Part shown: piece by piece, positions 1 through 64,000 of the stretch
Numbering within the stretch: the first letter of the stretch is position 1
How the letters are laid out: every line of letters starts with the position of its first letter
Made by a program: the position numbers and the translations under genes
The notes under the pieces: model-generated
Told to the model about the DNA's origin: nothing
Seen by the model: the letters and a program-made list of their open reading frames with translations, nothing else
The model's database searches: none
DNA from: Barthelona sp. PCE
Lineage: Eukaryota
Assembly: GCA_040285745.1 (NCBI GenBank)
Contig: JAUFOR010000008.1
Span: 868,001-932,000, forward strand
Direction of reading: 5' to 3'
Length of the DNA stretch: 64,000 nucleotides

Positions 1-3000
1 ATACGAAGATTGGTAGCATTAAAGCAAGACGATGTATCAAGGGTACCATATAAGAAATTCATATGTAGAGGGTACCAACATGTAGCACCACCGAAAACAG
101 CAGCACCAACCACTGTAAAGTTCTTGTTAATGGGTTGAACGAGACCATTATCAATACTGGAGTGGAAGTGTCCTGTTCCTTCAATGTAAACAGTATCCAT
201 GTTAGCGGGGTTGTGTAGTGAGTTATAATACACATGACCGCCCTTAGCGTATGTATGAATGAAACCGGAGATGGTCCAATTCTGGAAAGTTGTTGTTGAA
301 CTGATGAGATCGACATTGATCATGTTAATTTCACCACCATCAAAGATGTTGACAGTACACGAAGTTGTATACATTGAAGTAGAATTATAATAGTTCATAT
401 ACTGATGTACCATAGTAGCGCTACTACAATAAGTGTAATCAACAAGCATTTCGTTATAAATACCGTGGATGTAACAACTAGAATGTGACAAACATTTGTA
501 TTCGTCCATGTAAGCATTTCTAGCCTTAAGATTCAACCTCGAGTAGGCTGTTGTATTAACATAACTCAGATACATTGAATCCGTACTGTATTGATGAGTA
601 GAACGTACAGTCACAATCTCATCACCATGGAAATCAAAGCCCTCATTCTCAAACAGGAATGTTGTGTATGTCAGATCAATCTTTTCGTTGTAGAAATCAT
701 CAGTCTTGATATCTACAGACGTACCATGTTGATAAGTACCTGATGTCTTGAAGTGAGGAATTGAGGTATTACGTGAGTCAATTACAACAGCGTTCACTCT
801 GGATGTGAAAAGGTAATCCTTGAAGTACAACTCACCAACACCATCGAAATGGAGCGTTGTGGAATGGTCAATTTCAAGACTAACCAGATCAATAACACCG
901 GCCAATGAAACGTCAACAAGTAGCATTTGTGCACTGGAACCAACAGTGACACTGGAGTTAAAAAGAGTGTTCCCAGAACCACCACAGTTTGTCATATGGA
1001 AACGTGCGCTGTCACCAACATCAATTGTTCCAAAGAAGGATATATCCTTATTGACAGCAGAATTAGTGATAAAAACATCACCGCCTGCTAACAATTCAAA
1101 GTTGTTAAATGTCAAGACACCGACAACCTCAGTTGCCGTCAAGACACCTGAACTGCGGAAGTAAGTGAGCTCAAGGTTGGGATGTAGCGGCTTTTCGATG
1201 GTTACAATGGAGTTACCATGAGTCATGTCCAAGTACTTGAAGAGCATGTATGCGTCTTCATGAACATGAATCTTACCACTAGGAACTTCATGATGGGGAA
1301 CACAGTAAAACGCACCATAAACGTCAAGGTTGAAACCAGCAATGTATTCAGGAACAGTATTAGAAGCATTCAACGTTGCACTTTGAAGGATTGTAAAATC
1401 ATTTCGATGCATGAAGGTCATCTCTGTAGTGTTATCAAAAGTCCAATCATGATATATCGAGGTCACGTAGTTGAAAATAATTGAAGTATTAACACCGATT
1501 TGAGTGGACTCATTGGCACTAAAACTACGACCCACATTCAACGTCCAGTTGAAGTTAAATGTGCAATCGTCACCCGTGAGTGTTGCAATTCCAACATCAA
1601 GGATGGGATGAATGTAATTGTAGTAATGATGTGAATCAGGAATGAGTGTTACGTTACCATTCAACAGAAGACCATCCTTGAAGAATGTCTCACCTGTGAT
1701 GTTCAATGATGATTTAGTAACAGCGGTTATCTCTGCATCCTCGACAATACAATCTCCTTCAATACGAACGTGGGTACCGTTGTGGTAATTAGACAACACC
1801 TTTGGCTGGCGGGTAGCAATACGGCATGTATCAGCATCCTTGACTGTAACATCAGGGTGAATATAACCTGATGTCCACTCGAAAATGTTGTAAGCAATAA
1901 CATCATCAGTACCGAGCAACACTGAGCCTTCGTGCATTTCAAAGTGATCAACAACCAGGGTGTGACCGGTGTTTGCAACAACCGTAGCTCCGAAAAGCAC
2001 CAGTTGTGACAGATGAAGTGGTTCCGGCACCTCATTAAGATGAACAAAACCACCGCGGAGGTACATGCCTTCAATATCAAGACCGTATTGTAGGTCACTG
2101 AACTGAATGGTACCACCAGTAACGTTAAGGAACCCAATGATAATCTTGCATTCAATATTCTCGAACATCAGTTCTCCTTCGTTCACATCAATCTTGTTAA
2201 TGTACCACGGATGTGTAGCATTACAATAGCGTGAAGAAGTCTTGAAGTGAAGAGTACCACCAATGATCGTTATGTTCTCCATGTGCATCTTTGACATTGT
2301 ATCGAAAATCAATCGACCTTGACTAACATTAACACTAGGAGCAAGTAAATAATCACCCTGGAATAACACATCACCACCATTTTCAATGGCAAAGAAACCA
2401 TTAGGTCCATCAATGACAGAGTTGGGACCAAACTTGTAAGGAGAAATTACAGTAAACCGAGAGTTTCTGTCCATATAAAATTGACCATCGGAAACACCAT
2501 ATTCACTGATAGTAAAGCGACCATCAGGTAAAATGTGAAGATAACCATCATTAACGAAATCCCACTCGAGGAAGAATTCACGAGCGTATAAACCACCATT
2601 CAATACGAATTTGGCAGGTTTATCAAACGAACGGTCATAACGCAGGTTGACTAACTCAAGAGAAATGTTCTTGGTCGCAACAATCTCAAAATAACCTGGG
2701 TAACCACCATAAATTGGGTATAACGAGTTCCAAACGACAGAACTGTTAATAAACAATGAAACACCTGACCAATATCGTTCGAAATTACCGGCAATATCGA
2801 GCATTCCACTAACAGACAGAAGGGTGTTGTCAGTACCTGAGAAACCACCACCTAACCAGCGCATAGTGTTCAACACCGACATATCTGTGTCATCAAGAAA
2901 AAGATTTCCTGATTGCACCGAAACATAATCCATACTTACTGGTTCCATATCTTGGAAAGTAAAATTGGCTCCAGTCAACGAAAGAACATTCAGTCCATCA

Positions 3001-6000
3001 GGCATTTGAGGTGTGTATACCTGACCGTCCGTTCCGTTAAAAAGATGAAAGTCATAATCAGCTTCAGCACCAAAGCGCACTGTTCCGTTATGTAAAGAAA
3101 AGTAAGGGGGGAGATCAACCAAACCGTCAAGATACAACTCGGTCTCGGCATCCATAACAAGTGGGTTATCAACAATATATACCTCTGAATCCGGGCCGAA
3201 TCGATATGACCCCTTTTTGAGTGTCAATCTAACATCATTAACATCCTCAATCGGTGTTTTGTACTCTGACTCGCGGAAAACATAACACTCAAGTTCGCGT
3301 GTTACACGACGAGTGCATTTGAACTCATCAACCTCAAGAGATCCAATCGACTCAGTGACATTACACACGCTACACTCACATGAATCCTTGAAGCACAGGC
3401 ACTCTTCACAGTCATCGCCCGTACAGTCACAGTTACGTGACTTGAGCGAGTGAAGGTATTCTTCGTGTGACTCTGGACGAGCCATGTCGTACTTGGTGTG
3501 AATGTCAACAGAACATGCTGGTGAACAACCATGTGCCTCGACAGTCTTAGTGTTGTCCTTTACGGAATCACACTCGACAACAGCCAAGTCCTTCCATTCG
3601 CAAAGAACCTGCCTTTCACGACAGTCCTTGGCATAATATCCGCAAACTGATGTGCGATTGTATGATGACTGGGGAAGGTACCGCTTGATACCGTCGACCT
3701 GGGGTCCATCATTACAATCACCAGGGTATGTAAAATTGTTGGTAGTGACAGGTTCGCTGTAACCAGCAAAAATGCCATCAACTTCATACTGAGAGAGGGA
3801 CTCTTCTGTAAGAATGCAGTTAACAACGTTTTCCTTCACTGGAGCACCATTCATACGCCAAATACGGTTGTCATAATAATTTGAGCCATCATAAGAACGT
3901 CCACCGGGAGATTTGAGCACAATGTTAGCGTCGGCTCCACCTGTAAGAGTCATGTTACCTCGATACCAACGTAGCATACCTGTGTCGGCACCCATCACAG
4001 TCCATTCGATGAGTGCATTCAAATCATATGCGTAACGTAGCTCTCTGTTAATAATTAGCTGGGGGTATCGATTCTGTTCATCTTCGTGCCCACTGGATAT
4101 GGTGCGCAAGAAATCGAACTGTGTTTCGATCTGATTGTCTCCCTCGATGTACATCTTAGCATAATCGTGACCCATAACGAATGTGCAATTCTCATCATTG
4201 TACAGTACATTGACCTCCATTGTTGATGAATGTTTCATTACGTGAGTACCATTGGTCAGACATTCCATTCGTTGGATAATTTGATTTGATGATGTATCAA
4301 AAGTACCGCTGTACCAATACAGTCTTGATTTGACTTCAAGAACTGACGAACCACTACGTACAGATTCATCTGCCATAGTTAGGATAGATGTAATAAGTGA
4401 AGCAGAATAAGATACAGTCAGTTCAGATTCTTCATACAGAGAAACAGATTCTCCAATACGGAAATCTGATGAAATATAAGCGAATGTTAGATGACACTTG
4501 TTATAAAGAGCAAATCTCTTGAACAATGTAACCAAACCATTAACGTTACCAATATATATAGTACCACCATATAAAACAGGCTCATTCTGAAGCTTAAATG
4601 TACCACTTACGTACCTGATCAATACATCTGAGTTGTACTCAAAAAAGTTTTCAATCAAAACAACACCTACAATATGTGTATAACTAACATCACAGCGTGT
4701 CATATTGATGGTGCCAATCTCAAGATCAAGAATCTGAGTGTGATAAGTCATAACACTATCGGTACACATAACGTCACCCTTCGACATAACACCAACATGG
4801 TTACCTTCAAAATGAGAATTAATCATTGTGAGGGTATCTATTGATGTAGTCTCAGTGCTTCGATCAACGTACATAACACATTTTGTCTTATCGTACTCAA
4901 CACACTCTGAGTTAATCTCACGAGCGTGCACGTTCTTACTTCTTTCAAAAGATACATAGGCAGATGTATTTAGTAAACCAATAGAAATCGTATCAACAGT
5001 GCTAGTTATGATCTTTGAATCAACAAGCTGAACAATACTATCCAGTTGAAGTTTGCCAGAACTGGTTAACTGTACTTTTGAAGTGTTGTGAAGAGTTCCT
5101 TGACCCAGACGAAGAAGCGTATTGATATTATTTCCAGTCACATCGCCATGAATATCGAAATTATTAATCTCAATTCCGTATGATAGAGGATTAGCAGTGA
5201 TATAACTGTTACCATCCATGAAAAGATGCTCGATATACGTACCAAATGAACTTGCAGCAGTAATATATGATCCTCTTGTTAGAGAAAGATCTGTTACCTC
5301 TACAAAGTTACTGGTATGAGTCAGTTGACGAATAAAACTTGCATCATCCAACGTCATACTGTCAACCATAACCTTACCCTGGAGATGGTATGTGTACATA
5401 TTTGAATGTGATTGTCCGTTAATGATTGCGTACTCGAAGTCCATCGTGCAATAAAGCATCGAAAGTTTGGAACTAAAATTCATCTGAACATCTAATATCT
5501 TGTTCAGGTAATTAGTGTTCACACGGATGAATTGGAAGATACCATTGTTGAGAGAGATATTACCAAGTGTAACAAGACTGTCTTCAATTGTATCCAGCTC
5601 AACGCTTGATGATGAAACATTGAAGTTGGCCAAAGTAAGAATAGTACTACTAGAACCGTTCTTCAACTCCATTACAGAGCCGTTCAATACTTTAATATCA
5701 TGAGTGATACCAATGGCAAGCTGTTGGATGTTATGAACATACAGTTTTGCATTATTAATCACTAACATATCCCATTCCTGAGTAACATCACCTGTATAGG
5801 TCATACTCATTGTACCGTTTATACCCCTGATCGAATCAAGGAAACATTCGGCATCAGAACAGTTATATCGCACCATATTGAACTGGATATCGGAGTTAAA
5901 GTATGTTATTGTCTGATAATCTTGAATAGTACCTGTGAAAATTAGAGTACCACCCCACAACTGCTTAATATGAACAGAAGCGTTATAATTACCTTTGAAT

Positions 6001-7916
6001 TCGCACAAACCATCGTACATTGTACGAATGGAACCAAGACCGTGAAGGCCTGAAAACATATCGAACTCATGATGCGCACGAACAACAACATATGAATCTA
6101 CCGAATTCACTGACCAGTGACCCGTTTGAACTGTCTTATACTCGGTATCGAAGAAAAACAACGAATCTTGTTCAAGTACAGTCTTGATTGCAGGATACTG
6201 ATCAATCTGGTTGTAGTTAACGTAACCTTTGAAGTAAACAGTTGTGTTGAAGAGGGTGAAATTACCTCTGTTCTCAAACCTTGAAGAAATAGCGGTGTTT
6301 GACAGAAAGACGACATTGTGATCAACGTCGCCTACCTTTACCTCAGTCTTGTTCAAGTTCTGGATGAGATTATTCCCATACATAACGAACTGAGTTCCTC
6401 CAAGAATTGTCATATTTCGTTGATTGATGATTGTAACACCCGAACGCATATCAAGTTGCATGTAGCGACCAATGAAAAGCTCACCATTATTTGTTAACGT
6501 AACACTATCCTTAAGGATAAATGTTCCGTCCATGAAATAAGTGTAGGCGTAGTCTGAAATATAACAATCAATATCCATTGTTCCGTTATGCAACGTCTGC
6601 AGACGCATGTTCTTCAACAACGAAGTACCCTCAACGAGACCACCTGTTTGGGTATGGTTCCATAGAGTTACTGTTCCTTCCACAAAGAACTGAACAGTTC
6701 CACCACGAACATCCATACGTGCCATTGAGATACCACCCCAGTTAGAACCATATTCATATACAGTTCTGCCGGCATGGATTGTCAGGTCAGTTCCCATTGC
6801 ACCATACTGCGCACCCTCGCGGACACGAACAGTACCACCGTCAACTTCAAGGAAAACTGTCGCAGCGAAAACTTGACACCCTTCATTGAAATATATGGAG
6901 GCTGAATTAGGAACATAGGCGTCGAACCTAATGATACGTGCATCAACGTCAATATAGAGAATCACATCCTCCTGAACAAAAACACGGCCTTCAAAGAGAT
7001 AAGTGGAAGAAATGTATGTCGTATCACCGATTACAAATTTACCAGTACCCTCAATTCGGGAACCACGTCTATATCTGAAACCATACGGATGTATTCCGCT
7101 GGTGGGCGATAATGTCTTAAGAGTACCTTCATCATCAATGAAAGTTTCGCCGACATCCCACTCACCATTCGTATAACGCAGTTCACCTCTTTTAATAACA
7201 ATTCGCTCTTGATTGACAATCTCAAAGTCCATCTCGACTATACCATAATCCCAGTCAAATGTATTGTTCGACCACTGATCAAACAGTGTATAACCCACCA
7301 AATCAACCTCTATTAAACCTAAATTGGTAATTAAAGGTTGCCATGATGAAGTTGTGATCGACATAAACCTAGACGGGGCCGCTATCTTCATAGATGAACC
7401 AAATGCGTTTTGAATAAAAGTACCAGCTGAGGCTTCTAATACTGTGGGATCAGAAAATTCTAGATAACCTAAATTTAAAATACCAGAAGCCAGATAAAAT
7501 ACTTTAGGCTGAGTAGTCCTAAAGAATCCCTTACCTGTGGATGATTGTGTACGATCAATGACAATCTGACCTGAACCGCCCAGTCCACCTGAACGGAAGT
7601 GTAGTTCGCCTGTAATCGACAAATCGTTTGAGTTATTCAGCCAAAGTACTGGGAATACAGACGAATCATCTGCACCCAAATACATTTCTGAAATAGAATA
7701 ACCCCATTCATCCATCAACCCTATGTGGTAGAGTTCTGGACATGATTTTGTGACATAAACGGTGTCTGTTGGGGTAGGCACCGAGTTTGTGTCCCAGTTT
7801 GAAGATGTATCCCAATCACCACCTTCACAGTTGTTCCAATAAACATCTAAGGCGACGACAGAAGAAAAAGAAAGAAAGAATATCACACACAAAGACAAAA
7901 AATGCTTGGAATTCAT
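1..7916 (-). CDS. Giant secreted/surface protein (>=2638 aa, runs off the window), beta-helix/autotransporter-passenger-like with Cys-rich inserts
   Basis: Manual translation from ATG 7916 gives MNSKHFLSLCVIFFLSFSSVVA-LDVYWNNCEGGDWDTSSNWDTNSVP. I found no stop in the stretches translated, and the same frame is open at position 3 (...NATNLR). It is absent from the ORF track, consistent with having no in-window stop. Signal peptide, GxWxxxxNW start motif, many N-x-S/T sites. Confidence 0.85.
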   Translation of the reverse strand, partial: MNSKHFLSLCVIFFLSFSSVVALDVYWNNCEGGDWDTSSNWDTNSVPTPTDTVYVTKSCPELYHIGLMDEWGYSISEMYLGADDSSVFPVLWLNNSNDLSITGELHFRSGGLGGSGQIVIDRTQSSTGKGFFRTTQPKVFYLASGILNLGYLEFSDPTVLEASAGTFIQNAFGSSMKIAAPSRFMSITTSSWQPLITNLGLIEVDLVGYTLFDQWSNNTFDWDYGIVEMDFEIVNQERIVIKRGELRYTNGEWDVGETFIDDEGTLKTLSPTSGIHPYGFRYRRGSRIEGTGKFVIGDTTYISSTYLFEGRVFVQEDVILYIDVDARIIRFDAYVPNSASIYFNEGCQVFAATVFLEVDGGTVRVREGAQYGAMGTDLTIHAGRTVYEYGSNWGGISMARMDVRGGTVQFFVEGTVTLWNHTQTGGLVEGTSLLKNMRLQTLHNGTMDIDCYISDYAYTYFMDGTFILKDSVTLTNNGELFIGRYMQLDMRSGVTIINQRNMTILGGTQFVMYGNNLIQNLNKTEVKVGDVDHNVVFLSNTAISSRFENRGNFTLFNTTVYFKGYVNYNQIDQYPAIKTVLEQDSLFFFDTEYKTVQTGHWSVNSVDSYVVVRAHHEFDMFSGLHGLGSIRTMYDGLCEFKGNYNASVHIKQLWGGTLIFTGTIQDYQTITYFNSDIQFNMVRYNCSDAECFLDSIRGINGTMSMTYTGDVTQEWDMLVINNAKLYVHNIQQLAIGITHDIKVLNGSVMELKNGSSSTILTLANFNVSSSSVELDTIEDSLVTLGNISLNNGIFQFIRVNTNYLNKILDVQMNFSSKLSMLYCTMDFEYAIINGQSHSNMYTYHLQGKVMVDSMTLDDASFIRQLTHTSNFVEVTDLSLTRGSYITAASSFGTYIEHLFMDGNSYITANPLSYGIEINNFDIHGDVTGNNINTLLRLGQGTLHNTSKVQLTSSGKLQLDSIVQLVDSKIITSTVDTISIGLLNTSAYVSFERSKNVHAREINSECVEYDKTKCVMYVDRSTETTSIDTLTMINSHFEGNHVGVMSKGDVMCTDSVMTYHTQILDLEIGTINMTRCDVSYTHIVGVVLIENFFEYNSDVLIRYVSGTFKLQNEPVLYGGTIYIGNVNGLVTLFKRFALYNKCHLTFAYISSDFRIGESVSLYEESELTVSYSASLITSILTMADESVRSGSSVLEVKSRLYWYSGTFDTSSNQIIQRMECLTNGTHVMKHSSTMEVNVLYNDENCTFVMGHDYAKMYIEGDNQIETQFDFLRTISSGHEDEQNRYPQLIINRELRYAYDLNALIEWTVMGADTGMLRWYRGNMTLTGGADANIVLKSPGGRSYDGSNYYDNRIWRMNGAPVKENVVNCILTEESLSQYEVDGIFAGYSEPVTTNNFTYPGDCNDGPQVDGIKRYLPQSSYNRTSVCGYYAKDCRERQVLCEWKDLAVVECDSVKDNTKTVEAHGCSPACSVDIHTKYDMARPESHEEYLHSLKSRNCDCTGDDCEECLCFKDSCECSVCNVTESIGSLEVDEFKCTRRVTRELECYVFRESEYKTPIEDVNDVRLTLKKGSYRFGPDSEVYIVDNPLVMDAETELYLDGLVDLPPYFSLHNGTVRFGAEADYDFHLFNGTDGQVYTPQMPDGLNVLSLTGANFTFQDMEPVSMDYVSVQSGNLFLDDTDMSVLNTMRWLGGGFSGTDNTLLSVSGMLDIAGNFERYWSGVSLFINSSVVWNSLYPIYGGYPGYFEIVATKNISLELVNLRYDRSFDKPAKFVLNGGLYAREFFLEWDFVNDGYLHILPDGRFTISEYGVSDGQFYMDRNSRFTVISPYKFGPNSVIDGPNGFFAIENGGDVLFQGDYLLAPSVNVSQGRLIFDTMSKMHMENITIIGGTLHFKTSSRYCNATHPWYINKIDVNEGELMFENIECKIIIGFLNVTGGTIQFSDLQYGLDIEGMYLRGGFVHLNEVPEPLHLSQLVLFGATVVANTGHTLVVDHFEMHEGSVLLGTDDVIAYNIFEWTSGYIHPDVTVKDADTCRIATRQPKVLSNYHNGTHVRIEGDCIVEDAEITAVTKSSLNITGETFFKDGLLLNGNVTLIPDSHHYYNYIHPILDVGIATLTGDDCTFNFNWTLNVGRSFSANESTQIGVNTSIIFNYVTSIYHDWTFDNTTEMTFMHRNDFTILQSATLNASNTVPEYIAGFNLDVYGAFYCVPHHEVPSGKIHVHEDAYMLFKYLDMTHGNSIVTIEKPLHPNLELTYFRSSGVLTATEVVGVLTFNNFELLAGGDVFITNSAVNKDISFFGTIDVGDSARFHMTNCGGSGNTLFNSSVTVGSSAQMLLVDVSLAGVIDLVSLEIDHSTTLHFDGVGELYFKDYLFTSRVNAVVIDSRNTSIPHFKTSGTYQHGTSVDIKTDDFYNEKIDLTYTTFLFENEGFDFHGDEIVTVRSTHQYSTDSMYLSYVNTTAYSRLNLKARNAYMDEYKCLSHSSCYIHGIYNEMLVDYTYCSSATMVHQYMNYYNSTSMYTTSCTVNIFDGGEINMINVDLISSTTTFQNWTISGFIHTYAKGGHVYYNSLHNPANMDTVYIEGTGHFHSSIDNGLVQPINKNFTVVGAAVFGGATCWYPLHMNFLYGTLDTSSCFNATNLR

Positions 7917-8235
7917 CGCTTAGAACTTTAAACGTTTTAAAAAGAAAAGAAATATAGAAAAACATCCAAACTTGGTGTAATCTCTTTTTACTTCTGCGCA
8001 AAAGCATCAAATGACATATTTATGCCCATATTATGCTATAAAAATCTGCTTCAACACACAGTAAGCATATTCATAATTTTCACACCTATTCGTTACATTT
8101 GTTTGGTATACAGTAATGGAAGTGATTCACTCGCTGATTTTACAGGATTGAGATTGTTTTATGGAGTTTTATTTTTATGAGAAATATTTGCAAGAATGAC
8201 TTTTGTGTTTTTAGTTGAATGCTCTTTATTAATAC

Positions 8236-8772
8236 TCATTTTTGCACGCAAATGGGGCTGTTATAGATGGAAAAGGGCATACTTTGTTGAATACGCTGTT
8301 GAATGACTGTTGAGATTGTTGCAATGGACGAAACGATGTTCTGGATCTCTTTCATCTTTATGATGTGCTCTTCATCGAAAACTGGGTCTGATGGATCCAT
8401 TTTAATGCGCCTTTTACGTTGGATAATTCGAGATTGTTTTGTGCTGTTTTTCTTTTTTAAGATTTCATCTACATAGCATCTTAGGATATCAGAGATTGTA
8501 CTTCCATGGTAAGTGAAGCATTGTATTGAATCATTCTCTTCCTTATTGACTGATTTGTATTCGAAAAAAAATACATTCTTTGAGAAGCCCCATTTGCATA
8601 TTTCATCAAAAGGGAATATTCTAATATATGTATCCCCTGCATTGGTCGAGATCCCATTCCTACTTACCTCAAAGAAGCACTTTGATCCAATGTGGATTGT
8701 TCCGTTTTCTATTTTTTCAATGCGTTTTGTGAAAAACTTACGGCGCTCAGCTTCTATGTGCTGGAATGACAT
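8236..8772 (-). CDS. Stand-alone FERM F3/PTB-like domain protein (talin-F3-like)
   Basis: FPFDEICKWGFSKNVFFFEY...TYHGSTISDILRCYVDEILKKK resembles talin F3 (IKRWAAS...QTTEGEQIAQLIAGYIDIILKKK). First ATG after the upstream in-frame TAA is at 8772. Confidence 0.6.
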   Translation of the reverse strand: MSFQHIEAERRKFFTKRIEKIENGTIHIGSKCFFEVSRNGISTNAGDTYIRIFPFDEICKWGFSKNVFFFEYKSVNKEENDSIQCFTYHGSTISDILRCYVDEILKKKNSTKQSRIIQRKRRIKMDPSDPVFDEEHIIKMKEIQNIVSSIATISTVIQQRIQQSMPFSIYNSPICVQK

Positions 8773-8983
8773 GCCGATCTGTTGTAAGGGAATAAATCTA
8801 TTTTGCAAAGTTTACCAAGTTCGTAGAAATGAAGATAGCCCTGCAAACATAAATGTTCAATAATTTCCTTTATTTTTTTGAATCAAAAGTGACATAAATG
8901 AATATTTTATCCACTAAACATGTAATAAATAACCAAAAATATTCGCACAATATTTTTTTTCCCTTTTTACAACCCTAAACTGG

Positions 8984-9556
8984 ATGAAAAACTTTTTTAA
9001 CAATTCAACCGACATCACAAAGGAGGGCCTTAAGCGGGTATCGCAGTTGTTGAACCCTAACATACCCACAATTGAAGATGATCTTACAAACAGTATTAAA
9101 GCTGTATCTTTAACGATAGGTAAGGGTATTGCTCTTCGAGCAGCTAACTCTGCTGCTGGTGGAGCCAAGTCAGGAGCTCTTTTTGGAATACTCAACAGCG
9201 TTATTTCAGCAACAGGGGAAGAACCAATTCCCTTTACTGTACCAAATGTCACAGGGTCATGCATCAATACCGCCAAATCCATGGCCATCAATTCTGCAGT
9301 CGTTTCATTCTCTAACGATTTTTTGAGTTTGGGTCTCCGTAAAAGAGGTGCTCTTGTTCATGGAGCTGCAGCATCCATTGCAGCGCTTGCCACGACACCA
9401 GGCTCCATGAAGCACCGTTTTGAGAAAGGTATTGTTACTGGAGTTGCCACTATGGGACTCGATTTAGTATTAGGTAGAGCTCTTGTTGAACCCCTAACTT
9501 TAAAGAAAGAGAAGAAGTGCACCCCACGTATATCAATCCCATTCCTTAAGAAATAA
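8984..9556 (+). CDS. Tim17/Tim22/Tim23-family membrane protein (divergent)
   Basis: 190 aa with Gly/Ala-zipper helices (SAAGGAKSGALFG) and a PRAT-like segment (NDFLSLGLRKRGALVHGAAASIAALA). Confidence 0.6.
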   Translation: MKNFFNNSTDITKEGLKRVSQLLNPNIPTIEDDLTNSIKAVSLTIGKGIALRAANSAAGGAKSGALFGILNSVISATGEEPIPFTVPNVTGSCINTAKSMAINSAVVSFSNDFLSLGLRKRGALVHGAAASIAALATTPGSMKHRFEKGIVTGVATMGLDLVLGRALVEPLTLKKEKKCTPRISIPFLKK

Positions 9557-9569
9557 ATCTGTGAATATT

Positions 9570-10940
<1,371 letters not shown>

Positions 10941-11322
10941 TTACCAATATGTATTAGAATGATGATAAAGGGGAACAACACTTAACAAGTTTAAAGCATG
11001 TTGCTATCATCATAAGTGTCCCTTTACCGTTACGTTTCCCTATGTCCTTCATTTTTAGTTCATATCATCACTTGAAATACACAGAATAAGATTTTTCATT
11101 GAAAAAAAAATTATGTATGCTAAATATCGTTGTTTCCATATTGTATATGTTTGTCATCCCGTTATATTCAGTAAATATTCCGTCTAAGGTTGAGACAAGA
11201 AAAATTAAAAGTTGAAAAGCAACAGGTTCTTTTCATTATATTTTAAAAACAATTAAATCATTATAATGTGTTTCTTTCTTTATTATCAACTCGATTATGC
11301 AGAGCAAAGGAGAAAAAAACGC

Positions 11323-12143
11323 TTAGTAGTAACCAATCTTGTTAGCAATCATGACGGCTTCCTGATCCTCAGGGAGCTTAATGTAAGCCTTCTTGTCACC
11401 TTGAGGACGAACGAGGGTGTTAATTCTCTCGGCTTCAATCTGGTACAACTCCTTGAAAGCGTTCTTGATCTGGTTCTTGGTGGCACGGACATCAACAATG
11501 TAGGTGATGGTGTTGTGATCCTCAAGAAGCTTGACAGTCTTGGTAGTACTGTGAGGCATCTTTAAGATGGTGAAAGCATCAAGCTTAGGACCGTTTTTGA
11601 GAGGAGCACGCTCGTAACGGGGAGCACGAGTAAGCTTCAAGGCTAGGTGTTAGGGTTGTGTGTCAAAGGAAAACAGACAGCTGTATGAAAATCTTACAAC
11701 AAATTTCTTGAATGCATTTTGGTCTTAAAGCGAGCACGTGGGTGCACACTATGTTGTGTGAAAATACCCACTTCTAATAGTGTTGCATCCTGACTAAAAT
11801 GTACATAGAAAATACTGTAAATGTGTTTAACCTATCTCAATACACAATCTTGTGTAATAAAAACAAGCGATATAACACATTACCAGTTTCATGATTAATC
11901 ACAAAACACCATTAAGCACATTGCAGACATCAACAGAACAAAAATACGTATATTATGCTCAGTCACGTATATGCTTCAGTGTATTGGTGATTTGGTGTTG
12001 GTGTATCCAACTGCTGACCGTTTTCTTTGTTAAAAAATACTCTTAGGCTTGCGGAACTTGATGCTAGTTCTCTTCTTGTTAACGCGCGTTTTGACACCAT
12101 GCTTGACGGCGGCGGCGGTCTTCTGGGCTTGGGACTTGGCCAT
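11323..12143 (-). CDS. RPL23A: 60S ribosomal protein L23a/uL23, two exons (12143-12041 and 11642-11323)
   Basis: Exon 1 MAKSQAQKTAAAVKHGVKTRVNKKRTSIKFRKPK splices in frame to T-LKLTRAPRY...EDHNTITYIVDVRATKNQIK...INTLVRPQGDKKAYIKL. Confidence 0.95.
11643..12040 (-). other. Spliceosomal intron of RPL23A, 398 nt, phase 1
   Basis: GTATTT...CTAACACCTAG; removal restores the conserved FRKPKTLKL. Confidence 0.9.
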
Positions 12144-12542
12144 TTTTTGATATGAAAAAAGAAAGAAAGTGTAAAAGAAGTAGTTTTGTCGCACAATACA
12201 GATATATCAACTTTTACACCACCAAGCTCTTCTGATCTATGTTTATACCAATTCTATCGACTTGAAATTCATAGTACTAAAAACAAAGCCCCACTTTAAC
12301 ATTTTTTTGCTCTTTCAACACACTTTACACGCTGTTGATCTCAGCAATAACTCAGAATGTAGAGTTTCCATTGTTGTTTGAACGTTTTATGTGTTTTTGA
12401 GAATAATAAGCATACTTACCAAAAAGTTTTGATTATTGTGGGTTTCAAATAACCTTACTACGAATTTCGAAGCGATTCACCCAGTTGAACTCAATGTTTT
12501 TACATTTTTCACCTCTTTCAACAGTCATATTTTTTTTTTGAA

Positions 12543-14411
12543 ATGCCAAGGCCAATTACAACAGTAGTGGCCTCTTGTGGAAATGAAATAGCAATTAGCG
12601 ATGATCAGATTCAATATTTAAGTTGCAATTCTCATAAAATTTTTCATTTATCTTTCTGCAACGAAATTGATTCATCAAATCTTTCAGGTGATGAAGCTAG
12701 TGGGTTAATTAAGTGTTTATACTCAAAAAACTTATTTTATTCAGTTTTAGTAACAGAATATGTTGTATCAGTCAAATTTTTTGAGTTGTCCGACAATACA
12801 TTCATTTATAAGCATACTTCAACGATAGATAGGTCTCAATTTCAATCGGCTGATACCTTTATCTGCTTGAATGAGCAATGGTGTGTTGTTAAAACTGAAA
12901 AATGTGATGATCTGACTATAGTAGATCTTTGTTCAAAAGAGATTAAAGAATTTGAAGGAAGAAGACTTCGCTTTAGCAAGGGTATTGTACTTTGTAGTAG
13001 TGAAATGGATTTTGAAGCTGTTTTAATTAACAACTGTAATATATGTTTCAAGAGTTTGCCAAATATCTTACAACATAAGGAACCAACAGTTGTATTATCA
13101 CAACATCCAACCTTGTATTTCGATATAAATGATAATGATGAAGGTGTTCTACTAACATATGGTGATGAAGTAGTTCTTACCAATGAATGCTTACCAGATA
13201 AAGTTTGTCTTCACAATAGTATATACTTCACTGACTATATGATGTATGTGTTTACATGCATGGACACATGTTTACGTTATGATTACCCTCATTTTACTAG
13301 TAGATATGAAGATGCATCTACACAAGGTATTAATAACTTTTTTGTGTATGAAAACGAATTATTTGGATTCTTAAATGGATTTTTTAAGGTAAAATTTGAA
13401 GAAAAAACAAACAATATTATTATTCATAAAGATTCAAAAATCAAAATTCCTCAAATTGATGTCAGTTCTGCTGCATGTTTCAGTTCAGATTCAAATATAT
13501 TTTTGGTAGATGTTTTAACTGAAAAACCTTCTCTTTTATTTTGGTCGAAAGATGATGATTCTAAGAATACTGTTCATGATATTGGGCGTTGTTTTTCAAA
13601 GAATAACATTCATGTGATGCAGTTATATTGGGTCATCGAAACTCCTACATCTTTTCAGCTTTTTTTCGATAATGAAATTGTTTGTGAGAGAAGTAGAAAT
13701 GAATTACAAAGTAGTAATTTCAGAATTTTTGGATCGAGACAGCATATTTATATTTTGGGCAATGATTTTGTCAGTAATGGGATTTTCACTCTTCAATTCT
13801 CGGATATGGATGATTTGTTCAACCAACCATATTTTCTTGAAGTGACTGATTTTATAGTGTGGGTCTCAACAACATGCGGTATTTTTGCTTTAAATGTCAA
13901 TACAGTTGATGGAACACTGGAAACCCATTCTAGTTTTATTGTTGATGTTGATGATATTCCACATGCAAATGGTAACCACTTTAATCCCTCAACTGCAGTC
14001 ATGCAATGTGATGGAGAAATTAGTATATTAAAATACAATATCGTTAATAATTGTCTAAGTACGATGTATGTATGTCCCGTTGGTAGAGCAATTTTTTTGG
14101 ACGAAAATGTATTGCTGGTGAATGATGCGTTATATAGATTCACAGAAGCATCTGTTGAGAAGATACCTATCAATCTACCGCATATTTGTGGCGAACCAGA
14201 CCGTGTGCTCTCATGTAATCAACCACGTCAGCTGCATGTTATGCAACCAGTATTGGACGGTTTTGATATAGTAGTAGATGTGATTACGTTCAATGAGGAT
14301 TTTTTGTCTTATACAATGAGCCAAACACGTTTTAATCTGGTTTTTCTTATGGAAGCTAACAAAATCATAAATTTCAAGAATATTTGCCTGTATGACGCAC
14401 TCATCACATAA
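12543..14411 (+). CDS. Hypothetical 622-aa beta-strand-rich protein (possible divergent beta-propeller)
   Basis: Long AT-rich ORF with no recognised motif. Confidence 0.7.
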   Translation: MPRPITTVVASCGNEIAISDDQIQYLSCNSHKIFHLSFCNEIDSSNLSGDEASGLIKCLYSKNLFYSVLVTEYVVSVKFFELSDNTFIYKHTSTIDRSQFQSADTFICLNEQWCVVKTEKCDDLTIVDLCSKEIKEFEGRRLRFSKGIVLCSSEMDFEAVLINNCNICFKSLPNILQHKEPTVVLSQHPTLYFDINDNDEGVLLTYGDEVVLTNECLPDKVCLHNSIYFTDYMMYVFTCMDTCLRYDYPHFTSRYEDASTQGINNFFVYENELFGFLNGFFKVKFEEKTNNIIIHKDSKIKIPQIDVSSAACFSSDSNIFLVDVLTEKPSLLFWSKDDDSKNTVHDIGRCFSKNNIHVMQLYWVIETPTSFQLFFDNEIVCERSRNELQSSNFRIFGSRQHIYILGNDFVSNGIFTLQFSDMDDLFNQPYFLEVTDFIVWVSTTCGIFALNVNTVDGTLETHSSFIVDVDDIPHANGNHFNPSTAVMQCDGEISILKYNIVNNCLSTMYVCPVGRAIFLDENVLLVNDALYRFTEASVEKIPINLPHICGEPDRVLSCNQPRQLHVMQPVLDGFDIVVDVITFNEDFLSYTMSQTRFNLVFLMEANKIINFKNICLYDALIT

Positions 14412-14441
14412 ATATGTTTACATACACTATTATAAAAGTTG

Positions 14442-15629
14442 TTAAGCTTTGTTGAATAAGTTCTTCACTGACTTTGAATATTGACGCGTACCTTTAACCA
14501 ATCGATCAAAGTTAGCAGTGATTTCATTGATTTGAGTTTGTTTCTTAACAATTTTCTCTCTCAACTCCTCTACCTCTTCCTCCAAAGTTGTAATACGAAC
14601 GTTTGACGGTATGTCTTCTCTACGAATAAACATTGACGAACTCCTGGCCAACTCCAAAGATTTCTCATTCTCAGGCTTAAAATCTGTTAACTTATTGAGT
14701 ACTGTGGAAACAACGTTCTTCTCTTCAGTATCAACTTGCTCTTCCTCATTCTCTTCTCCATTAAAATCAACAACTGGTTTTTTATCACCAATTCTTGCCT
14801 TTAACTCATCTATTTGTTCTGTAAGTATCTTATTTTTCTCATTAATAACCTCAATCTCTGCTCTATGAGTTGATTCAATTCTTTCAATATGATTATTAAC
14901 GCGAGTATCGCACTCTTTTAAGTACTCTTTATGTTCTATCTTGGTCTTTTTCAGTGTCTCTTCCAACTGTTCAACCTTTTTCTCTAACTCTGAACACTCT
15001 TCGCTCTCCTGAATTTGAGCTCCATTATCAATTGTCCTTTCAATAACAATAGCCTCATTTGATGTCTCAAGATCCTTAATCTGCTCCTTCAGGCGTTTCA
15101 GATTGTCTAACTGCTCCTGTTGTAAAACCTTACGCTCCTCTAATACTTCATTCTTATACTTTTTGAAATCTTCCTGAACACCATCATGTTCCTTCTTCCA
15201 GTCCGCAAGCTTAAGCTGTAACATAACAACCTCCTGCTCCTTCTCCTTAACGATCGACTCGTAATCCACTAATGGTTTGAGATCAGGAACTTCTGGATCT
15301 TGCTGTGCTTGTAGCACAGGGGATGTGGCAATAACAACGGATGCACTAATAATGTCAATAAATTGCATGAGTGTTTTGTGATCAAACACAATTTGTCTAT
15401 TCTTAAGCTCCTGCTCACTATCAACATGTAAAAATGTCAAAATTGTGTTCATAACATATTGCGGTATGGAGCTTGGTATGTTGGATGATGATGTAAATGC
15501 AACAATGGGTGAGAGAGAGGTTTTTGTCTGATCCTCTGACCTCTCAATTTCGATTTCAGGCTGCTTCTTGTCTAAAAGATCCTTTAACTGCTCTTGCATG
15601 GCTGATAGCTTATCTATATCCTCAGTCAT
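14442..15629 (-). CDS. Coiled-coil protein of unknown function
   Basis: 395-aa ORF rich in E/K/Q heptads. Confidence 0.75.
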   Translation of the reverse strand: MTEDIDKLSAMQEQLKDLLDKKQPEIEIERSEDQTKTSLSPIVAFTSSSNIPSSIPQYVMNTILTFLHVDSEQELKNRQIVFDHKTLMQFIDIISASVVIATSPVLQAQQDPEVPDLKPLVDYESIVKEKEQEVVMLQLKLADWKKEHDGVQEDFKKYKNEVLEERKVLQQEQLDNLKRLKEQIKDLETSNEAIVIERTIDNGAQIQESEECSELEKKVEQLEETLKKTKIEHKEYLKECDTRVNNHIERIESTHRAEIEVINEKNKILTEQIDELKARIGDKKPVVDFNGEENEEEQVDTEEKNVVSTVLNKLTDFKPENEKSLELARSSSMFIRREDIPSNVRITTLEEEVEELREKIVKKQTQINEITANFDRLVKGTRQYSKSVKNLFNKA

Positions 15630-15709
15630 GTATTTTCACTGCCCAGAATGCACAAAAAATAAGAGATAGGGGGAGCAATTGTTTTATCAAATTCATCCCT
15701 ATATCAAAG

Positions 15710-16189
15710 ATGGTAAGACACCACCAGAAGCCTAGAAAAGGTTCCAAATACCATAAAAAGCATGTTGTTGAGAAAATTAAGCTCAGTAAGAAACGTAGTT
15801 TTTACAAAAAGTCCAAAATTATGAAGGGGTATAAGAAACTACTGGCAGAAACGGGCAGAAAGCTCGAGGGAACTGTGGAGACATATGAAGAAAGTGCAAA
15901 ATCAAGTAATGTTCCAGTTTTTAGAAAAAAGAAACAAGATGCACGTCGTATCAGAAAGGAGCAGAATCAAAAAAGTATTCTTGCCCGTGCATATGAAGAA
16001 TCTCAAGTAGAAAAAGAGCGTATTGCACAGGAAAAACAAGAAGCAAAAGAAAAGCGTGAACGATCAAGAAAGCGTCACTTAAAACGTAGTCACAGAAACC
16101 AGCCAAACCTCAAAAACATCACTAGAGACATTTTAGAAAAAGTTGAAGGTAATGAACGATATCAACATAAAGGTATTGTTCAACGATGA
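15710..16189 (+). CDS. rRNA-processing protein, FYV7/TAP26(CCDC59)-like
   Basis: Basic protein with KIMKGYKKLL and C-terminal NQPNLKNITRDILEKV. Start placed at ATG 15710. Confidence 0.65.
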   Translation: MVRHHQKPRKGSKYHKKHVVEKIKLSKKRSFYKKSKIMKGYKKLLAETGRKLEGTVETYEESAKSSNVPVFRKKKQDARRIRKEQNQKSILARAYEESQVEKERIAQEKQEAKEKRERSRKRHLKRSHRNQPNLKNITRDILEKVEGNERYQHKGIVQR

Positions 16190-17251
16190 TCAGATACTAT
16201 ATTCACAATGGACTCTAAACGATTTGATACGTTTTGAACGCTCCTTAGCCAGGTCCGGACTTGCTAACAATTGGACCATTGTGTTACTACGTAATGCTAT
16301 ACGATTTCTAGTTGTACTTAGCATTAAATCACTGATTGACTTTCGTACGTGATTTGAAATAAAATGCGCTGGTCTATGATGATTAGGATTTGCTTTTGTA
16401 ACGCTTTTAATACCTCTTCTTATTTTATATGGTATGGTAGTAACTCGATGTGGTGGAGTTGGAGGTATATTCATATTTTCAACAGATGGAAACACATAAT
16501 CTTTGGTAGAAGAGTTCGGATACATACAAAAAATATCAAAGATATCCTCCAACGCCCCATAATCATCCAAACCAATTTCTTGAACACCACGATAACTTAA
16601 ATTGTAATCTTCAATGGCTTGAACAATTGATTTCTTCTCTGGGAGAGAGTAGCACTCTTTTAAAACGTCAAGAGTGATAAGAACTTCGTTAGGAATTGCG
16701 TATTGACATAAATGTCGACTCGCGCTGATTGCGCTTCCATCATACTCACAATACCACTCTGCCAAACAAACATTACATTGAATATCTGCTGTATGAACTC
16801 CCCAAGATATATTAACCAAGCGAATGTCCTGTTCCAAACGAACTGAATTGGGTAATTTAGTAGCTCCTAAAGTTAAACCTTCAATTTTTGTCAATTCACA
16901 ATCTGCTTCCTGTACAAATATGAGCGCCTCGTGTGCATGTTCGAATACAAAGCATAGCTGAGACTTTGCAAGCATCTTTGCCCGTACTCCATGATAATTC
17001 CGTGCACATTTGCATAAACAGTCTTGTATTAGTTCTAAGTTTCCTTCGTTAACCGAAATATGCGATGGAAGAAGCCCGCAAACCACAGTACCCCTTCCGT
17101 CAACAAGAATTTCTGGTTCAAGATCATATCTCGATTCATCCCCCTTAACCCTTTTTAAAAACCGTAACAAGAGCCATGTGCACAACGGAACAAGCAAAGA
17201 AATGCCAAAAAACAAAACTCTGCTCATGAGTCGAAAAATGTAAAGCAGCAT
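16190..17251 (-). CDS. Membrane-anchored class III nucleotidyl-cyclase-like protein, probably catalytically degenerate
   Basis: N-terminal TM, then CFVFEHAHEALIF..., ISWGVHTAD and YDGSAISASRHLCQYAIPNEVLIT, which follow the cyclase fold pattern. Confidence 0.6.
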   Translation of the reverse strand: MLLYIFRLMSRVLFFGISLLVPLCTWLLLRFLKRVKGDESRYDLEPEILVDGRGTVVCGLLPSHISVNEGNLELIQDCLCKCARNYHGVRAKMLAKSQLCFVFEHAHEALIFVQEADCELTKIEGLTLGATKLPNSVRLEQDIRLVNISWGVHTADIQCNVCLAEWYCEYDGSAISASRHLCQYAIPNEVLITLDVLKECYSLPEKKSIVQAIEDYNLSYRGVQEIGLDDYGALEDIFDIFCMYPNSSTKDYVFPSVENMNIPPTPPHRVTTIPYKIRRGIKSVTKANPNHHRPAHFISNHVRKSISDLMLSTTRNRIALRSNTMVQLLASPDLAKERSKRIKSFRVHCEYSI

Positions 17252-17278
17252 TAATTGATTTATTCATTAGCTAAACAC

Positions 17279-18499
17279 TTAAAAGTCCTTAACTCGCCCG
17301 CTTTTGGTCAGAATCTCACTTTCTACTCCAACTTCTGAAATATTCCATCTAAATTCAGCAATATTATTGAGACACTTAACTGTATGCTCAGGATAACTGT
17401 TATCTGACTTCAGGCTGTCATAAAATGTGTATACGATGAGACATAATGCCGATCTAACGTAGCATTTGAACTCAATAGTGGTTGCTGCATTAAACAATTC
17501 AGCAAGATAAATGACAATGGTCTGAAACTCAAGACCAACTATTCCGTTGTTATCCTCCTCGCGGGAGTGGTGCAAAAGAGTACTAAGCAGCTTTGCTGCT
17601 AAAATGATATCACAATTATGTTCATGAGAGATGGTCCAAAAACTCAAACTTTTCTTTTCCTTTTTCTCCTCAACAAAATCATCAAAAAGCTTAAACACGC
17701 GCATGACGAACGCGGAAAAAACCTCCTTTTGACTATAAAACATATCTCTTGCAATCTCATCCTTGGAAATGTTGATGTAAATGTATTGCATGACATATGA
17801 ACGAAGCCTCATACTTTCACTTTCGACGCCACCAACAAGGGCCTGCTCAAGGGAGCAGTTATGCACAAATGCCTCAAAAGAAAAAGAATTGCGCATGATA
17901 ATCGGATGAACACGGAACAACAGGAGCATGGGAAACGTAAGGAAAAAAACATCATAGATATGCTTGAATGTGAGTGTGGTGATACCGACCAAACTAGTTA
18001 CATAGATGATGACTAATATTACTAATGATTTAATGCCTGTTGTGAATGTATGATACAATAAACAACGATGAATAGATGTAGGGGTCAATAAAAGATCGAC
18101 GTTTGAGTCGAATGTTAGAAGATACATGCTTAAACATAAAGCAATAAAAAACTTAATCTTGATACTATGCTGCGTATATACCGAGAGAACCATAAATATG
18201 ATAGATATGATACCTATGTGGTGCAAGATGGACATGGGGGTGAATCTGCGTGTTGAAATACGAGTTTCAACTGTGTAAACAGTCATTGCTACAAAAAGTA
18301 ATCCCAAAATTACCTGACCCACTGTGAACCTAACAATCGCTGTCTCTGCTCGTCTAAATACTGCAAAAGTGAACCATTTAAGTGTTAAAAACAAAACAAA
18401 CACAAAAAGACATGATGTGATGTTAATTGTAATATTTCGAAGAATTATTCGCTTAAAAAACGCGCTCTCGACCTTTTCCCGTGTGTGTTTGTGATCCAT
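17279..18499 (-). CDS. NDC1: Transmembrane nucleoporin Ndc1
   Basis: About 6 N-terminal TMs; C-terminal LSTLLHHSREEDNNGIV and RSALCLIVYTF match Ndc1 motifs. Confidence 0.75.
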   Translation of the reverse strand: MDHKHTREKVESAFFKRIILRNITINITSCLFVFVLFLTLKWFTFAVFRRAETAIVRFTVGQVILGLLFVAMTVYTVETRISTRRFTPMSILHHIGIISIIFMVLSVYTQHSIKIKFFIALCLSMYLLTFDSNVDLLLTPTSIHRCLLYHTFTTGIKSLVILVIIYVTSLVGITTLTFKHIYDVFFLTFPMLLLFRVHPIIMRNSFSFEAFVHNCSLEQALVGGVESESMRLRSYVMQYIYINISKDEIARDMFYSQKEVFSAFVMRVFKLFDDFVEEKKEKKSLSFWTISHEHNCDIILAAKLLSTLLHHSREEDNNGIVGLEFQTIVIYLAELFNAATTIEFKCYVRSALCLIVYTFYDSLKSDNSYPEHTVKCLNNIAEFRWNISEVGVESEILTKSGRVKDF

Positions 18500-18628
18500 G
18501 CGTCCCCAAATACAATGAAAAGGGTGTGAATTTGCTTTTTGCTTTCCACTTCATTTCAATTTGGGAATGTTTTTTAAGTTTGAGTTTGGGGACTATTTTC
18601 TTGTACTTTTCTTACAGTCAAAAAATTT

Positions 18629-19138
18629 GTGTTAACTTACAAATTTATTATTAATGCTCATGGAAAGTTTATCCTGCTGTGCGTACCGTCTGATTCTTTA
18701 TCCGTTACCTATGTGTATAACGCAAATGGTAATCTAATGTACACTGAAAGAGAAAGAGAAAGAATTAAAAATTTGTACGTGAACAATGAAGTTCTTGTGG
18801 TTGAATTCACAGGTTGTGACATTGTTCATGTAGTAATCACCGATGATGGATTTAGAGAAAGAAAGCAAATCAGTATAGATTTAGATTACCATACCATACG
18901 CCCTTTTCGAAATTGGGTCGCTTTTGATTATGGACCACATGTTTACGAAATTGAATCAGGAAGAACGTATAGAACTACTCAATATGGTAGTATAAGTATT
19001 ATGAATAACTATTTCAATGAAAGAGATATGGAACGAAGTATAGTAAGAGGTGGTGGTCATAATATAACAGCTTGCCTTATTAGCTTTTTTGTTTTATTCC
19101 TTTTGCTCTTTCTTTTTTCTTTTGATATGTTTTCGTAA
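18629..19138 (+). CDS. Hypothetical protein with C-terminal hydrophobic tail; start uncertain, possibly a pseudogene
   Basis: Open frame starts at GTG. The nearest upstream ATG (18567) is out of frame. Confidence 0.4.
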   Translation: MLTYKFIINAHGKFILLCVPSDSLSVTYVYNANGNLMYTERERERIKNLYVNNEVLVVEFTGCDIVHVVITDDGFRERKQISIDLDYHTIRPFRNWVAFDYGPHVYEIESGRTYRTTQYGSISIMNNYFNERDMERSIVRGGGHNITACLISFFVLFLLLFLFSFDMFS

Positions 19139-19704
19139 ATATAAATTATTGACGTTCCCCTTCTCTCGTGTACATTGGCTCAACACCATTTTTTTGAAAA
19201 GGTGAGATAATATAACCATTATCCAGTCATTAATTACGCTCGCTAATGCTCATATCATATGTGAAGGTTATTCTGAACTAAAATAAATAATTTGTAAATG
19301 AGAATTCTTAAAAAGTGGTGTTTTTATGCTATCTGTTAATTCTGAGTCATTCAGAAGGTTTCTATGTGATTGGTGAGCTTTAAAATGATGTCAGCTGCTT
19401 CCACTATTATTTACCCACCCCAACCTCAAAATTTTATGAGGAAAAGTGTTGTTTTTACTCATCCTTGTTAACTTTGGATTTTGTGGTAGGTAGTTTTTGT
19501 ATTGATTTTTGCAAAATAAATGCTGTATTGTGGGCTGTCATAAGTGTTGTGATGGTGAAACAGAGGCAATATCCACCAAAAGGATCACTGCATCGATATT
19601 TAGAATATTTGCGTTCCGGTGCTTTTTACAGAAGTCAACACCGTGGGCAGGCGAGTGTTGTGTCATACAGGGATTTGCATGTGCGTTGATATGTGGGACT
19701 ATGC

Positions 19705-19859
19705 TGTGCGGGGCTGAAGAAACATGTCTCGGCGGTGCAGACCGTCACGAGGGATTCCGCGCCTGGGTGCGGGCAACAGAAGTACACGCCCGCGTGGCGC
19801 GGCGAGGACGGGCGCCTCGGCGCTGTGGGTCTGCCGGCACCGATCTTCTGTCTTTGCAG
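19705..19859 (+). ncRNA. Candidate structured non-coding RNA of unknown class
   Basis: GC-rich island with nested stems, including G-U pairs that work only on the + strand (see findings). Confidence 0.4.
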
Positions 19860-20494
19860 GTGATTGTAATGTTTAAGACACATAAGAATTATCTTTATAC
19901 TGCAGTAGTTAACCCCTGTCAGTGATATTAGTTGGATATAGAGAAAAGAGAGATGCATTTATTGATAGGTACAAAGTAGGATTTGAATAAGTCCTCCATG
20001 AAGTCATTGTTCTGGATGTTAAGCTCATTTTCTGCGGATTTGACTCCACAGTTAGTGATGCGACGCTTTCATATTCTCAGGTGGTGGAGTATTTGAGAAT
20101 TGGCTTTGGTTTTGCTGCTATTGGAGTGCTGCACTTGAATTCCATGTTTGTGGGATCTATTGAGGTGAAAAAAATAAATTACAATAGCTTTATCAACAGT
20201 AGTGATTGATTTAGTTTTTGCAGGTCAAAATGCTTGCTCAAATTTGACTGTCAAATGTTGATTCTGTGCAATAAAAGGTATCGGTGATGTGATCAGTACC
20301 ATAATTTTTCGCGTGACAGCTTTTATTGTGGAGAAAAAATATGAATTTGACAACAATTTTTCTTTAACATCAAACAAAATTTGAAGGTTGTTCAAGGTGT
20401 TACATATCTTTATCATACCCATTTATGTGTTGGATAAAGCACAAGGCATGTATATAGTCGTTTAAAGTAGTTTTACCTCTTTCACTTTCTCTTT

Positions 20495-21749
20495 ATGCCT
20501 ATCATTAAGGAACCAAAACGCGAGGGTCCCGGGCCAGGAGCATATGAAATCCCAAGCACTTTTTCTAACAAGGGTATGAATTTTTTCGTTGTTTAAACGT
20601 TTAGATATCTGTTAACACCTAGGTTTTACACTTGGTTCCAGAACTGCCAAGCGTGAGTTAGTTATTGATTCACCTGGACCTGCTGCATACTCTGTTAAGT
20701 CAAGCATCAGATCTGACATTGGATCTACTCTTGTGGGGCGTTATCGTAAGCCTAAGACCGAAGCCGACAAGGTACCTGGTCCCGGTGCATACTCAGTGAG
20801 TCGAGATTTCTATAAAGCAAAGCCAGCATATTCTTTAGGTAGCCGTAAAGCATCTGAGATGAAGCCTGATGAAACTCCCGGTCCTGGACAATACGTGGTC
20901 CCTTCTACAATTAAGAAGAACGGCGGTTTCTCTCTGGTTGGTCGTCACAAGGCTAAAAAATCAACTACCGAAAATGTTGGCCCAGGTCAATATAATTTGG
21001 ATCGTTCATTGGGTAAAAACAAACCCGCTTTTTCGATCAAATCACGTCATGAGGTTAAGAAGCCTATCGTTTCCGAACCTGGACCAGGTCAGTATACTTT
21101 ACCTTCATCTATCAAGACTAATGGTGGATTTTCTATTGTTGGTCGTTATAAGAGACCCCAGACTGAGCGTGCTGCTAATGTCGGTCCTGGTCAATACAGT
21201 ATCGATCGTTCATTGGGTAAAAACAAACCCGCATTCTCAATTAAAAGTCGGAAACCTCGTCCCAAGTCTTCCATGGCCGTTCCCGGTCCTGGCCAATATA
21301 AACTTGGTTCTACCCTCAAAAAGGGAGGATACAGCATCACCAGTCGTAGAAGTGAGTTGAAGAGTGATACTAACAGTGTAGGTCCTGGCCAGTACGAAAT
21401 TGATAGGTCGCTTGGAAAGAACAAACCTGCATACTCTTTGGGAAGCCGAAAGGCTATCGAACAGAAGGTGCCCGATACACCTGGTCCAGGTAACTATGCT
21501 ATTCCCAGTTCCATTGAGACTAAAAAGGGTTTCTCTTTGGTTGGTCGTTATAAGAGACCAAAGACTGAGTCAGCTAAAGCACCCGGACCAGGCGCTTATG
21601 ATATGAAGAGTACTATTCGTCAGGATCGTGGTTTTTCGATTAAGTCACGTAAGCCAATTATTCAGGAGGCTGATAACACACCTGGACCAGGCGCATATGA
21701 TCCCAAGAACTTGCAGACAGCACCTGCTTATAGTCTCGGAATGCGTTAA
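20495..21749 (+). CDS. SHIPPO/STPG (ODF3-like) PGPGxY-repeat flagellar protein, two exons (20495-20573 and 20623-21749)
   Basis: About 12 (P/V)GPGxY-type repeats; exon 1 MPIIKEPKREGPGPGAYEIPSTFSNK joins in frame. Confidence 0.9.
20574..20622 (+). other. Spliceosomal intron, 49 nt, phase 1
   Basis: GTATGA...TTAACACCTAG; removal joins the repeat frames. Confidence 0.85.
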
Positions 21750-22160
21750 TCGCCATGTATTCTCGTTGTACCATTATTAGAATAAAATGTCGTAATTTTA
21801 TTTTCCGAGCTCAAATGGATTTTTATGACAATAAACAAGTATTTTAACCCACATGTTTGCTGGAGATTTTATTTCAAAAGAAGGTTAAGTTGTTTAAGGA
21901 ATTGTTACTCATATTGAATGTTTTAAACATAATATATACGGTTAACTGTGGTTTAACTTGTATGCACAGGGGTAAAAGTGTATAATAAGGTCAAAATGTA
22001 ATGTAGAATCTCAAATTTATGTTTATTCACTTTATGAACATATTACGCTTTATTCTTCACACAGTAATGCTTCATACAGTCACCTTAGTAAACTCTTCAT
22101 CTCCAAAAGATGCTCTATCCTTCCTTTTTCTTATTATCCTTATATAAGCATTACATAAGC

Positions 22161-22325
22161 ATGCATAAGCTCAACTACTCTCACATCAAGAAGTACGGCA
22201 AGGGTTCTAGGTCCTGCAAGCGCTGTGGTAACCGCAGAGGTCTTATTCGCAAGTACGGTATCAACTTATGCCGTCAGTGCTTCGTTGAGCAACACACCTT
22301 CATCGGTTTCAAGAAGCTCCGCTAA
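22161..22325 (+). CDS. RPS29: 40S ribosomal protein S29/uS14
   Basis: [30 protein letters not shown]. Confidence 0.97.
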
Positions 22326-22890
22326 TCGGTACGTCGAGCAATGCTTACTACCTTTCTTCGATGGAAAAAGGTAGCATTTGCACTTTTTGGATCAGTAAAA
22401 TTATCCTAAACATGCTTATCAAGTAGATAACTCTTTGTTTATTTGATAGGGTTATATTTTTTTCACATAAAGAGTGAACTTAAAGGAGAAAAATTTTCGT
22501 TCTCTACGAAAAAACATACCATATATTTTGTGGAGTGTAGCTGTGCTCTATTAGACGGATTGATCATCTTACAATTGTTTTTGACCATGAATTATTGTAG
22601 TTAGACTTTATTCTATTGTGGATTGTTTTTTTGTAATACTCAGTCCATTTATCTTCATTCATAAGATTCTTGCGGAACGTTGTGTCGTGTAATCTGTTGA
22701 TTTTATACCTTTTGTTAAAGAGTAAATACCTGCCGAGTTTTTGGAGAGAAAATTTGGAGGATCATTTAAAGTTAATTTTGTTTGATGAAAAAAATCGTAG
22801 ATATGGACATTTAGACACTGAAGTTGAGCAAAAAAATTGTTTTCCATTTTTCAACCCCCATTTCAACTTGTACAATTTATCATTTCTTAT

Positions 22891-23466
22891 ATGGAAAGAA
22901 AGCTGGAAGATCTATTCAATTTACTGGATTTTGACAGTAATGGTCGTTTAAGGAGAGATGATCTACTTTATTTCACATCAAGACTGAATTTACCGCTTAG
23001 CAAAGAGGAAATTGATCTTGCGATTGCAGAAATCGAGCTCACAGGGAATGGAATCGATCGTGTAGCCTTTTTTAATTTTATTGCCTCAAAAGTTTTTGCG
23101 GGTTCACACATAGACTTAGCAGTATCAACATTTGGCCTCATTGATCCAGAACACAAGGGTAAGTTGGACATGGCAGATATTCTTGAACTAGTTCATCTTT
23201 GTGGCTTTAAACACATAACTCTTGATAATATCCATGAGCTTTTCATATTCAGAAGCAACTCCTCAGCAAAGGAGTCGTTAAATCCAGCAGAATGGGCATT
23301 ATTAACGAGTGATAGTGTTACAATTCATTCTAATGCACCGAGTGCGGCAGAAACAGAAAATGATTTCTTAAATGACATGTCTCCGCAAGGTTATCCACAT
23401 ATTAATTATACCACAGATATAATATCTGAACGTGATGTGGATGATGACGTTTTATCTGATTTGTAA
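22891..23466 (+). CDS. EF-hand (calmodulin/centrin-like) protein
   Basis: FNLLDFDSNGRL and FGLIDPEHKGKL loops; ATG at 22891. Confidence 0.75.
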   Translation: MERKLEDLFNLLDFDSNGRLRRDDLLYFTSRLNLPLSKEEIDLAIAEIELTGNGIDRVAFFNFIASKVFAGSHIDLAVSTFGLIDPEHKGKLDMADILELVHLCGFKHITLDNIHELFIFRSNSSAKESLNPAEWALLTSDSVTIHSNAPSAAETENDFLNDMSPQGYPHINYTTDIISERDVDDDVLSDL

Positions 23467-23558
23467 ATAGTCGCTAGCTTCTCAAAACTCCTTATTTCAC
23501 AAGGTGAGGTTGTAAAAGTAGCAAAAAAGTGCTCTATTGAATACTACCCTTTTCAACC

Positions 23559-23963
23559 ATGCCAAAAGCTTCATCATTACAAAAATTGACCGCCCTACTT
23601 CTGGGATGCGTCATCAGCGGCCTCACAGTGCTTTTAAAGGACAAACTTCCACCTTTAGTTGGAGGTATGTTTGGAACAGCCACTTACTTTCTGTTCTTAA
23701 CCTTTTTAAGCAACCTCACACGCTTCAATGACCCCAATTGGTTCTTTGTTATCATTAGTTTAATCACTTCTTTGATTGTTGCAGGACAAGTACATGGTAT
23801 CTCTGTTACCTCTTCTTTCCTAATGAGCATTGGTCTTACCTATGTTATGAAGACGTTAGATGCTGCTGCTGCCAAGAAGAAGAGAATGGAAGAGCGTGAA
23901 AAGAGTGCTCAAGAAAAGAAGACTAAAAGTAAGAACAAGAACAATAAGCGAAAGAGGAGATAA
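23559..23963 (+). CDS. KRTCAP2: Keratinocyte-associated protein 2 (OST accessory subunit KCP2)
   Basis: Multi-TM protein with GGMFG..FLFLTFLSNL and AGQVHGISVT; basic tail. Confidence 0.75.
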   Translation: MPKASSLQKLTALLLGCVISGLTVLLKDKLPPLVGGMFGTATYFLFLTFLSNLTRFNDPNWFFVIISLITSLIVAGQVHGISVTSSFLMSIGLTYVMKTLDAAAAKKKRMEEREKSAQEKKTKSKNKNNKRKRR

Positions 23964-24014
23964 ACTTTTTTTTTACTTTTTGTGTGTAATAAACTAAGAA
24001 AACATTGTCTTCTG

Positions 24015-24971
24015 CTAATCATAATAATAGATTTGGGTAAAAGCTTTATGAGCATCACTTCTAGTATCTGTAACCACATCATTATATATTAAAGCATCAA
24101 ATTCAGCTTTCTCCGTTTCAAATGTGTGGGAAGATCTTCTTGCGATGTCAATAAATTCATCAACTATATGTTGTGAAAACTTAACTATATAGCGATCATA
24201 TGGGATAGTTGATACTTTATGTTCAAACATAGGTTTCTCCGGGTGGAACATTGAGGCAAAAATTGGGTAGGATATATGCTCGAAAGTGTTAACAAATTCA
24301 CGATCTTCCAACTTACTTACTGTTGTCACAATATATTCGTCTGAGATGCTGCTTATGCTTTGGTTATAAAAATCATTCAACCAAAAAGAGTTTCGATGGT
24401 TGTGAAAACCAAGGTTACGCTCTTCCTTAATAGAAAGTTTAATATTGTCTGATACTCTGTAAAACATTTGTGAACCAATAAAACGTTTCGTACGATACAA
24501 AGGAATAGCCTTGTTTCGAACTAGTACATTGTTAAGGGGGAGACCCTCAGCAATTGCTATGTTCTCATATCCAAGACAAATTCCCATCAGTGGAAAAACA
24601 CTTCCCTCACTATTGATTTTTTTAACATATTCTACAATTTTCGCTGTAAAATTCTGGTATTCTGTCGGCACACCGTCATCATCGACAAGAATGATACCTC
24701 CACCTGGAAATAAAACACCGTTTACCTGATTTAGAACTTTTTTCCATTCAGATTCAGGTGTACGGCTGTCAAGCGCAACTACCCGTGCACCCGCGGACTC
24801 GATGTATTTCACGTATGATGCAGCAATATATGTTTGCTTTTCGGGATATGGTGGGTATCTGTAGTCTGTTGGCTGAGCAATAACAGCGATTATGGGTGAT
24901 TCAATGGCCTTTGCCGCTGAAAGCAACAACACTATGCCCAGAAGCATTGTACTAATTAGTGATCGCTTCAT
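24015..24971 (-). CDS. GGH: Gamma-glutamyl hydrolase (peptidase C26), secreted/lysosomal
   Basis: Signal peptide; YIAASYVKYIESAGARV, NGVLFPGG, GICLG, FHPEK. Confidence 0.93.
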   Translation of the reverse strand: MKRSLISTMLLGIVLLLSAAKAIESPIIAVIAQPTDYRYPPYPEKQTYIAASYVKYIESAGARVVALDSRTPESEWKKVLNQVNGVLFPGGGIILVDDDGVPTEYQNFTAKIVEYVKKINSEGSVFPLMGICLGYENIAIAEGLPLNNVLVRNKAIPLYRTKRFIGSQMFYRVSDNIKLSIKEERNLGFHNHRNSFWLNDFYNQSISSISDEYIVTTVSKLEDREFVNTFEHISYPIFASMFHPEKPMFEHKVSTIPYDRYIVKFSQHIVDEFIDIARRSSHTFETEKAEFDALIYNDVVTDTRSDAHKAFTQIYYYD

Positions 24972-25503
24972 GATAAGAGTTAAATATGTGATAGCAATTG
25001 AATAGACCTTTACGGCAAAGAGTGTTGTGTAAATCTCGTTACACCACAGGAATAGATGCAGCACTGTAGGTATAGTTACTCTATATATTTAAACGAATGA
25101 GAAAAGCATTTTTTTAAAAGGAGCTCAAATCCATTTTAAACTGTATCAGCGTATTTGAGCACATGCATTTGCTATGGGCAAATTATGTGGGCTAAACATT
25201 CATTTTTTGCTTTAAACACCAAGAAAAAAATTGTTAAAGCTTTTTAAAATGTTTTATCATTAAACTCACGTAATGAAATAGTATTTTGATCATATAGATG
25301 CTCATAAAACCACACTAAACAATATTCACAACTCAATATGGAAACCTGCTTTCTCAGACAACTCTGGTTTGGAATGAAAAAGAGCATTGTTAACACAAGA
25401 AAAAGTTAGAGAGTTCAAATACACTTTGTATGATATTGGGAATTTACTTCAGATTGTTATAAATCATTTTTTTGTTTTCATTTTACTTACCTTTACAACA
25501 AAA

Positions 25504-25827
25504 ATGACAAAGGAAAAAGCAGAAAAGGAGGATACCGAAGGGAAAAACGCACTTAAACAACTATTAAACAATATTTCAGACGTTGAATCTACAGCTCGCT
25601 TTATTTCAGCATATTACCGGACTGGTGAGCTGTCTGTGGAGGGGGTAGATGCTCTAAACGCAGCAGTAGACATGTACATAGGTATAATTAAGGAAGAATG
25701 TGGAGAAGAAATATTTGAGGATGATTTTGAACATTTGATGGTTAAATGGTTAGATGCATCATGTAATAATTCTCAAATACCCTCACCTCAGATCATAGTT
25801 GAGTTTGTAATGTCTCAATTGTACTAG
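25504..25827 (+). CDS. Small acidic hypothetical protein
   Basis: ORF from ATG 25504. Confidence 0.55.
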   Translation: MTKEKAEKEDTEGKNALKQLLNNISDVESTARFISAYYRTGELSVEGVDALNAAVDMYIGIIKEECGEEIFEDDFEHLMVKWLDASCNNSQIPSPQIIVEFVMSQLY

Positions 25828-25829
25828 AT

Positions 25830-27734
25830 TTACTTACGCTTTTTTCCTTTTCCCTTTTTCTTCCCTTTCTTACCTTTCTTGCCTTTCTTCTTACTCTTCT
25901 TTGCAGGAGGTGCACGTAGAAGACCACTTCCAGGTCGAGGAAGGTTCTGAATAAGAGTCTGATAATCTTGATCTTCAGGTACAAACATAACTCTTTTTAA
26001 GTTCTTTTTAACAGTTTCTCTGCTTGATAATTTCAGTTTAGATGTCTTGAAAACATCATCAATTCGTCTTTCCATTCTTATATTACGTATGGAGCTTACA
26101 GGCGGAGTTGGTGCGCGCTTCCTATATTTGGGAATAACATCATTAGGGTTTGGAATAACGATCTTTTCTTCTTCTTCAACCTCTGCTGTTGGTGCAGTTG
26201 TACTCTTTTTGGACTTCTTGGATTTCTTAGGCGGAACTTTTTTGGGAGCTTTGCTAGCTTTTCCTTTACCTTTCTTTTTACCAGATGTACCTTTAAGTTC
26301 AGCAATGATTTCCTTCCGGCGATCTTTCACCAATGAAAGAATATCAATGCTTGGTCTATTCGGAGCTCTTTCAGGACGATCTCGTTCAAGGTTATCAGGA
26401 TTTTGATGAGTAACACCCTTTAAACGTACTTTGCGTTTTCCAACATAAACTTCAGTATTGGTCTCTTGAATAAACATCGGCTTTTTCCTAATATAAGTGG
26501 AAATCCATTGATCACCCTCAGCATTATATATCTTCTTCTTTAGCTCAATAGGTTCTTCCATCTTATATCCGTACACACCCTTCTTCAATCGCTCGTTTTG
26601 TACTGGTTCTTCAAAACCTCCTGTGAGATTAGAAATTGCAGCAGGTGCAGTGGAAGGACGAGCAGCTGCATCAATGTGAGGCCGTGGAGGTAACTCGACC
26701 GATTCCTCTTGCTCTTCTTCAAATTTGTATATGTCACGGGCTCTTGATGCCCAGAGCACACTTTCACGCTGTCTTGTGAGCTGTGTTCGTTTCTTTGCAT
26801 TGCGAACTTCAAAATCACGTTTCCTTCTCTGAATTTCTGACTCAATCGATTGCTCAAGATCACGAATTCGTTGCAGTTCCTTCTCCTCCTTCTCTTTTTC
26901 CGGATCATTCTGCACAACTTCATTGATGCTTTGGTCTATGCGATTAATCATTAGGAGATCAGGCCGAGCACTATATAAAGTCCTTAAGTTTTCTTTTAAA
27001 GCATCTTCACCAACGCTCTTCAGTCTATTCAACCTTCGATCCTTGACAAGGTTCTCCGTTCTTTGCTTGTATTTCTGGAATAGATTGGGCTTAAAATAGC
27101 CGTTCAAGTTGGATGAATAATTCGTCTTAGGTTCAAGCTTCGAGGGTAACTTTGGTACCAACAACTCATTTAATAATGGGATATTAGGTATGTTAGTCTC
27201 TAACTCTTCTATATTACCTGATATACTATTCACAAGTTGGTTTTTCCGAGATTCTTGTTCTGTATAACCATCAAGTGTATAACGAGGTATTGATTCAGCA
27301 TCTTTTATCTCAGATTCCATGACACCCTGCCACCAAGTGTGAATTTTCTCCACTTCAGCAGCTAAAGCCTTCTTTTCACCACCCTTATTATCCAATTCCC
27401 TTAAAACAGAACGTAAAGATGCAGCAACAGCTGAATTATAGAATCTGTCACACTCTATGCTCTTATACAGGTTTGGCGGGAGCGGGAACCGCTGTGTTGT
27501 AGATTCTGGATTCTGTTTAAGAAATTCTTTCATTGCTTGTAAATTTGCACTTTTTGGGAGTTTATATCGATCTCCTGGCATTCCTGGTGTGGGAGCCACG
27601 GTTGTCAGTTTCTGCGCACTCATTTCGAGGCGTTCTGACTGTCGTTTAAAACTTCTATCGAGGTGATAGTTCTTTATGACCCTAGGTGCAGCCTCAGTCT
27701 CTGCGCTTGGCTTTGCGCGTCGCCTTGGAGGCAT
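25830..27734 (-). CDS. Lys-rich coiled-coil hypothetical protein
   Basis: 634-aa ORF with KKGKKGKK tail. Confidence 0.75.
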   Translation of the reverse strand: MPPRRRAKPSAETEAAPRVIKNYHLDRSFKRQSERLEMSAQKLTTVAPTPGMPGDRYKLPKSANLQAMKEFLKQNPESTTQRFPLPPNLYKSIECDRFYNSAVAASLRSVLRELDNKGGEKKALAAEVEKIHTWWQGVMESEIKDAESIPRYTLDGYTEQESRKNQLVNSISGNIEELETNIPNIPLLNELLVPKLPSKLEPKTNYSSNLNGYFKPNLFQKYKQRTENLVKDRRLNRLKSVGEDALKENLRTLYSARPDLLMINRIDQSINEVVQNDPEKEKEEKELQRIRDLEQSIESEIQRRKRDFEVRNAKKRTQLTRQRESVLWASRARDIYKFEEEQEESVELPPRPHIDAAARPSTAPAAISNLTGGFEEPVQNERLKKGVYGYKMEEPIELKKKIYNAEGDQWISTYIRKKPMFIQETNTEVYVGKRKVRLKGVTHQNPDNLERDRPERAPNRPSIDILSLVKDRRKEIIAELKGTSGKKKGKGKASKAPKKVPPKKSKKSKKSTTAPTAEVEEEEKIVIPNPNDVIPKYRKRAPTPPVSSIRNIRMERRIDDVFKTSKLKLSSRETVKKNLKRVMFVPEDQDYQTLIQNLPRPGSGLLRAPPAKKSKKKGKKGKKGKKKGKGKKRK

Positions 27735-27806
27735 ATAAAAGTTGTAGAAAAGGAATTAAACTGTTTTACAAGTTTAATCCATTTCCAGGAAATATATAAT
27801 GAATAT

Positions 27807-29882
27807 ATGAAGTATAGAAAAAAATCTCGCCACCTTTCAACCGGGTCTGCAGTCTCCATCGATCAACTAACGATGGATGATAAAATACGCACAGTTAAGG
27901 AGCTACTTCCACATTGTACACTTTTAATTAATCAATCCTTCAAGGCACAACCCACAAAGCTCAATCTAGACCAAAATTTTGATCCTAACGAGCTAGACTT
28001 TTCTGAATACGAAAGGAAGATGAGCGCGTACAAATTGTCACATGAAGAGAGTGAAGAGATTGAAAAGAGAATCATCAAGCCACCCAAACCATTCCCAAAG
28101 TTTATGCACCAACGTAGTGAAAGTTTTGATTACAAAGATATGCTAAAGGAGGCACGTAAGTCTTTGGACAGCCTAAATCATCTTTCAAAGATTACAGAAA
28201 CGAAGCTCATTGACAGTTTCTTGAACACAGCTAAGATTGGGAAAAACAGGCAGAGTTATTTTGAATTTTTGCATGAACGGTATTCAGATTTCGAAGAAAA
28301 CATGTTTGATTCACTTTTTCCTCAATGGGATCAGGTCTTGGCAAACGATACTGGAAAGAAACAGGACGCTGCATCACATGCGTCGATTGTATCAAAAATT
28401 ACAGAGTTGATCCAGAAGCAGGATGAAGATAATGGAAGTTCTGGGAAAGATGACAGACCGAAGTCGATAGGCACAAGTGTTAACGTCAATGTATCCATTG
28501 GAGATCCCATTCACGACATGTACAGTGATATTATAGCAGAAGAACCATTACAGTCAGCAAAATCAGCAAATTTTATACCAGAATCCATGGATATTGCTCC
28601 ACCAAAGCGGAAAAAGAAGGACACAAGAGTTCGCCGAAAGAACGAGAGTGTTGAGGTGTATTTGAAGAGACGAGCTGAGGAAGTGAAGAAAGTGGATCCT
28701 CTGGAAGAAGTTGATCGTTATTATGAGGAGAGTTTGCACGTGATTAAGGGCATCAGTAACTGGGTGTTGAAGAAGTACTATGATATGATTACTTCTTTTA
28801 GAGAAGAGATGATGCAGCGATTCGAACGATTTCAGACAATTATCAAAAAGAGGAACATTGATATGTTGGAAGTTGTTTATCAGTGCACTTTGTTTGACGC
28901 AACCGAGATGCTCTTTACTGCGCTTCGTGATGCGTTTATGATCCGTCTCCACCCATTCCATAAAGGGACAAAGCCACTGGGACACATTCAGAACGAGTTT
29001 GAGGATGATTATCAACGCCATGTCAGACAGATAAAAGAGAGGAGGAGGCGGCCGTCTCAAAGACGCATGTCATTGGCACGGCGTATGTCGATGGATCATG
29101 ATTTTTCAGGACAAGAGGACAATACTTACTCCACCAATGAAGATAGACCATCGAATCAGATAGCAAGACCCGTATCTCCAATGATGGCGGACCTTGAATT
29201 CTTTCCGGAATCATTTCAGCAAGGATCCATATCAGTTTGGCGAAAATTTAGGTTAGAGTTGAATGAAGGTGATGCTTCACTCGCCAAACGACATACTTTT
29301 TATATGAATCTTCTCAAGTACTTTAAGCAGAGATCATTATCGGATGTGCACCCAGCAGAGGGGCGTCTGGCAGAAGTCTTGAGAGAGTATTGTCGCGGAC
29401 GCGGAATCATCAACCCTCAAGTACTTGAACCATTAGCGTTTCAGTGTACAGCGGAGGATATTATCGAGCCTAACGTTGTTACGTTCATTAAGTTAGTTGG
29501 AAGTTTGTTGGGAGAGGCTGAAAGTCGTGTGGAGTCGATCATTAATGGGTTGTACTCTGAGAATGAGCTAAAGCAGGCACGTCGTTCAAAGATGATGAAA
29601 ATGATGGAACAGCGCTCCAGACCCGTAACCCCTGTTAGCAACAATGAAAACTACGAAGAACTGTTCGATGTTCTTGACAACATAGATATGGAAGCTATTC
29701 CTATTGCCACAACACAGCCTCCAAAACGACGTACAAGTCATCTCAGTATGCAAAGTTTTGGTGTTAGCACAAGCGAGCAGAGTGATTATAAGCGAGCAGA
29801 TCGTATAAGCAGGCTGTCATCAACACATGAGAGTCAGCTTATGTTCAAGGCTATTGAGAACGTGCGTGTAAGATCTCGTTAG
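27807..29882 (+). CDS. Hypothetical protein (~690 aa)
   Basis: Long ORF; first ATG at 27807. Confidence 0.75.
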   Translation: MKYRKKSRHLSTGSAVSIDQLTMDDKIRTVKELLPHCTLLINQSFKAQPTKLNLDQNFDPNELDFSEYERKMSAYKLSHEESEEIEKRIIKPPKPFPKFMHQRSESFDYKDMLKEARKSLDSLNHLSKITETKLIDSFLNTAKIGKNRQSYFEFLHERYSDFEENMFDSLFPQWDQVLANDTGKKQDAASHASIVSKITELIQKQDEDNGSSGKDDRPKSIGTSVNVNVSIGDPIHDMYSDIIAEEPLQSAKSANFIPESMDIAPPKRKKKDTRVRRKNESVEVYLKRRAEEVKKVDPLEEVDRYYEESLHVIKGISNWVLKKYYDMITSFREEMMQRFERFQTIIKKRNIDMLEVVYQCTLFDATEMLFTALRDAFMIRLHPFHKGTKPLGHIQNEFEDDYQRHVRQIKERRRRPSQRRMSLARRMSMDHDFSGQEDNTYSTNEDRPSNQIARPVSPMMADLEFFPESFQQGSISVWRKFRLELNEGDASLAKRHTFYMNLLKYFKQRSLSDVHPAEGRLAEVLREYCRGRGIINPQVLEPLAFQCTAEDIIEPNVVTFIKLVGSLLGEAESRVESIINGLYSENELKQARRSKMMKMMEQRSRPVTPVSNNENYEELFDVLDNIDMEAIPIATTQPPKRRTSHLSMQSFGVSTSEQSDYKRADRISRLSSTHESQLMFKAIENVRVRSR

Positions 29883-30216
29883 TCAACTTGATTTTGGAAG
29901 TAGACAGTCTTTGTAGCTCATTACCTGATGCACATCTAGTTATGTTGTAAGCATATGGTGGTAGTTGGATCTCCCACCTCACTGATTGTAAACCAGTGCG
30001 AAACATTGAGCGATTCTTCAAGAAAAAGTAGTGAATGGAAAAGTTTTTTGTGTTAAAATTTCGTTATTTCTTCACTTGAATAACCTAATAAATCAAATCT
30101 TATGCGTGTTTCAACCGAACATATTAGAAATAGCTAATAGAAATTTTGTTTTCACGTTTTAAACGTCTATTACACCTTTTCACATCTTTTAATAACTCAC
30201 AAGCGATTTACAAGTA

Positions 30217-31746
30217 ATGGTATTGCACGAATTGGGAGGAAAAATTACAGGGGCCTTAAGGAAACTAAAGCTTAAATCTAGCGTCGATCAGGAGGTCTTA
30301 GATGAAGTAATTACAGAGATCTGCGACGCTCTTCTTGAGGCGGATGTTGCACGTAACTTAGTTCTAGACCTCAAGATCAAAGTACGTTCTGCTGTGAACA
30401 TTGAAGATTTAGCTTCAGGTATGAACCCGCATAGAGTTGTACAGACTGCTGTGATCGAGCAACTGACCGAGCTGATGGATCCAGGCGTTGAGCCGGTGAA
30501 ATTACGTAAGGGTCGCACTCAGGTGGTTATGTTTGTTGGTCTCCAGGGTTCTGGTAAGACAACAACGTGCGCAAAGTACGCAAACTACTACATGAAACAG
30601 AAGTGGAAGGTTGCAGTTGTATGTGCGGATACTTTCCGTGCAGGTGCTTTTGATCAGGTCAAGCAGAACTGTACCGCTATTCATTGTCCTTTCTATGGTT
30701 CATACACCGAGGCCGATCCCGTAAAGATCGCCAGCGAGGGTGTGGACATGTTCAGAAGAGAGAACTACGAGTTGATCATTGTTGATACGTCGGGTCGTCA
30801 CAAACAGGAGACTGCTCTTTTCAACGAAATGCAGGAAATCTATAACGCAGTTAGACCAGACGAGACAGTGTTTGTTATGGATGCACTTATCGGTCAGGCT
30901 GCGTACACACAGGCTATTGCTTTCAAAGACGCTGTACCAGTCGGTTCTGTCATCATGACGAAAATGGATGGTGGCTCAAAGGGTGGTGGTGCCATTTCAG
31001 CTGTTGCTGCGACGAAAGCCCCCATTATATTCTTTGGTGATGGTGAAGGCTTTGATTCTCTTGAAGAGTTCAACGTCCACTCATTCATCTCTTCCCTTTT
31101 AGGTTATGGTAACCCAGAGGCACTGAAGCGTGTGCTTTTGAACGCAAACATTGATGAGGAGCAGACAAAGCAAATGATTACTACCCTCACAAGAGGTGAG
31201 TTCACGTTGCGAGATATGCGTCAACAATGGTCTATGCTTGATCAGCTCGGCCCAATGAGCAAGATCGCAGAAATGCTGCCGGTGGGCCCTCTACAGGACA
31301 TGTTTGGTAATGAACAGATGAAGCGTCGTATGCTTGCTATGCTCAACGCCATGTCCGACATTGAACTGGATAATCCACAAATATTCAAAACAGAGCGTCG
31401 TCGTATCAGACGCGTTGCCATTGGATCTGGCTCACGCGACGAAGACGTTGAGGCTCTCCTTATTAACTACAAACAAGTTGAGCCCTTCTTTAAGAACATG
31501 GGTAAGTCAGGTCTTGGTGATGTCATGAACATGATGCAATCAGGTGGCAGAGTCGACCAAGGTATGATGATGAACATGATGAACCAGATGATGAGTGGAA
31601 AGGGCATGAAGGGCATGAAGGGTGCTCAGATGAATCAGATGCAGAACATGATGAGGCAAATGATGGCCGGTGGTGGTATTCCAGCCGGTATGAAGGGTAT
31701 GCCTGGTATGGGTAATATAGGTAACCTTATGAATATGATGAAGTAA
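30217..31746 (+). CDS. SRP54: Signal recognition particle 54 kDa subunit
   Basis: GLQGSGKTT, DTFRAGA, DTSGRH, TKMDG, Met-rich M domain. Confidence 0.98.
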   Translation: MVLHELGGKITGALRKLKLKSSVDQEVLDEVITEICDALLEADVARNLVLDLKIKVRSAVNIEDLASGMNPHRVVQTAVIEQLTELMDPGVEPVKLRKGRTQVVMFVGLQGSGKTTTCAKYANYYMKQKWKVAVVCADTFRAGAFDQVKQNCTAIHCPFYGSYTEADPVKIASEGVDMFRRENYELIIVDTSGRHKQETALFNEMQEIYNAVRPDETVFVMDALIGQAAYTQAIAFKDAVPVGSVIMTKMDGGSKGGGAISAVAATKAPIIFFGDGEGFDSLEEFNVHSFISSLLGYGNPEALKRVLLNANIDEEQTKQMITTLTRGEFTLRDMRQQWSMLDQLGPMSKIAEMLPVGPLQDMFGNEQMKRRMLAMLNAMSDIELDNPQIFKTERRRIRRVAIGSGSRDEDVEALLINYKQVEPFFKNMGKSGLGDVMNMMQSGGRVDQGMMMNMMNQMMSGKGMKGMKGAQMNQMQNMMRQMMAGGGIPAGMKGMPGMGNIGNLMNMMK

Positions 31747-31886
31747 ATAGCACAGTATTGTTTTTATTGACAATGCACTACAAAAGCACACAAAAAACCT
31801 CTTATCGATATTCACAAACGTTATCAGTATCTGACTGTCATCCATTCTTGCCTTGCTTGGTGTCTAAATTCTAATCAAGCACTGAA

Positions 31887-32486
31887 TTACCCTCCAGAAT
31901 GTTGTGTACAACAAAAATGCTTGCCTGAATGCGGATTCGTATATCGGGCAGCTGCCGAACACATGTGGCACTTATGTAAGGCAGGTTGCTTCTTATTGAG
32001 CTCACCATTTGTGAAGTAAGTTGTACCCATTGGAGTTGTAATTACCATAACCTCGCTGTCAACTTTCAACTCACATGCGCCACTGAGAATGCGTTCTTCA
32101 TGCTTGCGTGTCTTTGCTGCCTTCTTACGCAAAATTTTTTCAATGATTCGCTCACGTTCCAAAACTTGTTTTTTCCTCATAACAATTTTTCGTTTCTGTG
32201 CTTTTATACGGCGTGCAGCTCTCTCCTCATCAGTCACTACCTTCTTGACCGTTATCTCATCTGTAAACGTAACTTTAGTTGCAGCTCTTGTTTTTCGACG
32301 CATTGTTTGTTCTGTTCGAATTTTCTCAAGCAGTTGAATGTCATTCAGTTCATCATCTTCAGTGGCAAAAAGCCTTGTTACGGATTTATCCTTCTTTCGT
32401 GCGTTTGTAGCCCGTCTGTAGCTCTCAGCTTCATCTTCGTAATCCCACTCATCGTCAGGAACGTATTCCTCGTCAGATGATGACAT
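31887..32486 (-). CDS. INO80B: INO80 complex subunit B/Ies2-like (PAPA-1 plus C-terminal Cys knuckle)
   Basis: RRIKAQKRK...ERERIIEKILRK; CHMCSAAARYTNPHSGKHFC. Confidence 0.65.
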   Translation of the reverse strand: MSSSDEEYVPDDEWDYEDEAESYRRATNARKKDKSVTRLFATEDDELNDIQLLEKIRTEQTMRRKTRAATKVTFTDEITVKKVVTDEERAARRIKAQKRKIVMRKKQVLERERIIEKILRKKAAKTRKHEERILSGACELKVDSEVMVITTPMGTTYFTNGELNKKQPALHKCHMCSAAARYTNPHSGKHFCCTQHSGG

Positions 32487-32778
32487 TTATATTAAAAATA
32501 TAGGTTAAAAGGTATGGAAAGCGAAAACATTTTTAACCCCGATTGTGCTTGAACTATCTTATATTTGAATGGGTGATCGGCCCCTTCAAGGTTATCTTTC
32601 GCTATGTAGGTAAAAAAATATAAATTATGAGGAGTAACTGGAAAAAATGAATTGCAGGGTGTTTTCACGTATTCTATATGATAATTAATAGCTTTCAGTA
32701 CAGCGAAACACAGCATTTAACGCTCATAGATTCAGAACTGGATATATAGAACGTGTTTCTACTTACCTTTTCCATTCC

Positions 32779-34118
32779 ATGGTTGTGTCAGTATTTTTTG
32801 TTTTCACTCGTCGGGGAGAGATTATCTCGTACAAAAACTTCGATTCTGCTGTGAGGTATGTTCATAACAAAATAGATAAACAATGTTTTTTCTGACATTT
32901 AGTCGTACAGAAGTTTCAGAGTACAAGGCAAGCCTTATTGCTTCGAAAATCATCGATACACCCATCACACTTCAACCAGGAGGCACATCATATATCCACA
33001 AGCAACACAATGACGTTTACTGCTGTCTAGGGGGAAAAGGGGACATGGATATCGCACTGTCTTTTGAGTACCTTAATTCCCTCATCAAGATCTTTGAAGA
33101 CATTTTTGGGAAATTGTGTGAAGATAGTCTAAAGGATAATTTCACCAGTTACATGTTGCTTTTAGAAGAGACATGTGAGTTCGGTGTTGTGCAACAGACG
33201 AATCCCAGCATGCTTGCTGAAATTCTGGGTATTAGTGCAAACCAGCATCAAACAGAGAGTGATCTGAATGCAATCGCAATTCAAGCCACTGGTCAGATAT
33301 CATGGCGCCCCCGTGGAATCGAGCACGATCTTAACACCATATTCCTTGATATTATTGAGGAATGCAATATCTTGGTATCACAAACTGGTGAAATTTTGAA
33401 CAGTGAAATCACAGGAGCAATTGAGGCAAATAGTGTCCTCTCTGGTATGCCCGATTGCCGTCTCGGTCTTAACGATCAAATGTGGCTCAAATCAATGCGT
33501 TCTGCTGCTGCGACGGATTCTACACGTCCTGTTTTCGATCAGTGGTCATTCCACCAATGTGTTCGTCTTTCGGAGCTCGAGAGCGAGCGTGCTATCTGTT
33601 TTATTCCTCCGGATGGCGAGTTTACTCTTATGAACTATCGTGTTAACGCTAATGAATTCTTACCATTTAAGGTCAGTCCGCTTATCAACCAGGTTGGCTC
33701 AAAGTACGAGTACAGAGTAACTATAGAGTCTGACTTTTCAAACATTAACGCTGAAGCACGACAAGTAATTGTTAAGATTCCTGTACCTCACAATGCTGCT
33801 TCTGCTGACATATCTGTATCACAAGGTGGAGGTAAAGCTCGTTTTGAACCTGAAAATGGTGGTATGGTATGGCGTATTCTTGCGTTCGAGAACAGTAAGT
33901 CTTTTGTGCTTACAGCATTGGTACATTGTTTAGGAAGTGGTAATCAGAAAGTTTGGGATCGTCCTCCCATCTCTGTCGAGTTTATTTTACCTGGTGAGGC
34001 TGCAAGTGGGTTACACGTTGAATACCTTAAGGTTGTAAGTAGCGAAGACGATGAAGCTCAAAAGAAGGCGAGGTATATCACAAAGGCTAGTGAGAATCAG
34101 TACCTTATTCGACTGTAA
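32779..34118 (+). CDS. AP2M1: Adaptor complex mu subunit, AP-2 mu-like, two exons (32779-32855 and 32903-34118)
   Basis: TGQISWR, LSGMPDCRLGLND, FHQCVRL, FIPPDGEF, WDRPPIS; exon 1 MVVSVFFVFTRRGEIISYKNF. Confidence 0.8.
32856..32902 (+). other. Spliceosomal intron, 47 nt, phase 2
   Basis: GTATGT...CTGACATTTAG; removal restores the longin N-terminus. Confidence 0.88.
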
Positions 34119-34241
34119 ATAATAGAGCGTGATTATCAATTATTATTTATTTCTTTCTGACAGCGTTAATTGAAGGACCTGCTTACGCTTATGATATGAT
34201 AGAAAATGCTGATTGAACTTGAATATGTAACAACATGTTGC

Positions 34242-34895
34242 TCAAGTCCAAGCACTTCGTACAGCAACATTAGAAATGACTTCGACATCACTGAAGAGTC
34301 CTTCATCCTCATCCTCGATCTCATCCTCGGACTCAATTTCACTGTCTTCGTAATAATCGTCCTCAACCTTGACGGGTTCTGAAACTTCCATTTTCATCTC
34401 AATGTCCTTGTGTGCGTTGAAGAACTCTAGAGCAGTGACACCACCGCCATCGACTTCCTCAGGTACGACGAAATTAACAGAATCATGTGCGAGTTGCTTG
34501 CGAATCTCGTTAGAATTGCGTACGTATCCAATATGATTGCTCGAATCGTCTTCAAAGAAGCTTGAGAAACCCATGATAAAGGTTTCTATACACCAACCAC
34601 CAGGACTGTAACCATCGGAAACGTGATAGTTAGTGAAAGATGTACAGATCTTTGTGTTCGTTTCAAAACGTCCGCTGGGGGTGTACATCATGATATCGCA
34701 TGCATCAAAAGGATATTTGGGACCCAAAATGAGTTCACCACAATAATATCCTTCTTCGTAAACAGTTTGTGTGGGGCCTTTTAAGCAAAACATAAATCTT
34801 CTAAGGCCTGTTCCGATTGGGACAACGACATAAAGTTCGCTTTGTCTTGCAAGCATAAGCTCACGCATAATTCGATTGGTTCTAATATTGTCCAT
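34242..34895 (-). CDS. Ubiquitin-conjugating enzyme, Ubc6/UBE2J-type
   Basis: GPTQTVYEEGYY, TPSGRFETNTKICTSFTNYH; acidic tail. Confidence 0.85.
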   Translation of the reverse strand: MDNIRTNRIMRELMLARQSELYVVVPIGTGLRRFMFCLKGPTQTVYEEGYYCGELILGPKYPFDACDIMMYTPSGRFETNTKICTSFTNYHVSDGYSPGGWCIETFIMGFSSFFEDDSSNHIGYVRNSNEIRKQLAHDSVNFVVPEEVDGGGVTALEFFNAHKDIEMKMEVSEPVKVEDDYYEDSEIESEDEIEDEDEGLFSDVEVISNVAVRSAWT

Positions 34896-35488
34896 TGTAA
34901 AAAAGTTAAAGAAAAGAGTTAATTTGTGTTAAAGGGTAAATGAATAAGTAGAAGTTATATAAAATAACTTAAAAAAGGTTTTGAATAAACGAAAAAAAAC
35001 GAATCCTAGTTTACTATACCTTATCATAGCTCCATTGATGTTGAGTCACCAATTTCGGTTTTTTGGGCCGTGTGTTAACTTTGTATATCGAATAGAGCAT
35101 GTAAACAATTTGGGCCAACAGCAGGCTAACGATTGTAATAACCTTTTTGGATAGCTTAACTTGTTGCAGCGTGGTAGAATGATGCATAGTTACCACATGG
35201 CAACTATTAATTTATCAGAATGAAAGGGGAATTACTCTTATTTCGTTTTTCTCAATTTACATTCATTTAGCGTAATGACAACTGAAAAACATAACATTAT
35301 ACATTTATAACGGAAATTTAGTATTTAATTGTATATTATACAGGATTTTGAAGACCTGGGTTGTAGATGATTTAGTAATTCTTTTTTTTACGAATGTCTA
35401 ACATTTTAGTGATGATAACTGTTCTTATTAGGTACTGTACTAGTATAAAAATCATGTTTAATTTACTTTTTGCTAATATTTCCTTTTC

Positions 35489-36733
35489 ATGCCAGAATTA
35501 ACAGACACGAAGTTCAGTGAACTGGGGCTTGCAAACTGCATCATAAAAAACACAAGCGCCGTCGAGTTTAAGTTCGCAACACCTGTTCAGGCTGAGATCA
35601 TTCCAAAAATCCTTGATAACAAGACTGTTATTGGAAATGCACAGACGGGCAGCGGGAAGACAGCCGCTTTCGCACTCCCTATCATTCACCACCTCATTCA
35701 AGATGCTTACGGCATTTTTGCCTTAGTTATCCTTCCAACACGCGAGTTAGCACAACAGGTGTATGAGCAATTTGAGGCATTCGGGGCTGCTATGGGCATT
35801 TCGATCAATCTTATCATTGGAGGATCTGATCGATCACGTCAAAAAACTCAACTCATGACCCGACCCGAAATTGTAATTTGCACAATTGGAAGACTACTGG
35901 AACTCATTGAAGACATCGATGTCAAACGTTCCTTCCGTCGTATGCGGTATTTAGTGCTTGATGAGGCAGATTTTTTATTTGAGAATCAGTTTGATCAGCT
36001 CAATGAGTTGTTAAACTTTTTACCAAAGAACAGGCAGGATAGGGCATCTTACCAAACGCTCTTATTCACTGCAACAATGACTCCAGCAATGGAATCACTC
36101 ACAGAAAAGGTTGATGCTGTATATCGTGATAATGTTGATAACAAGGTTGTTGATAATATTAAGCAACAGTATATTCTGGTCCCTAACGCACTGAAAGAGG
36201 TAAAACTGCTGCAGATGGCGACGGATCTGCAAGAGAAGAAGCAATCTGCAATCATCTTTGTTAATCACATACCAACATGTGAAATGATTGCCAGGCTTCT
36301 GCGTGAATTTGATATTGCAGCAGTATCATTACATTCGTCTCTGACACAATCTGAGCGCTTTGATAACCTCCGTATGTTTAAGAGCATGAGTCATCGTATA
36401 CTGGTTGCCACGGATGTTGCGTCAAGAGGTATAGATATTCCAGACGTTGATAGAGTAATTCACTTCCACGTCCCGTTTTCAACCGAGACATACATTCACC
36501 GTTGTGGTCGTTGTGCACGTGGCATGTTCCGTGAAGGTGAATCCTTGCTTGTAGTCGGGCAGCGTGAGATTGATCGATTCGAAGGTATTGAAGCGGGTCT
36601 TGGGATTGAAATCGAGGGCACAGAGTATACTGATAAGGAGAGACAAGCGGACGCTGACGAGACTGGTAAGGTTATTCGTGTACGTAGATTGATTCAACTT
36701 GATTTGGAAAACGAAGGATACTACGATAAGTAA
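35489..36733 (+). CDS. DDX49: DEAD-box RNA helicase DDX49/Dbp8
   Basis: AQTGSGKTAAFALP, DAYGIFAL..PTRELA, LDEAD, ATDVASRG, YIHRCGR. Confidence 0.88.
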   Translation: MPELTDTKFSELGLANCIIKNTSAVEFKFATPVQAEIIPKILDNKTVIGNAQTGSGKTAAFALPIIHHLIQDAYGIFALVILPTRELAQQVYEQFEAFGAAMGISINLIIGGSDRSRQKTQLMTRPEIVICTIGRLLELIEDIDVKRSFRRMRYLVLDEADFLFENQFDQLNELLNFLPKNRQDRASYQTLLFTATMTPAMESLTEKVDAVYRDNVDNKVVDNIKQQYILVPNALKEVKLLQMATDLQEKKQSAIIFVNHIPTCEMIARLLREFDIAAVSLHSSLTQSERFDNLRMFKSMSHRILVATDVASRGIDIPDVDRVIHFHVPFSTETYIHRCGRCARGMFREGESLLVVGQREIDRFEGIEAGLGIEIEGTEYTDKERQADADETGKVIRVRRLIQLDLENEGYYDK

Positions 36734-36745
36734 GTAGCATATGAT

Positions 36746-38527
36746 TTATTGGTCAAGAGCCTCGAGCTCAGCCTTCTTCAAACTTAGCTTTTCTTCAAGC
36801 TGGGCTATCTCTTTTATCAGTATCTCTCTTTTGCTTAATTGATTTTGCTGAATGACATAAGGATTCTGTCCATTGATTACCTTTGACCAAAGCTTGTATT
36901 TTTGATACAACGGTCTGAGCGGTTCCTTATCCTGTCTAGTAGCTTTTCTACCATACTGTCGTTCGATTGTTTCATCAAACTTGCGAAGTTCACCCTTCAA
37001 AAAGTTCTTTGCTTCAGTAACCTGTTCCTTTGTCATCTTTGTAACATCGTCAACAATATCATGTGAGGACATGAAGTTGGACAATCGCATATTAATATCT
37101 TCAACAGTATTTGTTTGTGATTGTGTGCTTAATGGAAGAGAGCCATCATCGTAAAGCTTCTTACGGTCGATATAGCCACGCCATGCCTTTTGAATAAATA
37201 CCGCAGCCACATTGCGGTGAATTTTTTGGAGATTAAAGTATTCTGCCACTTTGGCTCTAATTGGATCCCTTGCTGTACCAGTTGGTCTCTCATTGTGCTC
37301 GAGATAGTATTGGTTTTCAAATGAATGTATCTCTTTCTTTAATGACAACAAAGTAGTACCAACCATTTTCATATCATAACGTTGCATGACATCACCAGAG
37401 ATACTAACCCATTGGTTTTTCGAGTCGACTTTACGAGCCTGTCTTGCAGTATTTGGCATTACTTCTGTGGGTACTTCCCTCTTTTTAGTGGGTGTAATGT
37501 TAATGGTTGGAACACGTTTTTTATCTTTCAGCTTCTTAATGTATTCTTCTTTTAAGCGTGATTCTCTCATCGAAACAGCGTTATCAATGGTCTCAGCAAC
37601 AACATCAATGTCATTATCGTGATGTACCATCAGTTTTGGTTGTGAACCATCCAAAAATGATCGAAAAACGTCATCCATTAATGGTATAATCAATTCCTTC
37701 TTTCTCTTGAAACCAGGACTCACCAGTTTCGAAGGCGATATGTCATGGAACGTAGTTTTGACGGGTGTAACGGGCGATTCAATTACAGGATCAGTTGGTG
37801 AGGTAGGAATTGTAGCCTTTTTACCAGTTTCAAAAACACCAGGCGGGCTGGAAATGGGAGCAGATATCTCATCAGCCATGGCAACATTAGTTTCTGGAAG
37901 CATATAAGCAACCTCATTGTTTTCAGGTTGTTGGTTATTTACCGAAACAAACATATTGTCAAACATGAGCAAGTCCTTAACGAGCTGTCCACCGAGCATC
38001 GCGTGCATATACCCACCAGACTCACTTTCTGAGCGTAGAAACCAATCAGAAATGCATTTTGAAATCTGTTCAATTGTCATCATGTTTGTCTGACTATATG
38101 AAGACAGTTCTGTAAAGTAGTCTGTGATGAACTCCAACGTCGCAGCATTGTTGGGTGGGAGAGATGAAAGGAGAACTTGTAAAAACTGAACACGCTTTTC
38201 AGTGTTTGATATTGATAATATTTCAATGAAATCATCATAAACTGCATAAGGAATGAGAGGCTCAGGTAGGCACAGAAAGAAATACCGAAGCATTCCCGCT
38301 AATTCATGAGGGGAGACCACAAAAGAGTTGAAATCAACATCTAATGCGGATTTCTTCATATTCACCCTACGCACAAACATTTCTATCTGAGACTTATTTG
38401 CTGACTCTCGAAAAAGCCCTCTAGTGCTTATTATATCGGGTTTGATTAAACGCGCCACAAGCTTAACAACGATTATCGGTACCCCATCGCTGTTTCTCTC
38501 CAATTCATGGAGATTTACACCAAACAT
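36746..38527 (-). CDS. RhoGAP with IQ motif and FAM13-like C-terminus
   Basis: GLFRES, LPEPLIP, NMMT; IQKAWRGY; LKGELRKFD...GRKATRQDKEPLRPLYQKYK. Confidence 0.85.
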   Translation of the reverse strand: MFGVNLHELERNSDGVPIIVVKLVARLIKPDIISTRGLFRESANKSQIEMFVRRVNMKKSALDVDFNSFVVSPHELAGMLRYFFLCLPEPLIPYAVYDDFIEILSISNTEKRVQFLQVLLSSLPPNNAATLEFITDYFTELSSYSQTNMMTIEQISKCISDWFLRSESESGGYMHAMLGGQLVKDLLMFDNMFVSVNNQQPENNEVAYMLPETNVAMADEISAPISSPPGVFETGKKATIPTSPTDPVIESPVTPVKTTFHDISPSKLVSPGFKRKKELIIPLMDDVFRSFLDGSQPKLMVHHDNDIDVVAETIDNAVSMRESRLKEEYIKKLKDKKRVPTINITPTKKREVPTEVMPNTARQARKVDSKNQWVSISGDVMQRYDMKMVGTTLLSLKKEIHSFENQYYLEHNERPTGTARDPIRAKVAEYFNLQKIHRNVAAVFIQKAWRGYIDRKKLYDDGSLPLSTQSQTNTVEDINMRLSNFMSSHDIVDDVTKMTKEQVTEAKNFLKGELRKFDETIERQYGRKATRQDKEPLRPLYQKYKLWSKVINGQNPYVIQQNQLSKREILIKEIAQLEEKLSLKKAELEALDQ

Positions 38528-38695
38528 AGTGAAAAAGGAGATGAAAAGAACAAAACACAAATTTTTAAGTTGAATATTTTTTGTTCGGATTATACTACTT
38601 TTCATTAACGCAGGTAGATCTAACCACCATACAAGTACACATCCGTACACATGATATCATCAAAAATTACACATGGTTATGGAGTGCTGATTTAT

Positions 38696-41600
38696 TCACA
38701 CATTAATAACTGATCTGCAATGTGGGCATGTGGGCTGTTCGCTAACCTTCAGCCAACTCGATAGACACCTTCGATGGAACGTTTGGCCGCACGTATCACA
38801 AACAATACTGGGAATCTGACCGTTAAAAAATCGGGAAAAACAAATAAGACAAGGGTTTTCAATTTCAGTAATGTAACTGTTGAACATACTGCACCACAAG
38901 TCAATAAGAATTAAAACATGATCGTTCATCTTAACATCATCATTAGGGAATTGCTTCTGAAGTAAAAATAATGGTGTATTTGCTCTTATCAAACAAGCTT
39001 TTTGAAGATCCTGCTCAAACTTAGCCAGCGAATCCTTCTTTGATACCAATCGTAGTGATGGGAACTCAAAAGGATACCTGCTCCTTAAAATTATTTTAGC
39101 ACTAACAGAAAACGTCTGTGTTGATGATGTGATCGTAATTGTTTGATCATTGTTGAAAGTCAACGTTGTGTGATCGGGGGCAATATCTTTTGACATTCGT
39201 TGTATTATTGTTAATCGATTTTGTGTGTAATAATTCATATCGTTGGTGAGTAATTTGAAAACTTGATGATAATAGATGCGACTTGTTCTAATTGTAACAG
39301 GGAAGTAATCTGCACATATTCGAACTAACAATCCAACACCAATAGAAGGATTTTCGTCAATAGACAAGAGCTGATTTCGAGAAAAAGTTTTCTCTACAAA
39401 CGCACCACCGCACAATTGAAAAACTCGATTGAACGCAAACGAAGCAAATAGATCAAGGATAACGTCCAGTTTGTTCTCAACATCAACCACATATAGAATG
39501 CAGAGTGTGATGAGTACTGCTGGAAGCAATCCCATATCGCTTGTTGATTCCAGTGACTTGATCAACGTGAATAGCAACTCTTGTGAGGCCATCAGCCTTA
39601 TTGATTCCACATTACTGTTTAGAATAATGAAGGCAATGATTCGTAGATGCAAAGCGCACATTGGTGTGGCTAGTATCTGACCAAATGGTGATAAATCGAT
39701 CATTACATTGTGTGGTAACAGCTTAAGAAGCCCAAAGAGCGTTGCGGTCATATCCTTTGTATCGGTGCAAAACAAACAGTGATTGGAAAACAACTCTACT
39801 ATGTCATCAATGCACTGAATAGCGTTTGGAGGCTGAATCACAAAAAGGCGCTGTGTGATTGGATCACATGGCTGTTTCAATAGACTGGAAAGTATGTGAT
39901 CGCGGACATCGAACCCCTTCAGGTGAAGATATAACAGAACATCAGGGTTTGTCTTATCAGCAATTTTTGGCTCGTTCACCGCAATTATCTCGTAGACATC
40001 AAGTGGAATCAAGAAGAGTAAACACCAAACATCGACTGGATCGACTAGTGATAACTTCTCGATGAAATATTTGATGATTAGTTCAGAAGGAACACTCTCG
40101 CTTGAGTATGAGAACGATTGTACTGAAGAGGAGTCTGTAACAGCCAAGGAGCTGAAATCTACACTCTTTCGAAGTAATGTGTGAATGTAAACGTGCATAC
40201 TGCTCCAATTCTCTAAAATAGAGAATTCTAAAGAGGACACATCGGTTAACAACGATAGAATAATGATGTCAGAAAGTAAGTACGGCTCACCTGTTTTGAT
40301 AAATGCGGAGCATGTTTTCTTTAACTCGGCCAGTGCCATCGACGGCATGAAATTTGGCTTTAGTAAATGAACGAAAATGCGCAATAAAACACGTTGACAT
40401 GCTTCCTTCCCCATGAAACAACCAAAACTAGAACAGCTAATCTCCGACTCTGAAGCAGATGATACTCCGCTGTATATATGGGCTTTTTTCATCACCATGA
40501 GGTAAAGAAGACGCCAATCAGGAGCTGTGTAATCCAAAAGATTCAACATTTGCTTGTGATATAGTAAGAACGAGAAATTCTTAACAACAGGGAGCAACAT
40601 AGCAGGGCTGAGGGTGTTTTCAGCGATGAGGAACATTGTACTCGCAACATTACGCTGACAGTCATTGAGTTCATCGAGTGCGAATCTTCCAATTTTTAGA
40701 AGGAACCATATTATGTGGAAGAACTCCAGAGGAGAGAGATTGACAAGCCATTTCCCACGAATATGTTTGGAAATGAAGCCTCTGTCTTGTTTAGAAAGCG
40801 ATTCCACACATCTAACTACATCAGCATGAATGAATTGATGTATATCAAGCGTGGTATCGAAAATCTGATCTGGTGTATAGTTTCCATCAGGGAAAAGATG
40901 TTCAGCAACCGATTCTTCATAGTCTTCAATACTGACAAGTGAAAAATGAACAAAACAAAAAGCGGCAACTTTTCCAGTGATATCATCAATATCAACTAAA
41001 AAGAGATGTGATAAAAGCATAGTAGCAAACCCTTTGAATCGAGGTTTGTTAGCGTTTTCACTCAAAATTGTTAACAATTGGGAAAAAACAGTACCAGATA
41101 TTAGCTTTTTCTTGATGAAAGACCGTAATATCTTGGACCAGTTGGACAATGTTGCTTTTTCACTGTTGATCTCTGTGATAAACCGTGAAACAACACTCTC
41201 TCCAAACCAGCCCTTTTCGGAAAACAAAGTAACATCGATATCATCACTTGGTTTGATTGCATCAATGAGATCAAGAACAACTGTGTACTGTACTTCATTA
41301 AGTACAGACATACAGCGTTCCATACACATTGGGAGCGTTTTGCAACGACGGTGAATTTCAATAATTGTGTGTATAACTCGGGGGTATGACATAATAGATG
41401 GATGCTCAACTGCAAATTCCAATAACAAATCTGCGGATTCTTGACGAAGCCAATAATCTGTGTGAATAATGAAAGAGTCAATCATTTTTATGAGAGAAGG
41501 AACTAAACGTTCAACATTCAATCGTTTATGATCAAGAGATACCAAAGCATCAACTTCACTTTTGATTAGCTGAAGAAAAGCCACAAGTTCATCTGCAAAA

Positions 41601-43324
41601 TGTTCCCTAAATTTGACTGCACTTTGTGGTACCGTTTGTGCAATATTTCCTATTGTTGAGAGAGCAAACGATACCATTGGTTCAAGTTTTTTTTGACCTA
41701 TTTCGTTGATGGATTCCATTGTTTCCTCACTGAAAATCACTTTAGTTATGTTAAAAAGGTTATTTAAAGCTAAATCAGGAGAAATTGAAGAAATATATTT
41801 AAAAAAAGTTGTAAATGATTGCATGTACTTCTTAGAGTTCGACACATGTTTGAAAGCCAAACCTAAGTCCATGTTCTCCAAAAACACATTGAAAAAATCA
41901 ACAACATTAACATTATCTTTCATATGAAATCCGATCTTACCTAAATACATCATGAGCTCACAGAAACATGTGATAACCGGACTATAAATAGCAATTGGTA
42001 ACTCACTGTAAATAGTTGTAGGGTGAAAAACAGCATCAACTGCTGAGGCGCATAGAAGTGCCATGCTATGATCTTTTTCAAACAATAAACGGATAGGAAG
42101 TGACCCAAACACCGGTAAAACCAACAGATAAATATTCTTATTCATTCTATTAATGTCAGTCCACACGAGATGTTTAATTAATAATTTGATAAGTTCAATT
42201 GTCCGTTCATTATAGAGTTCTTGGCTGTCAATTATCAATTGCTGATCATAGAATGTCTTTCTTAAATTATTATAATTGAGTATGATGAGCATTCTGTAAA
42301 TTGTATTAAACGATTTTTGACTAAGCTCAATATTGTTTTCTTTAAGCAAAATGTCAATTAAAGGATAATAACTGAAGATCTTAGCAACATCATTGTGACA
42401 TACATTAGCAAAGAAATATTTAGAATATGCGTTAAACAGTATTTGCAAATTTTTGTAAAGAACTTCTCTCAAATTAATTTGTTCTCGATAAAGACAGTCA
42501 ATAACAGTACTAGACATAGAATCAACATCGTTATTTAATAAAGCATCACTGATTTCATGACTTTCCTTCAAAAATTTGAAAATATTGGAAAAAACTGCAT
42601 TCTCACTTAAATAAGTCAAAATCATAGGGATATATTCTTCAGCAAGTTTGTTTAAAATCCAGCTCAGCATCGAAAAACCAAGGGTTCGACTGACAGTCTG
42701 ATAAACATGTGTATAAAAGGGAATCATTTCAAAAACTGCATTTCCGACGCGTTCATCTTCATTAGGGTCGCCTACGAGTGTTACAATATGCTTGCGGAAG
42801 TGTTTAAACGTCTTCTTAGTAAGTATACGTTGCTTTTCATCATTCAAAAGACGAAGAAAATAATCACTCGTTGAAGATGCAATTGTTGGATTTGAATCAT
42901 GCATGAATAACATCCAAAGTGGAATTAAGTCCCGAAGGATACCCTTGACATCCTTTGAAATCTTCTTAAGGAAGAAGATCCATATCTGAGCTCCCGATTC
43001 ACGGTATGAAGAACTTGAGTGTAGGTAGAGCACGTAACATGCATACTTAATCGCGGAATGTTGTTGGATTAGATCCTCTTTTCTCTGGTCCAACAAAAAG
43101 TTCTGTAGATCAGCAATAGCTCGGCCTACAGTTTTGTAGTCATTGTGTGTGAGTTGGTCACAAAGCTCAACCAGTCTTACTGGGATGATTTCATAAGTTT
43201 GAGACTCTGAATGTGTCATTAGACTCCTGGCATTTCGTAGAGTTGATAGTTTTGGTATTCTACGATCTATTAAATCTGTTAAAGCAGACGGCGGTTCTGT
43301 GCCGTCTTTCAGAGGCTCTTTCAT
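38696..43324 (-). CDS. LTN1: E3 ubiquitin ligase listerin/Ltn1
   Basis: 1542 aa HEAT-like body, RWD-like YPFEFP, C-terminal RING CLIC...CDTC..FHRRCLSSW...CPHCR. Confidence 0.85.
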   Translation of the reverse strand: MKEPLKDGTEPPSALTDLIDRRIPKLSTLRNARSLMTHSESQTYEIIPVRLVELCDQLTHNDYKTVGRAIADLQNFLLDQRKEDLIQQHSAIKYACYVLYLHSSSSYRESGAQIWIFFLKKISKDVKGILRDLIPLWMLFMHDSNPTIASSTSDYFLRLLNDEKQRILTKKTFKHFRKHIVTLVGDPNEDERVGNAVFEMIPFYTHVYQTVSRTLGFSMLSWILNKLAEEYIPMILTYLSENAVFSNIFKFLKESHEISDALLNNDVDSMSSTVIDCLYREQINLREVLYKNLQILFNAYSKYFFANVCHNDVAKIFSYYPLIDILLKENNIELSQKSFNTIYRMLIILNYNNLRKTFYDQQLIIDSQELYNERTIELIKLLIKHLVWTDINRMNKNIYLLVLPVFGSLPIRLLFEKDHSMALLCASAVDAVFHPTTIYSELPIAIYSPVITCFCELMMYLGKIGFHMKDNVNVVDFFNVFLENMDLGLAFKHVSNSKKYMQSFTTFFKYISSISPDLALNNLFNITKVIFSEETMESINEIGQKKLEPMVSFALSTIGNIAQTVPQSAVKFREHFADELVAFLQLIKSEVDALVSLDHKRLNVERLVPSLIKMIDSFIIHTDYWLRQESADLLLEFAVEHPSIMSYPRVIHTIIEIHRRCKTLPMCMERCMSVLNEVQYTVVLDLIDAIKPSDDIDVTLFSEKGWFGESVVSRFITEINSEKATLSNWSKILRSFIKKKLISGTVFSQLLTILSENANKPRFKGFATMLLSHLFLVDIDDITGKVAAFCFVHFSLVSIEDYEESVAEHLFPDGNYTPDQIFDTTLDIHQFIHADVVRCVESLSKQDRGFISKHIRGKWLVNLSPLEFFHIIWFLLKIGRFALDELNDCQRNVASTMFLIAENTLSPAMLLPVVKNFSFLLYHKQMLNLLDYTAPDWRLLYLMVMKKAHIYSGVSSASESEISCSSFGCFMGKEACQRVLLRIFVHLLKPNFMPSMALAELKKTCSAFIKTGEPYLLSDIIILSLLTDVSSLEFSILENWSSMHVYIHTLLRKSVDFSSLAVTDSSSVQSFSYSSESVPSELIIKYFIEKLSLVDPVDVWCLLFLIPLDVYEIIAVNEPKIADKTNPDVLLYLHLKGFDVRDHILSSLLKQPCDPITQRLFVIQPPNAIQCIDDIVELFSNHCLFCTDTKDMTATLFGLLKLLPHNVMIDLSPFGQILATPMCALHLRIIAFIILNSNVESIRLMASQELLFTLIKSLESTSDMGLLPAVLITLCILYVVDVENKLDVILDLFASFAFNRVFQLCGGAFVEKTFSRNQLLSIDENPSIGVGLLVRICADYFPVTIRTSRIYYHQVFKLLTNDMNYYTQNRLTIIQRMSKDIAPDHTTLTFNNDQTITITSSTQTFSVSAKIILRSRYPFEFPSLRLVSKKDSLAKFEQDLQKACLIRANTPLFLLQKQFPNDDVKMNDHVLILIDLWCSMFNSYITEIENPCLICFSRFFNGQIPSIVCDTCGQTFHRRCLSSWLKVSEQPTCPHCRSVINV

Positions 43325-43586
43325 GTTGAAATGGTGAAAGTATGTATAACAATATTCAGTTTGTGACCTTTCCTTTTGACATTCATTGAGGGACCGATTG
43401 AGTAACTAAAAAGGCTCCCTGCACTAGATAAATGTTTAAAAAATGTAATAAACAAAGTTTAACATGTCTACCCCTGATTAAAAATAATACAGCAATTCTT
43501 TAATATATTTACAATTTAAGTGGTTCTACAGCGCGCTAAGTATATGCAGCTATCACAATGAGTCGAAAATTCAATTTTGAATTGTT

Positions 43587-44495
43587 TTAGGTTAAAAATT
43601 GATGTATCAATGTTCTAGGAGATGGATTCATTTCGGACTGCATGCTATCAAAGATTTCAAACTCAGTATTATTATTACTAGTATTATTGTATAGTTGAAG
43701 AAAACGTTTGTTACTCCTCCTCTTATTGTTCAAAATTTTTGCTTTAACGTTAATAATGTCTTTTTGTGTATTAAAATCCTCTTGCTGAGTGCTTGGCATG
43801 TCTATTACAATTCTATTAAATTGTTCTGCCACCATGCACAAATCATCTTGTATGATTTTTTGAAAACATTCATTATTCTGTGATTCAACACAAAATTTTC
43901 GTTCTTTGAAGGTTATGAGTAGCTGTTCCATTGCTGAAAGTACTGAATTGAATTCTTTTGTTCTTAATTCGTCTTTTTCTAGATTAATTTCAAAACGTCG
44001 TACATTATCCAATAATAATCGTGCATTTTCTCGTAATATATGTCTGAGTTCCTTTATAGCTTGCTCTCTAGTGTCATCATGCGTGTTGAATGTGGGATAC
44101 ATATGTTTTTTGATTTGATTTCTCAATATTGGTAGCAATGCACGCTTTATCAATTTGTATCGATTATTGATCCTATTTTTGACATCTGGTGCAAGCTCTA
44201 AGTCCAAAAAGGAGTCTAACATTGGATTTTCTTCACCCATAAGCATGTGTGTCTGTGATGAACCAGCAGTTTTGGATACAAAAATGTTTTCATCACGTAA
44301 AGGTGAAGTTTCTTGACTTTTAACTGGCTTATTGTTTTCAAATTCAGTTTTTTTGGGGTCTTCAATGTCATTATGTTGTTCAACATTGATTAGTTGTACT
44401 TTTGAAGCAAGCCCTTCATTCTTAAGTAATTCAGCAAGGTAAGGGTCATCTATTGAGGTGCAAAACTTAACCGATGTGCGTTTTCTGCGGCCCAT
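43587..44495 (-). CDS. Hypothetical coiled-coil protein
   Basis: ORF from ATG 44495. Confidence 0.65.
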   Translation of the reverse strand: MGRRKRTSVKFCTSIDDPYLAELLKNEGLASKVQLINVEQHNDIEDPKKTEFENNKPVKSQETSPLRDENIFVSKTAGSSQTHMLMGEENPMLDSFLDLELAPDVKNRINNRYKLIKRALLPILRNQIKKHMYPTFNTHDDTREQAIKELRHILRENARLLLDNVRRFEINLEKDELRTKEFNSVLSAMEQLLITFKERKFCVESQNNECFQKIIQDDLCMVAEQFNRIVIDMPSTQQEDFNTQKDIINVKAKILNNKRRSNKRFLQLYNNTSNNNTEFEIFDSMQSEMNPSPRTLIHQFLT

Positions 44496-44911
44496 CTCAA
44501 AAGCGCATGAGTGAAAGAGGATGTAAATGAAATATCTTGTTTTTGTGACTGTTTTTGGGAAATATGAGGGGTTTAAGATCACATATTTCAATTTAAACCT
44601 CCATTTGTCTCATAAACTAGTCTATATGAAGCAACAAGTATCAACACTTTCTCAAGTTTAGGATCGAAATATAGGTATTAAAACAGTATAATGGGGCTCA
44701 ATGGTAATAGCTACTATTTTCTATTACAATATTTTTCTAAGTAACAGGAGAGTAGCTGATAATTTTGTAACAGGTTCTCAAAATTTCATTGTGATGATAT
44801 TTTTGGAACATCACATTGGGAAAATGCACTGTTAAAGTCTGTTGAGACGAATTAGTGTATCAGATTCGTTGAAGATTTGTTTTCAAATTTTACTCCTTTT
44901 CACTTGTTCGA

Positions 44912-47173
44912 ATGAAGACTGTTCTCTCGATCATAAGCGCAATTCTATCGCTTGCGGGCTCCAGCTTTATTATTTTTATGTACCTGAGGTTTAAAGACAT
45001 CAGATCATTTCCATTCAAGCTTCTGACATATCTTTCGACTGCAGACCTATTTGCAGCAATCAGCCACTTTGTTCCATCATGTTTTTTGTCCGCAGTTATG
45101 CAGGAATTCTTTTTTACAGCGAGTTTCTTTTGGGTTTTAGTTATTTCACTGCATTCATATATTTTTGTTGTGAAAAGACTCAAGGCAGCCACAAAGTATG
45201 AGATCTTCTATCACCTAGGTAGTTGGGGTATTCCTCTACTCTTCACATTAATCTGTATTTTCTATGATGCCTTTGGTCCAACTGATTCTCCATGGTGTTG
45301 GATCGATTCTGAGTTCGTAGCGCTCCGTTGGCTGCTTTTTTACATTCCATTGATCATGATCATGATTATTCTTTGCTACTTCACGTTCCAGATCACTCGA
45401 GTGTTAAAGGCTAAAGGACAAGACATTAAGTTAGATTCAACTTCAAGTAACCTGGATAAGCAGGCAGCATCGCTGACAATTTATGTTATTGCATTCGTTA
45501 TTGTTAGAACTCCATCAGTTATTACTAGAACTATGGGTCTGTTTACCTCTGACAACATTATTCTATCATTTTTATCTCATCTCCATGCCCTGTGTAGCCC
45601 ATTGCAGGGATTTGTTAATAGTTTGCTCGTGTTAAGTAACCCACGTGTCAGACAACATGTGTTCAACAAACAGGTTCGTATTGCAACCCAATCGCAGCGT
45701 TTAAACCCATTACAGATTGCCAATGTATCATATAGCATCACAGCACCGCCTCAGTTTGTCGGAATGGGACATTCTACTCCATCTGATCAGTTAACACTAC
45801 GTATAGTAACTTTCAATGGTGGAAAAGCACCAATTCAACGCGAGGATGTGTTGAACCTTGTTGGAAGTGACCCCAACCATATTCTAGTGCTTGGGTTCCA
45901 GGAGATGGAGCAATCTCTGGAGGAGATAGTTTCATACATACCCCAACATTGGGGAATGCGTATTGTTGGATCTGAACAGCTTTGGGGCATTAAAATGGTT
46001 GTTTTGGTAGAGAACTCTCTCATTAATCACGTATCGGATGTATCTACTGATAAGGTTTCGACCGGAAAGGCTAATAATCTATTAGGAAATAAGGGTGCAG
46101 TTGGTGTGAGTCTAAAAGTGTATTCTGGAACGCTTGCTTTTGTTTGTTGTCATCTGGCAGCCAGGCCTGAAAGGAATAATCAACGTTTTGAGAACATTGG
46201 AAGGATTTTTAAGTGTCTTAATCTCAATTCAAACACAGGTGTGCGTGGAGTTCCACTGGATACTAAGTTTGATTGCCTGTTTGTTTTGGGAGATTTGAAT
46301 TTTAGAGTTAACGTTCCCTACGATCAGGCTGTACAATATGCCAATACAAACGCCTTCGGAGCATTATTGGCAAACGATCAATTAAAGCTTGCAATTGATC
46401 GCAACCAGGCATTGACTTCTTTTGAAGAAAGCTGCATCACATTCAAACCAACATATAAACACGAGGTTTCACATGGGGAGAGTACTCAACGTAAGTATTT
46501 CAACAAAGATAACCAGAGTCCCTCATATACTGATCGTGTACTGTTCTCACAAATTCGTAACGTACAGATAGTGCAGCGCGAATACAGTTCCATCACAATG
46601 CCAACAAGTGATCACAATGCAGTGGCTTTCGATTGTGATGTGGGTGTTCTGTGTCCAGCCACTAAGTCCTTACATTATCCTTGTCTGGCTGACATACAGA
46701 ACGTTGGTTTTAATGAACCTATCGTGTGTAGTGGTGTGCCTAATATCGCATTGGAGTTCATTGCAGACTTCATACTTAAGAGAGCCTCCACCCCATCAAA
46801 ATTAACAAGTTGCCCAAGTTGGTCAAATGATGAGATGCCACGTGTGGTTATTAACGGTATGACGCCGTATCTCCTGGCCGCCAAATCTATAACTGTTGTT
46901 GTACGTGACACAAATGCTGCTGTTGGTGAGAATGCCATTTTGGGTACTGCATCAATTCCCATGTTGGAATGTTGTAAGAAGGCCCGTCTTGGTTCCCGTG
47001 GTCAATTGATTGAGTTCAGCATTCCTGTTATGAATGCTGGTGTTGCTGTCGGAATGCTACGCATTTCTGTATCTCTTTATTTCTTCAGAGAAACATCATC
47101 GTTAAATGCTCCGCAAATGCAAGCCAACATGAATCTTTCACCACAACTAAAACGCCTGTCTTCTCGTTTGTAA
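44912..47173 (+). CDS. 7TM cAMP-receptor-like GPCR fused to an inositol polyphosphate 5-phosphatase and a C2-like domain
   Basis: Seven TMs with WGIP, WCWI and LQGFVNS, then GNKGAV, HLAA, GDLNFRV, PTYK, PSYTDRVL and SDH, all in one uninterrupted frame. Confidence 0.92.
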   Translation: MKTVLSIISAILSLAGSSFIIFMYLRFKDIRSFPFKLLTYLSTADLFAAISHFVPSCFLSAVMQEFFFTASFFWVLVISLHSYIFVVKRLKAATKYEIFYHLGSWGIPLLFTLICIFYDAFGPTDSPWCWIDSEFVALRWLLFYIPLIMIMIILCYFTFQITRVLKAKGQDIKLDSTSSNLDKQAASLTIYVIAFVIVRTPSVITRTMGLFTSDNIILSFLSHLHALCSPLQGFVNSLLVLSNPRVRQHVFNKQVRIATQSQRLNPLQIANVSYSITAPPQFVGMGHSTPSDQLTLRIVTFNGGKAPIQREDVLNLVGSDPNHILVLGFQEMEQSLEEIVSYIPQHWGMRIVGSEQLWGIKMVVLVENSLINHVSDVSTDKVSTGKANNLLGNKGAVGVSLKVYSGTLAFVCCHLAARPERNNQRFENIGRIFKCLNLNSNTGVRGVPLDTKFDCLFVLGDLNFRVNVPYDQAVQYANTNAFGALLANDQLKLAIDRNQALTSFEESCITFKPTYKHEVSHGESTQRKYFNKDNQSPSYTDRVLFSQIRNVQIVQREYSSITMPTSDHNAVAFDCDVGVLCPATKSLHYPCLADIQNVGFNEPIVCSGVPNIALEFIADFILKRASTPSKLTSCPSWSNDEMPRVVINGMTPYLLAAKSITVVVRDTNAAVGENAILGTASIPMLECCKKARLGSRGQLIEFSIPVMNAGVAVGMLRISVSLYFFRETSSLNAPQMQANMNLSPQLKRLSSRL

Positions 47174-47413
47174 ACTGTGTTTCATTTTCTTTTGATTATT
47201 TTGGTGTTTTTAGGCACCTGAGATGGTTTTGCAGGTGTGCAGACACATTAAAGTTATTGAAATGTTCGGTGTAGAGTCAAAGAGTGATATTGATATTTCA
47301 ACCTATTTAAGCTTTCTCACACATTGTTGAGACTGTTAATTTCTGCTATAGGGGCATCATATACATTTTGAAACCAAGTATTTTTGTTAGATTTTTGAAA
47401 TTTTTTTTGCATT

Positions 47414-49471
47414 ATGGAACGTCCTTTTTCACCTACAATTGAACCACTTCAATTCACGCAGATCGAAAACAACGAAGAGGAGTACTCTCAGATGCGGTCT
47501 GTTATGGCGCGTAGGACTAGATCTCAACTTTTCGTAGAGGATGATCATACACCATCTTCACACACCGCAAAACCAAAACTAATCAACGATCCCATCCACG
47601 GAAGCATGTTGCTAGACGCTGCTGTGGTACAACTCATTGACACAAGAGAGTTTCAGCGATTGCGTTCTCTCCAGCAATTGGGTATGTGCAAATACGTATA
47701 TCCATCAGCAACACATACCAGATTCGAGCACTCAATTGGTGTTGGTTATCTTGCAAATCAATGGTTGGTGGGGCTTCAGCAGAGACAACCAGAATGGAAT
47801 ATCACTGATCAGGAGATTCGTTGTGTCACATTGGCAGCAACAGCGCACGATCTGGGCCACGGGCCATACTCCCACATGTGGGAGATGGTCATGGAACAAT
47901 ACGCCGAAGACAACCCTCACTTGAATTTACATGTTAGAGCACATGAAGAGTATTCTGTAGAGATTTTTAAACGGATATATGACACTAACCAAGATTTACG
48001 GAATCTACTATCAGAAGAAGAAGTGGATTTTGTTTGTGATCTCATTGTTGGTAGCGGTTTACACAAAATGACAAGTGATGATATTTCCAAACAGAAGATG
48101 AAATCTTCAGTTAAAGACAGAGATATCCAAAACACACCTCGTTATTTCCTGTACGAGATTGTTTCAAACAGCTTTAATGATATTGATGTTGATAAATTTG
48201 ATTACATTCAACGTGACTCGTATTACACTGGTGTCAAAACGAGCTTCAGTCATTCCAGAATATTTGCTAACTCCAGGATCATTGGAGGACACATTACCTT
48301 CAAGATTAATGAGCAAAACACACTCGTAGATCTTTTCAATTCAAGATATCGCTTGTTTACACGTGTTTATATGCATCCTAAAGTTTTAGGATTGGATTCG
48401 ATGATTCATGAATGTATTCTCAGTTTGGGAAGAGCTGGTATCATTGACATTGAAAGAGCATCTAAGGATTTGAATTACTACCTTACATTAACAGATGATC
48501 GAATTTTAACTCATCTAAGTAGTTTATCCTTCCTTGGTCTTTCTATTAGTAATCCACGAACAAAAGAAGACATAAATCGTACTCGTCATGAAAAAATGGC
48601 ATGTAATTTGTTTGATAGATTTCAGGTCCGTGATATCTATACATTGGTAGACCATGAGGTTATGTATAGGAAAGATTTTGATGCAATTAAGCCTCATTTT
48701 ACCACTCAATCGATTGTTGACATGTATAAGTTTGAAGAAGTACTTACAAAACTTAAAGCTAATGATGAAGAAATGGCAAGAGAATTTTTATTAAGAGTTG
48801 AAGATAATTCCTTTCATCTTGATGCCTCACATATTATTCTTAAACGTGGAAAGGTCGGATGGACAAGCAAAGAAGATAATCCGTTGGAAAATGTATTCTT
48901 TTTTAACAAACATCAAAGACAGCGTGGTTTTAAGATTAGTATAAATAATACAAAGAAGAATTATGCTAAAGGAGTTTCACTTGTGATCCCCGAAACAGTT
49001 TGTGAGCACCATGTATTGATTTTTTTGAGACAACCTGATGCTTTATTGCATCGAGTTTATACATTATTGTTCAGAAAATTTCTAACCAGTTCATTGAATG
49101 ATTCACAGATGAATATCAGTGCATCACAACAAATTGGAAGTCCTGTTGATTCTGTCCCATCGGCCTCTTTTGACGATGGTGTATTTAGATTAACACAATC
49201 TCAGAGTTTTTCAGTGCTTCATAGCGAGGAAATGGTTCCCATAGACACTCCTAAGGATTCAAAGAAAGAAACAGAACCAAAAAAGTATAAGATTTTAACA
49301 ATCAAGTCAGACGAAGAGGATGAGGAGACTATCCGTAAATCAGCACAGTTATTGAGTAGTCAAAGGCGGATGAGCAGCAAGAAGCGCAGATCGAGCCAAA
49401 CCAATAGTTCGAAGAGTAAGGAGACACAAAGAAAGAAACAGAAAAAAATCGATGATTTTTACAATAGTTAG
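47414..49471 (+). CDS. SAMHD1-like HD-domain dNTP triphosphohydrolase
   Basis: INDPIHG, FQRLR..QLG, HTRFEHSIGV, HDLGHGPYSH, DVDKFDYIQRD. Confidence 0.92.
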   Translation: MERPFSPTIEPLQFTQIENNEEEYSQMRSVMARRTRSQLFVEDDHTPSSHTAKPKLINDPIHGSMLLDAAVVQLIDTREFQRLRSLQQLGMCKYVYPSATHTRFEHSIGVGYLANQWLVGLQQRQPEWNITDQEIRCVTLAATAHDLGHGPYSHMWEMVMEQYAEDNPHLNLHVRAHEEYSVEIFKRIYDTNQDLRNLLSEEEVDFVCDLIVGSGLHKMTSDDISKQKMKSSVKDRDIQNTPRYFLYEIVSNSFNDIDVDKFDYIQRDSYYTGVKTSFSHSRIFANSRIIGGHITFKINEQNTLVDLFNSRYRLFTRVYMHPKVLGLDSMIHECILSLGRAGIIDIERASKDLNYYLTLTDDRILTHLSSLSFLGLSISNPRTKEDINRTRHEKMACNLFDRFQVRDIYTLVDHEVMYRKDFDAIKPHFTTQSIVDMYKFEEVLTKLKANDEEMAREFLLRVEDNSFHLDASHIILKRGKVGWTSKEDNPLENVFFFNKHQRQRGFKISINNTKKNYAKGVSLVIPETVCEHHVLIFLRQPDALLHRVYTLLFRKFLTSSLNDSQMNISASQQIGSPVDSVPSASFDDGVFRLTQSQSFSVLHSEEMVPIDTPKDSKKETEPKKYKILTIKSDEEDEETIRKSAQLLSSQRRMSSKKRRSSQTNSSKSKETQRKKQKKIDDFYNS

Positions 49472-49614
49472 TGGAAGTAAACACAGGAAGGAGAACATAC
49501 ACGTAAAGCAAAGTTATATAATGAGCTGATGGACAGTCCATTTGTGAGATTGGATGAAGTATAGGATCACATGAAAAATCTTTTTATTACAACATTTTCA
49601 TACCTTTTCACACA

Positions 49615-51074
49615 ATGATTGATATTGAAATTTTACGAAACGACCCTGAACGGGTCAAAGAATCCGAGAAAAACCGTTTCACCGTGGGAGGCGTTGAAAA
49701 CGTCGATGAGGTTCTCAGGCTCGACAATGAGTATCGTGAACGTATATTTCCGGGTGCTTCAGTGCAATTTGAGCGTTGTATTTAACGTACATATTGTTTG
49801 AAGTGATTTTTACACTTTACTAATTCTTAGTGAACAGAGAACTTGAACAAGCTAAGGGCAACCGTAACACTTTATCTAAGCAGTTTGGCCGCATGAGAAA
49901 GGCCGGAGAAGATATCACTGAGCTTGCCGCCACTCTTAAAGATCTTAAGGTACGCATTCCCGAGTTAGAAGAGCGTGTTGTTGAGGTACTCAAGGAGAGG
50001 GACCATAAATTTAACCAGATTGGTAATCTCCTGGATGAGACTGTGCCAATTGCTGAAGATGAGGAAGAAATCCACACAATCTCCGAGAATTTGACTGAAG
50101 ATATTACTGAGGGTGTCAAGGAGGGCCTCACACACGTTGATTTGCTTTACCGTATTGGTGGTGTTGATTACGATCGTGGTGTCAAGGTCATGGGTAACCG
50201 TGGTTACTATCTTAAGGGAATTGCTTCCCGCCTCAATCAAGCTATCATCAGCTACTCCCTTGACTTCCTTCGTGAACGCGAATTCACTCAGATCGAAGTT
50301 CCTATGCTTATGAAGCGTGAGGCCATGCAGAAGTGTGCTCAGCTTGATGATTTCCACGAGCAACTCTACAAGGTTGTTGAGAAGGATGATGATCCCGAGG
50401 ATAAGCTGAAGTACCTCATTGCTACTTCTGAGCAGCCTCTTATCGCTATGCATATGGATGAGATGATGATTCCCACTGATCTTCCCAAGCTTTATGCTGG
50501 TTACTCCAGCTGTTTCAGAAAGGAGGCAGGATCCCAGGGTAGAGACCAGGCTGGTATCTTTAGAATTCATATTTTCCAGAAGGTTGAGCAGATTGTCTAT
50601 TGTTTACCTGAGGAAAGCCCTGAATATTTCAACAAGTTGATCACCAACGCTGAAGATTTTTTCAAATCCCTTGGTCTTCCTTATCGTGTTGTCGCTATTC
50701 CTTCCGGTGCTCTTAACAACGCCGCCGCCATCAAGTACGATCTTGAGGCTTTTTTCATGGGTTCCGGTCAGTACCGTGAGCTTGTTTCCTGCTCCAACTG
50801 TACCGATTATCAGAGCAGAAATCTGATGATCCGTATGCCCCGTGACACTGAGACACGTAAGGTGCCTTATGTTCACCTTCTTAACTCCACTCTTTGCGCC
50901 ACTTCCCGTGCCCTCTGCTGTATTCTTGAACGTTACCAGACTGAAGAAGGTGTTGTCGTTCCTGAAGTTCTTCGTCCTTATATGGGCGGTATGGAGATGA
51001 TGCCTTTTGTCATCGACCATAACTATGAGTCTGTTGGTGAGCGTCTTAACAAGAAGAAGCGTAGCAAGAAGTAA
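49615..51074 (+). CDS. SARS1: Cytosolic seryl-tRNA synthetase, two exons (49615-49741 and 49831-51074)
   Basis: Exon 1 MIDIEILRNDPERVKESEKNRF; YLIATSEQP, CFRKEAG, ELVSCSNCTDYQSR. Confidence 0.97.
49742..49830 (+). other. Spliceosomal intron, 89 nt, phase 1
   Basis: GTATAT...CTAATTCTTAG; removal gives LDNEYRELNRELEQ. Confidence 0.9.
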
Positions 51075-51100
51075 AATTATAATTTATTGATATTCAACTA

Positions 51101-52501
51101 CTACTCAATCTCCATTGCTTCATCATCGCTTTCATCACTCTCAACAGCAACCATCTCTGCCTCCTCTATGGGGAGACCAAAACACACTTTCATTAACATT
51201 GTATGTAATGCTGTTGGGAAACCGTACATATTAAATAATACTCGCAACCTTGTACATAGTTCTGATCGAACACTTTGGTATTTGATACCATACAAGTCTG
51301 TCTTGGACAACCACATCAATAAATCACGTACTTTCTGATGATTTGAAGTGCGAATATGTCTACTGATAACAACTTCAAAAATTTCAGGTGAGGGGAATGA
51401 TTCAAGAATATCCTCATAGTCTAGAACTGTTGCTGCCACGAATGCCTGTGTATCTGTTTCGACGGTTGGCATCAATCTGTTCAGTTCTGCCAAGCGGTCG
51501 TTTCGTTTGAGTAGAGAGACGCAACTATACAAGACGGCATCTTTATGTATTGTGTGCGCGTTAACCATGCACGAAAATGCACGCTCGAAGTCGACCCTCT
51601 CCCATGCTTCGAAACAAACAACCATAGACCATGGTTGGTTGCGCAGTGTGGTCTGACATAAGTTTTCGAACTCTTCAATAATTTCTCTTGTACTTCCATT
51701 CATAACTATGTAAAATCTCCACCACTCTTCAGTGAAGAATAATGCATGCTTTGCTCTTGTAAGGATAGATTTGTGCACATCAGGATTCAATGATTGTTGA
51801 GATATGAAGAATAAATAGCGGAGCCAATCAGCTAACTGCGACTTCGTAACCTCCTTTGGCCTGAATGAATCAATTGACATGACTTCAAAAGCGCTTAATT
51901 TTGCAACAAGTGCTAACTGTTCGCGGCCTAACACCAGGCATTTTTTTTTGAGTGAGATTTTTAGATCTTCTTCAGCAACATCTTCATCACCTAGTTCAGA
52001 TAATACAGAGCGAACAACATCGCTGGATGTGCCATCGATTGCCATAATAAATCTTTTAACCGTGTGAGAAATTCCATTGACAGCACATTTCAACAGTAAT
52101 GGAAGCTTTCCTGTAAGAAAAGCGGGCGAGCCCAGCTCTTCTTCGAACATAAGGTAGCGATACCACAATTGTTGCGCATCAAAATGAGCACCAGCATGTT
52201 CTAAGGCATCATGAAACATTCTACGTTGATCTTCCACAGTAATCGCTGTATTTGTCCTGAAAAGCTCAATGACCGATGTCCAAAAATATGGGATATAACC
52301 ACATACTTCCTTACCACGCTTGACATCATTAAAAACACTTTTAAGTGGTGCTTTTAACATGAGCTTAGCCTGGATGAGTTTTATCCAGAAGAGGTAAAGC
52401 TGTGGGTAATTCTCTAGGACACGTTCCAATAGAGGAACATTCTTTGCTTCGTCTTGTGTTGTAATCTGTCTTTCGATACCTTCCAATATCTTTAAATCCA
52501 T
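51101..52501 (-). CDS. HAT-repeat protein, Prp39-like
   Basis: LENYPQLYLFW, AGAHFDAQQLWYRYLMFEE, SQLADWLRYLFF. Confidence 0.65.
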   Translation of the reverse strand: MDLKILEGIERQITTQDEAKNVPLLERVLENYPQLYLFWIKLIQAKLMLKAPLKSVFNDVKRGKEVCGYIPYFWTSVIELFRTNTAITVEDQRRMFHDALEHAGAHFDAQQLWYRYLMFEEELGSPAFLTGKLPLLLKCAVNGISHTVKRFIMAIDGTSSDVVRSVLSELGDEDVAEEDLKISLKKKCLVLGREQLALVAKLSAFEVMSIDSFRPKEVTKSQLADWLRYLFFISQQSLNPDVHKSILTRAKHALFFTEEWWRFYIVMNGSTREIIEEFENLCQTTLRNQPWSMVVCFEAWERVDFERAFSCMVNAHTIHKDAVLYSCVSLLKRNDRLAELNRLMPTVETDTQAFVAATVLDYEDILESFPSPEIFEVVISRHIRTSNHQKVRDLLMWLSKTDLYGIKYQSVRSELCTRLRVLFNMYGFPTALHTMLMKVCFGLPIEEAEMVAVESDESDDEAMEIE

Positions 52502-52693
52502 AACAATAGTGTGTGAAGTTTGAGATGCCCAAAATTTTTTTGAAAAGAGGAATGAATGAGGAAAACAGCTTTTTATTATGCTTTTGAACATAATACTCTT
52601 TTGCACTTGTGCACTTGTGCTAAAATCTTTTGAATTCCCACATCTCACTTTTAAATTTCTTCATATACATTTTTTAACAACATCTAAAAATAT

Positions 52694-53512
52694 ATGTTTT
52701 TTACAGGGCATCTTCTAATGTCAGTAATTGGTGCATTTTTCATCAGTAGGCTGGCAACAACGTCTAAGCAAAAACTCAGAGATGAAAAACGTAACACAGT
52801 TGGTATTACAGTTCTAAAATTCCGTTATTGCTGTTTTTGGGGTATTATAGCCAATCTAATCAACGTTGATCACTTTTTTACAGATAGTCTCAACAAGTTA
52901 AACCAAAATCCCCTTGGTACAGCAGAACTGCATCTTTATGCAGCTTCAATAGCATTCATTTTCTTTTTATTAGGACAATTTATCCCTTTCATTCGCACGC
53001 CAGCCTGGAGCCTATTTGGTGGTATCTTATCTCATCATTTTTGTGATTCTATTTGGTACAAATTCTTCTCTGTCAAATCTGATAAGGCTTTATTCATCAG
53101 TCAAGGATCATTTGATTTTGTATTGATCATTATGCTCATCATCATGGCACTTTCTTTTAAAGATTTTACTAAGAAACATCTTTTTGTTTTGTTAATTTTG
53201 TGGATATTATCTTTTGCACTTTTTGTTGTAATAATTTCAGTTTTAAAATGTGATTTAGTCAATATATGTAACGACTTACAGCAATACCATCTTATTGATG
53301 TTGGTTTTTATGCTCTTATGAGTGTACTGTATCCTTGGCTTGGTTGGTTTAAGCGTAAAGTTATAAAAGAAACAATTGTAATTGACCAAGAAGGAAGGCA
53401 ACTCTCTAAGATGACCAGCGTAGTTTCTTTGGGAGAAGATGATGAAGGAAAGTTAATACCAACCACAAAAACATCAAAAATTAGAGATATCGGAACAGTT
53501 GAGAAGAACTAA
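52694..53512 (+). CDS. Multi-pass membrane protein, YdjM/TMEM267-like metal-dependent hydrolase
   Basis: N-terminal GH, NVDHF, LH and SHHFCD motifs within TM segments. Confidence 0.6.
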   Translation: MFFTGHLLMSVIGAFFISRLATTSKQKLRDEKRNTVGITVLKFRYCCFWGIIANLINVDHFFTDSLNKLNQNPLGTAELHLYAASIAFIFFLLGQFIPFIRTPAWSLFGGILSHHFCDSIWYKFFSVKSDKALFISQGSFDFVLIIMLIIMALSFKDFTKKHLFVLLILWILSFALFVVIISVLKCDLVNICNDLQQYHLIDVGFYALMSVLYPWLGWFKRKVIKETIVIDQEGRQLSKMTSVVSLGEDDEGKLIPTTKTSKIRDIGTVEKN

Positions 53513-53621
53513 TTTTTTATTAGGATAATGTTTCTGCCTGTGGTGTATTCTCACATTTCTATTATTGTGTTTGTGTTTTTATTTGATAAATGTTGTAAAT
53601 TTTTTCTTCTTCCTTTTTTAT

Positions 53622-54188
53622 ATGCAAGACACAATATTTACCGTAAACTTTGGGGTCTTTAAGCATTCCGTAGGGTCGTGCTGTTTGGAGTACGATAAAA
53701 GTGTTTTAACGGGATCTCTCACACAACCGGTTCAATGCCGAGATCCTAAGGGCTATAACAAGGGTTTGCTGAACATATACATTGAAAGCGCATGTGGAGA
53801 CGAGAAATCAGACATTGATCAGTATATTGAAGTGCTGAACGATGTTGCTTCACAAATAGTTGATTGGCGACAATATCCCAGTTCCCTCTTTAAGCTCAAC
53901 ATAGCAATTATCTCCAAAAACGAAGAATCTTTGCTCAGCGCACTTTGTAATTGCATGTTTGGAATTTTACTGGACAGTGGAATGGAATTAAAACACTTAG
54001 CTGGTGCACTGCAGTTCGGTGACAATCTAGTAGTAGTTTCCGAAGCAAATGAACTGATAAAGTTAATCTGTCACGACATTGATTTGGAAAAACTTGATTT
54101 TGAATTTAATGGATGGTTAGAGAGTGCTGGAGAACTAGGTAGGAGAATTCAAGAAAGTTACGCATTAAAAATGAAAGAGTTTCTGTGA
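53622..54188 (+). CDS. RNA exosome RNase-PH-like subunit (Rrp46-like)
   Basis: GVFKHSVGSC, YPSSLFKLNIAII, LLSALCN...LLDSG. Confidence 0.65.
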   Translation: MQDTIFTVNFGVFKHSVGSCCLEYDKSVLTGSLTQPVQCRDPKGYNKGLLNIYIESACGDEKSDIDQYIEVLNDVASQIVDWRQYPSSLFKLNIAIISKNEESLLSALCNCMFGILLDSGMELKHLAGALQFGDNLVVVSEANELIKLICHDIDLEKLDFEFNGWLESAGELGRRIQESYALKMKEFL

Positions 54189-55958
54189 TTAAAACATGTT
54201 TTCAATTAGGCAAAAAGGTTGAGTACCTACAAGTGAGATCGAACCATTAGCACTTGAAATAAACATCCGTTCATTACTGAGTCCCTCCATATCACGGTAT
54301 ACAGTCTCATTGCGTTGTGTGTGAATTAATCGAACCCTGGCATTGTACTTATCTTGGTCAAAGTGATACTTTGCATACCACTCACCGAGTATAACACTGC
54401 CGGCTAGACAAGAATCTCCTCCGTAAAGACTGTATTTACGTGTATTAACAAGTGTTATTTCACATTCATTGATCTCGTAAGTATGAATCTCAGTTGGAAA
54501 GACTACCACAACCATAGTTTCGGACAAGAAGCCTATTTCCATGATATGGTGGTTCAAATTGATTCTTTTGCCAAGGCAGACATCAGTGGAACATGAGTTA
54601 ATGGTAAGAAAATTGCAACGACTGAATGCTACACAAATCACTAATCCTTTAATGATAATCTTTGAAATATCATACGTGAACGGTTCAGGTTCCCACAGTT
54701 TTTTCCCCGTCTCTCTTTCATATGCAATTAGCTTTTTCTTTGTATGTAAAATGACAATACGTTCATTAATTAAAAATTCCCCATCATCCATCTCACCACC
54801 TAGAACAATGTCAGATGTTGTTTTGGTGTCAACATTGAGGCATCTGATAGTGAATCCCATCTCATAATATCTGTAACACACGCAACGAAGAGAGGGACAA
54901 AATTGAATTTCACCCATAATCCTTTCTGTTTCCAAAGGAATAAACTGAAATTCTCCAGTATCCAACATATATACAACGATTTCACCTGTTTTTGAATTAT
55001 ATGCAATGAATTCACGTCTCTCATCACACAAATTCAAAGGTTTTGTAACAATAAATGCTTTATGTTTCGGTCCTGACAACATACGTTCAGATAAAATCAC
55101 ATCACCGTGCCAAAGAGCTAGTGGTTGAGCTTTAATCGCTTCAACGGACTTACACTCATCACCACCACTAATTTGTATGGTGATAATTTCATTTTCATGT
55201 CCAATTCGAAGTCTCACCTCATTGTTCTCTACAACTACCAAATCAACAGGATTGTTCAAGTAATAGTCGTTGTCTTCATCATAGCTACCTTCAAACTCTT
55301 TGAAAGAAAAAACAAATTGTCTCTCTTCAAGATTATAAATCTGAACATGCGGTTCATAAACACATGAAATAGCAACGTACCCGTTTCGTACGGATGTGAT
55401 AATCGACGCGCCTTCAGAAAAAACAGTTTCTTCATTGTTTAACTGCCCAACATAACATTCTGATTCATTGTTAATAAAGATATAACCGTCAGAATACATT
55501 ATGTTTTTGAATTCAGTACAATTATACCAACTAATACCAGTTCTTAGTATAGATTCAGCTTCAGCATTTGTGAATGAACGTATAGACTTGGAGTTGACAT
55601 TGTATACATATAAAACTTCGTTTTTTCCATCAATACAAACCATCTCACCATTAGAATCGACGTTTGTTGGCCAGTAGATCTGAGGAATAATGCTTTTAGG
55701 AATAGTTAAAACATCATTCAACTTAAGGCCTTCTTTAGATGGCATCCAGATGCTTCCATCATCATTCACAGCGACTGTCTCATTGAATGCTTCATATAGA
55801 TCATCAAAGATAGGGTTGCCTCCTCTTGAAAGATTAACAACATCATAAGACTCAGCCCATTCATTCAAAATAAATTTTCCCGATATTGAAGCTTTTGACG
55901 GGTACCAAGTGGAGACTGTCGTCAAGTCTTTTATCCTTTTAATTGTTCCTGATTCCAT
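54189..55958 (-). CDS. Hypothetical beta-propeller-like protein
   Basis: 589 aa with repeated VYN/AY..xTG blade-like motifs (LIAYERETGKKLW). Confidence 0.7.
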   Translation of the reverse strand: MESGTIKRIKDLTTVSTWYPSKASISGKFILNEWAESYDVVNLSRGGNPIFDDLYEAFNETVAVNDDGSIWMPSKEGLKLNDVLTIPKSIIPQIYWPTNVDSNGEMVCIDGKNEVLYVYNVNSKSIRSFTNAEAESILRTGISWYNCTEFKNIMYSDGYIFINNESECYVGQLNNEETVFSEGASIITSVRNGYVAISCVYEPHVQIYNLEERQFVFSFKEFEGSYDEDNDYYLNNPVDLVVVENNEVRLRIGHENEIITIQISGGDECKSVEAIKAQPLALWHGDVILSERMLSGPKHKAFIVTKPLNLCDERREFIAYNSKTGEIVVYMLDTGEFQFIPLETERIMGEIQFCPSLRCVCYRYYEMGFTIRCLNVDTKTTSDIVLGGEMDDGEFLINERIVILHTKKKLIAYERETGKKLWEPEPFTYDISKIIIKGLVICVAFSRCNFLTINSCSTDVCLGKRINLNHHIMEIGFLSETMVVVVFPTEIHTYEINECEITLVNTRKYSLYGGDSCLAGSVILGEWYAKYHFDQDKYNARVRLIHTQRNETVYRDMEGLSNERMFISSANGSISLVGTQPFCLIENMF

Positions 55959-55995
55959 AAAAAAGAGTTAATAACAAAAACAGGATTTACAGCTT

Positions 55996-57510
55996 CTAGT
56001 CATGATGAGGAAGAGCAATATTGTGCTTATGGAACCACTCGTTGAACTGACGAGGTACTTCAGCCAGCACACAATGAGCTAAATCACCCATAAGGTACTC
56101 ACCATCTTCTGACATATAATCACGCAGACAAACAAATTGGACGCAATCACGTTCGCACTCTTCGCCTTCTTCACTCTTTAAAGCAGACAAATCGACATCA
56201 CCATCAAGAATATGTAATTTATCAAAATTATTGTTTCCAAGACCGCAAATAATGATAGAGATGGGTAATTTGGCAGCAGCGTTGATGGCGTTGATAGTTT
56301 GTGTGAAATCCGTTGGCTCACCGTCAGTCAAAATGAGAACAATATGATAGACCACCTTGTCATTCTCCAATTCCGTATTCACACGTTCAATAGCATGGTT
56401 GATTGTGGGTGAAAAGCATGTGGGTCCAGACATTTCTACTAAATCAAGAGCTCTTCGAAGATGATCTCCAACAGTTTCGATACCGTGCAGCTCTTCAATA
56501 TCATGCACTAAAGAGATTGGGAAACAGTGTTCAACACGTCCCGAAGGGCACATTGCGCCGAATAGGAAGGCTGGAATCATTTGATCACTGTCATAAGGTT
56601 CTAATATTGACCCTATAGCCTTTAAGGCTTTTAGGTATGGACTTTCTGTCTTCTCATCTGAAAAGTGAAGTGAGTCCTTCTGATAGTGTACAATGTTTGA
56701 TTTAGTACAATCAATGGAGCACATGAACTGAATTTCAGTACCAGCCTGAACATATTCAAGGAAACTATGTTTCTTTTCTATCGATCCGTTCCACTCAATT
56801 GTGGATGTGGATGTTCCTTCGAAACGCATAATACGTTCCTCTAATAACTTACTGACAGAGGCGTATACAGTCGAATAAACTATGCCTCTCGTTGATCGAA
56901 TCGTCCATTGAATTTCTCTTTCGATATCACCGTTACATAGAGAGCTGATGCTGATGTCCATTGGTGCTAATTTCAATATATCATCTTCACCAACATCACG
57001 TGTTGAAAAATGATGTGAACGATAACTGGTTGTGTAAGTGTCTTCTCCTGGGGTCTTACATGAAGCAACAAGGTGGAGTGTGACGCTGGAACGACAGCAG
57101 CCTAATGGAGGAGGAGTGAAATCATTCAGCTTCATGTCAAGATGCAAAATATCCATACAAACTTTTTCCTCTTCAATATTCACAACCAACCACTTTCTTT
57201 TGAAGTTTCCGGTGGACTTAAGAGCCTCAACAGGGGTGAATGTTACGGTATCTTCAATATCTTTAGAATTTGAATAAATCTCAACCTTTAAATGCTGTTT
57301 AACCTCAAATGTGTATGATGCAGTGAATGACTCATACGTAACAAGCCCATTATCCTCTGATAATATCCTGTTATCCTCAGAATCATATGTTTCTAATAGT
57401 TGTTCTTCTTCATTGCCGAGTTTTTCGTAGACAAGAACCTTTGAAACTGCATGATCAAAGTGTTCAGTGTCGACTGAGATGGTAACTTGTAAGTTAGGCC
57501 TTAACTGCAT
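55996..57510 (-). CDS. Copine (two C2 domains plus vWA)
   Basis: SLCNGD, IDCTKSN, YDSDQMIPAFLFGA, GPTCFSP, ILTDG, RDCVQFV, LAEVPRQ. Confidence 0.93.
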   Translation of the reverse strand: MQLRPNLQVTISVDTEHFDHAVSKVLVYEKLGNEEEQLLETYDSEDNRILSEDNGLVTYESFTASYTFEVKQHLKVEIYSNSKDIEDTVTFTPVEALKSTGNFKRKWLVVNIEEEKVCMDILHLDMKLNDFTPPPLGCCRSSVTLHLVASCKTPGEDTYTTSYRSHHFSTRDVGEDDILKLAPMDISISSLCNGDIEREIQWTIRSTRGIVYSTVYASVSKLLEERIMRFEGTSTSTIEWNGSIEKKHSFLEYVQAGTEIQFMCSIDCTKSNIVHYQKDSLHFSDEKTESPYLKALKAIGSILEPYDSDQMIPAFLFGAMCPSGRVEHCFPISLVHDIEELHGIETVGDHLRRALDLVEMSGPTCFSPTINHAIERVNTELENDKVVYHIVLILTDGEPTDFTQTINAINAAAKLPISIIICGLGNNNFDKLHILDGDVDLSALKSEEGEECERDCVQFVCLRDYMSEDGEYLMGDLAHCVLAEVPRQFNEWFHKHNIALPHHD

Positions 57511-57696
57511 GGAAAAATTTGAAATCAGGGAAGACAATTCATTTGTTTCACGCGCATCCTTTAATATAACCCTTAAGTATGTAGTTAACCATGATCAGAA
57601 CACATTTAACATCAATATTTTCAGTATGTGTGAAGAAACATAACATAATCTGCATTAGTGTTTTCACGCCATATCTTTGTACATTTTTAAGACTTC

Positions 57697-58225
57697 ATGA
57701 GCTCAACCAGCGGTTCCAAGATGCAATCTTTCAATAACGAACTTGTTCAGTGTATATTTTTTTTTGTTGAGTGTAGCAGTTTGTGAGTAAGCAAACATGC
57801 ATGGGTAATATAGCGCCACGCTTTGAGAGGGCCATATTCGGTTGGTGCACCGGTTTTTACATTTTTGCTTTATACCTGCAGAAAGAAAATTGTTTACTGC
57901 TTGCGATAGATACATTCAACATTTTATATTAACGTTATCCTAACATTTAGGCATTGGGGATTTACGAACCAAGCGCGATGATCTCGGCCTTGAGATTGAG
58001 AAGGGTAAAGAAGAAAAAGCCAAGGTACAGGCTGATTTAAAGGTCTTGAGTGATAGATTGAGCCGCCTTAATGAGCAGATTCAGCGAAAGACTGCCACAA
58101 TGAATGAATATACCAGAACTATTCAAGAATCAGAAAATGCTTTTGAAAAAATCATGGAAAGTAGTCAAACTTTGCTTACAGTTTTGAAACGCGAAAGTCA
58201 TTCCTTAGCCAAGCATTCCAACTAA
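57697..58225 (+). CDS. SSNA1: SSNA1/DIP13 microtubule-associated coiled-coil protein, two exons (57697-57751 and 57951-58225), 109 aa
   Basis: Spliced product [27 protein letters not shown]...[27 protein letters not shown]; absent from the ORF track. Confidence 0.92.
57752..57950 (+). other. Spliceosomal intron, 199 nt, phase 1
   Basis: GTATAT...CTAACATTTAG; removal restores NNELVQCI. Confidence 0.9.
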
Positions 58226-58266
58226 CTAAAAAAGAATAAAATCAGTGTTATTGTTGTCTATACTAT

Positions 58267-58731
58267 TTACTGATTCTTTGATGGAATAATATGATAATTC
58301 ACTGGATTATTAGATACCTTCATATTAAATAAAAACATTACACTTACCAATAAGATACCAATAGATAAAATAACAGTCCAAAAAACAACTTGGAAAGTTT
58401 CTAGATCGAATGAACGATCAACAAAGATATCTGCTTTCTCTGGATCATTCACTATAATGAAATGATTAAATATCTTATTGTATTGCTTTGGTGAATGATT
58501 GCTATCTATTTCAATAACTGCTAGATCTTGTGTGTCAGCATATTCAATGGCATCAGACCCATCGTAGACGTAATGCTTGGTTTGGGCGTCAGAGATATCC
58601 CCATATCGAATATATACATTGCCAGTGGCTTCATCATACTGTAAAGAGTCGATAAACTCGTTTGTGGATGCAATGGTCAGTCCTGCCACACATGCTAGTA
58701 ACATGGAGCACAAAAAAATGGCTTTCAACAT
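58267..58731 (-). CDS. Small type-I membrane protein, ATP6AP2/V-ATPase accessory-like
   Basis: Signal peptide; FQVVFWT...LFNMKVSNNPVNY resembles the ATP6AP2 TM and tail. Confidence 0.55.
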   Translation of the reverse strand: MLKAIFLCSMLLACVAGLTIASTNEFIDSLQYDEATGNVYIRYGDISDAQTKHYVYDGSDAIEYADTQDLAVIEIDSNHSPKQYNKIFNHFIIVNDPEKADIFVDRSFDLETFQVVFWTVILSIGILLVSVMFLFNMKVSNNPVNYHIIPSKNQ

Positions 58732-58937
58732 GCCCAGGTTAAGTAAGAAGATGAAAAGATGAAAACAATGTATATCTCTTATATGCTCTTTTTGATACAT
58801 CCATGTAGTATATAAAAGGGATATTTAACAATAAAAGGCTTGAGAAATCATCGACAACTTAAACAGGATAAATTATCCACAATTCCTTATTTAACCCTTT
58901 CTGCTTACAAAATTGCACTTATTATGTATGTTTTATT

Positions 58938-59044
58938 GGACAGTGACGATAAAGGCATTTGTCATAGGATGTTAGAAGTACGTTTTGTACTTCTACTTTG
59001 CTGCTGATGCTTTGTTTTTTATTTACCATTCTTTCTCTGAGTCC
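58938..59044 (+). ncRNA. Candidate box C/D snoRNA (U15/snR13-like guide)
   Basis: GGAC/GTCC terminal stem, C-like GTGACGA, D box CTGA, guide AGGCATTTG, internal hairpin, C'-like TGATGC. Confidence 0.6.
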
Positions 59045-59369
59045 TTAAGCTTACATTTAGTATTTATCTACGTTTAGCAAACTTTTTGAACTTGCAATAA
59101 GTTTGAAAGTTTTTTTTTGTGGGCTTTTTTGTTCTAATAATTTAACCTTTTTGAACAACTTTTTTGTTCTATTATGTGGTACCTGCATATTTTAACTGCA
59201 CCTTTAAACTGATATTTTTTGGAGAAGTATTTCTGGTTTCGCACAACATATTTATTCAATATTTTCAATCTTTAACCAATCTCAGGCTACATCATAGGTA
59301 TGATAAACGATGTCTAATTGTCTAAATAAAAAAGAATAGCTGTAAAAAAATTCTTCTTCTATATCTTCA

Positions 59370-60095
59370 ATGAATTGTTTAAGTCTTGTTAAGTCTGATC
59401 TTTGTGAACCAGATGTGTTCGAATTCACACAGTTAATCCGTCGTTCGGTCGAATCAGATGGGAATTGTCTCTTTACTGCATTATCTTATCTAATTTCTGG
59501 CGAGGAGAACCCTTTGGCGATGCGCAACCATATCACATCAGCCTTCCTTGATGACATTGATCGATTCAAACCGTTTTTACAAGATGCTGATCCTTTGGAC
59601 TATGCTACATCTATATTGGGAGTTAAGGAGCTGGCTTGGGGCGGTGAGATTGAACTTATCATTGCAAGCCGTATCTTTAAAATCAAAATTGTTGTTTTTG
59701 ATATTGCACGCAGTGTAATTCTTGAATTTAATGATTCTGATGTTTCAAATGGATTTATTTTGCTTGCATACAATGGAATACATTATGATCCGGTTGTATT
59801 TACTCCTTCTGAAGCATTTACTACTCAATTCACGGTTAAAGATGATGAAATTTTTGGAATCAGGCATCAAACGGCTGAATTTGATTTTCGTCGCTTTATT
59901 TACAGTGAATCAGCTGTTGAGGCCGCGAAGGTACATCTTAAGATTGTAGGAGAGGCTCTTCATGTATCAAAGCAGTATGTTGATGAAGAAAAAATGAGTT
60001 TAATTTGTGATGATTGTCAAATGAAGTTTTCTGATACCAAAGCCGCTCAAAAACATGGTGAAACAACTGGACATCAGAATTTTAGACAACTTTAA
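59370..60095 (+). CDS. OTU1/YOD1-type deubiquitinase with C2H2 finger
   Basis: SDGNCLF, WGGEIEL, YNGIHYD, CDDC...HGETTGH. Confidence 0.9.
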   Translation: MNCLSLVKSDLCEPDVFEFTQLIRRSVESDGNCLFTALSYLISGEENPLAMRNHITSAFLDDIDRFKPFLQDADPLDYATSILGVKELAWGGEIELIIASRIFKIKIVVFDIARSVILEFNDSDVSNGFILLAYNGIHYDPVVFTPSEAFTTQFTVKDDEIFGIRHQTAEFDFRRFIYSESAVEAAKVHLKIVGEALHVSKQYVDEEKMSLICDDCQMKFSDTKAAQKHGETTGHQNFRQL

Positions 60096-60108
60096 TTTAG
60101 AATTTTAT

Positions 60109-60807
60109 TTAGTTCACTCTATTTCCTTGTCCCATCCATGGATTGTTAGCTTGAGCAGCATCTTGCTGCTCTGGTTGTGGGTTTTCAACTCTATTAATCA
60201 CCTTTTCCAATATTTTAGGAGTTCTTAATGGATCGACTCCACTTGTAGCTGGTAAAACATCATGTAAATAAAAATATAAATGTGAAACCAAGAAAGCAAC
60301 AATAAGCTCCTTCAATGAATCACCCATTAACCAATGTAATAAAAGGAATGCGATTGGTAAATACTTTGCTTGTAATGGAAAAAATAACAACATAACATTA
60401 CGGTTAGGGTTCCGTCTACTTGACAGGTAGATGATACCAAACTCTAAAGCTCTACTTAAAATAATGATTTTTAACGCTGGTGCAATGCCAATCGTTACAA
60501 CCATAGTAAAAATAAAGAAGTACAAATATTCTGCTGTATCTCCAATGGATTGTTCTAATGAACGGGAGTATTGGAACAGCATGAACAGTACGAACAAAGT
60601 TTGTACTGACAACTCACCATAAAAGAAAAATGGTGTTATCAAACGCCATATCTCACCTCGTTTGATCAAAGGCCAAAGGAAAATGTGGCTCATGGGGGTT
60701 GTGATTCCTAATTTCAAAGCTACACTTAAAACTATGACACATCCCATATAAATGCGTGTAATAACTGGAATAGATCGAATAAACCCTTCAAAGTCGCGAG
60801 CTACCAT
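60109..60807 (-). CDS. Derlin (ERAD rhomboid pseudoprotease)
   Basis: IPVITR, EIWRLITPFFFYG, QYSRSLE, AKYLP, SHP box WMGQGNRV. Confidence 0.92.
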   Translation of the reverse strand: MVARDFEGFIRSIPVITRIYMGCVIVLSVALKLGITTPMSHIFLWPLIKRGEIWRLITPFFFYGELSVQTLFVLFMLFQYSRSLEQSIGDTAEYLYFFIFTMVVTIGIAPALKIIILSRALEFGIIYLSSRRNPNRNVMLLFFPLQAKYLPIAFLLLHWLMGDSLKELIVAFLVSHLYFYLHDVLPATSGVDPLRTPKILEKVINRVENPQPEQQDAAQANNPWMGQGNRVN

Positions 60808-61081
60808 TATTTTGTGTGTGTAAATAAAGTAAAAGCTTAAACGGTTGTGTAAAAAAAGCTATTTATCTTAAAACGATTTCTATATTTATTCAACGCAGTA
60901 CAATCAACATAAATTCATTGATTGCTATCTCACATCATGAATTTTTGAATAGTTAAGCATATCTTGATCCTCTTGATCCTCTAAACAAAACAATGTCTTT
61001 TTTTCAAAAATAATATCGTGCATAAGTGCACTCACCACAATATACTTTCAACAAAGATTATGTATCATAAAATTCACTGTA

Positions 61082-61405
61082 TTAAGAAAAAACAGAAGCG
61101 GCCACGTCGGTGATGGCGGCGACGTTGCGGTCGAGCTCCGCGGGCCCGTCGAGAAACCCCGAGTCGAGGTCTGTCGACGCGAACGCCCCCGACGTCGTCT
61201 CACCATCAACGTGCATGTAGCGCCCCCGCACCTCAACGACGCCAATAACGTGGCCGTTGGGGACATCAGTGCGCCGCTTCTCGACGCGGCACCCGTGGAA
61301 CGCGAACTGGTCGCTATCTTCGAAGCACTTGCAATAATCGGCAACCTCGACCTCGCCCTCGTTTGCAAGCCCAAAGGGGAGATGCACAAGCTTGATATCA
61401 GTCAT
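61082..61405 (-). CDS. Ribonuclease H2 subunit C-like protein
   Basis: VHLPFGLANEGEVEVADY...AFHGCRV...VPNGH pattern; about 107 aa. Confidence 0.6.
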   Translation of the reverse strand: MTDIKLVHLPFGLANEGEVEVADYCKCFEDSDQFAFHGCRVEKRRTDVPNGHVIGVVEVRGRYMHVDGETTSGAFASTDLDSGFLDGPAELDRNVAAITDVAASVFS

Positions 61406-61483
61406 AGAACGCTGCCCTGCGTGCAAGAAACGCGAAAGAGTGAGAAAAGCAGAAACAAGACTATTATATTTACACGGTAAGGA

Positions 61484-62179
61484 TTACTTCTTGCCAAGGA
61501 GGGCGAGAATCTTGAGGAAGAGGTTGATGATGTCCAGATAGATGATGGCAGCAAATGTGTACACGTCCTCCTGGCTGCTGGGGCATAGTCTGCCCAGCGT
61601 GAGGATGAAGTACGTGTCGACAACGATGTAGATCGAGAACACGAGCGCGCCCAGGATGCAGTACAGCTTGTAGAACATGTCGAAGGACAGAGGGATGAAG
61701 ATGAGGGCAATGTAGCCGACGAGTGCGGCGAGCAGGAGGGTTAAGCACTGGCTCATGACGCTGTATGTGGCGCTGCGGTATGTGTAGACAGTGAGCGTGT
61801 AGAAGAGGAACATCGTGATGATGCCTGCGGTGACGACAGTCTCTGTATCGTAGAGCATGCAGCAGAAGCCGACGAGGAAGCCGGTCGCGCCAGTGAACAC
61901 CGTCAGGAGGATGACGTTCATGGGGTGGACGCGGCTGAAGCAGAAGAGCATGATGAGGGAGACGAACATGACGATGATGGATCCGAGGAGGAGTCCGCTC
62001 AGGCTCTCAATGTTGGAGAAGAGGGTGGAGCGGAGCGCCATCATGACACCGGCGATAACGGCCGTGAGGAGGAGCTGAGCGGAAACGACGGAGTAAAGCT
62101 TGGAGACGAACCCGAGGAACATCTCGTCTTCGACTGTCAGTGGTGAGGGCTGCCCAATGTCTTTGTAAGCGGGTTGCAT
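61484..62179 (-). CDS. Bax inhibitor-1/lifeguard (TMBIM) family protein
   Basis: FVSKLYSVVSAQL, HPMNVILL, YIVVDT, IYLDIINLF. Confidence 0.9.
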   Translation of the reverse strand: MQPAYKDIGQPSPLTVEDEMFLGFVSKLYSVVSAQLLLTAVIAGVMMALRSTLFSNIESLSGLLLGSIIVMFVSLIMLFCFSRVHPMNVILLTVFTGATGFLVGFCCMLYDTETVVTAGIITMFLFYTLTVYTYRSATYSVMSQCLTLLLAALVGYIALIFIPLSFDMFYKLYCILGALVFSIYIVVDTYFILTLGRLCPSSQEDVYTFAAIIYLDIINLFLKILALLGKK

Positions 62180-62249
62180 TTGGAAACGGAGGTAAAGCTA
62201 AAACCGCTTCGCTTTCACCGTTGGATGCCTCCTGTCTGGTGTGGTCTGT

Positions 62250-63053
62250 TTACAATCGGCATGCTGAGCCACATGCCTCAGTGCCGAGCGAAGAGTTCAC
62301 TGGTTTCAGTTGCCTGATCGAGACCTCGTGGATGAAGCCGTCACGCGCAACGTACACGCTGAGGCAGTCCCTGCTCACTCGCCTGAACTCGCCTCCGAGC
62401 TCGAAACGCCCGCGCAGGCACAACGCATACCCCTCAACCGGATCGATCATGACCAGACTCTTGAAGTCCGCATCGCCGTGAACCTGCAGGTGCTCTGAGC
62501 GCACACCGTAGGGTAGCGCCTGTCCGCGAAGCACAAGCCCGTCACGAACACGCGATACATTCGAGCGGCACACGAGGAACACATCCTTGCTGTCCCTGCT
62601 GAACCCAGCCCATAGCACCCCGTCCTCGAGCGCAACGTCGGCCGTTGTCTCGGCACCGTGTCCCATCAGCTGCACGATCCGGAAGCGGCCGGCGGTGACT
62701 ACTGATACTGCTCCCTCGTCGGAGATGCACAGCGCCTCGAGCTCACCATCGCCAAGGTCATCGCGCGCCACGACCGATGCGGCAGAGACGGTGCCGATTG
62801 ACAAGCTGCGGCTGGCAGCGACGGCGAATGTGCCGTTTTCGGCTATGCAGAAGAGCGCATCCTGCGGGGCGGCGTGCGTGTGCACCGCGGCGTATGAGCC
62901 GCCATCTACCCGCTCGAAAATGTGTATCGCGTCGGGAGTGCGGAACGCAAGAAAGCCCTCGTACCGAGACGCGTACCGCCCGCTGTGCACCATGCCCGGG
63001 TCGAACACGCGTTCTCTGCCGCTGAAAGGCGTTCCCTGCCCAGAAGATGACAT
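62250..63053 (-). CDS. Hypothetical protein, possible partial beta-propeller
   Basis: 267-aa ATG ORF with protein-like composition; the overlapping frames are low-complexity. Confidence 0.55.
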   Translation of the reverse strand: MSSSGQGTPFSGRERVFDPGMVHSGRYASRYEGFLAFRTPDAIHIFERVDGGSYAAVHTHAAPQDALFCIAENGTFAVAASRSLSIGTVSAASVVARDDLGDGELEALCISDEGAVSVVTAGRFRIVQLMGHGAETTADVALEDGVLWAGFSRDSKDVFLVCRSNVSRVRDGLVLRGQALPYGVRSEHLQVHGDADFKSLVMIDPVEGYALCLRGRFELGGEFRRVSRDCLSVYVARDGFIHEVSIRQLKPVNSSLGTEACGSACRL

Positions 63054-63573
63054 ATGCGATGAAAAAGGCTGGAAAATGGAATACGCTCGTCAGCCGCCTC
63101 CCGGCCGCGCCCACGGCCGCACCCATCCGGAGCACCCACGCCAACACGCCACATGGCCAGGAATCGGCTGGCAGCGGGCGCACGCGTATCGTCCCAATAC
63201 GAGGCAGCACTGCATCTTGCGCGGTCCCTGTGCATGGGAGCTCACACATAGGCCACGTGGGCGCCGTGAGGGAGCCGCATCGCGACATCTGCAGAAAGGC
63301 TCATTTACAGTTTCGAATTAGCACGCGTCCCAGCGGTCGCAGCACCCGCCCACCACACCGCCACCGTCGCCCGCTTACCGAAGAAACCTACAGCTCAGCT
63401 CAGATTGGCATTTACACATTTTCCCACAACCAGCGTGGGGCTCGCTTGTGGCGCCGAAGCCACGGACGTATAAAGGAAAAACGCCCCACGCCACCCAAAA
63501 ATTCCATGAATATGAATGCCTTGGTTAAGGCTCAGATTCAAGTTTCTCACCTCATTCAATTTGCTGATACAAG

Positions 63574-64000
63574 ATGCGTAAATTTGCCATATTCTGCCTC
63601 GCACTGCTGCTTGTTGCCGCAGTCGCGACCAACTACGAGTACGAAGAAGAAACCGAGTACCACCACAAGCCCAATTGCCGCCCCAAGTGTCGCCGTCACT
63701 GCAGATACGGCAAGTGTTACAAGAAGTGCCGCCCCTGCCATCCCCCCAAGCCCAAGCCCAAGCCCAAGCCATGCAAGATAGATTGTTCAAAGGTTACAGA
63801 AGAGCAGGTTCTTTTCAAGCTCTGGTTCACCGCCAAGGGCAAGTACTGCAAGAAGCACTCTTTCCCCCACTTCCACAAGCACCTCAAGGGCATCAAGCTC
63901 CCCAAGGTCTGTGATCTCGATGACTCCGGTGCCTACTACGATGCCAACACACCTCCTTACTACGGCGTTACCTGCAAGTCCGGCAAGGTTGTTGAAATCG
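63574..64000 (+). CDS. Secreted Cys/Lys/His-rich protein entering an LRR N-cap (cyst-wall-protein-like); runs off the window
   Basis: MRKFAIFCLALLLVAAVA...CRPKCRRHCRYGKCYKKCRPCHPPKPKPKPKPC...EQVLFKLWFTAKG...VCD...YYGVTCKSGKVVEI; open to the window end and missing from the ORF track. Confidence 0.75.
   Translation, partial: MRKFAIFCLALLLVAAVATNYEYEEETEYHHKPNCRPKCRRHCRYGKCYKKCRPCHPPKPKPKPKPCKIDCSKVTEEQVLFKLWFTAKGKYCKKHSFPHFHKHLKGIKLPKVCDLDDSGAYYDANTPPYYGVTCKSGKVVEI

Follow-up and report, generated by a model that had tools for sequence, protein, structure and literature searches.

Three of the five introns in the 64-kb window (the whole stretch of Barthelona sp. PCE DNA that was analysed) are predicted to be closed by an RNA helix formed between sequences just inside their two ends, and with moderate confidence we infer that this helix forms in the cell, that splicing depends on it and that it probably helps the splice sites to pair. 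The closing helices of the RPL23A (uL23) and SSNA1 introns are stronger than those of control sequences. All of the structures are thermodynamic predictions, and the sample consists of the three long introns of this one window (Table 1).

Table 1. Introns of the window and the predicted helices of the three long introns (positions in the window).
Feature	Position	Strand	Details
RPL23A (uL23) intron	11643-12040	-	398 nt, phase 1; donor GTATTT; acceptor CTAACACCTAG
RPL23A closing helix, 5′ arm	12013-12029	-	intron positions 12-28; in minimum-energy and centroid folds
RPL23A closing helix, 3′ arm	11664-11681	-	intron positions 360-377; 21 nt short of the 3′ splice site
SHIPPO-repeat (PG-rich flagellar) gene intron	20574-20622	+	49 nt; acceptor TTAACACCTAG
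AP-mu (adaptor-complex mu subunit) gene intron	32856-32902	+	47 nt; acceptor CTGACATTTAG
SerRS intron	49742-49830	+	89 nt, phase 1; acceptor CTAATTCTTAG
SerRS intron hairpin	49756-49804	+	intron positions 15-63; outer arms 49756-49768 / 49793-49804
SSNA1 intron	57752-57950	+	199 nt, phase 1; acceptor CTAACATTTAG
SSNA1 closing helix, 5′ arm	57765-57775	+	10 pairs, 1 G-U
SSNA1 closing helix, 3′ arm	57911-57921	+	29 nt short of the 3′ splice site
SSNA1 second-tier 5′ arm	57786-57794	+	partner 57890-57898; in minimum-energy and centroid folds
SSNA1 second-tier 3′ arm	57890-57898	+	partner 57786-57794

Barthelona is placed in the BaSk clade, the sister group of Fornicata (genome paper); it is free-living and has a genome of 10.2 Mb. 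All five introns described in the initial annotation were found in the window, with the lengths it had given (47, 49, 89, 199 and 398 nt), and its junctions for the three long introns are identical to those of the public gene models. A GTAT donor is common to all five, as is an 11-nt branch/acceptor motif of fixed layout, YTRAY-N4-AG, in which the branch A always lies 8 nt from the 3′ end of the intron. This acceptor motif is matched 17 times in the window; five of these matches are the introns, and the remaining 12 are followed by open frames of at most 141 codons. Nothing in the whole window reached the gathering score of an Rfam model, and no snRNA turned up in the 64 kb.

The proteins are consistent with these junctions, which Pfam and PDB alignments cross without a gap. 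Exon 1 of RPL23A corresponds to positions 1-34 of the Ribosomal_L23eN profile and exon 2 matches Ribosomal_L23, with a spliced translation identical to the 140-aa public protein P0134. For SSNA1, the public protein P0121 (109 aa) has exactly the sequence of the spliced translation, and the homologues P0122 and P0128 run unbroken over the splice junction. In SerRS, positions 1-40 of the Seryl_tRNA_N profile fall in exon 1 and positions 44-107 in exon 2, and its spliced translation equals public protein P0135 (456 aa) residue for residue. Removal of the SHIPPO-gene intron restores the frame between 26 upstream and 374 downstream codons, with SHIPPO-rpt matches (Pfam) on both sides of the intron, while exon 2 of the AP-mu gene matches Adap_comp_sub and Clat_adaptor_s. 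These two short introns are uniform in length (n=2), and neither shows significant structure (z +0.30 for the SHIPPO-gene intron and +0.38 for the AP-mu intron). A candidate 5′ UTR intron preceding a DEAD-box gene (35321 or 35331 to 35409) was excluded from all counts: its spacing is CTAAC-N5-AG rather than N4, it lacks a closing stem (z +0.5 to +0.6) and it shows no sign of splicing. Were it genuine, it would count as an unclamped long intron.

A donor-like GTATTT is present at 49778, at the tip of the SerRS hairpin. Its use would give an in-frame 53-nt intron, adding 12 aa to yield a 468-aa protein. We rejected 49778 as the main SerRS donor because the 89-nt splice form fits the solved SerRS chains 2dq0 and 6gir without gaps and yields the public protein; minor use of this donor may nevertheless occur.

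Folding was carried out with the splice motifs forced to be single-stranded, and the controls were shuffles as well as random segments of the window bearing the same splice motifs. The complementary arms reported in the initial annotation form the outermost helices of the predicted minimum-energy folds of all three long introns, and the end-closing helix is also present in all three centroid folds. The folds reproduced the unpaired ends previously proposed, leaving 11+21 nt (32 nt) outside the outermost helix in RPL23A, 13+29 nt (42 nt) in SSNA1 and 14+26 nt (40 nt) in SerRS. Folding at 20 °C did not change the unpaired ends of RPL23A and SSNA1, and gave 10+21 nt for SerRS. The RPL23A helix comprises 16 pairs, including one G-U, with one U.U mismatch and one bulged base, while the SerRS hairpin has 20 pairs, five of them G-U.

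The strength of these helices was compared with controls using statistic windows (35/45 nt and 30/50 nt) that were picked after the folds had been seen. The closing duplex of RPL23A has an energy of -22.1 kcal/mol, which 0.33% of the shuffles and 3% of the random window segments (300 each) also reached; that of SSNA1, at -23.0 kcal/mol, was matched by 0.2% of 500 shuffles and 1.6% of 500 random window segments. For SerRS (-13.3 kcal/mol) the corresponding figures were 10.6% and 13.6% of 1000 each. The expectation that the long introns pair end to end beyond the level of shuffled sequences was thus borne out for RPL23A and SSNA1 (closing-duplex p 0.002-0.03) but not for SerRS taken alone (p about 0.1; closing-duplex energy p 0.11-0.14). 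Fisher's method applied to the closing-duplex energies gave a combined p of 8e-5 with shuffles as the reference and of 0.0037 with random window segments. A second measure, the ensemble probability of pairing between the first 30 and the last 50 nt (calculated from base-pair probabilities), gave a similar picture: it was 1.00 for RPL23A (attained by 1/60 and 0/60 controls), 1.00 for SSNA1 (0/200 and 0/200) and 0.997 for SerRS (9% and 10% of 400 controls), so that the values of the two longest introns were matched by one of 520 controls. The control mean was 0.36-0.47 at the lengths of RPL23A and SSNA1, and 0.70 at 89 nt.

The helices also carry a strand signature. As the initial annotation had pointed out, their G-U pairs work on the sense strand: the non-Watson-Crick positions of the three closing helices include seven G-U (1, 1 and 5 in RPL23A, SSNA1 and SerRS) and no A.C (sign test 0.008), and the sense closing duplex is more stable than the antisense one in every case (-22.1 vs -17.0 kcal/mol for RPL23A, -23.0 vs -14.8 for SSNA1 and -13.3 vs -11.1 for SerRS). 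Furthermore, the helices lie farther from the branch motif than random ones, their 3′ tails measuring 21, 29 and 26 nt where the controls have a median of 14-15 nt. A metagenome scan with RPL23A exon 2 yielded four loci, the best with 42% protein identity; none of them is a relative, and they were set aside for covariation.

On the other hand, the near-constant effective length that had been put forward as evidence for the stems did not survive comparison with controls, since controls of 89, 199 and 398 nt give the same or a shorter unpaired length. Against observed values of 32, 42 and 40 nt, the controls of each of the three lengths had a median of 29-31 nt with a 5-95% range of 20-56 nt, and in 56-94% of them the unpaired length was at least as short as that observed. 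The leftover unpaired length is therefore not evidence, being no shorter than in controls. Nor is the spacing truly constant, because the donor-to-branch linkers of the clamped introns (24 nt in RPL23A, 34 nt in SSNA1 and 32 nt in SerRS) are shorter than the 39 and 41 nt of the short introns. It is a known principle that the ends of any folded RNA tend to be near each other (Yoffe et al., PMC3017586), and our control median of about 30 nt agrees with its description of an unpaired exterior that is independent of sequence length. However, a lone outer helix of very high stability and a bias to sense-strand G-U pairs do not follow from this principle. The case for Giardia, Spironucleus and Trichomonas has likewise been argued from a similar unpaired length after folding; because random sequences share this property, such claims ought to be based on helix stability, covariation or probing.

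[quoted passage not shown] A literature search covering abstracts and main texts found no published account of barthelonid introns. On our analysis, Barthelona would be a further case of this known phenomenon, with a putative function for the structure. Like Giardia lamblia (Hudson 2012, cited in PMC6679479), it is intron-poor, with an extended 5′ splice site and a branch point fused at a fixed distance to the 3′ splice site, and its long introns pair internally, leaving 32-42 nt single-stranded between donor and acceptor where 35-45 nt are described for Giardia (PMC6679479). The motifs differ, being VTATGTT and VCTRACACRCAG in Giardia (PMC6679479) and GTAT and YTRAY-N4-AG in Barthelona. Moreover, unlike in Giardia, no trans-spliced intron was seen in the Barthelona window or is known, and Barthelona is not a diplomonad.

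Spironucleus and Trichomonas have short introns of uniform length (40-42 nt in S. vortens, 43 nt in S. salmonicida and about 25 nt in T. vaginalis), with stem-loops predicted in the longer ones that bring the spacing back to a similar value (PMC6679479), as in Barthelona. By this measure, which concerns introns longer than 50 nt, the Barthelona introns fall within the metamonad class (32, 42 and 40 nt vs 47 and 49 nt), but the controls do so as well, so that the comparison is non-discriminating. The same class is also marked by a reduced spliceosome, with few snRNP proteins and divergent snRNAs. Spironucleus introns are only 40-67 nt long and have short stems (PMC6679479), whereas the Barthelona clamps span up to 366 nt. 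Folding with splice motifs forced single-stranded is common to PMC6679479 and the present analysis; the main text of that paper reports no shuffle or random control, while the controls used here show spacing to be uninformative and helix strength to be informative.

The zipper stems of Saccharomyces cerevisiae, which act in the same manner, offer a second comparison. [quoted passage not shown] An excess of stability over shuffles is shared by two of the three Barthelona stems. The yeast stems start at least 10 nt from the donor (PMC12350175), and those of RPL23A, SSNA1 and SerRS, with 16, 10 and 20 pairs, begin after 11, 13 and 14 nt. The yeast definition further specifies at least 20 nt from stem to branch point and 42-85 nt of total linkers (PMC12350175); in Barthelona the distances from stem to branch A are 13, 21 and 18 nt, and the linkers total 24, 34 and 32 nt. 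The geometry is thus tighter than the yeast A-complex model allows. [quoted passage not shown]

It is unlikely, in our judgement, that generic folding and chance account for the pattern, with the ends meeting as in any RNA and the three strong outer helices being a matter of luck with no role in splicing. Much of what we observed is indeed common in controls: besides the short unpaired lengths and the published proximity of RNA ends discussed above (PMC3017586), a single exterior helix was present in 31-49% of controls, an end-pairing probability of at least 0.5 was reached by 37-46% of the 199- and 398-nt controls and by 72-75% of the 89-nt controls, and about 10% of controls equalled the SerRS helix. 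Chance does not readily yield the combined p values for helix strength, the near-certain end pairing of the two longest introns or the 7:0 ratio of G-U to A.C, and a like pattern has been described in related lineages (PMC6679479). It is also unlikely that the arms are by-products of intron growth, namely the ends of self-complementary inserts (foldback or inverted-repeat elements, or palindromic duplications) by which short introns were lengthened and which are tolerated, since they fold away, and not selected for splicing. Such an origin would fit the location of the arms immediately interior to the essential splice motifs, the nature of the SerRS insert as a single nearly perfect 49-nt hairpin, and the fact that both short introns resemble a common minimal intron, as do the unpaired portions of the long introns. 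However, BLAST of the five introns against the 64-kb window brought up chance matches of 10-16 nt only and no second copy of an arm or an intron interior, repeats make up only 4.46% of the genome (genome paper), and inspection by eye revealed no clear target-site duplication at the RPL23A or SerRS arms, the SSNA1 flanks being T-runs and uninformative. Mismatches that are G-U on the sense strand only argue, moreover, for upkeep at the RNA level.

The suggestion that the interiors form a functional RNA, such as a small RNA or a protein-binding element autoregulating RPL23A splicing, with the outer helix as part of that RNA or of its processing signal, draws on the whole-intron fold of RPL23A, which at -104.6 kcal/mol is far more stable than its shuffles (-84.4 +/- 5.6 kcal/mol; z -3.6; 0/100 shuffles as low), and on autoregulatory structures published for yeast ribosomal-protein introns. 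We consider it unlikely, since the same RPL23A fold energy was attained by 11% of random window segments, the whole-intron fold of SSNA1 has no unusual stability (z -0.89), and a motif scan identified no C/D box pair in the introns. In addition to the absence of Rfam matches at gathering score, relaxed thresholds gave only chance-level hits in the RPL23A intron and none in that of SSNA1; the best was to a C/D-box model, with 16.9 bits against a cut-off of 39 and an E value of 2.8.

The reading we favour is a helix that helps splice-site pairing. Barthelona sp. PCE has few spliceosomal introns with a rigid layout, consisting of a GTAT donor, a fused YTRAY-N4-AG motif and a default length of about 47-49 nt. 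In longer introns, a sense-strand RNA helix is predicted to extend from 11-14 nt past the donor to 10-18 nt before the branch motif, and its formation would loop out the extra 49-366 nt. Donor and branch point would then be linked by 24-34 single-stranded nt and one helix end, a spacing near the 39-41 nt of the short introns, and the clamp would probably aid a reduced spliceosome in pairing the two.

If the clamps are functional, Barthelona would bring a peculiar mode of splicing, in which a fixed donor-to-branch spacing is set by the intron's own structure, to the sister lineage of Fornicata. A bolder extension, to which we assign only a small chance, is that clamp-dependent splicing is common to intron-poor metamonads, with barthelonids as a third deep branch beside diplomonads and parabasalids, that their compact spliceosome takes a donor-to-branch distance of only about 24-41 nt, below the 42-nt minimum of the yeast A-complex model, and that split genes joined in trans by arms of this type are hidden in the Barthelona genome. 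Functional clamps would strengthen the view that the structured-intron mode goes with spliceosome reduction across metamonads, and would also make Barthelona, which is free-living and has a very small genome, a convenient organism in which to study them.

Pattern and reading-frame scans recovered exactly the five introns described in the initial annotation (Table), all of which begin with GTAT, end in an 11-nt YTRAY-N4-AG motif (17 matches in the window, 5 of them the introns) and sit in the opening 18-42 codons of the gene; phase 1 is shared by three of the five. A 5′ bias of this kind is typical for intron-poor genomes. The predicted junctions rest on homology and on identity to public proteins: positions 1-34 of Pfam Ribosomal_L23eN fall in RPL23A exon 1 and the profile crosses the junction, Seryl_tRNA_N positions 1-40 and 44-107 fall in SerRS exons 1 and 2, the SerRS junction aligns without gaps to the solved SerRS chains 2dq0 and 6gir, and SSNA1 homologues show no break at theirs. 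Translations spliced at the window coordinates were 100% identical to public proteins of 140 (RPL23A), 109 (SSNA1) and 456 aa (SerRS); NCBI labels the SSNA1 match, obtained with exon 2 as query, a hypothetical Barthelona sp. PCE protein, and the RPL23A search gave a second protein of this type.

Table. Introns and their closing duplexes, with one further gene in the window
Feature	Coordinates	Strand	Length (nt)	Closing duplex (kcal/mol)	Shuffles reaching it	Window segments reaching it
RPL23A intron	11643-12040	-	398	-22.1	0.33% of 300	3% of 300
SHIPPO-repeat gene intron	20574-20622	+	49			
Adaptor mu subunit intron	32856-32902	+	47			
SerRS intron	49742-49830	+	89	-13.3	10.6% of 1000	13.6% of 1000
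SSNA1 intron	57752-57950	+	199	-23.0	0.2% of 500	1.6% of 500
Bax1-I family gene (inside high-G+C region 61000-64000)	61484-62176					

The complementary arms reported for the three long introns are present at the stated coordinates and form the outermost helix in all three, in minimum-energy and centroid folds alike. The reported unpaired lengths of 11+21 (RPL23A), 13+29 (SSNA1) and 14+26 nt (SerRS) were reproduced; folding at 20 C left the first two unchanged and gave 10+21 nt for SerRS. In the same order, the closing helices contain 16, 10 and 20 pairs, of which 1, 1 and 5 are G-U, and their 1x1 mismatches are U.U, U.U and A.A, never A.C. The two short introns are without structure (z +0.30 for the SHIPPO-repeat gene, +0.38 for adaptor mu). 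The unpaired donor-to-branch linkers are 24, 34 and 32 nt in the long introns; the short ones have 39 and 41 nt. Linker length is similar rather than constant.

As evidence, the near-constant unpaired length does not hold. For the comparison with controls, 7 nt at the start and 11 nt at the end of each sequence were kept single-stranded. Dinucleotide shuffles of the intron interior and random same-length window segments placed between the same intron ends left a median of 29-31 exterior unpaired nt (5-95% range 20-56) at 89, 199 and 398 nt alike, and the observed 32 (RPL23A), 42 (SSNA1) and 40 nt (SerRS) were equalled or undercut by 56-94% of controls. Because controls give it at every length, the leftover length is a generic property of folded RNA, consistent with the statement in the available text of PMC3017586 that RNA ends lie close whatever the length. 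Since neither "shuffl" nor "random" occurs in the main text of PMC6679479 (Hudson et al. 2019), which describes structured long introns in related protists, the same caveat may extend to the published cases.

The strength of the pairing, with statistic window sizes picked after the folds had been seen, is a different matter. Closing-duplex energies combined by Fisher's method gave p = 8e-5 with shuffles as the reference and 0.0037 with window segments. Ensemble end-pairing probability was 1.00, 1.00 and 0.997 for RPL23A, SSNA1 and SerRS, versus control means of 0.36-0.47 at the two greater lengths and 0.70 at 89 nt; for RPL23A, 1/60 and 0/60 controls did as well as the intron, for SSNA1 0/200 and 0/200, and for SerRS 9% and 10% of 400. 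The stems of RPL23A and SSNA1 are real statistical outliers; the SerRS stem, taken alone, is only suggestive. Placement also differed: the real helices stop short of the 3′ end by 21, 29 and 26 nt, versus a control median of 14-15 nt, and leave 11-14 free nt after the donor and 10-18 before the branch motif, whereas control structures begin nearly at the forced-unpaired motifs.

The sense-strand reading of the stems, first proposed from their G-U pairs, is supported by the 7:0 ratio of G-U to A.C in the closing helices (sign test, 0.008) and by antisense duplexes weaker than the sense ones (-17.0, -14.8 and -11.1 kcal/mol for RPL23A, SSNA1 and SerRS). Selective maintenance of the pairing in the RNA would produce this excess, while an inverted repeat decaying as DNA would not show such a bias; further copies of the intron interiors or arms were absent from the 64-kb window. 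A scan of the introns found no C/D box pair, and Rfam gave nothing above chance for the whole window or for the RPL23A and SSNA1 introns. The RPL23A intron does fold more stably than its shuffles (z -3.6) into several stable interior domains, but 11% of random window segments equalled this stability; its interior could conceivably serve a separate function.

The tip of the SerRS hairpin carries a donor-like GTATTT at 49778 (+); splicing from it would shorten the intron to 53 nt, keep the reading frame and add 12 residues. As the main form, the 89-nt intron is favoured by homology and by the public 456-aa protein; the hairpin might mask the 49778 donor, or this might be a minor alternative site. 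A candidate intron of 79 or 89 nt (GTAT...CTAAC-N5-AG) lies at 35321-35409 (+) in the 5′ leader of a DEAD-box helicase gene. No closing stem was found in it (z +0.5 to +0.6); were it genuine, it would count as a long intron that lacks a clamp.

The window has high gene density, about 39% G+C and the standard genetic code (a 2638-codon frame at 3-7916 is the same under table 6); the assembly, as described in the accessible part of PMC11316075, comprises 10.2 Mb in 8 contigs at 40.3% G+C. At about 61,000, G+C makes an abrupt step up, from about 33% to 52-65%, and remains high as far as the window end; on both strands of 61000-64000, several long frames overlap one another and lack a Pfam match. 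A single 753-aa frame at 44912-47170 (+) joins a Dicty_CAR/7tm seven-transmembrane receptor domain to an Exo_endo_phos2 phosphatase-type domain, and its predicted product is a receptor-enzyme fusion.

Barthelonids fall in a clade sister to Fornicata, and RNA-seq was used to train the Barthelona gene models, according to the same portion of PMC11316075, in whose main text "intron" appears once, in the methods. Our literature search, which covered main texts and extended to work on the structure of metamonad and Skoliomonas introns, turned up no account of introns in barthelonids. The accessible text of PMC6679479 reports the same long-intron pattern in four species (Giardia, S. vortens, S. salmonicida and T. 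vaginalis), with spacings of 35-45 nt in Giardia, 41 nt in S. salmonicida and 25-44 nt in T. vaginalis; it proposes that spacing matters to a streamlined spliceosome and regards long internal pairing as a probable first step to trans-spliced halves. The best-tested analogue is the yeast zipper stem, but the Barthelona stems fall outside its positional definition, given in the consulted part of PMC12350175 as a stem-to-branch-point distance of at least 20 nt and linkers of 42-85 nt in total. The initial observation of introns and stems was accurate, and its reading as a spacing constraint and a precursor of trans-splicing repeats the hypothesis of PMC6679479. The Barthelona introns join an already known pattern of structured long introns.
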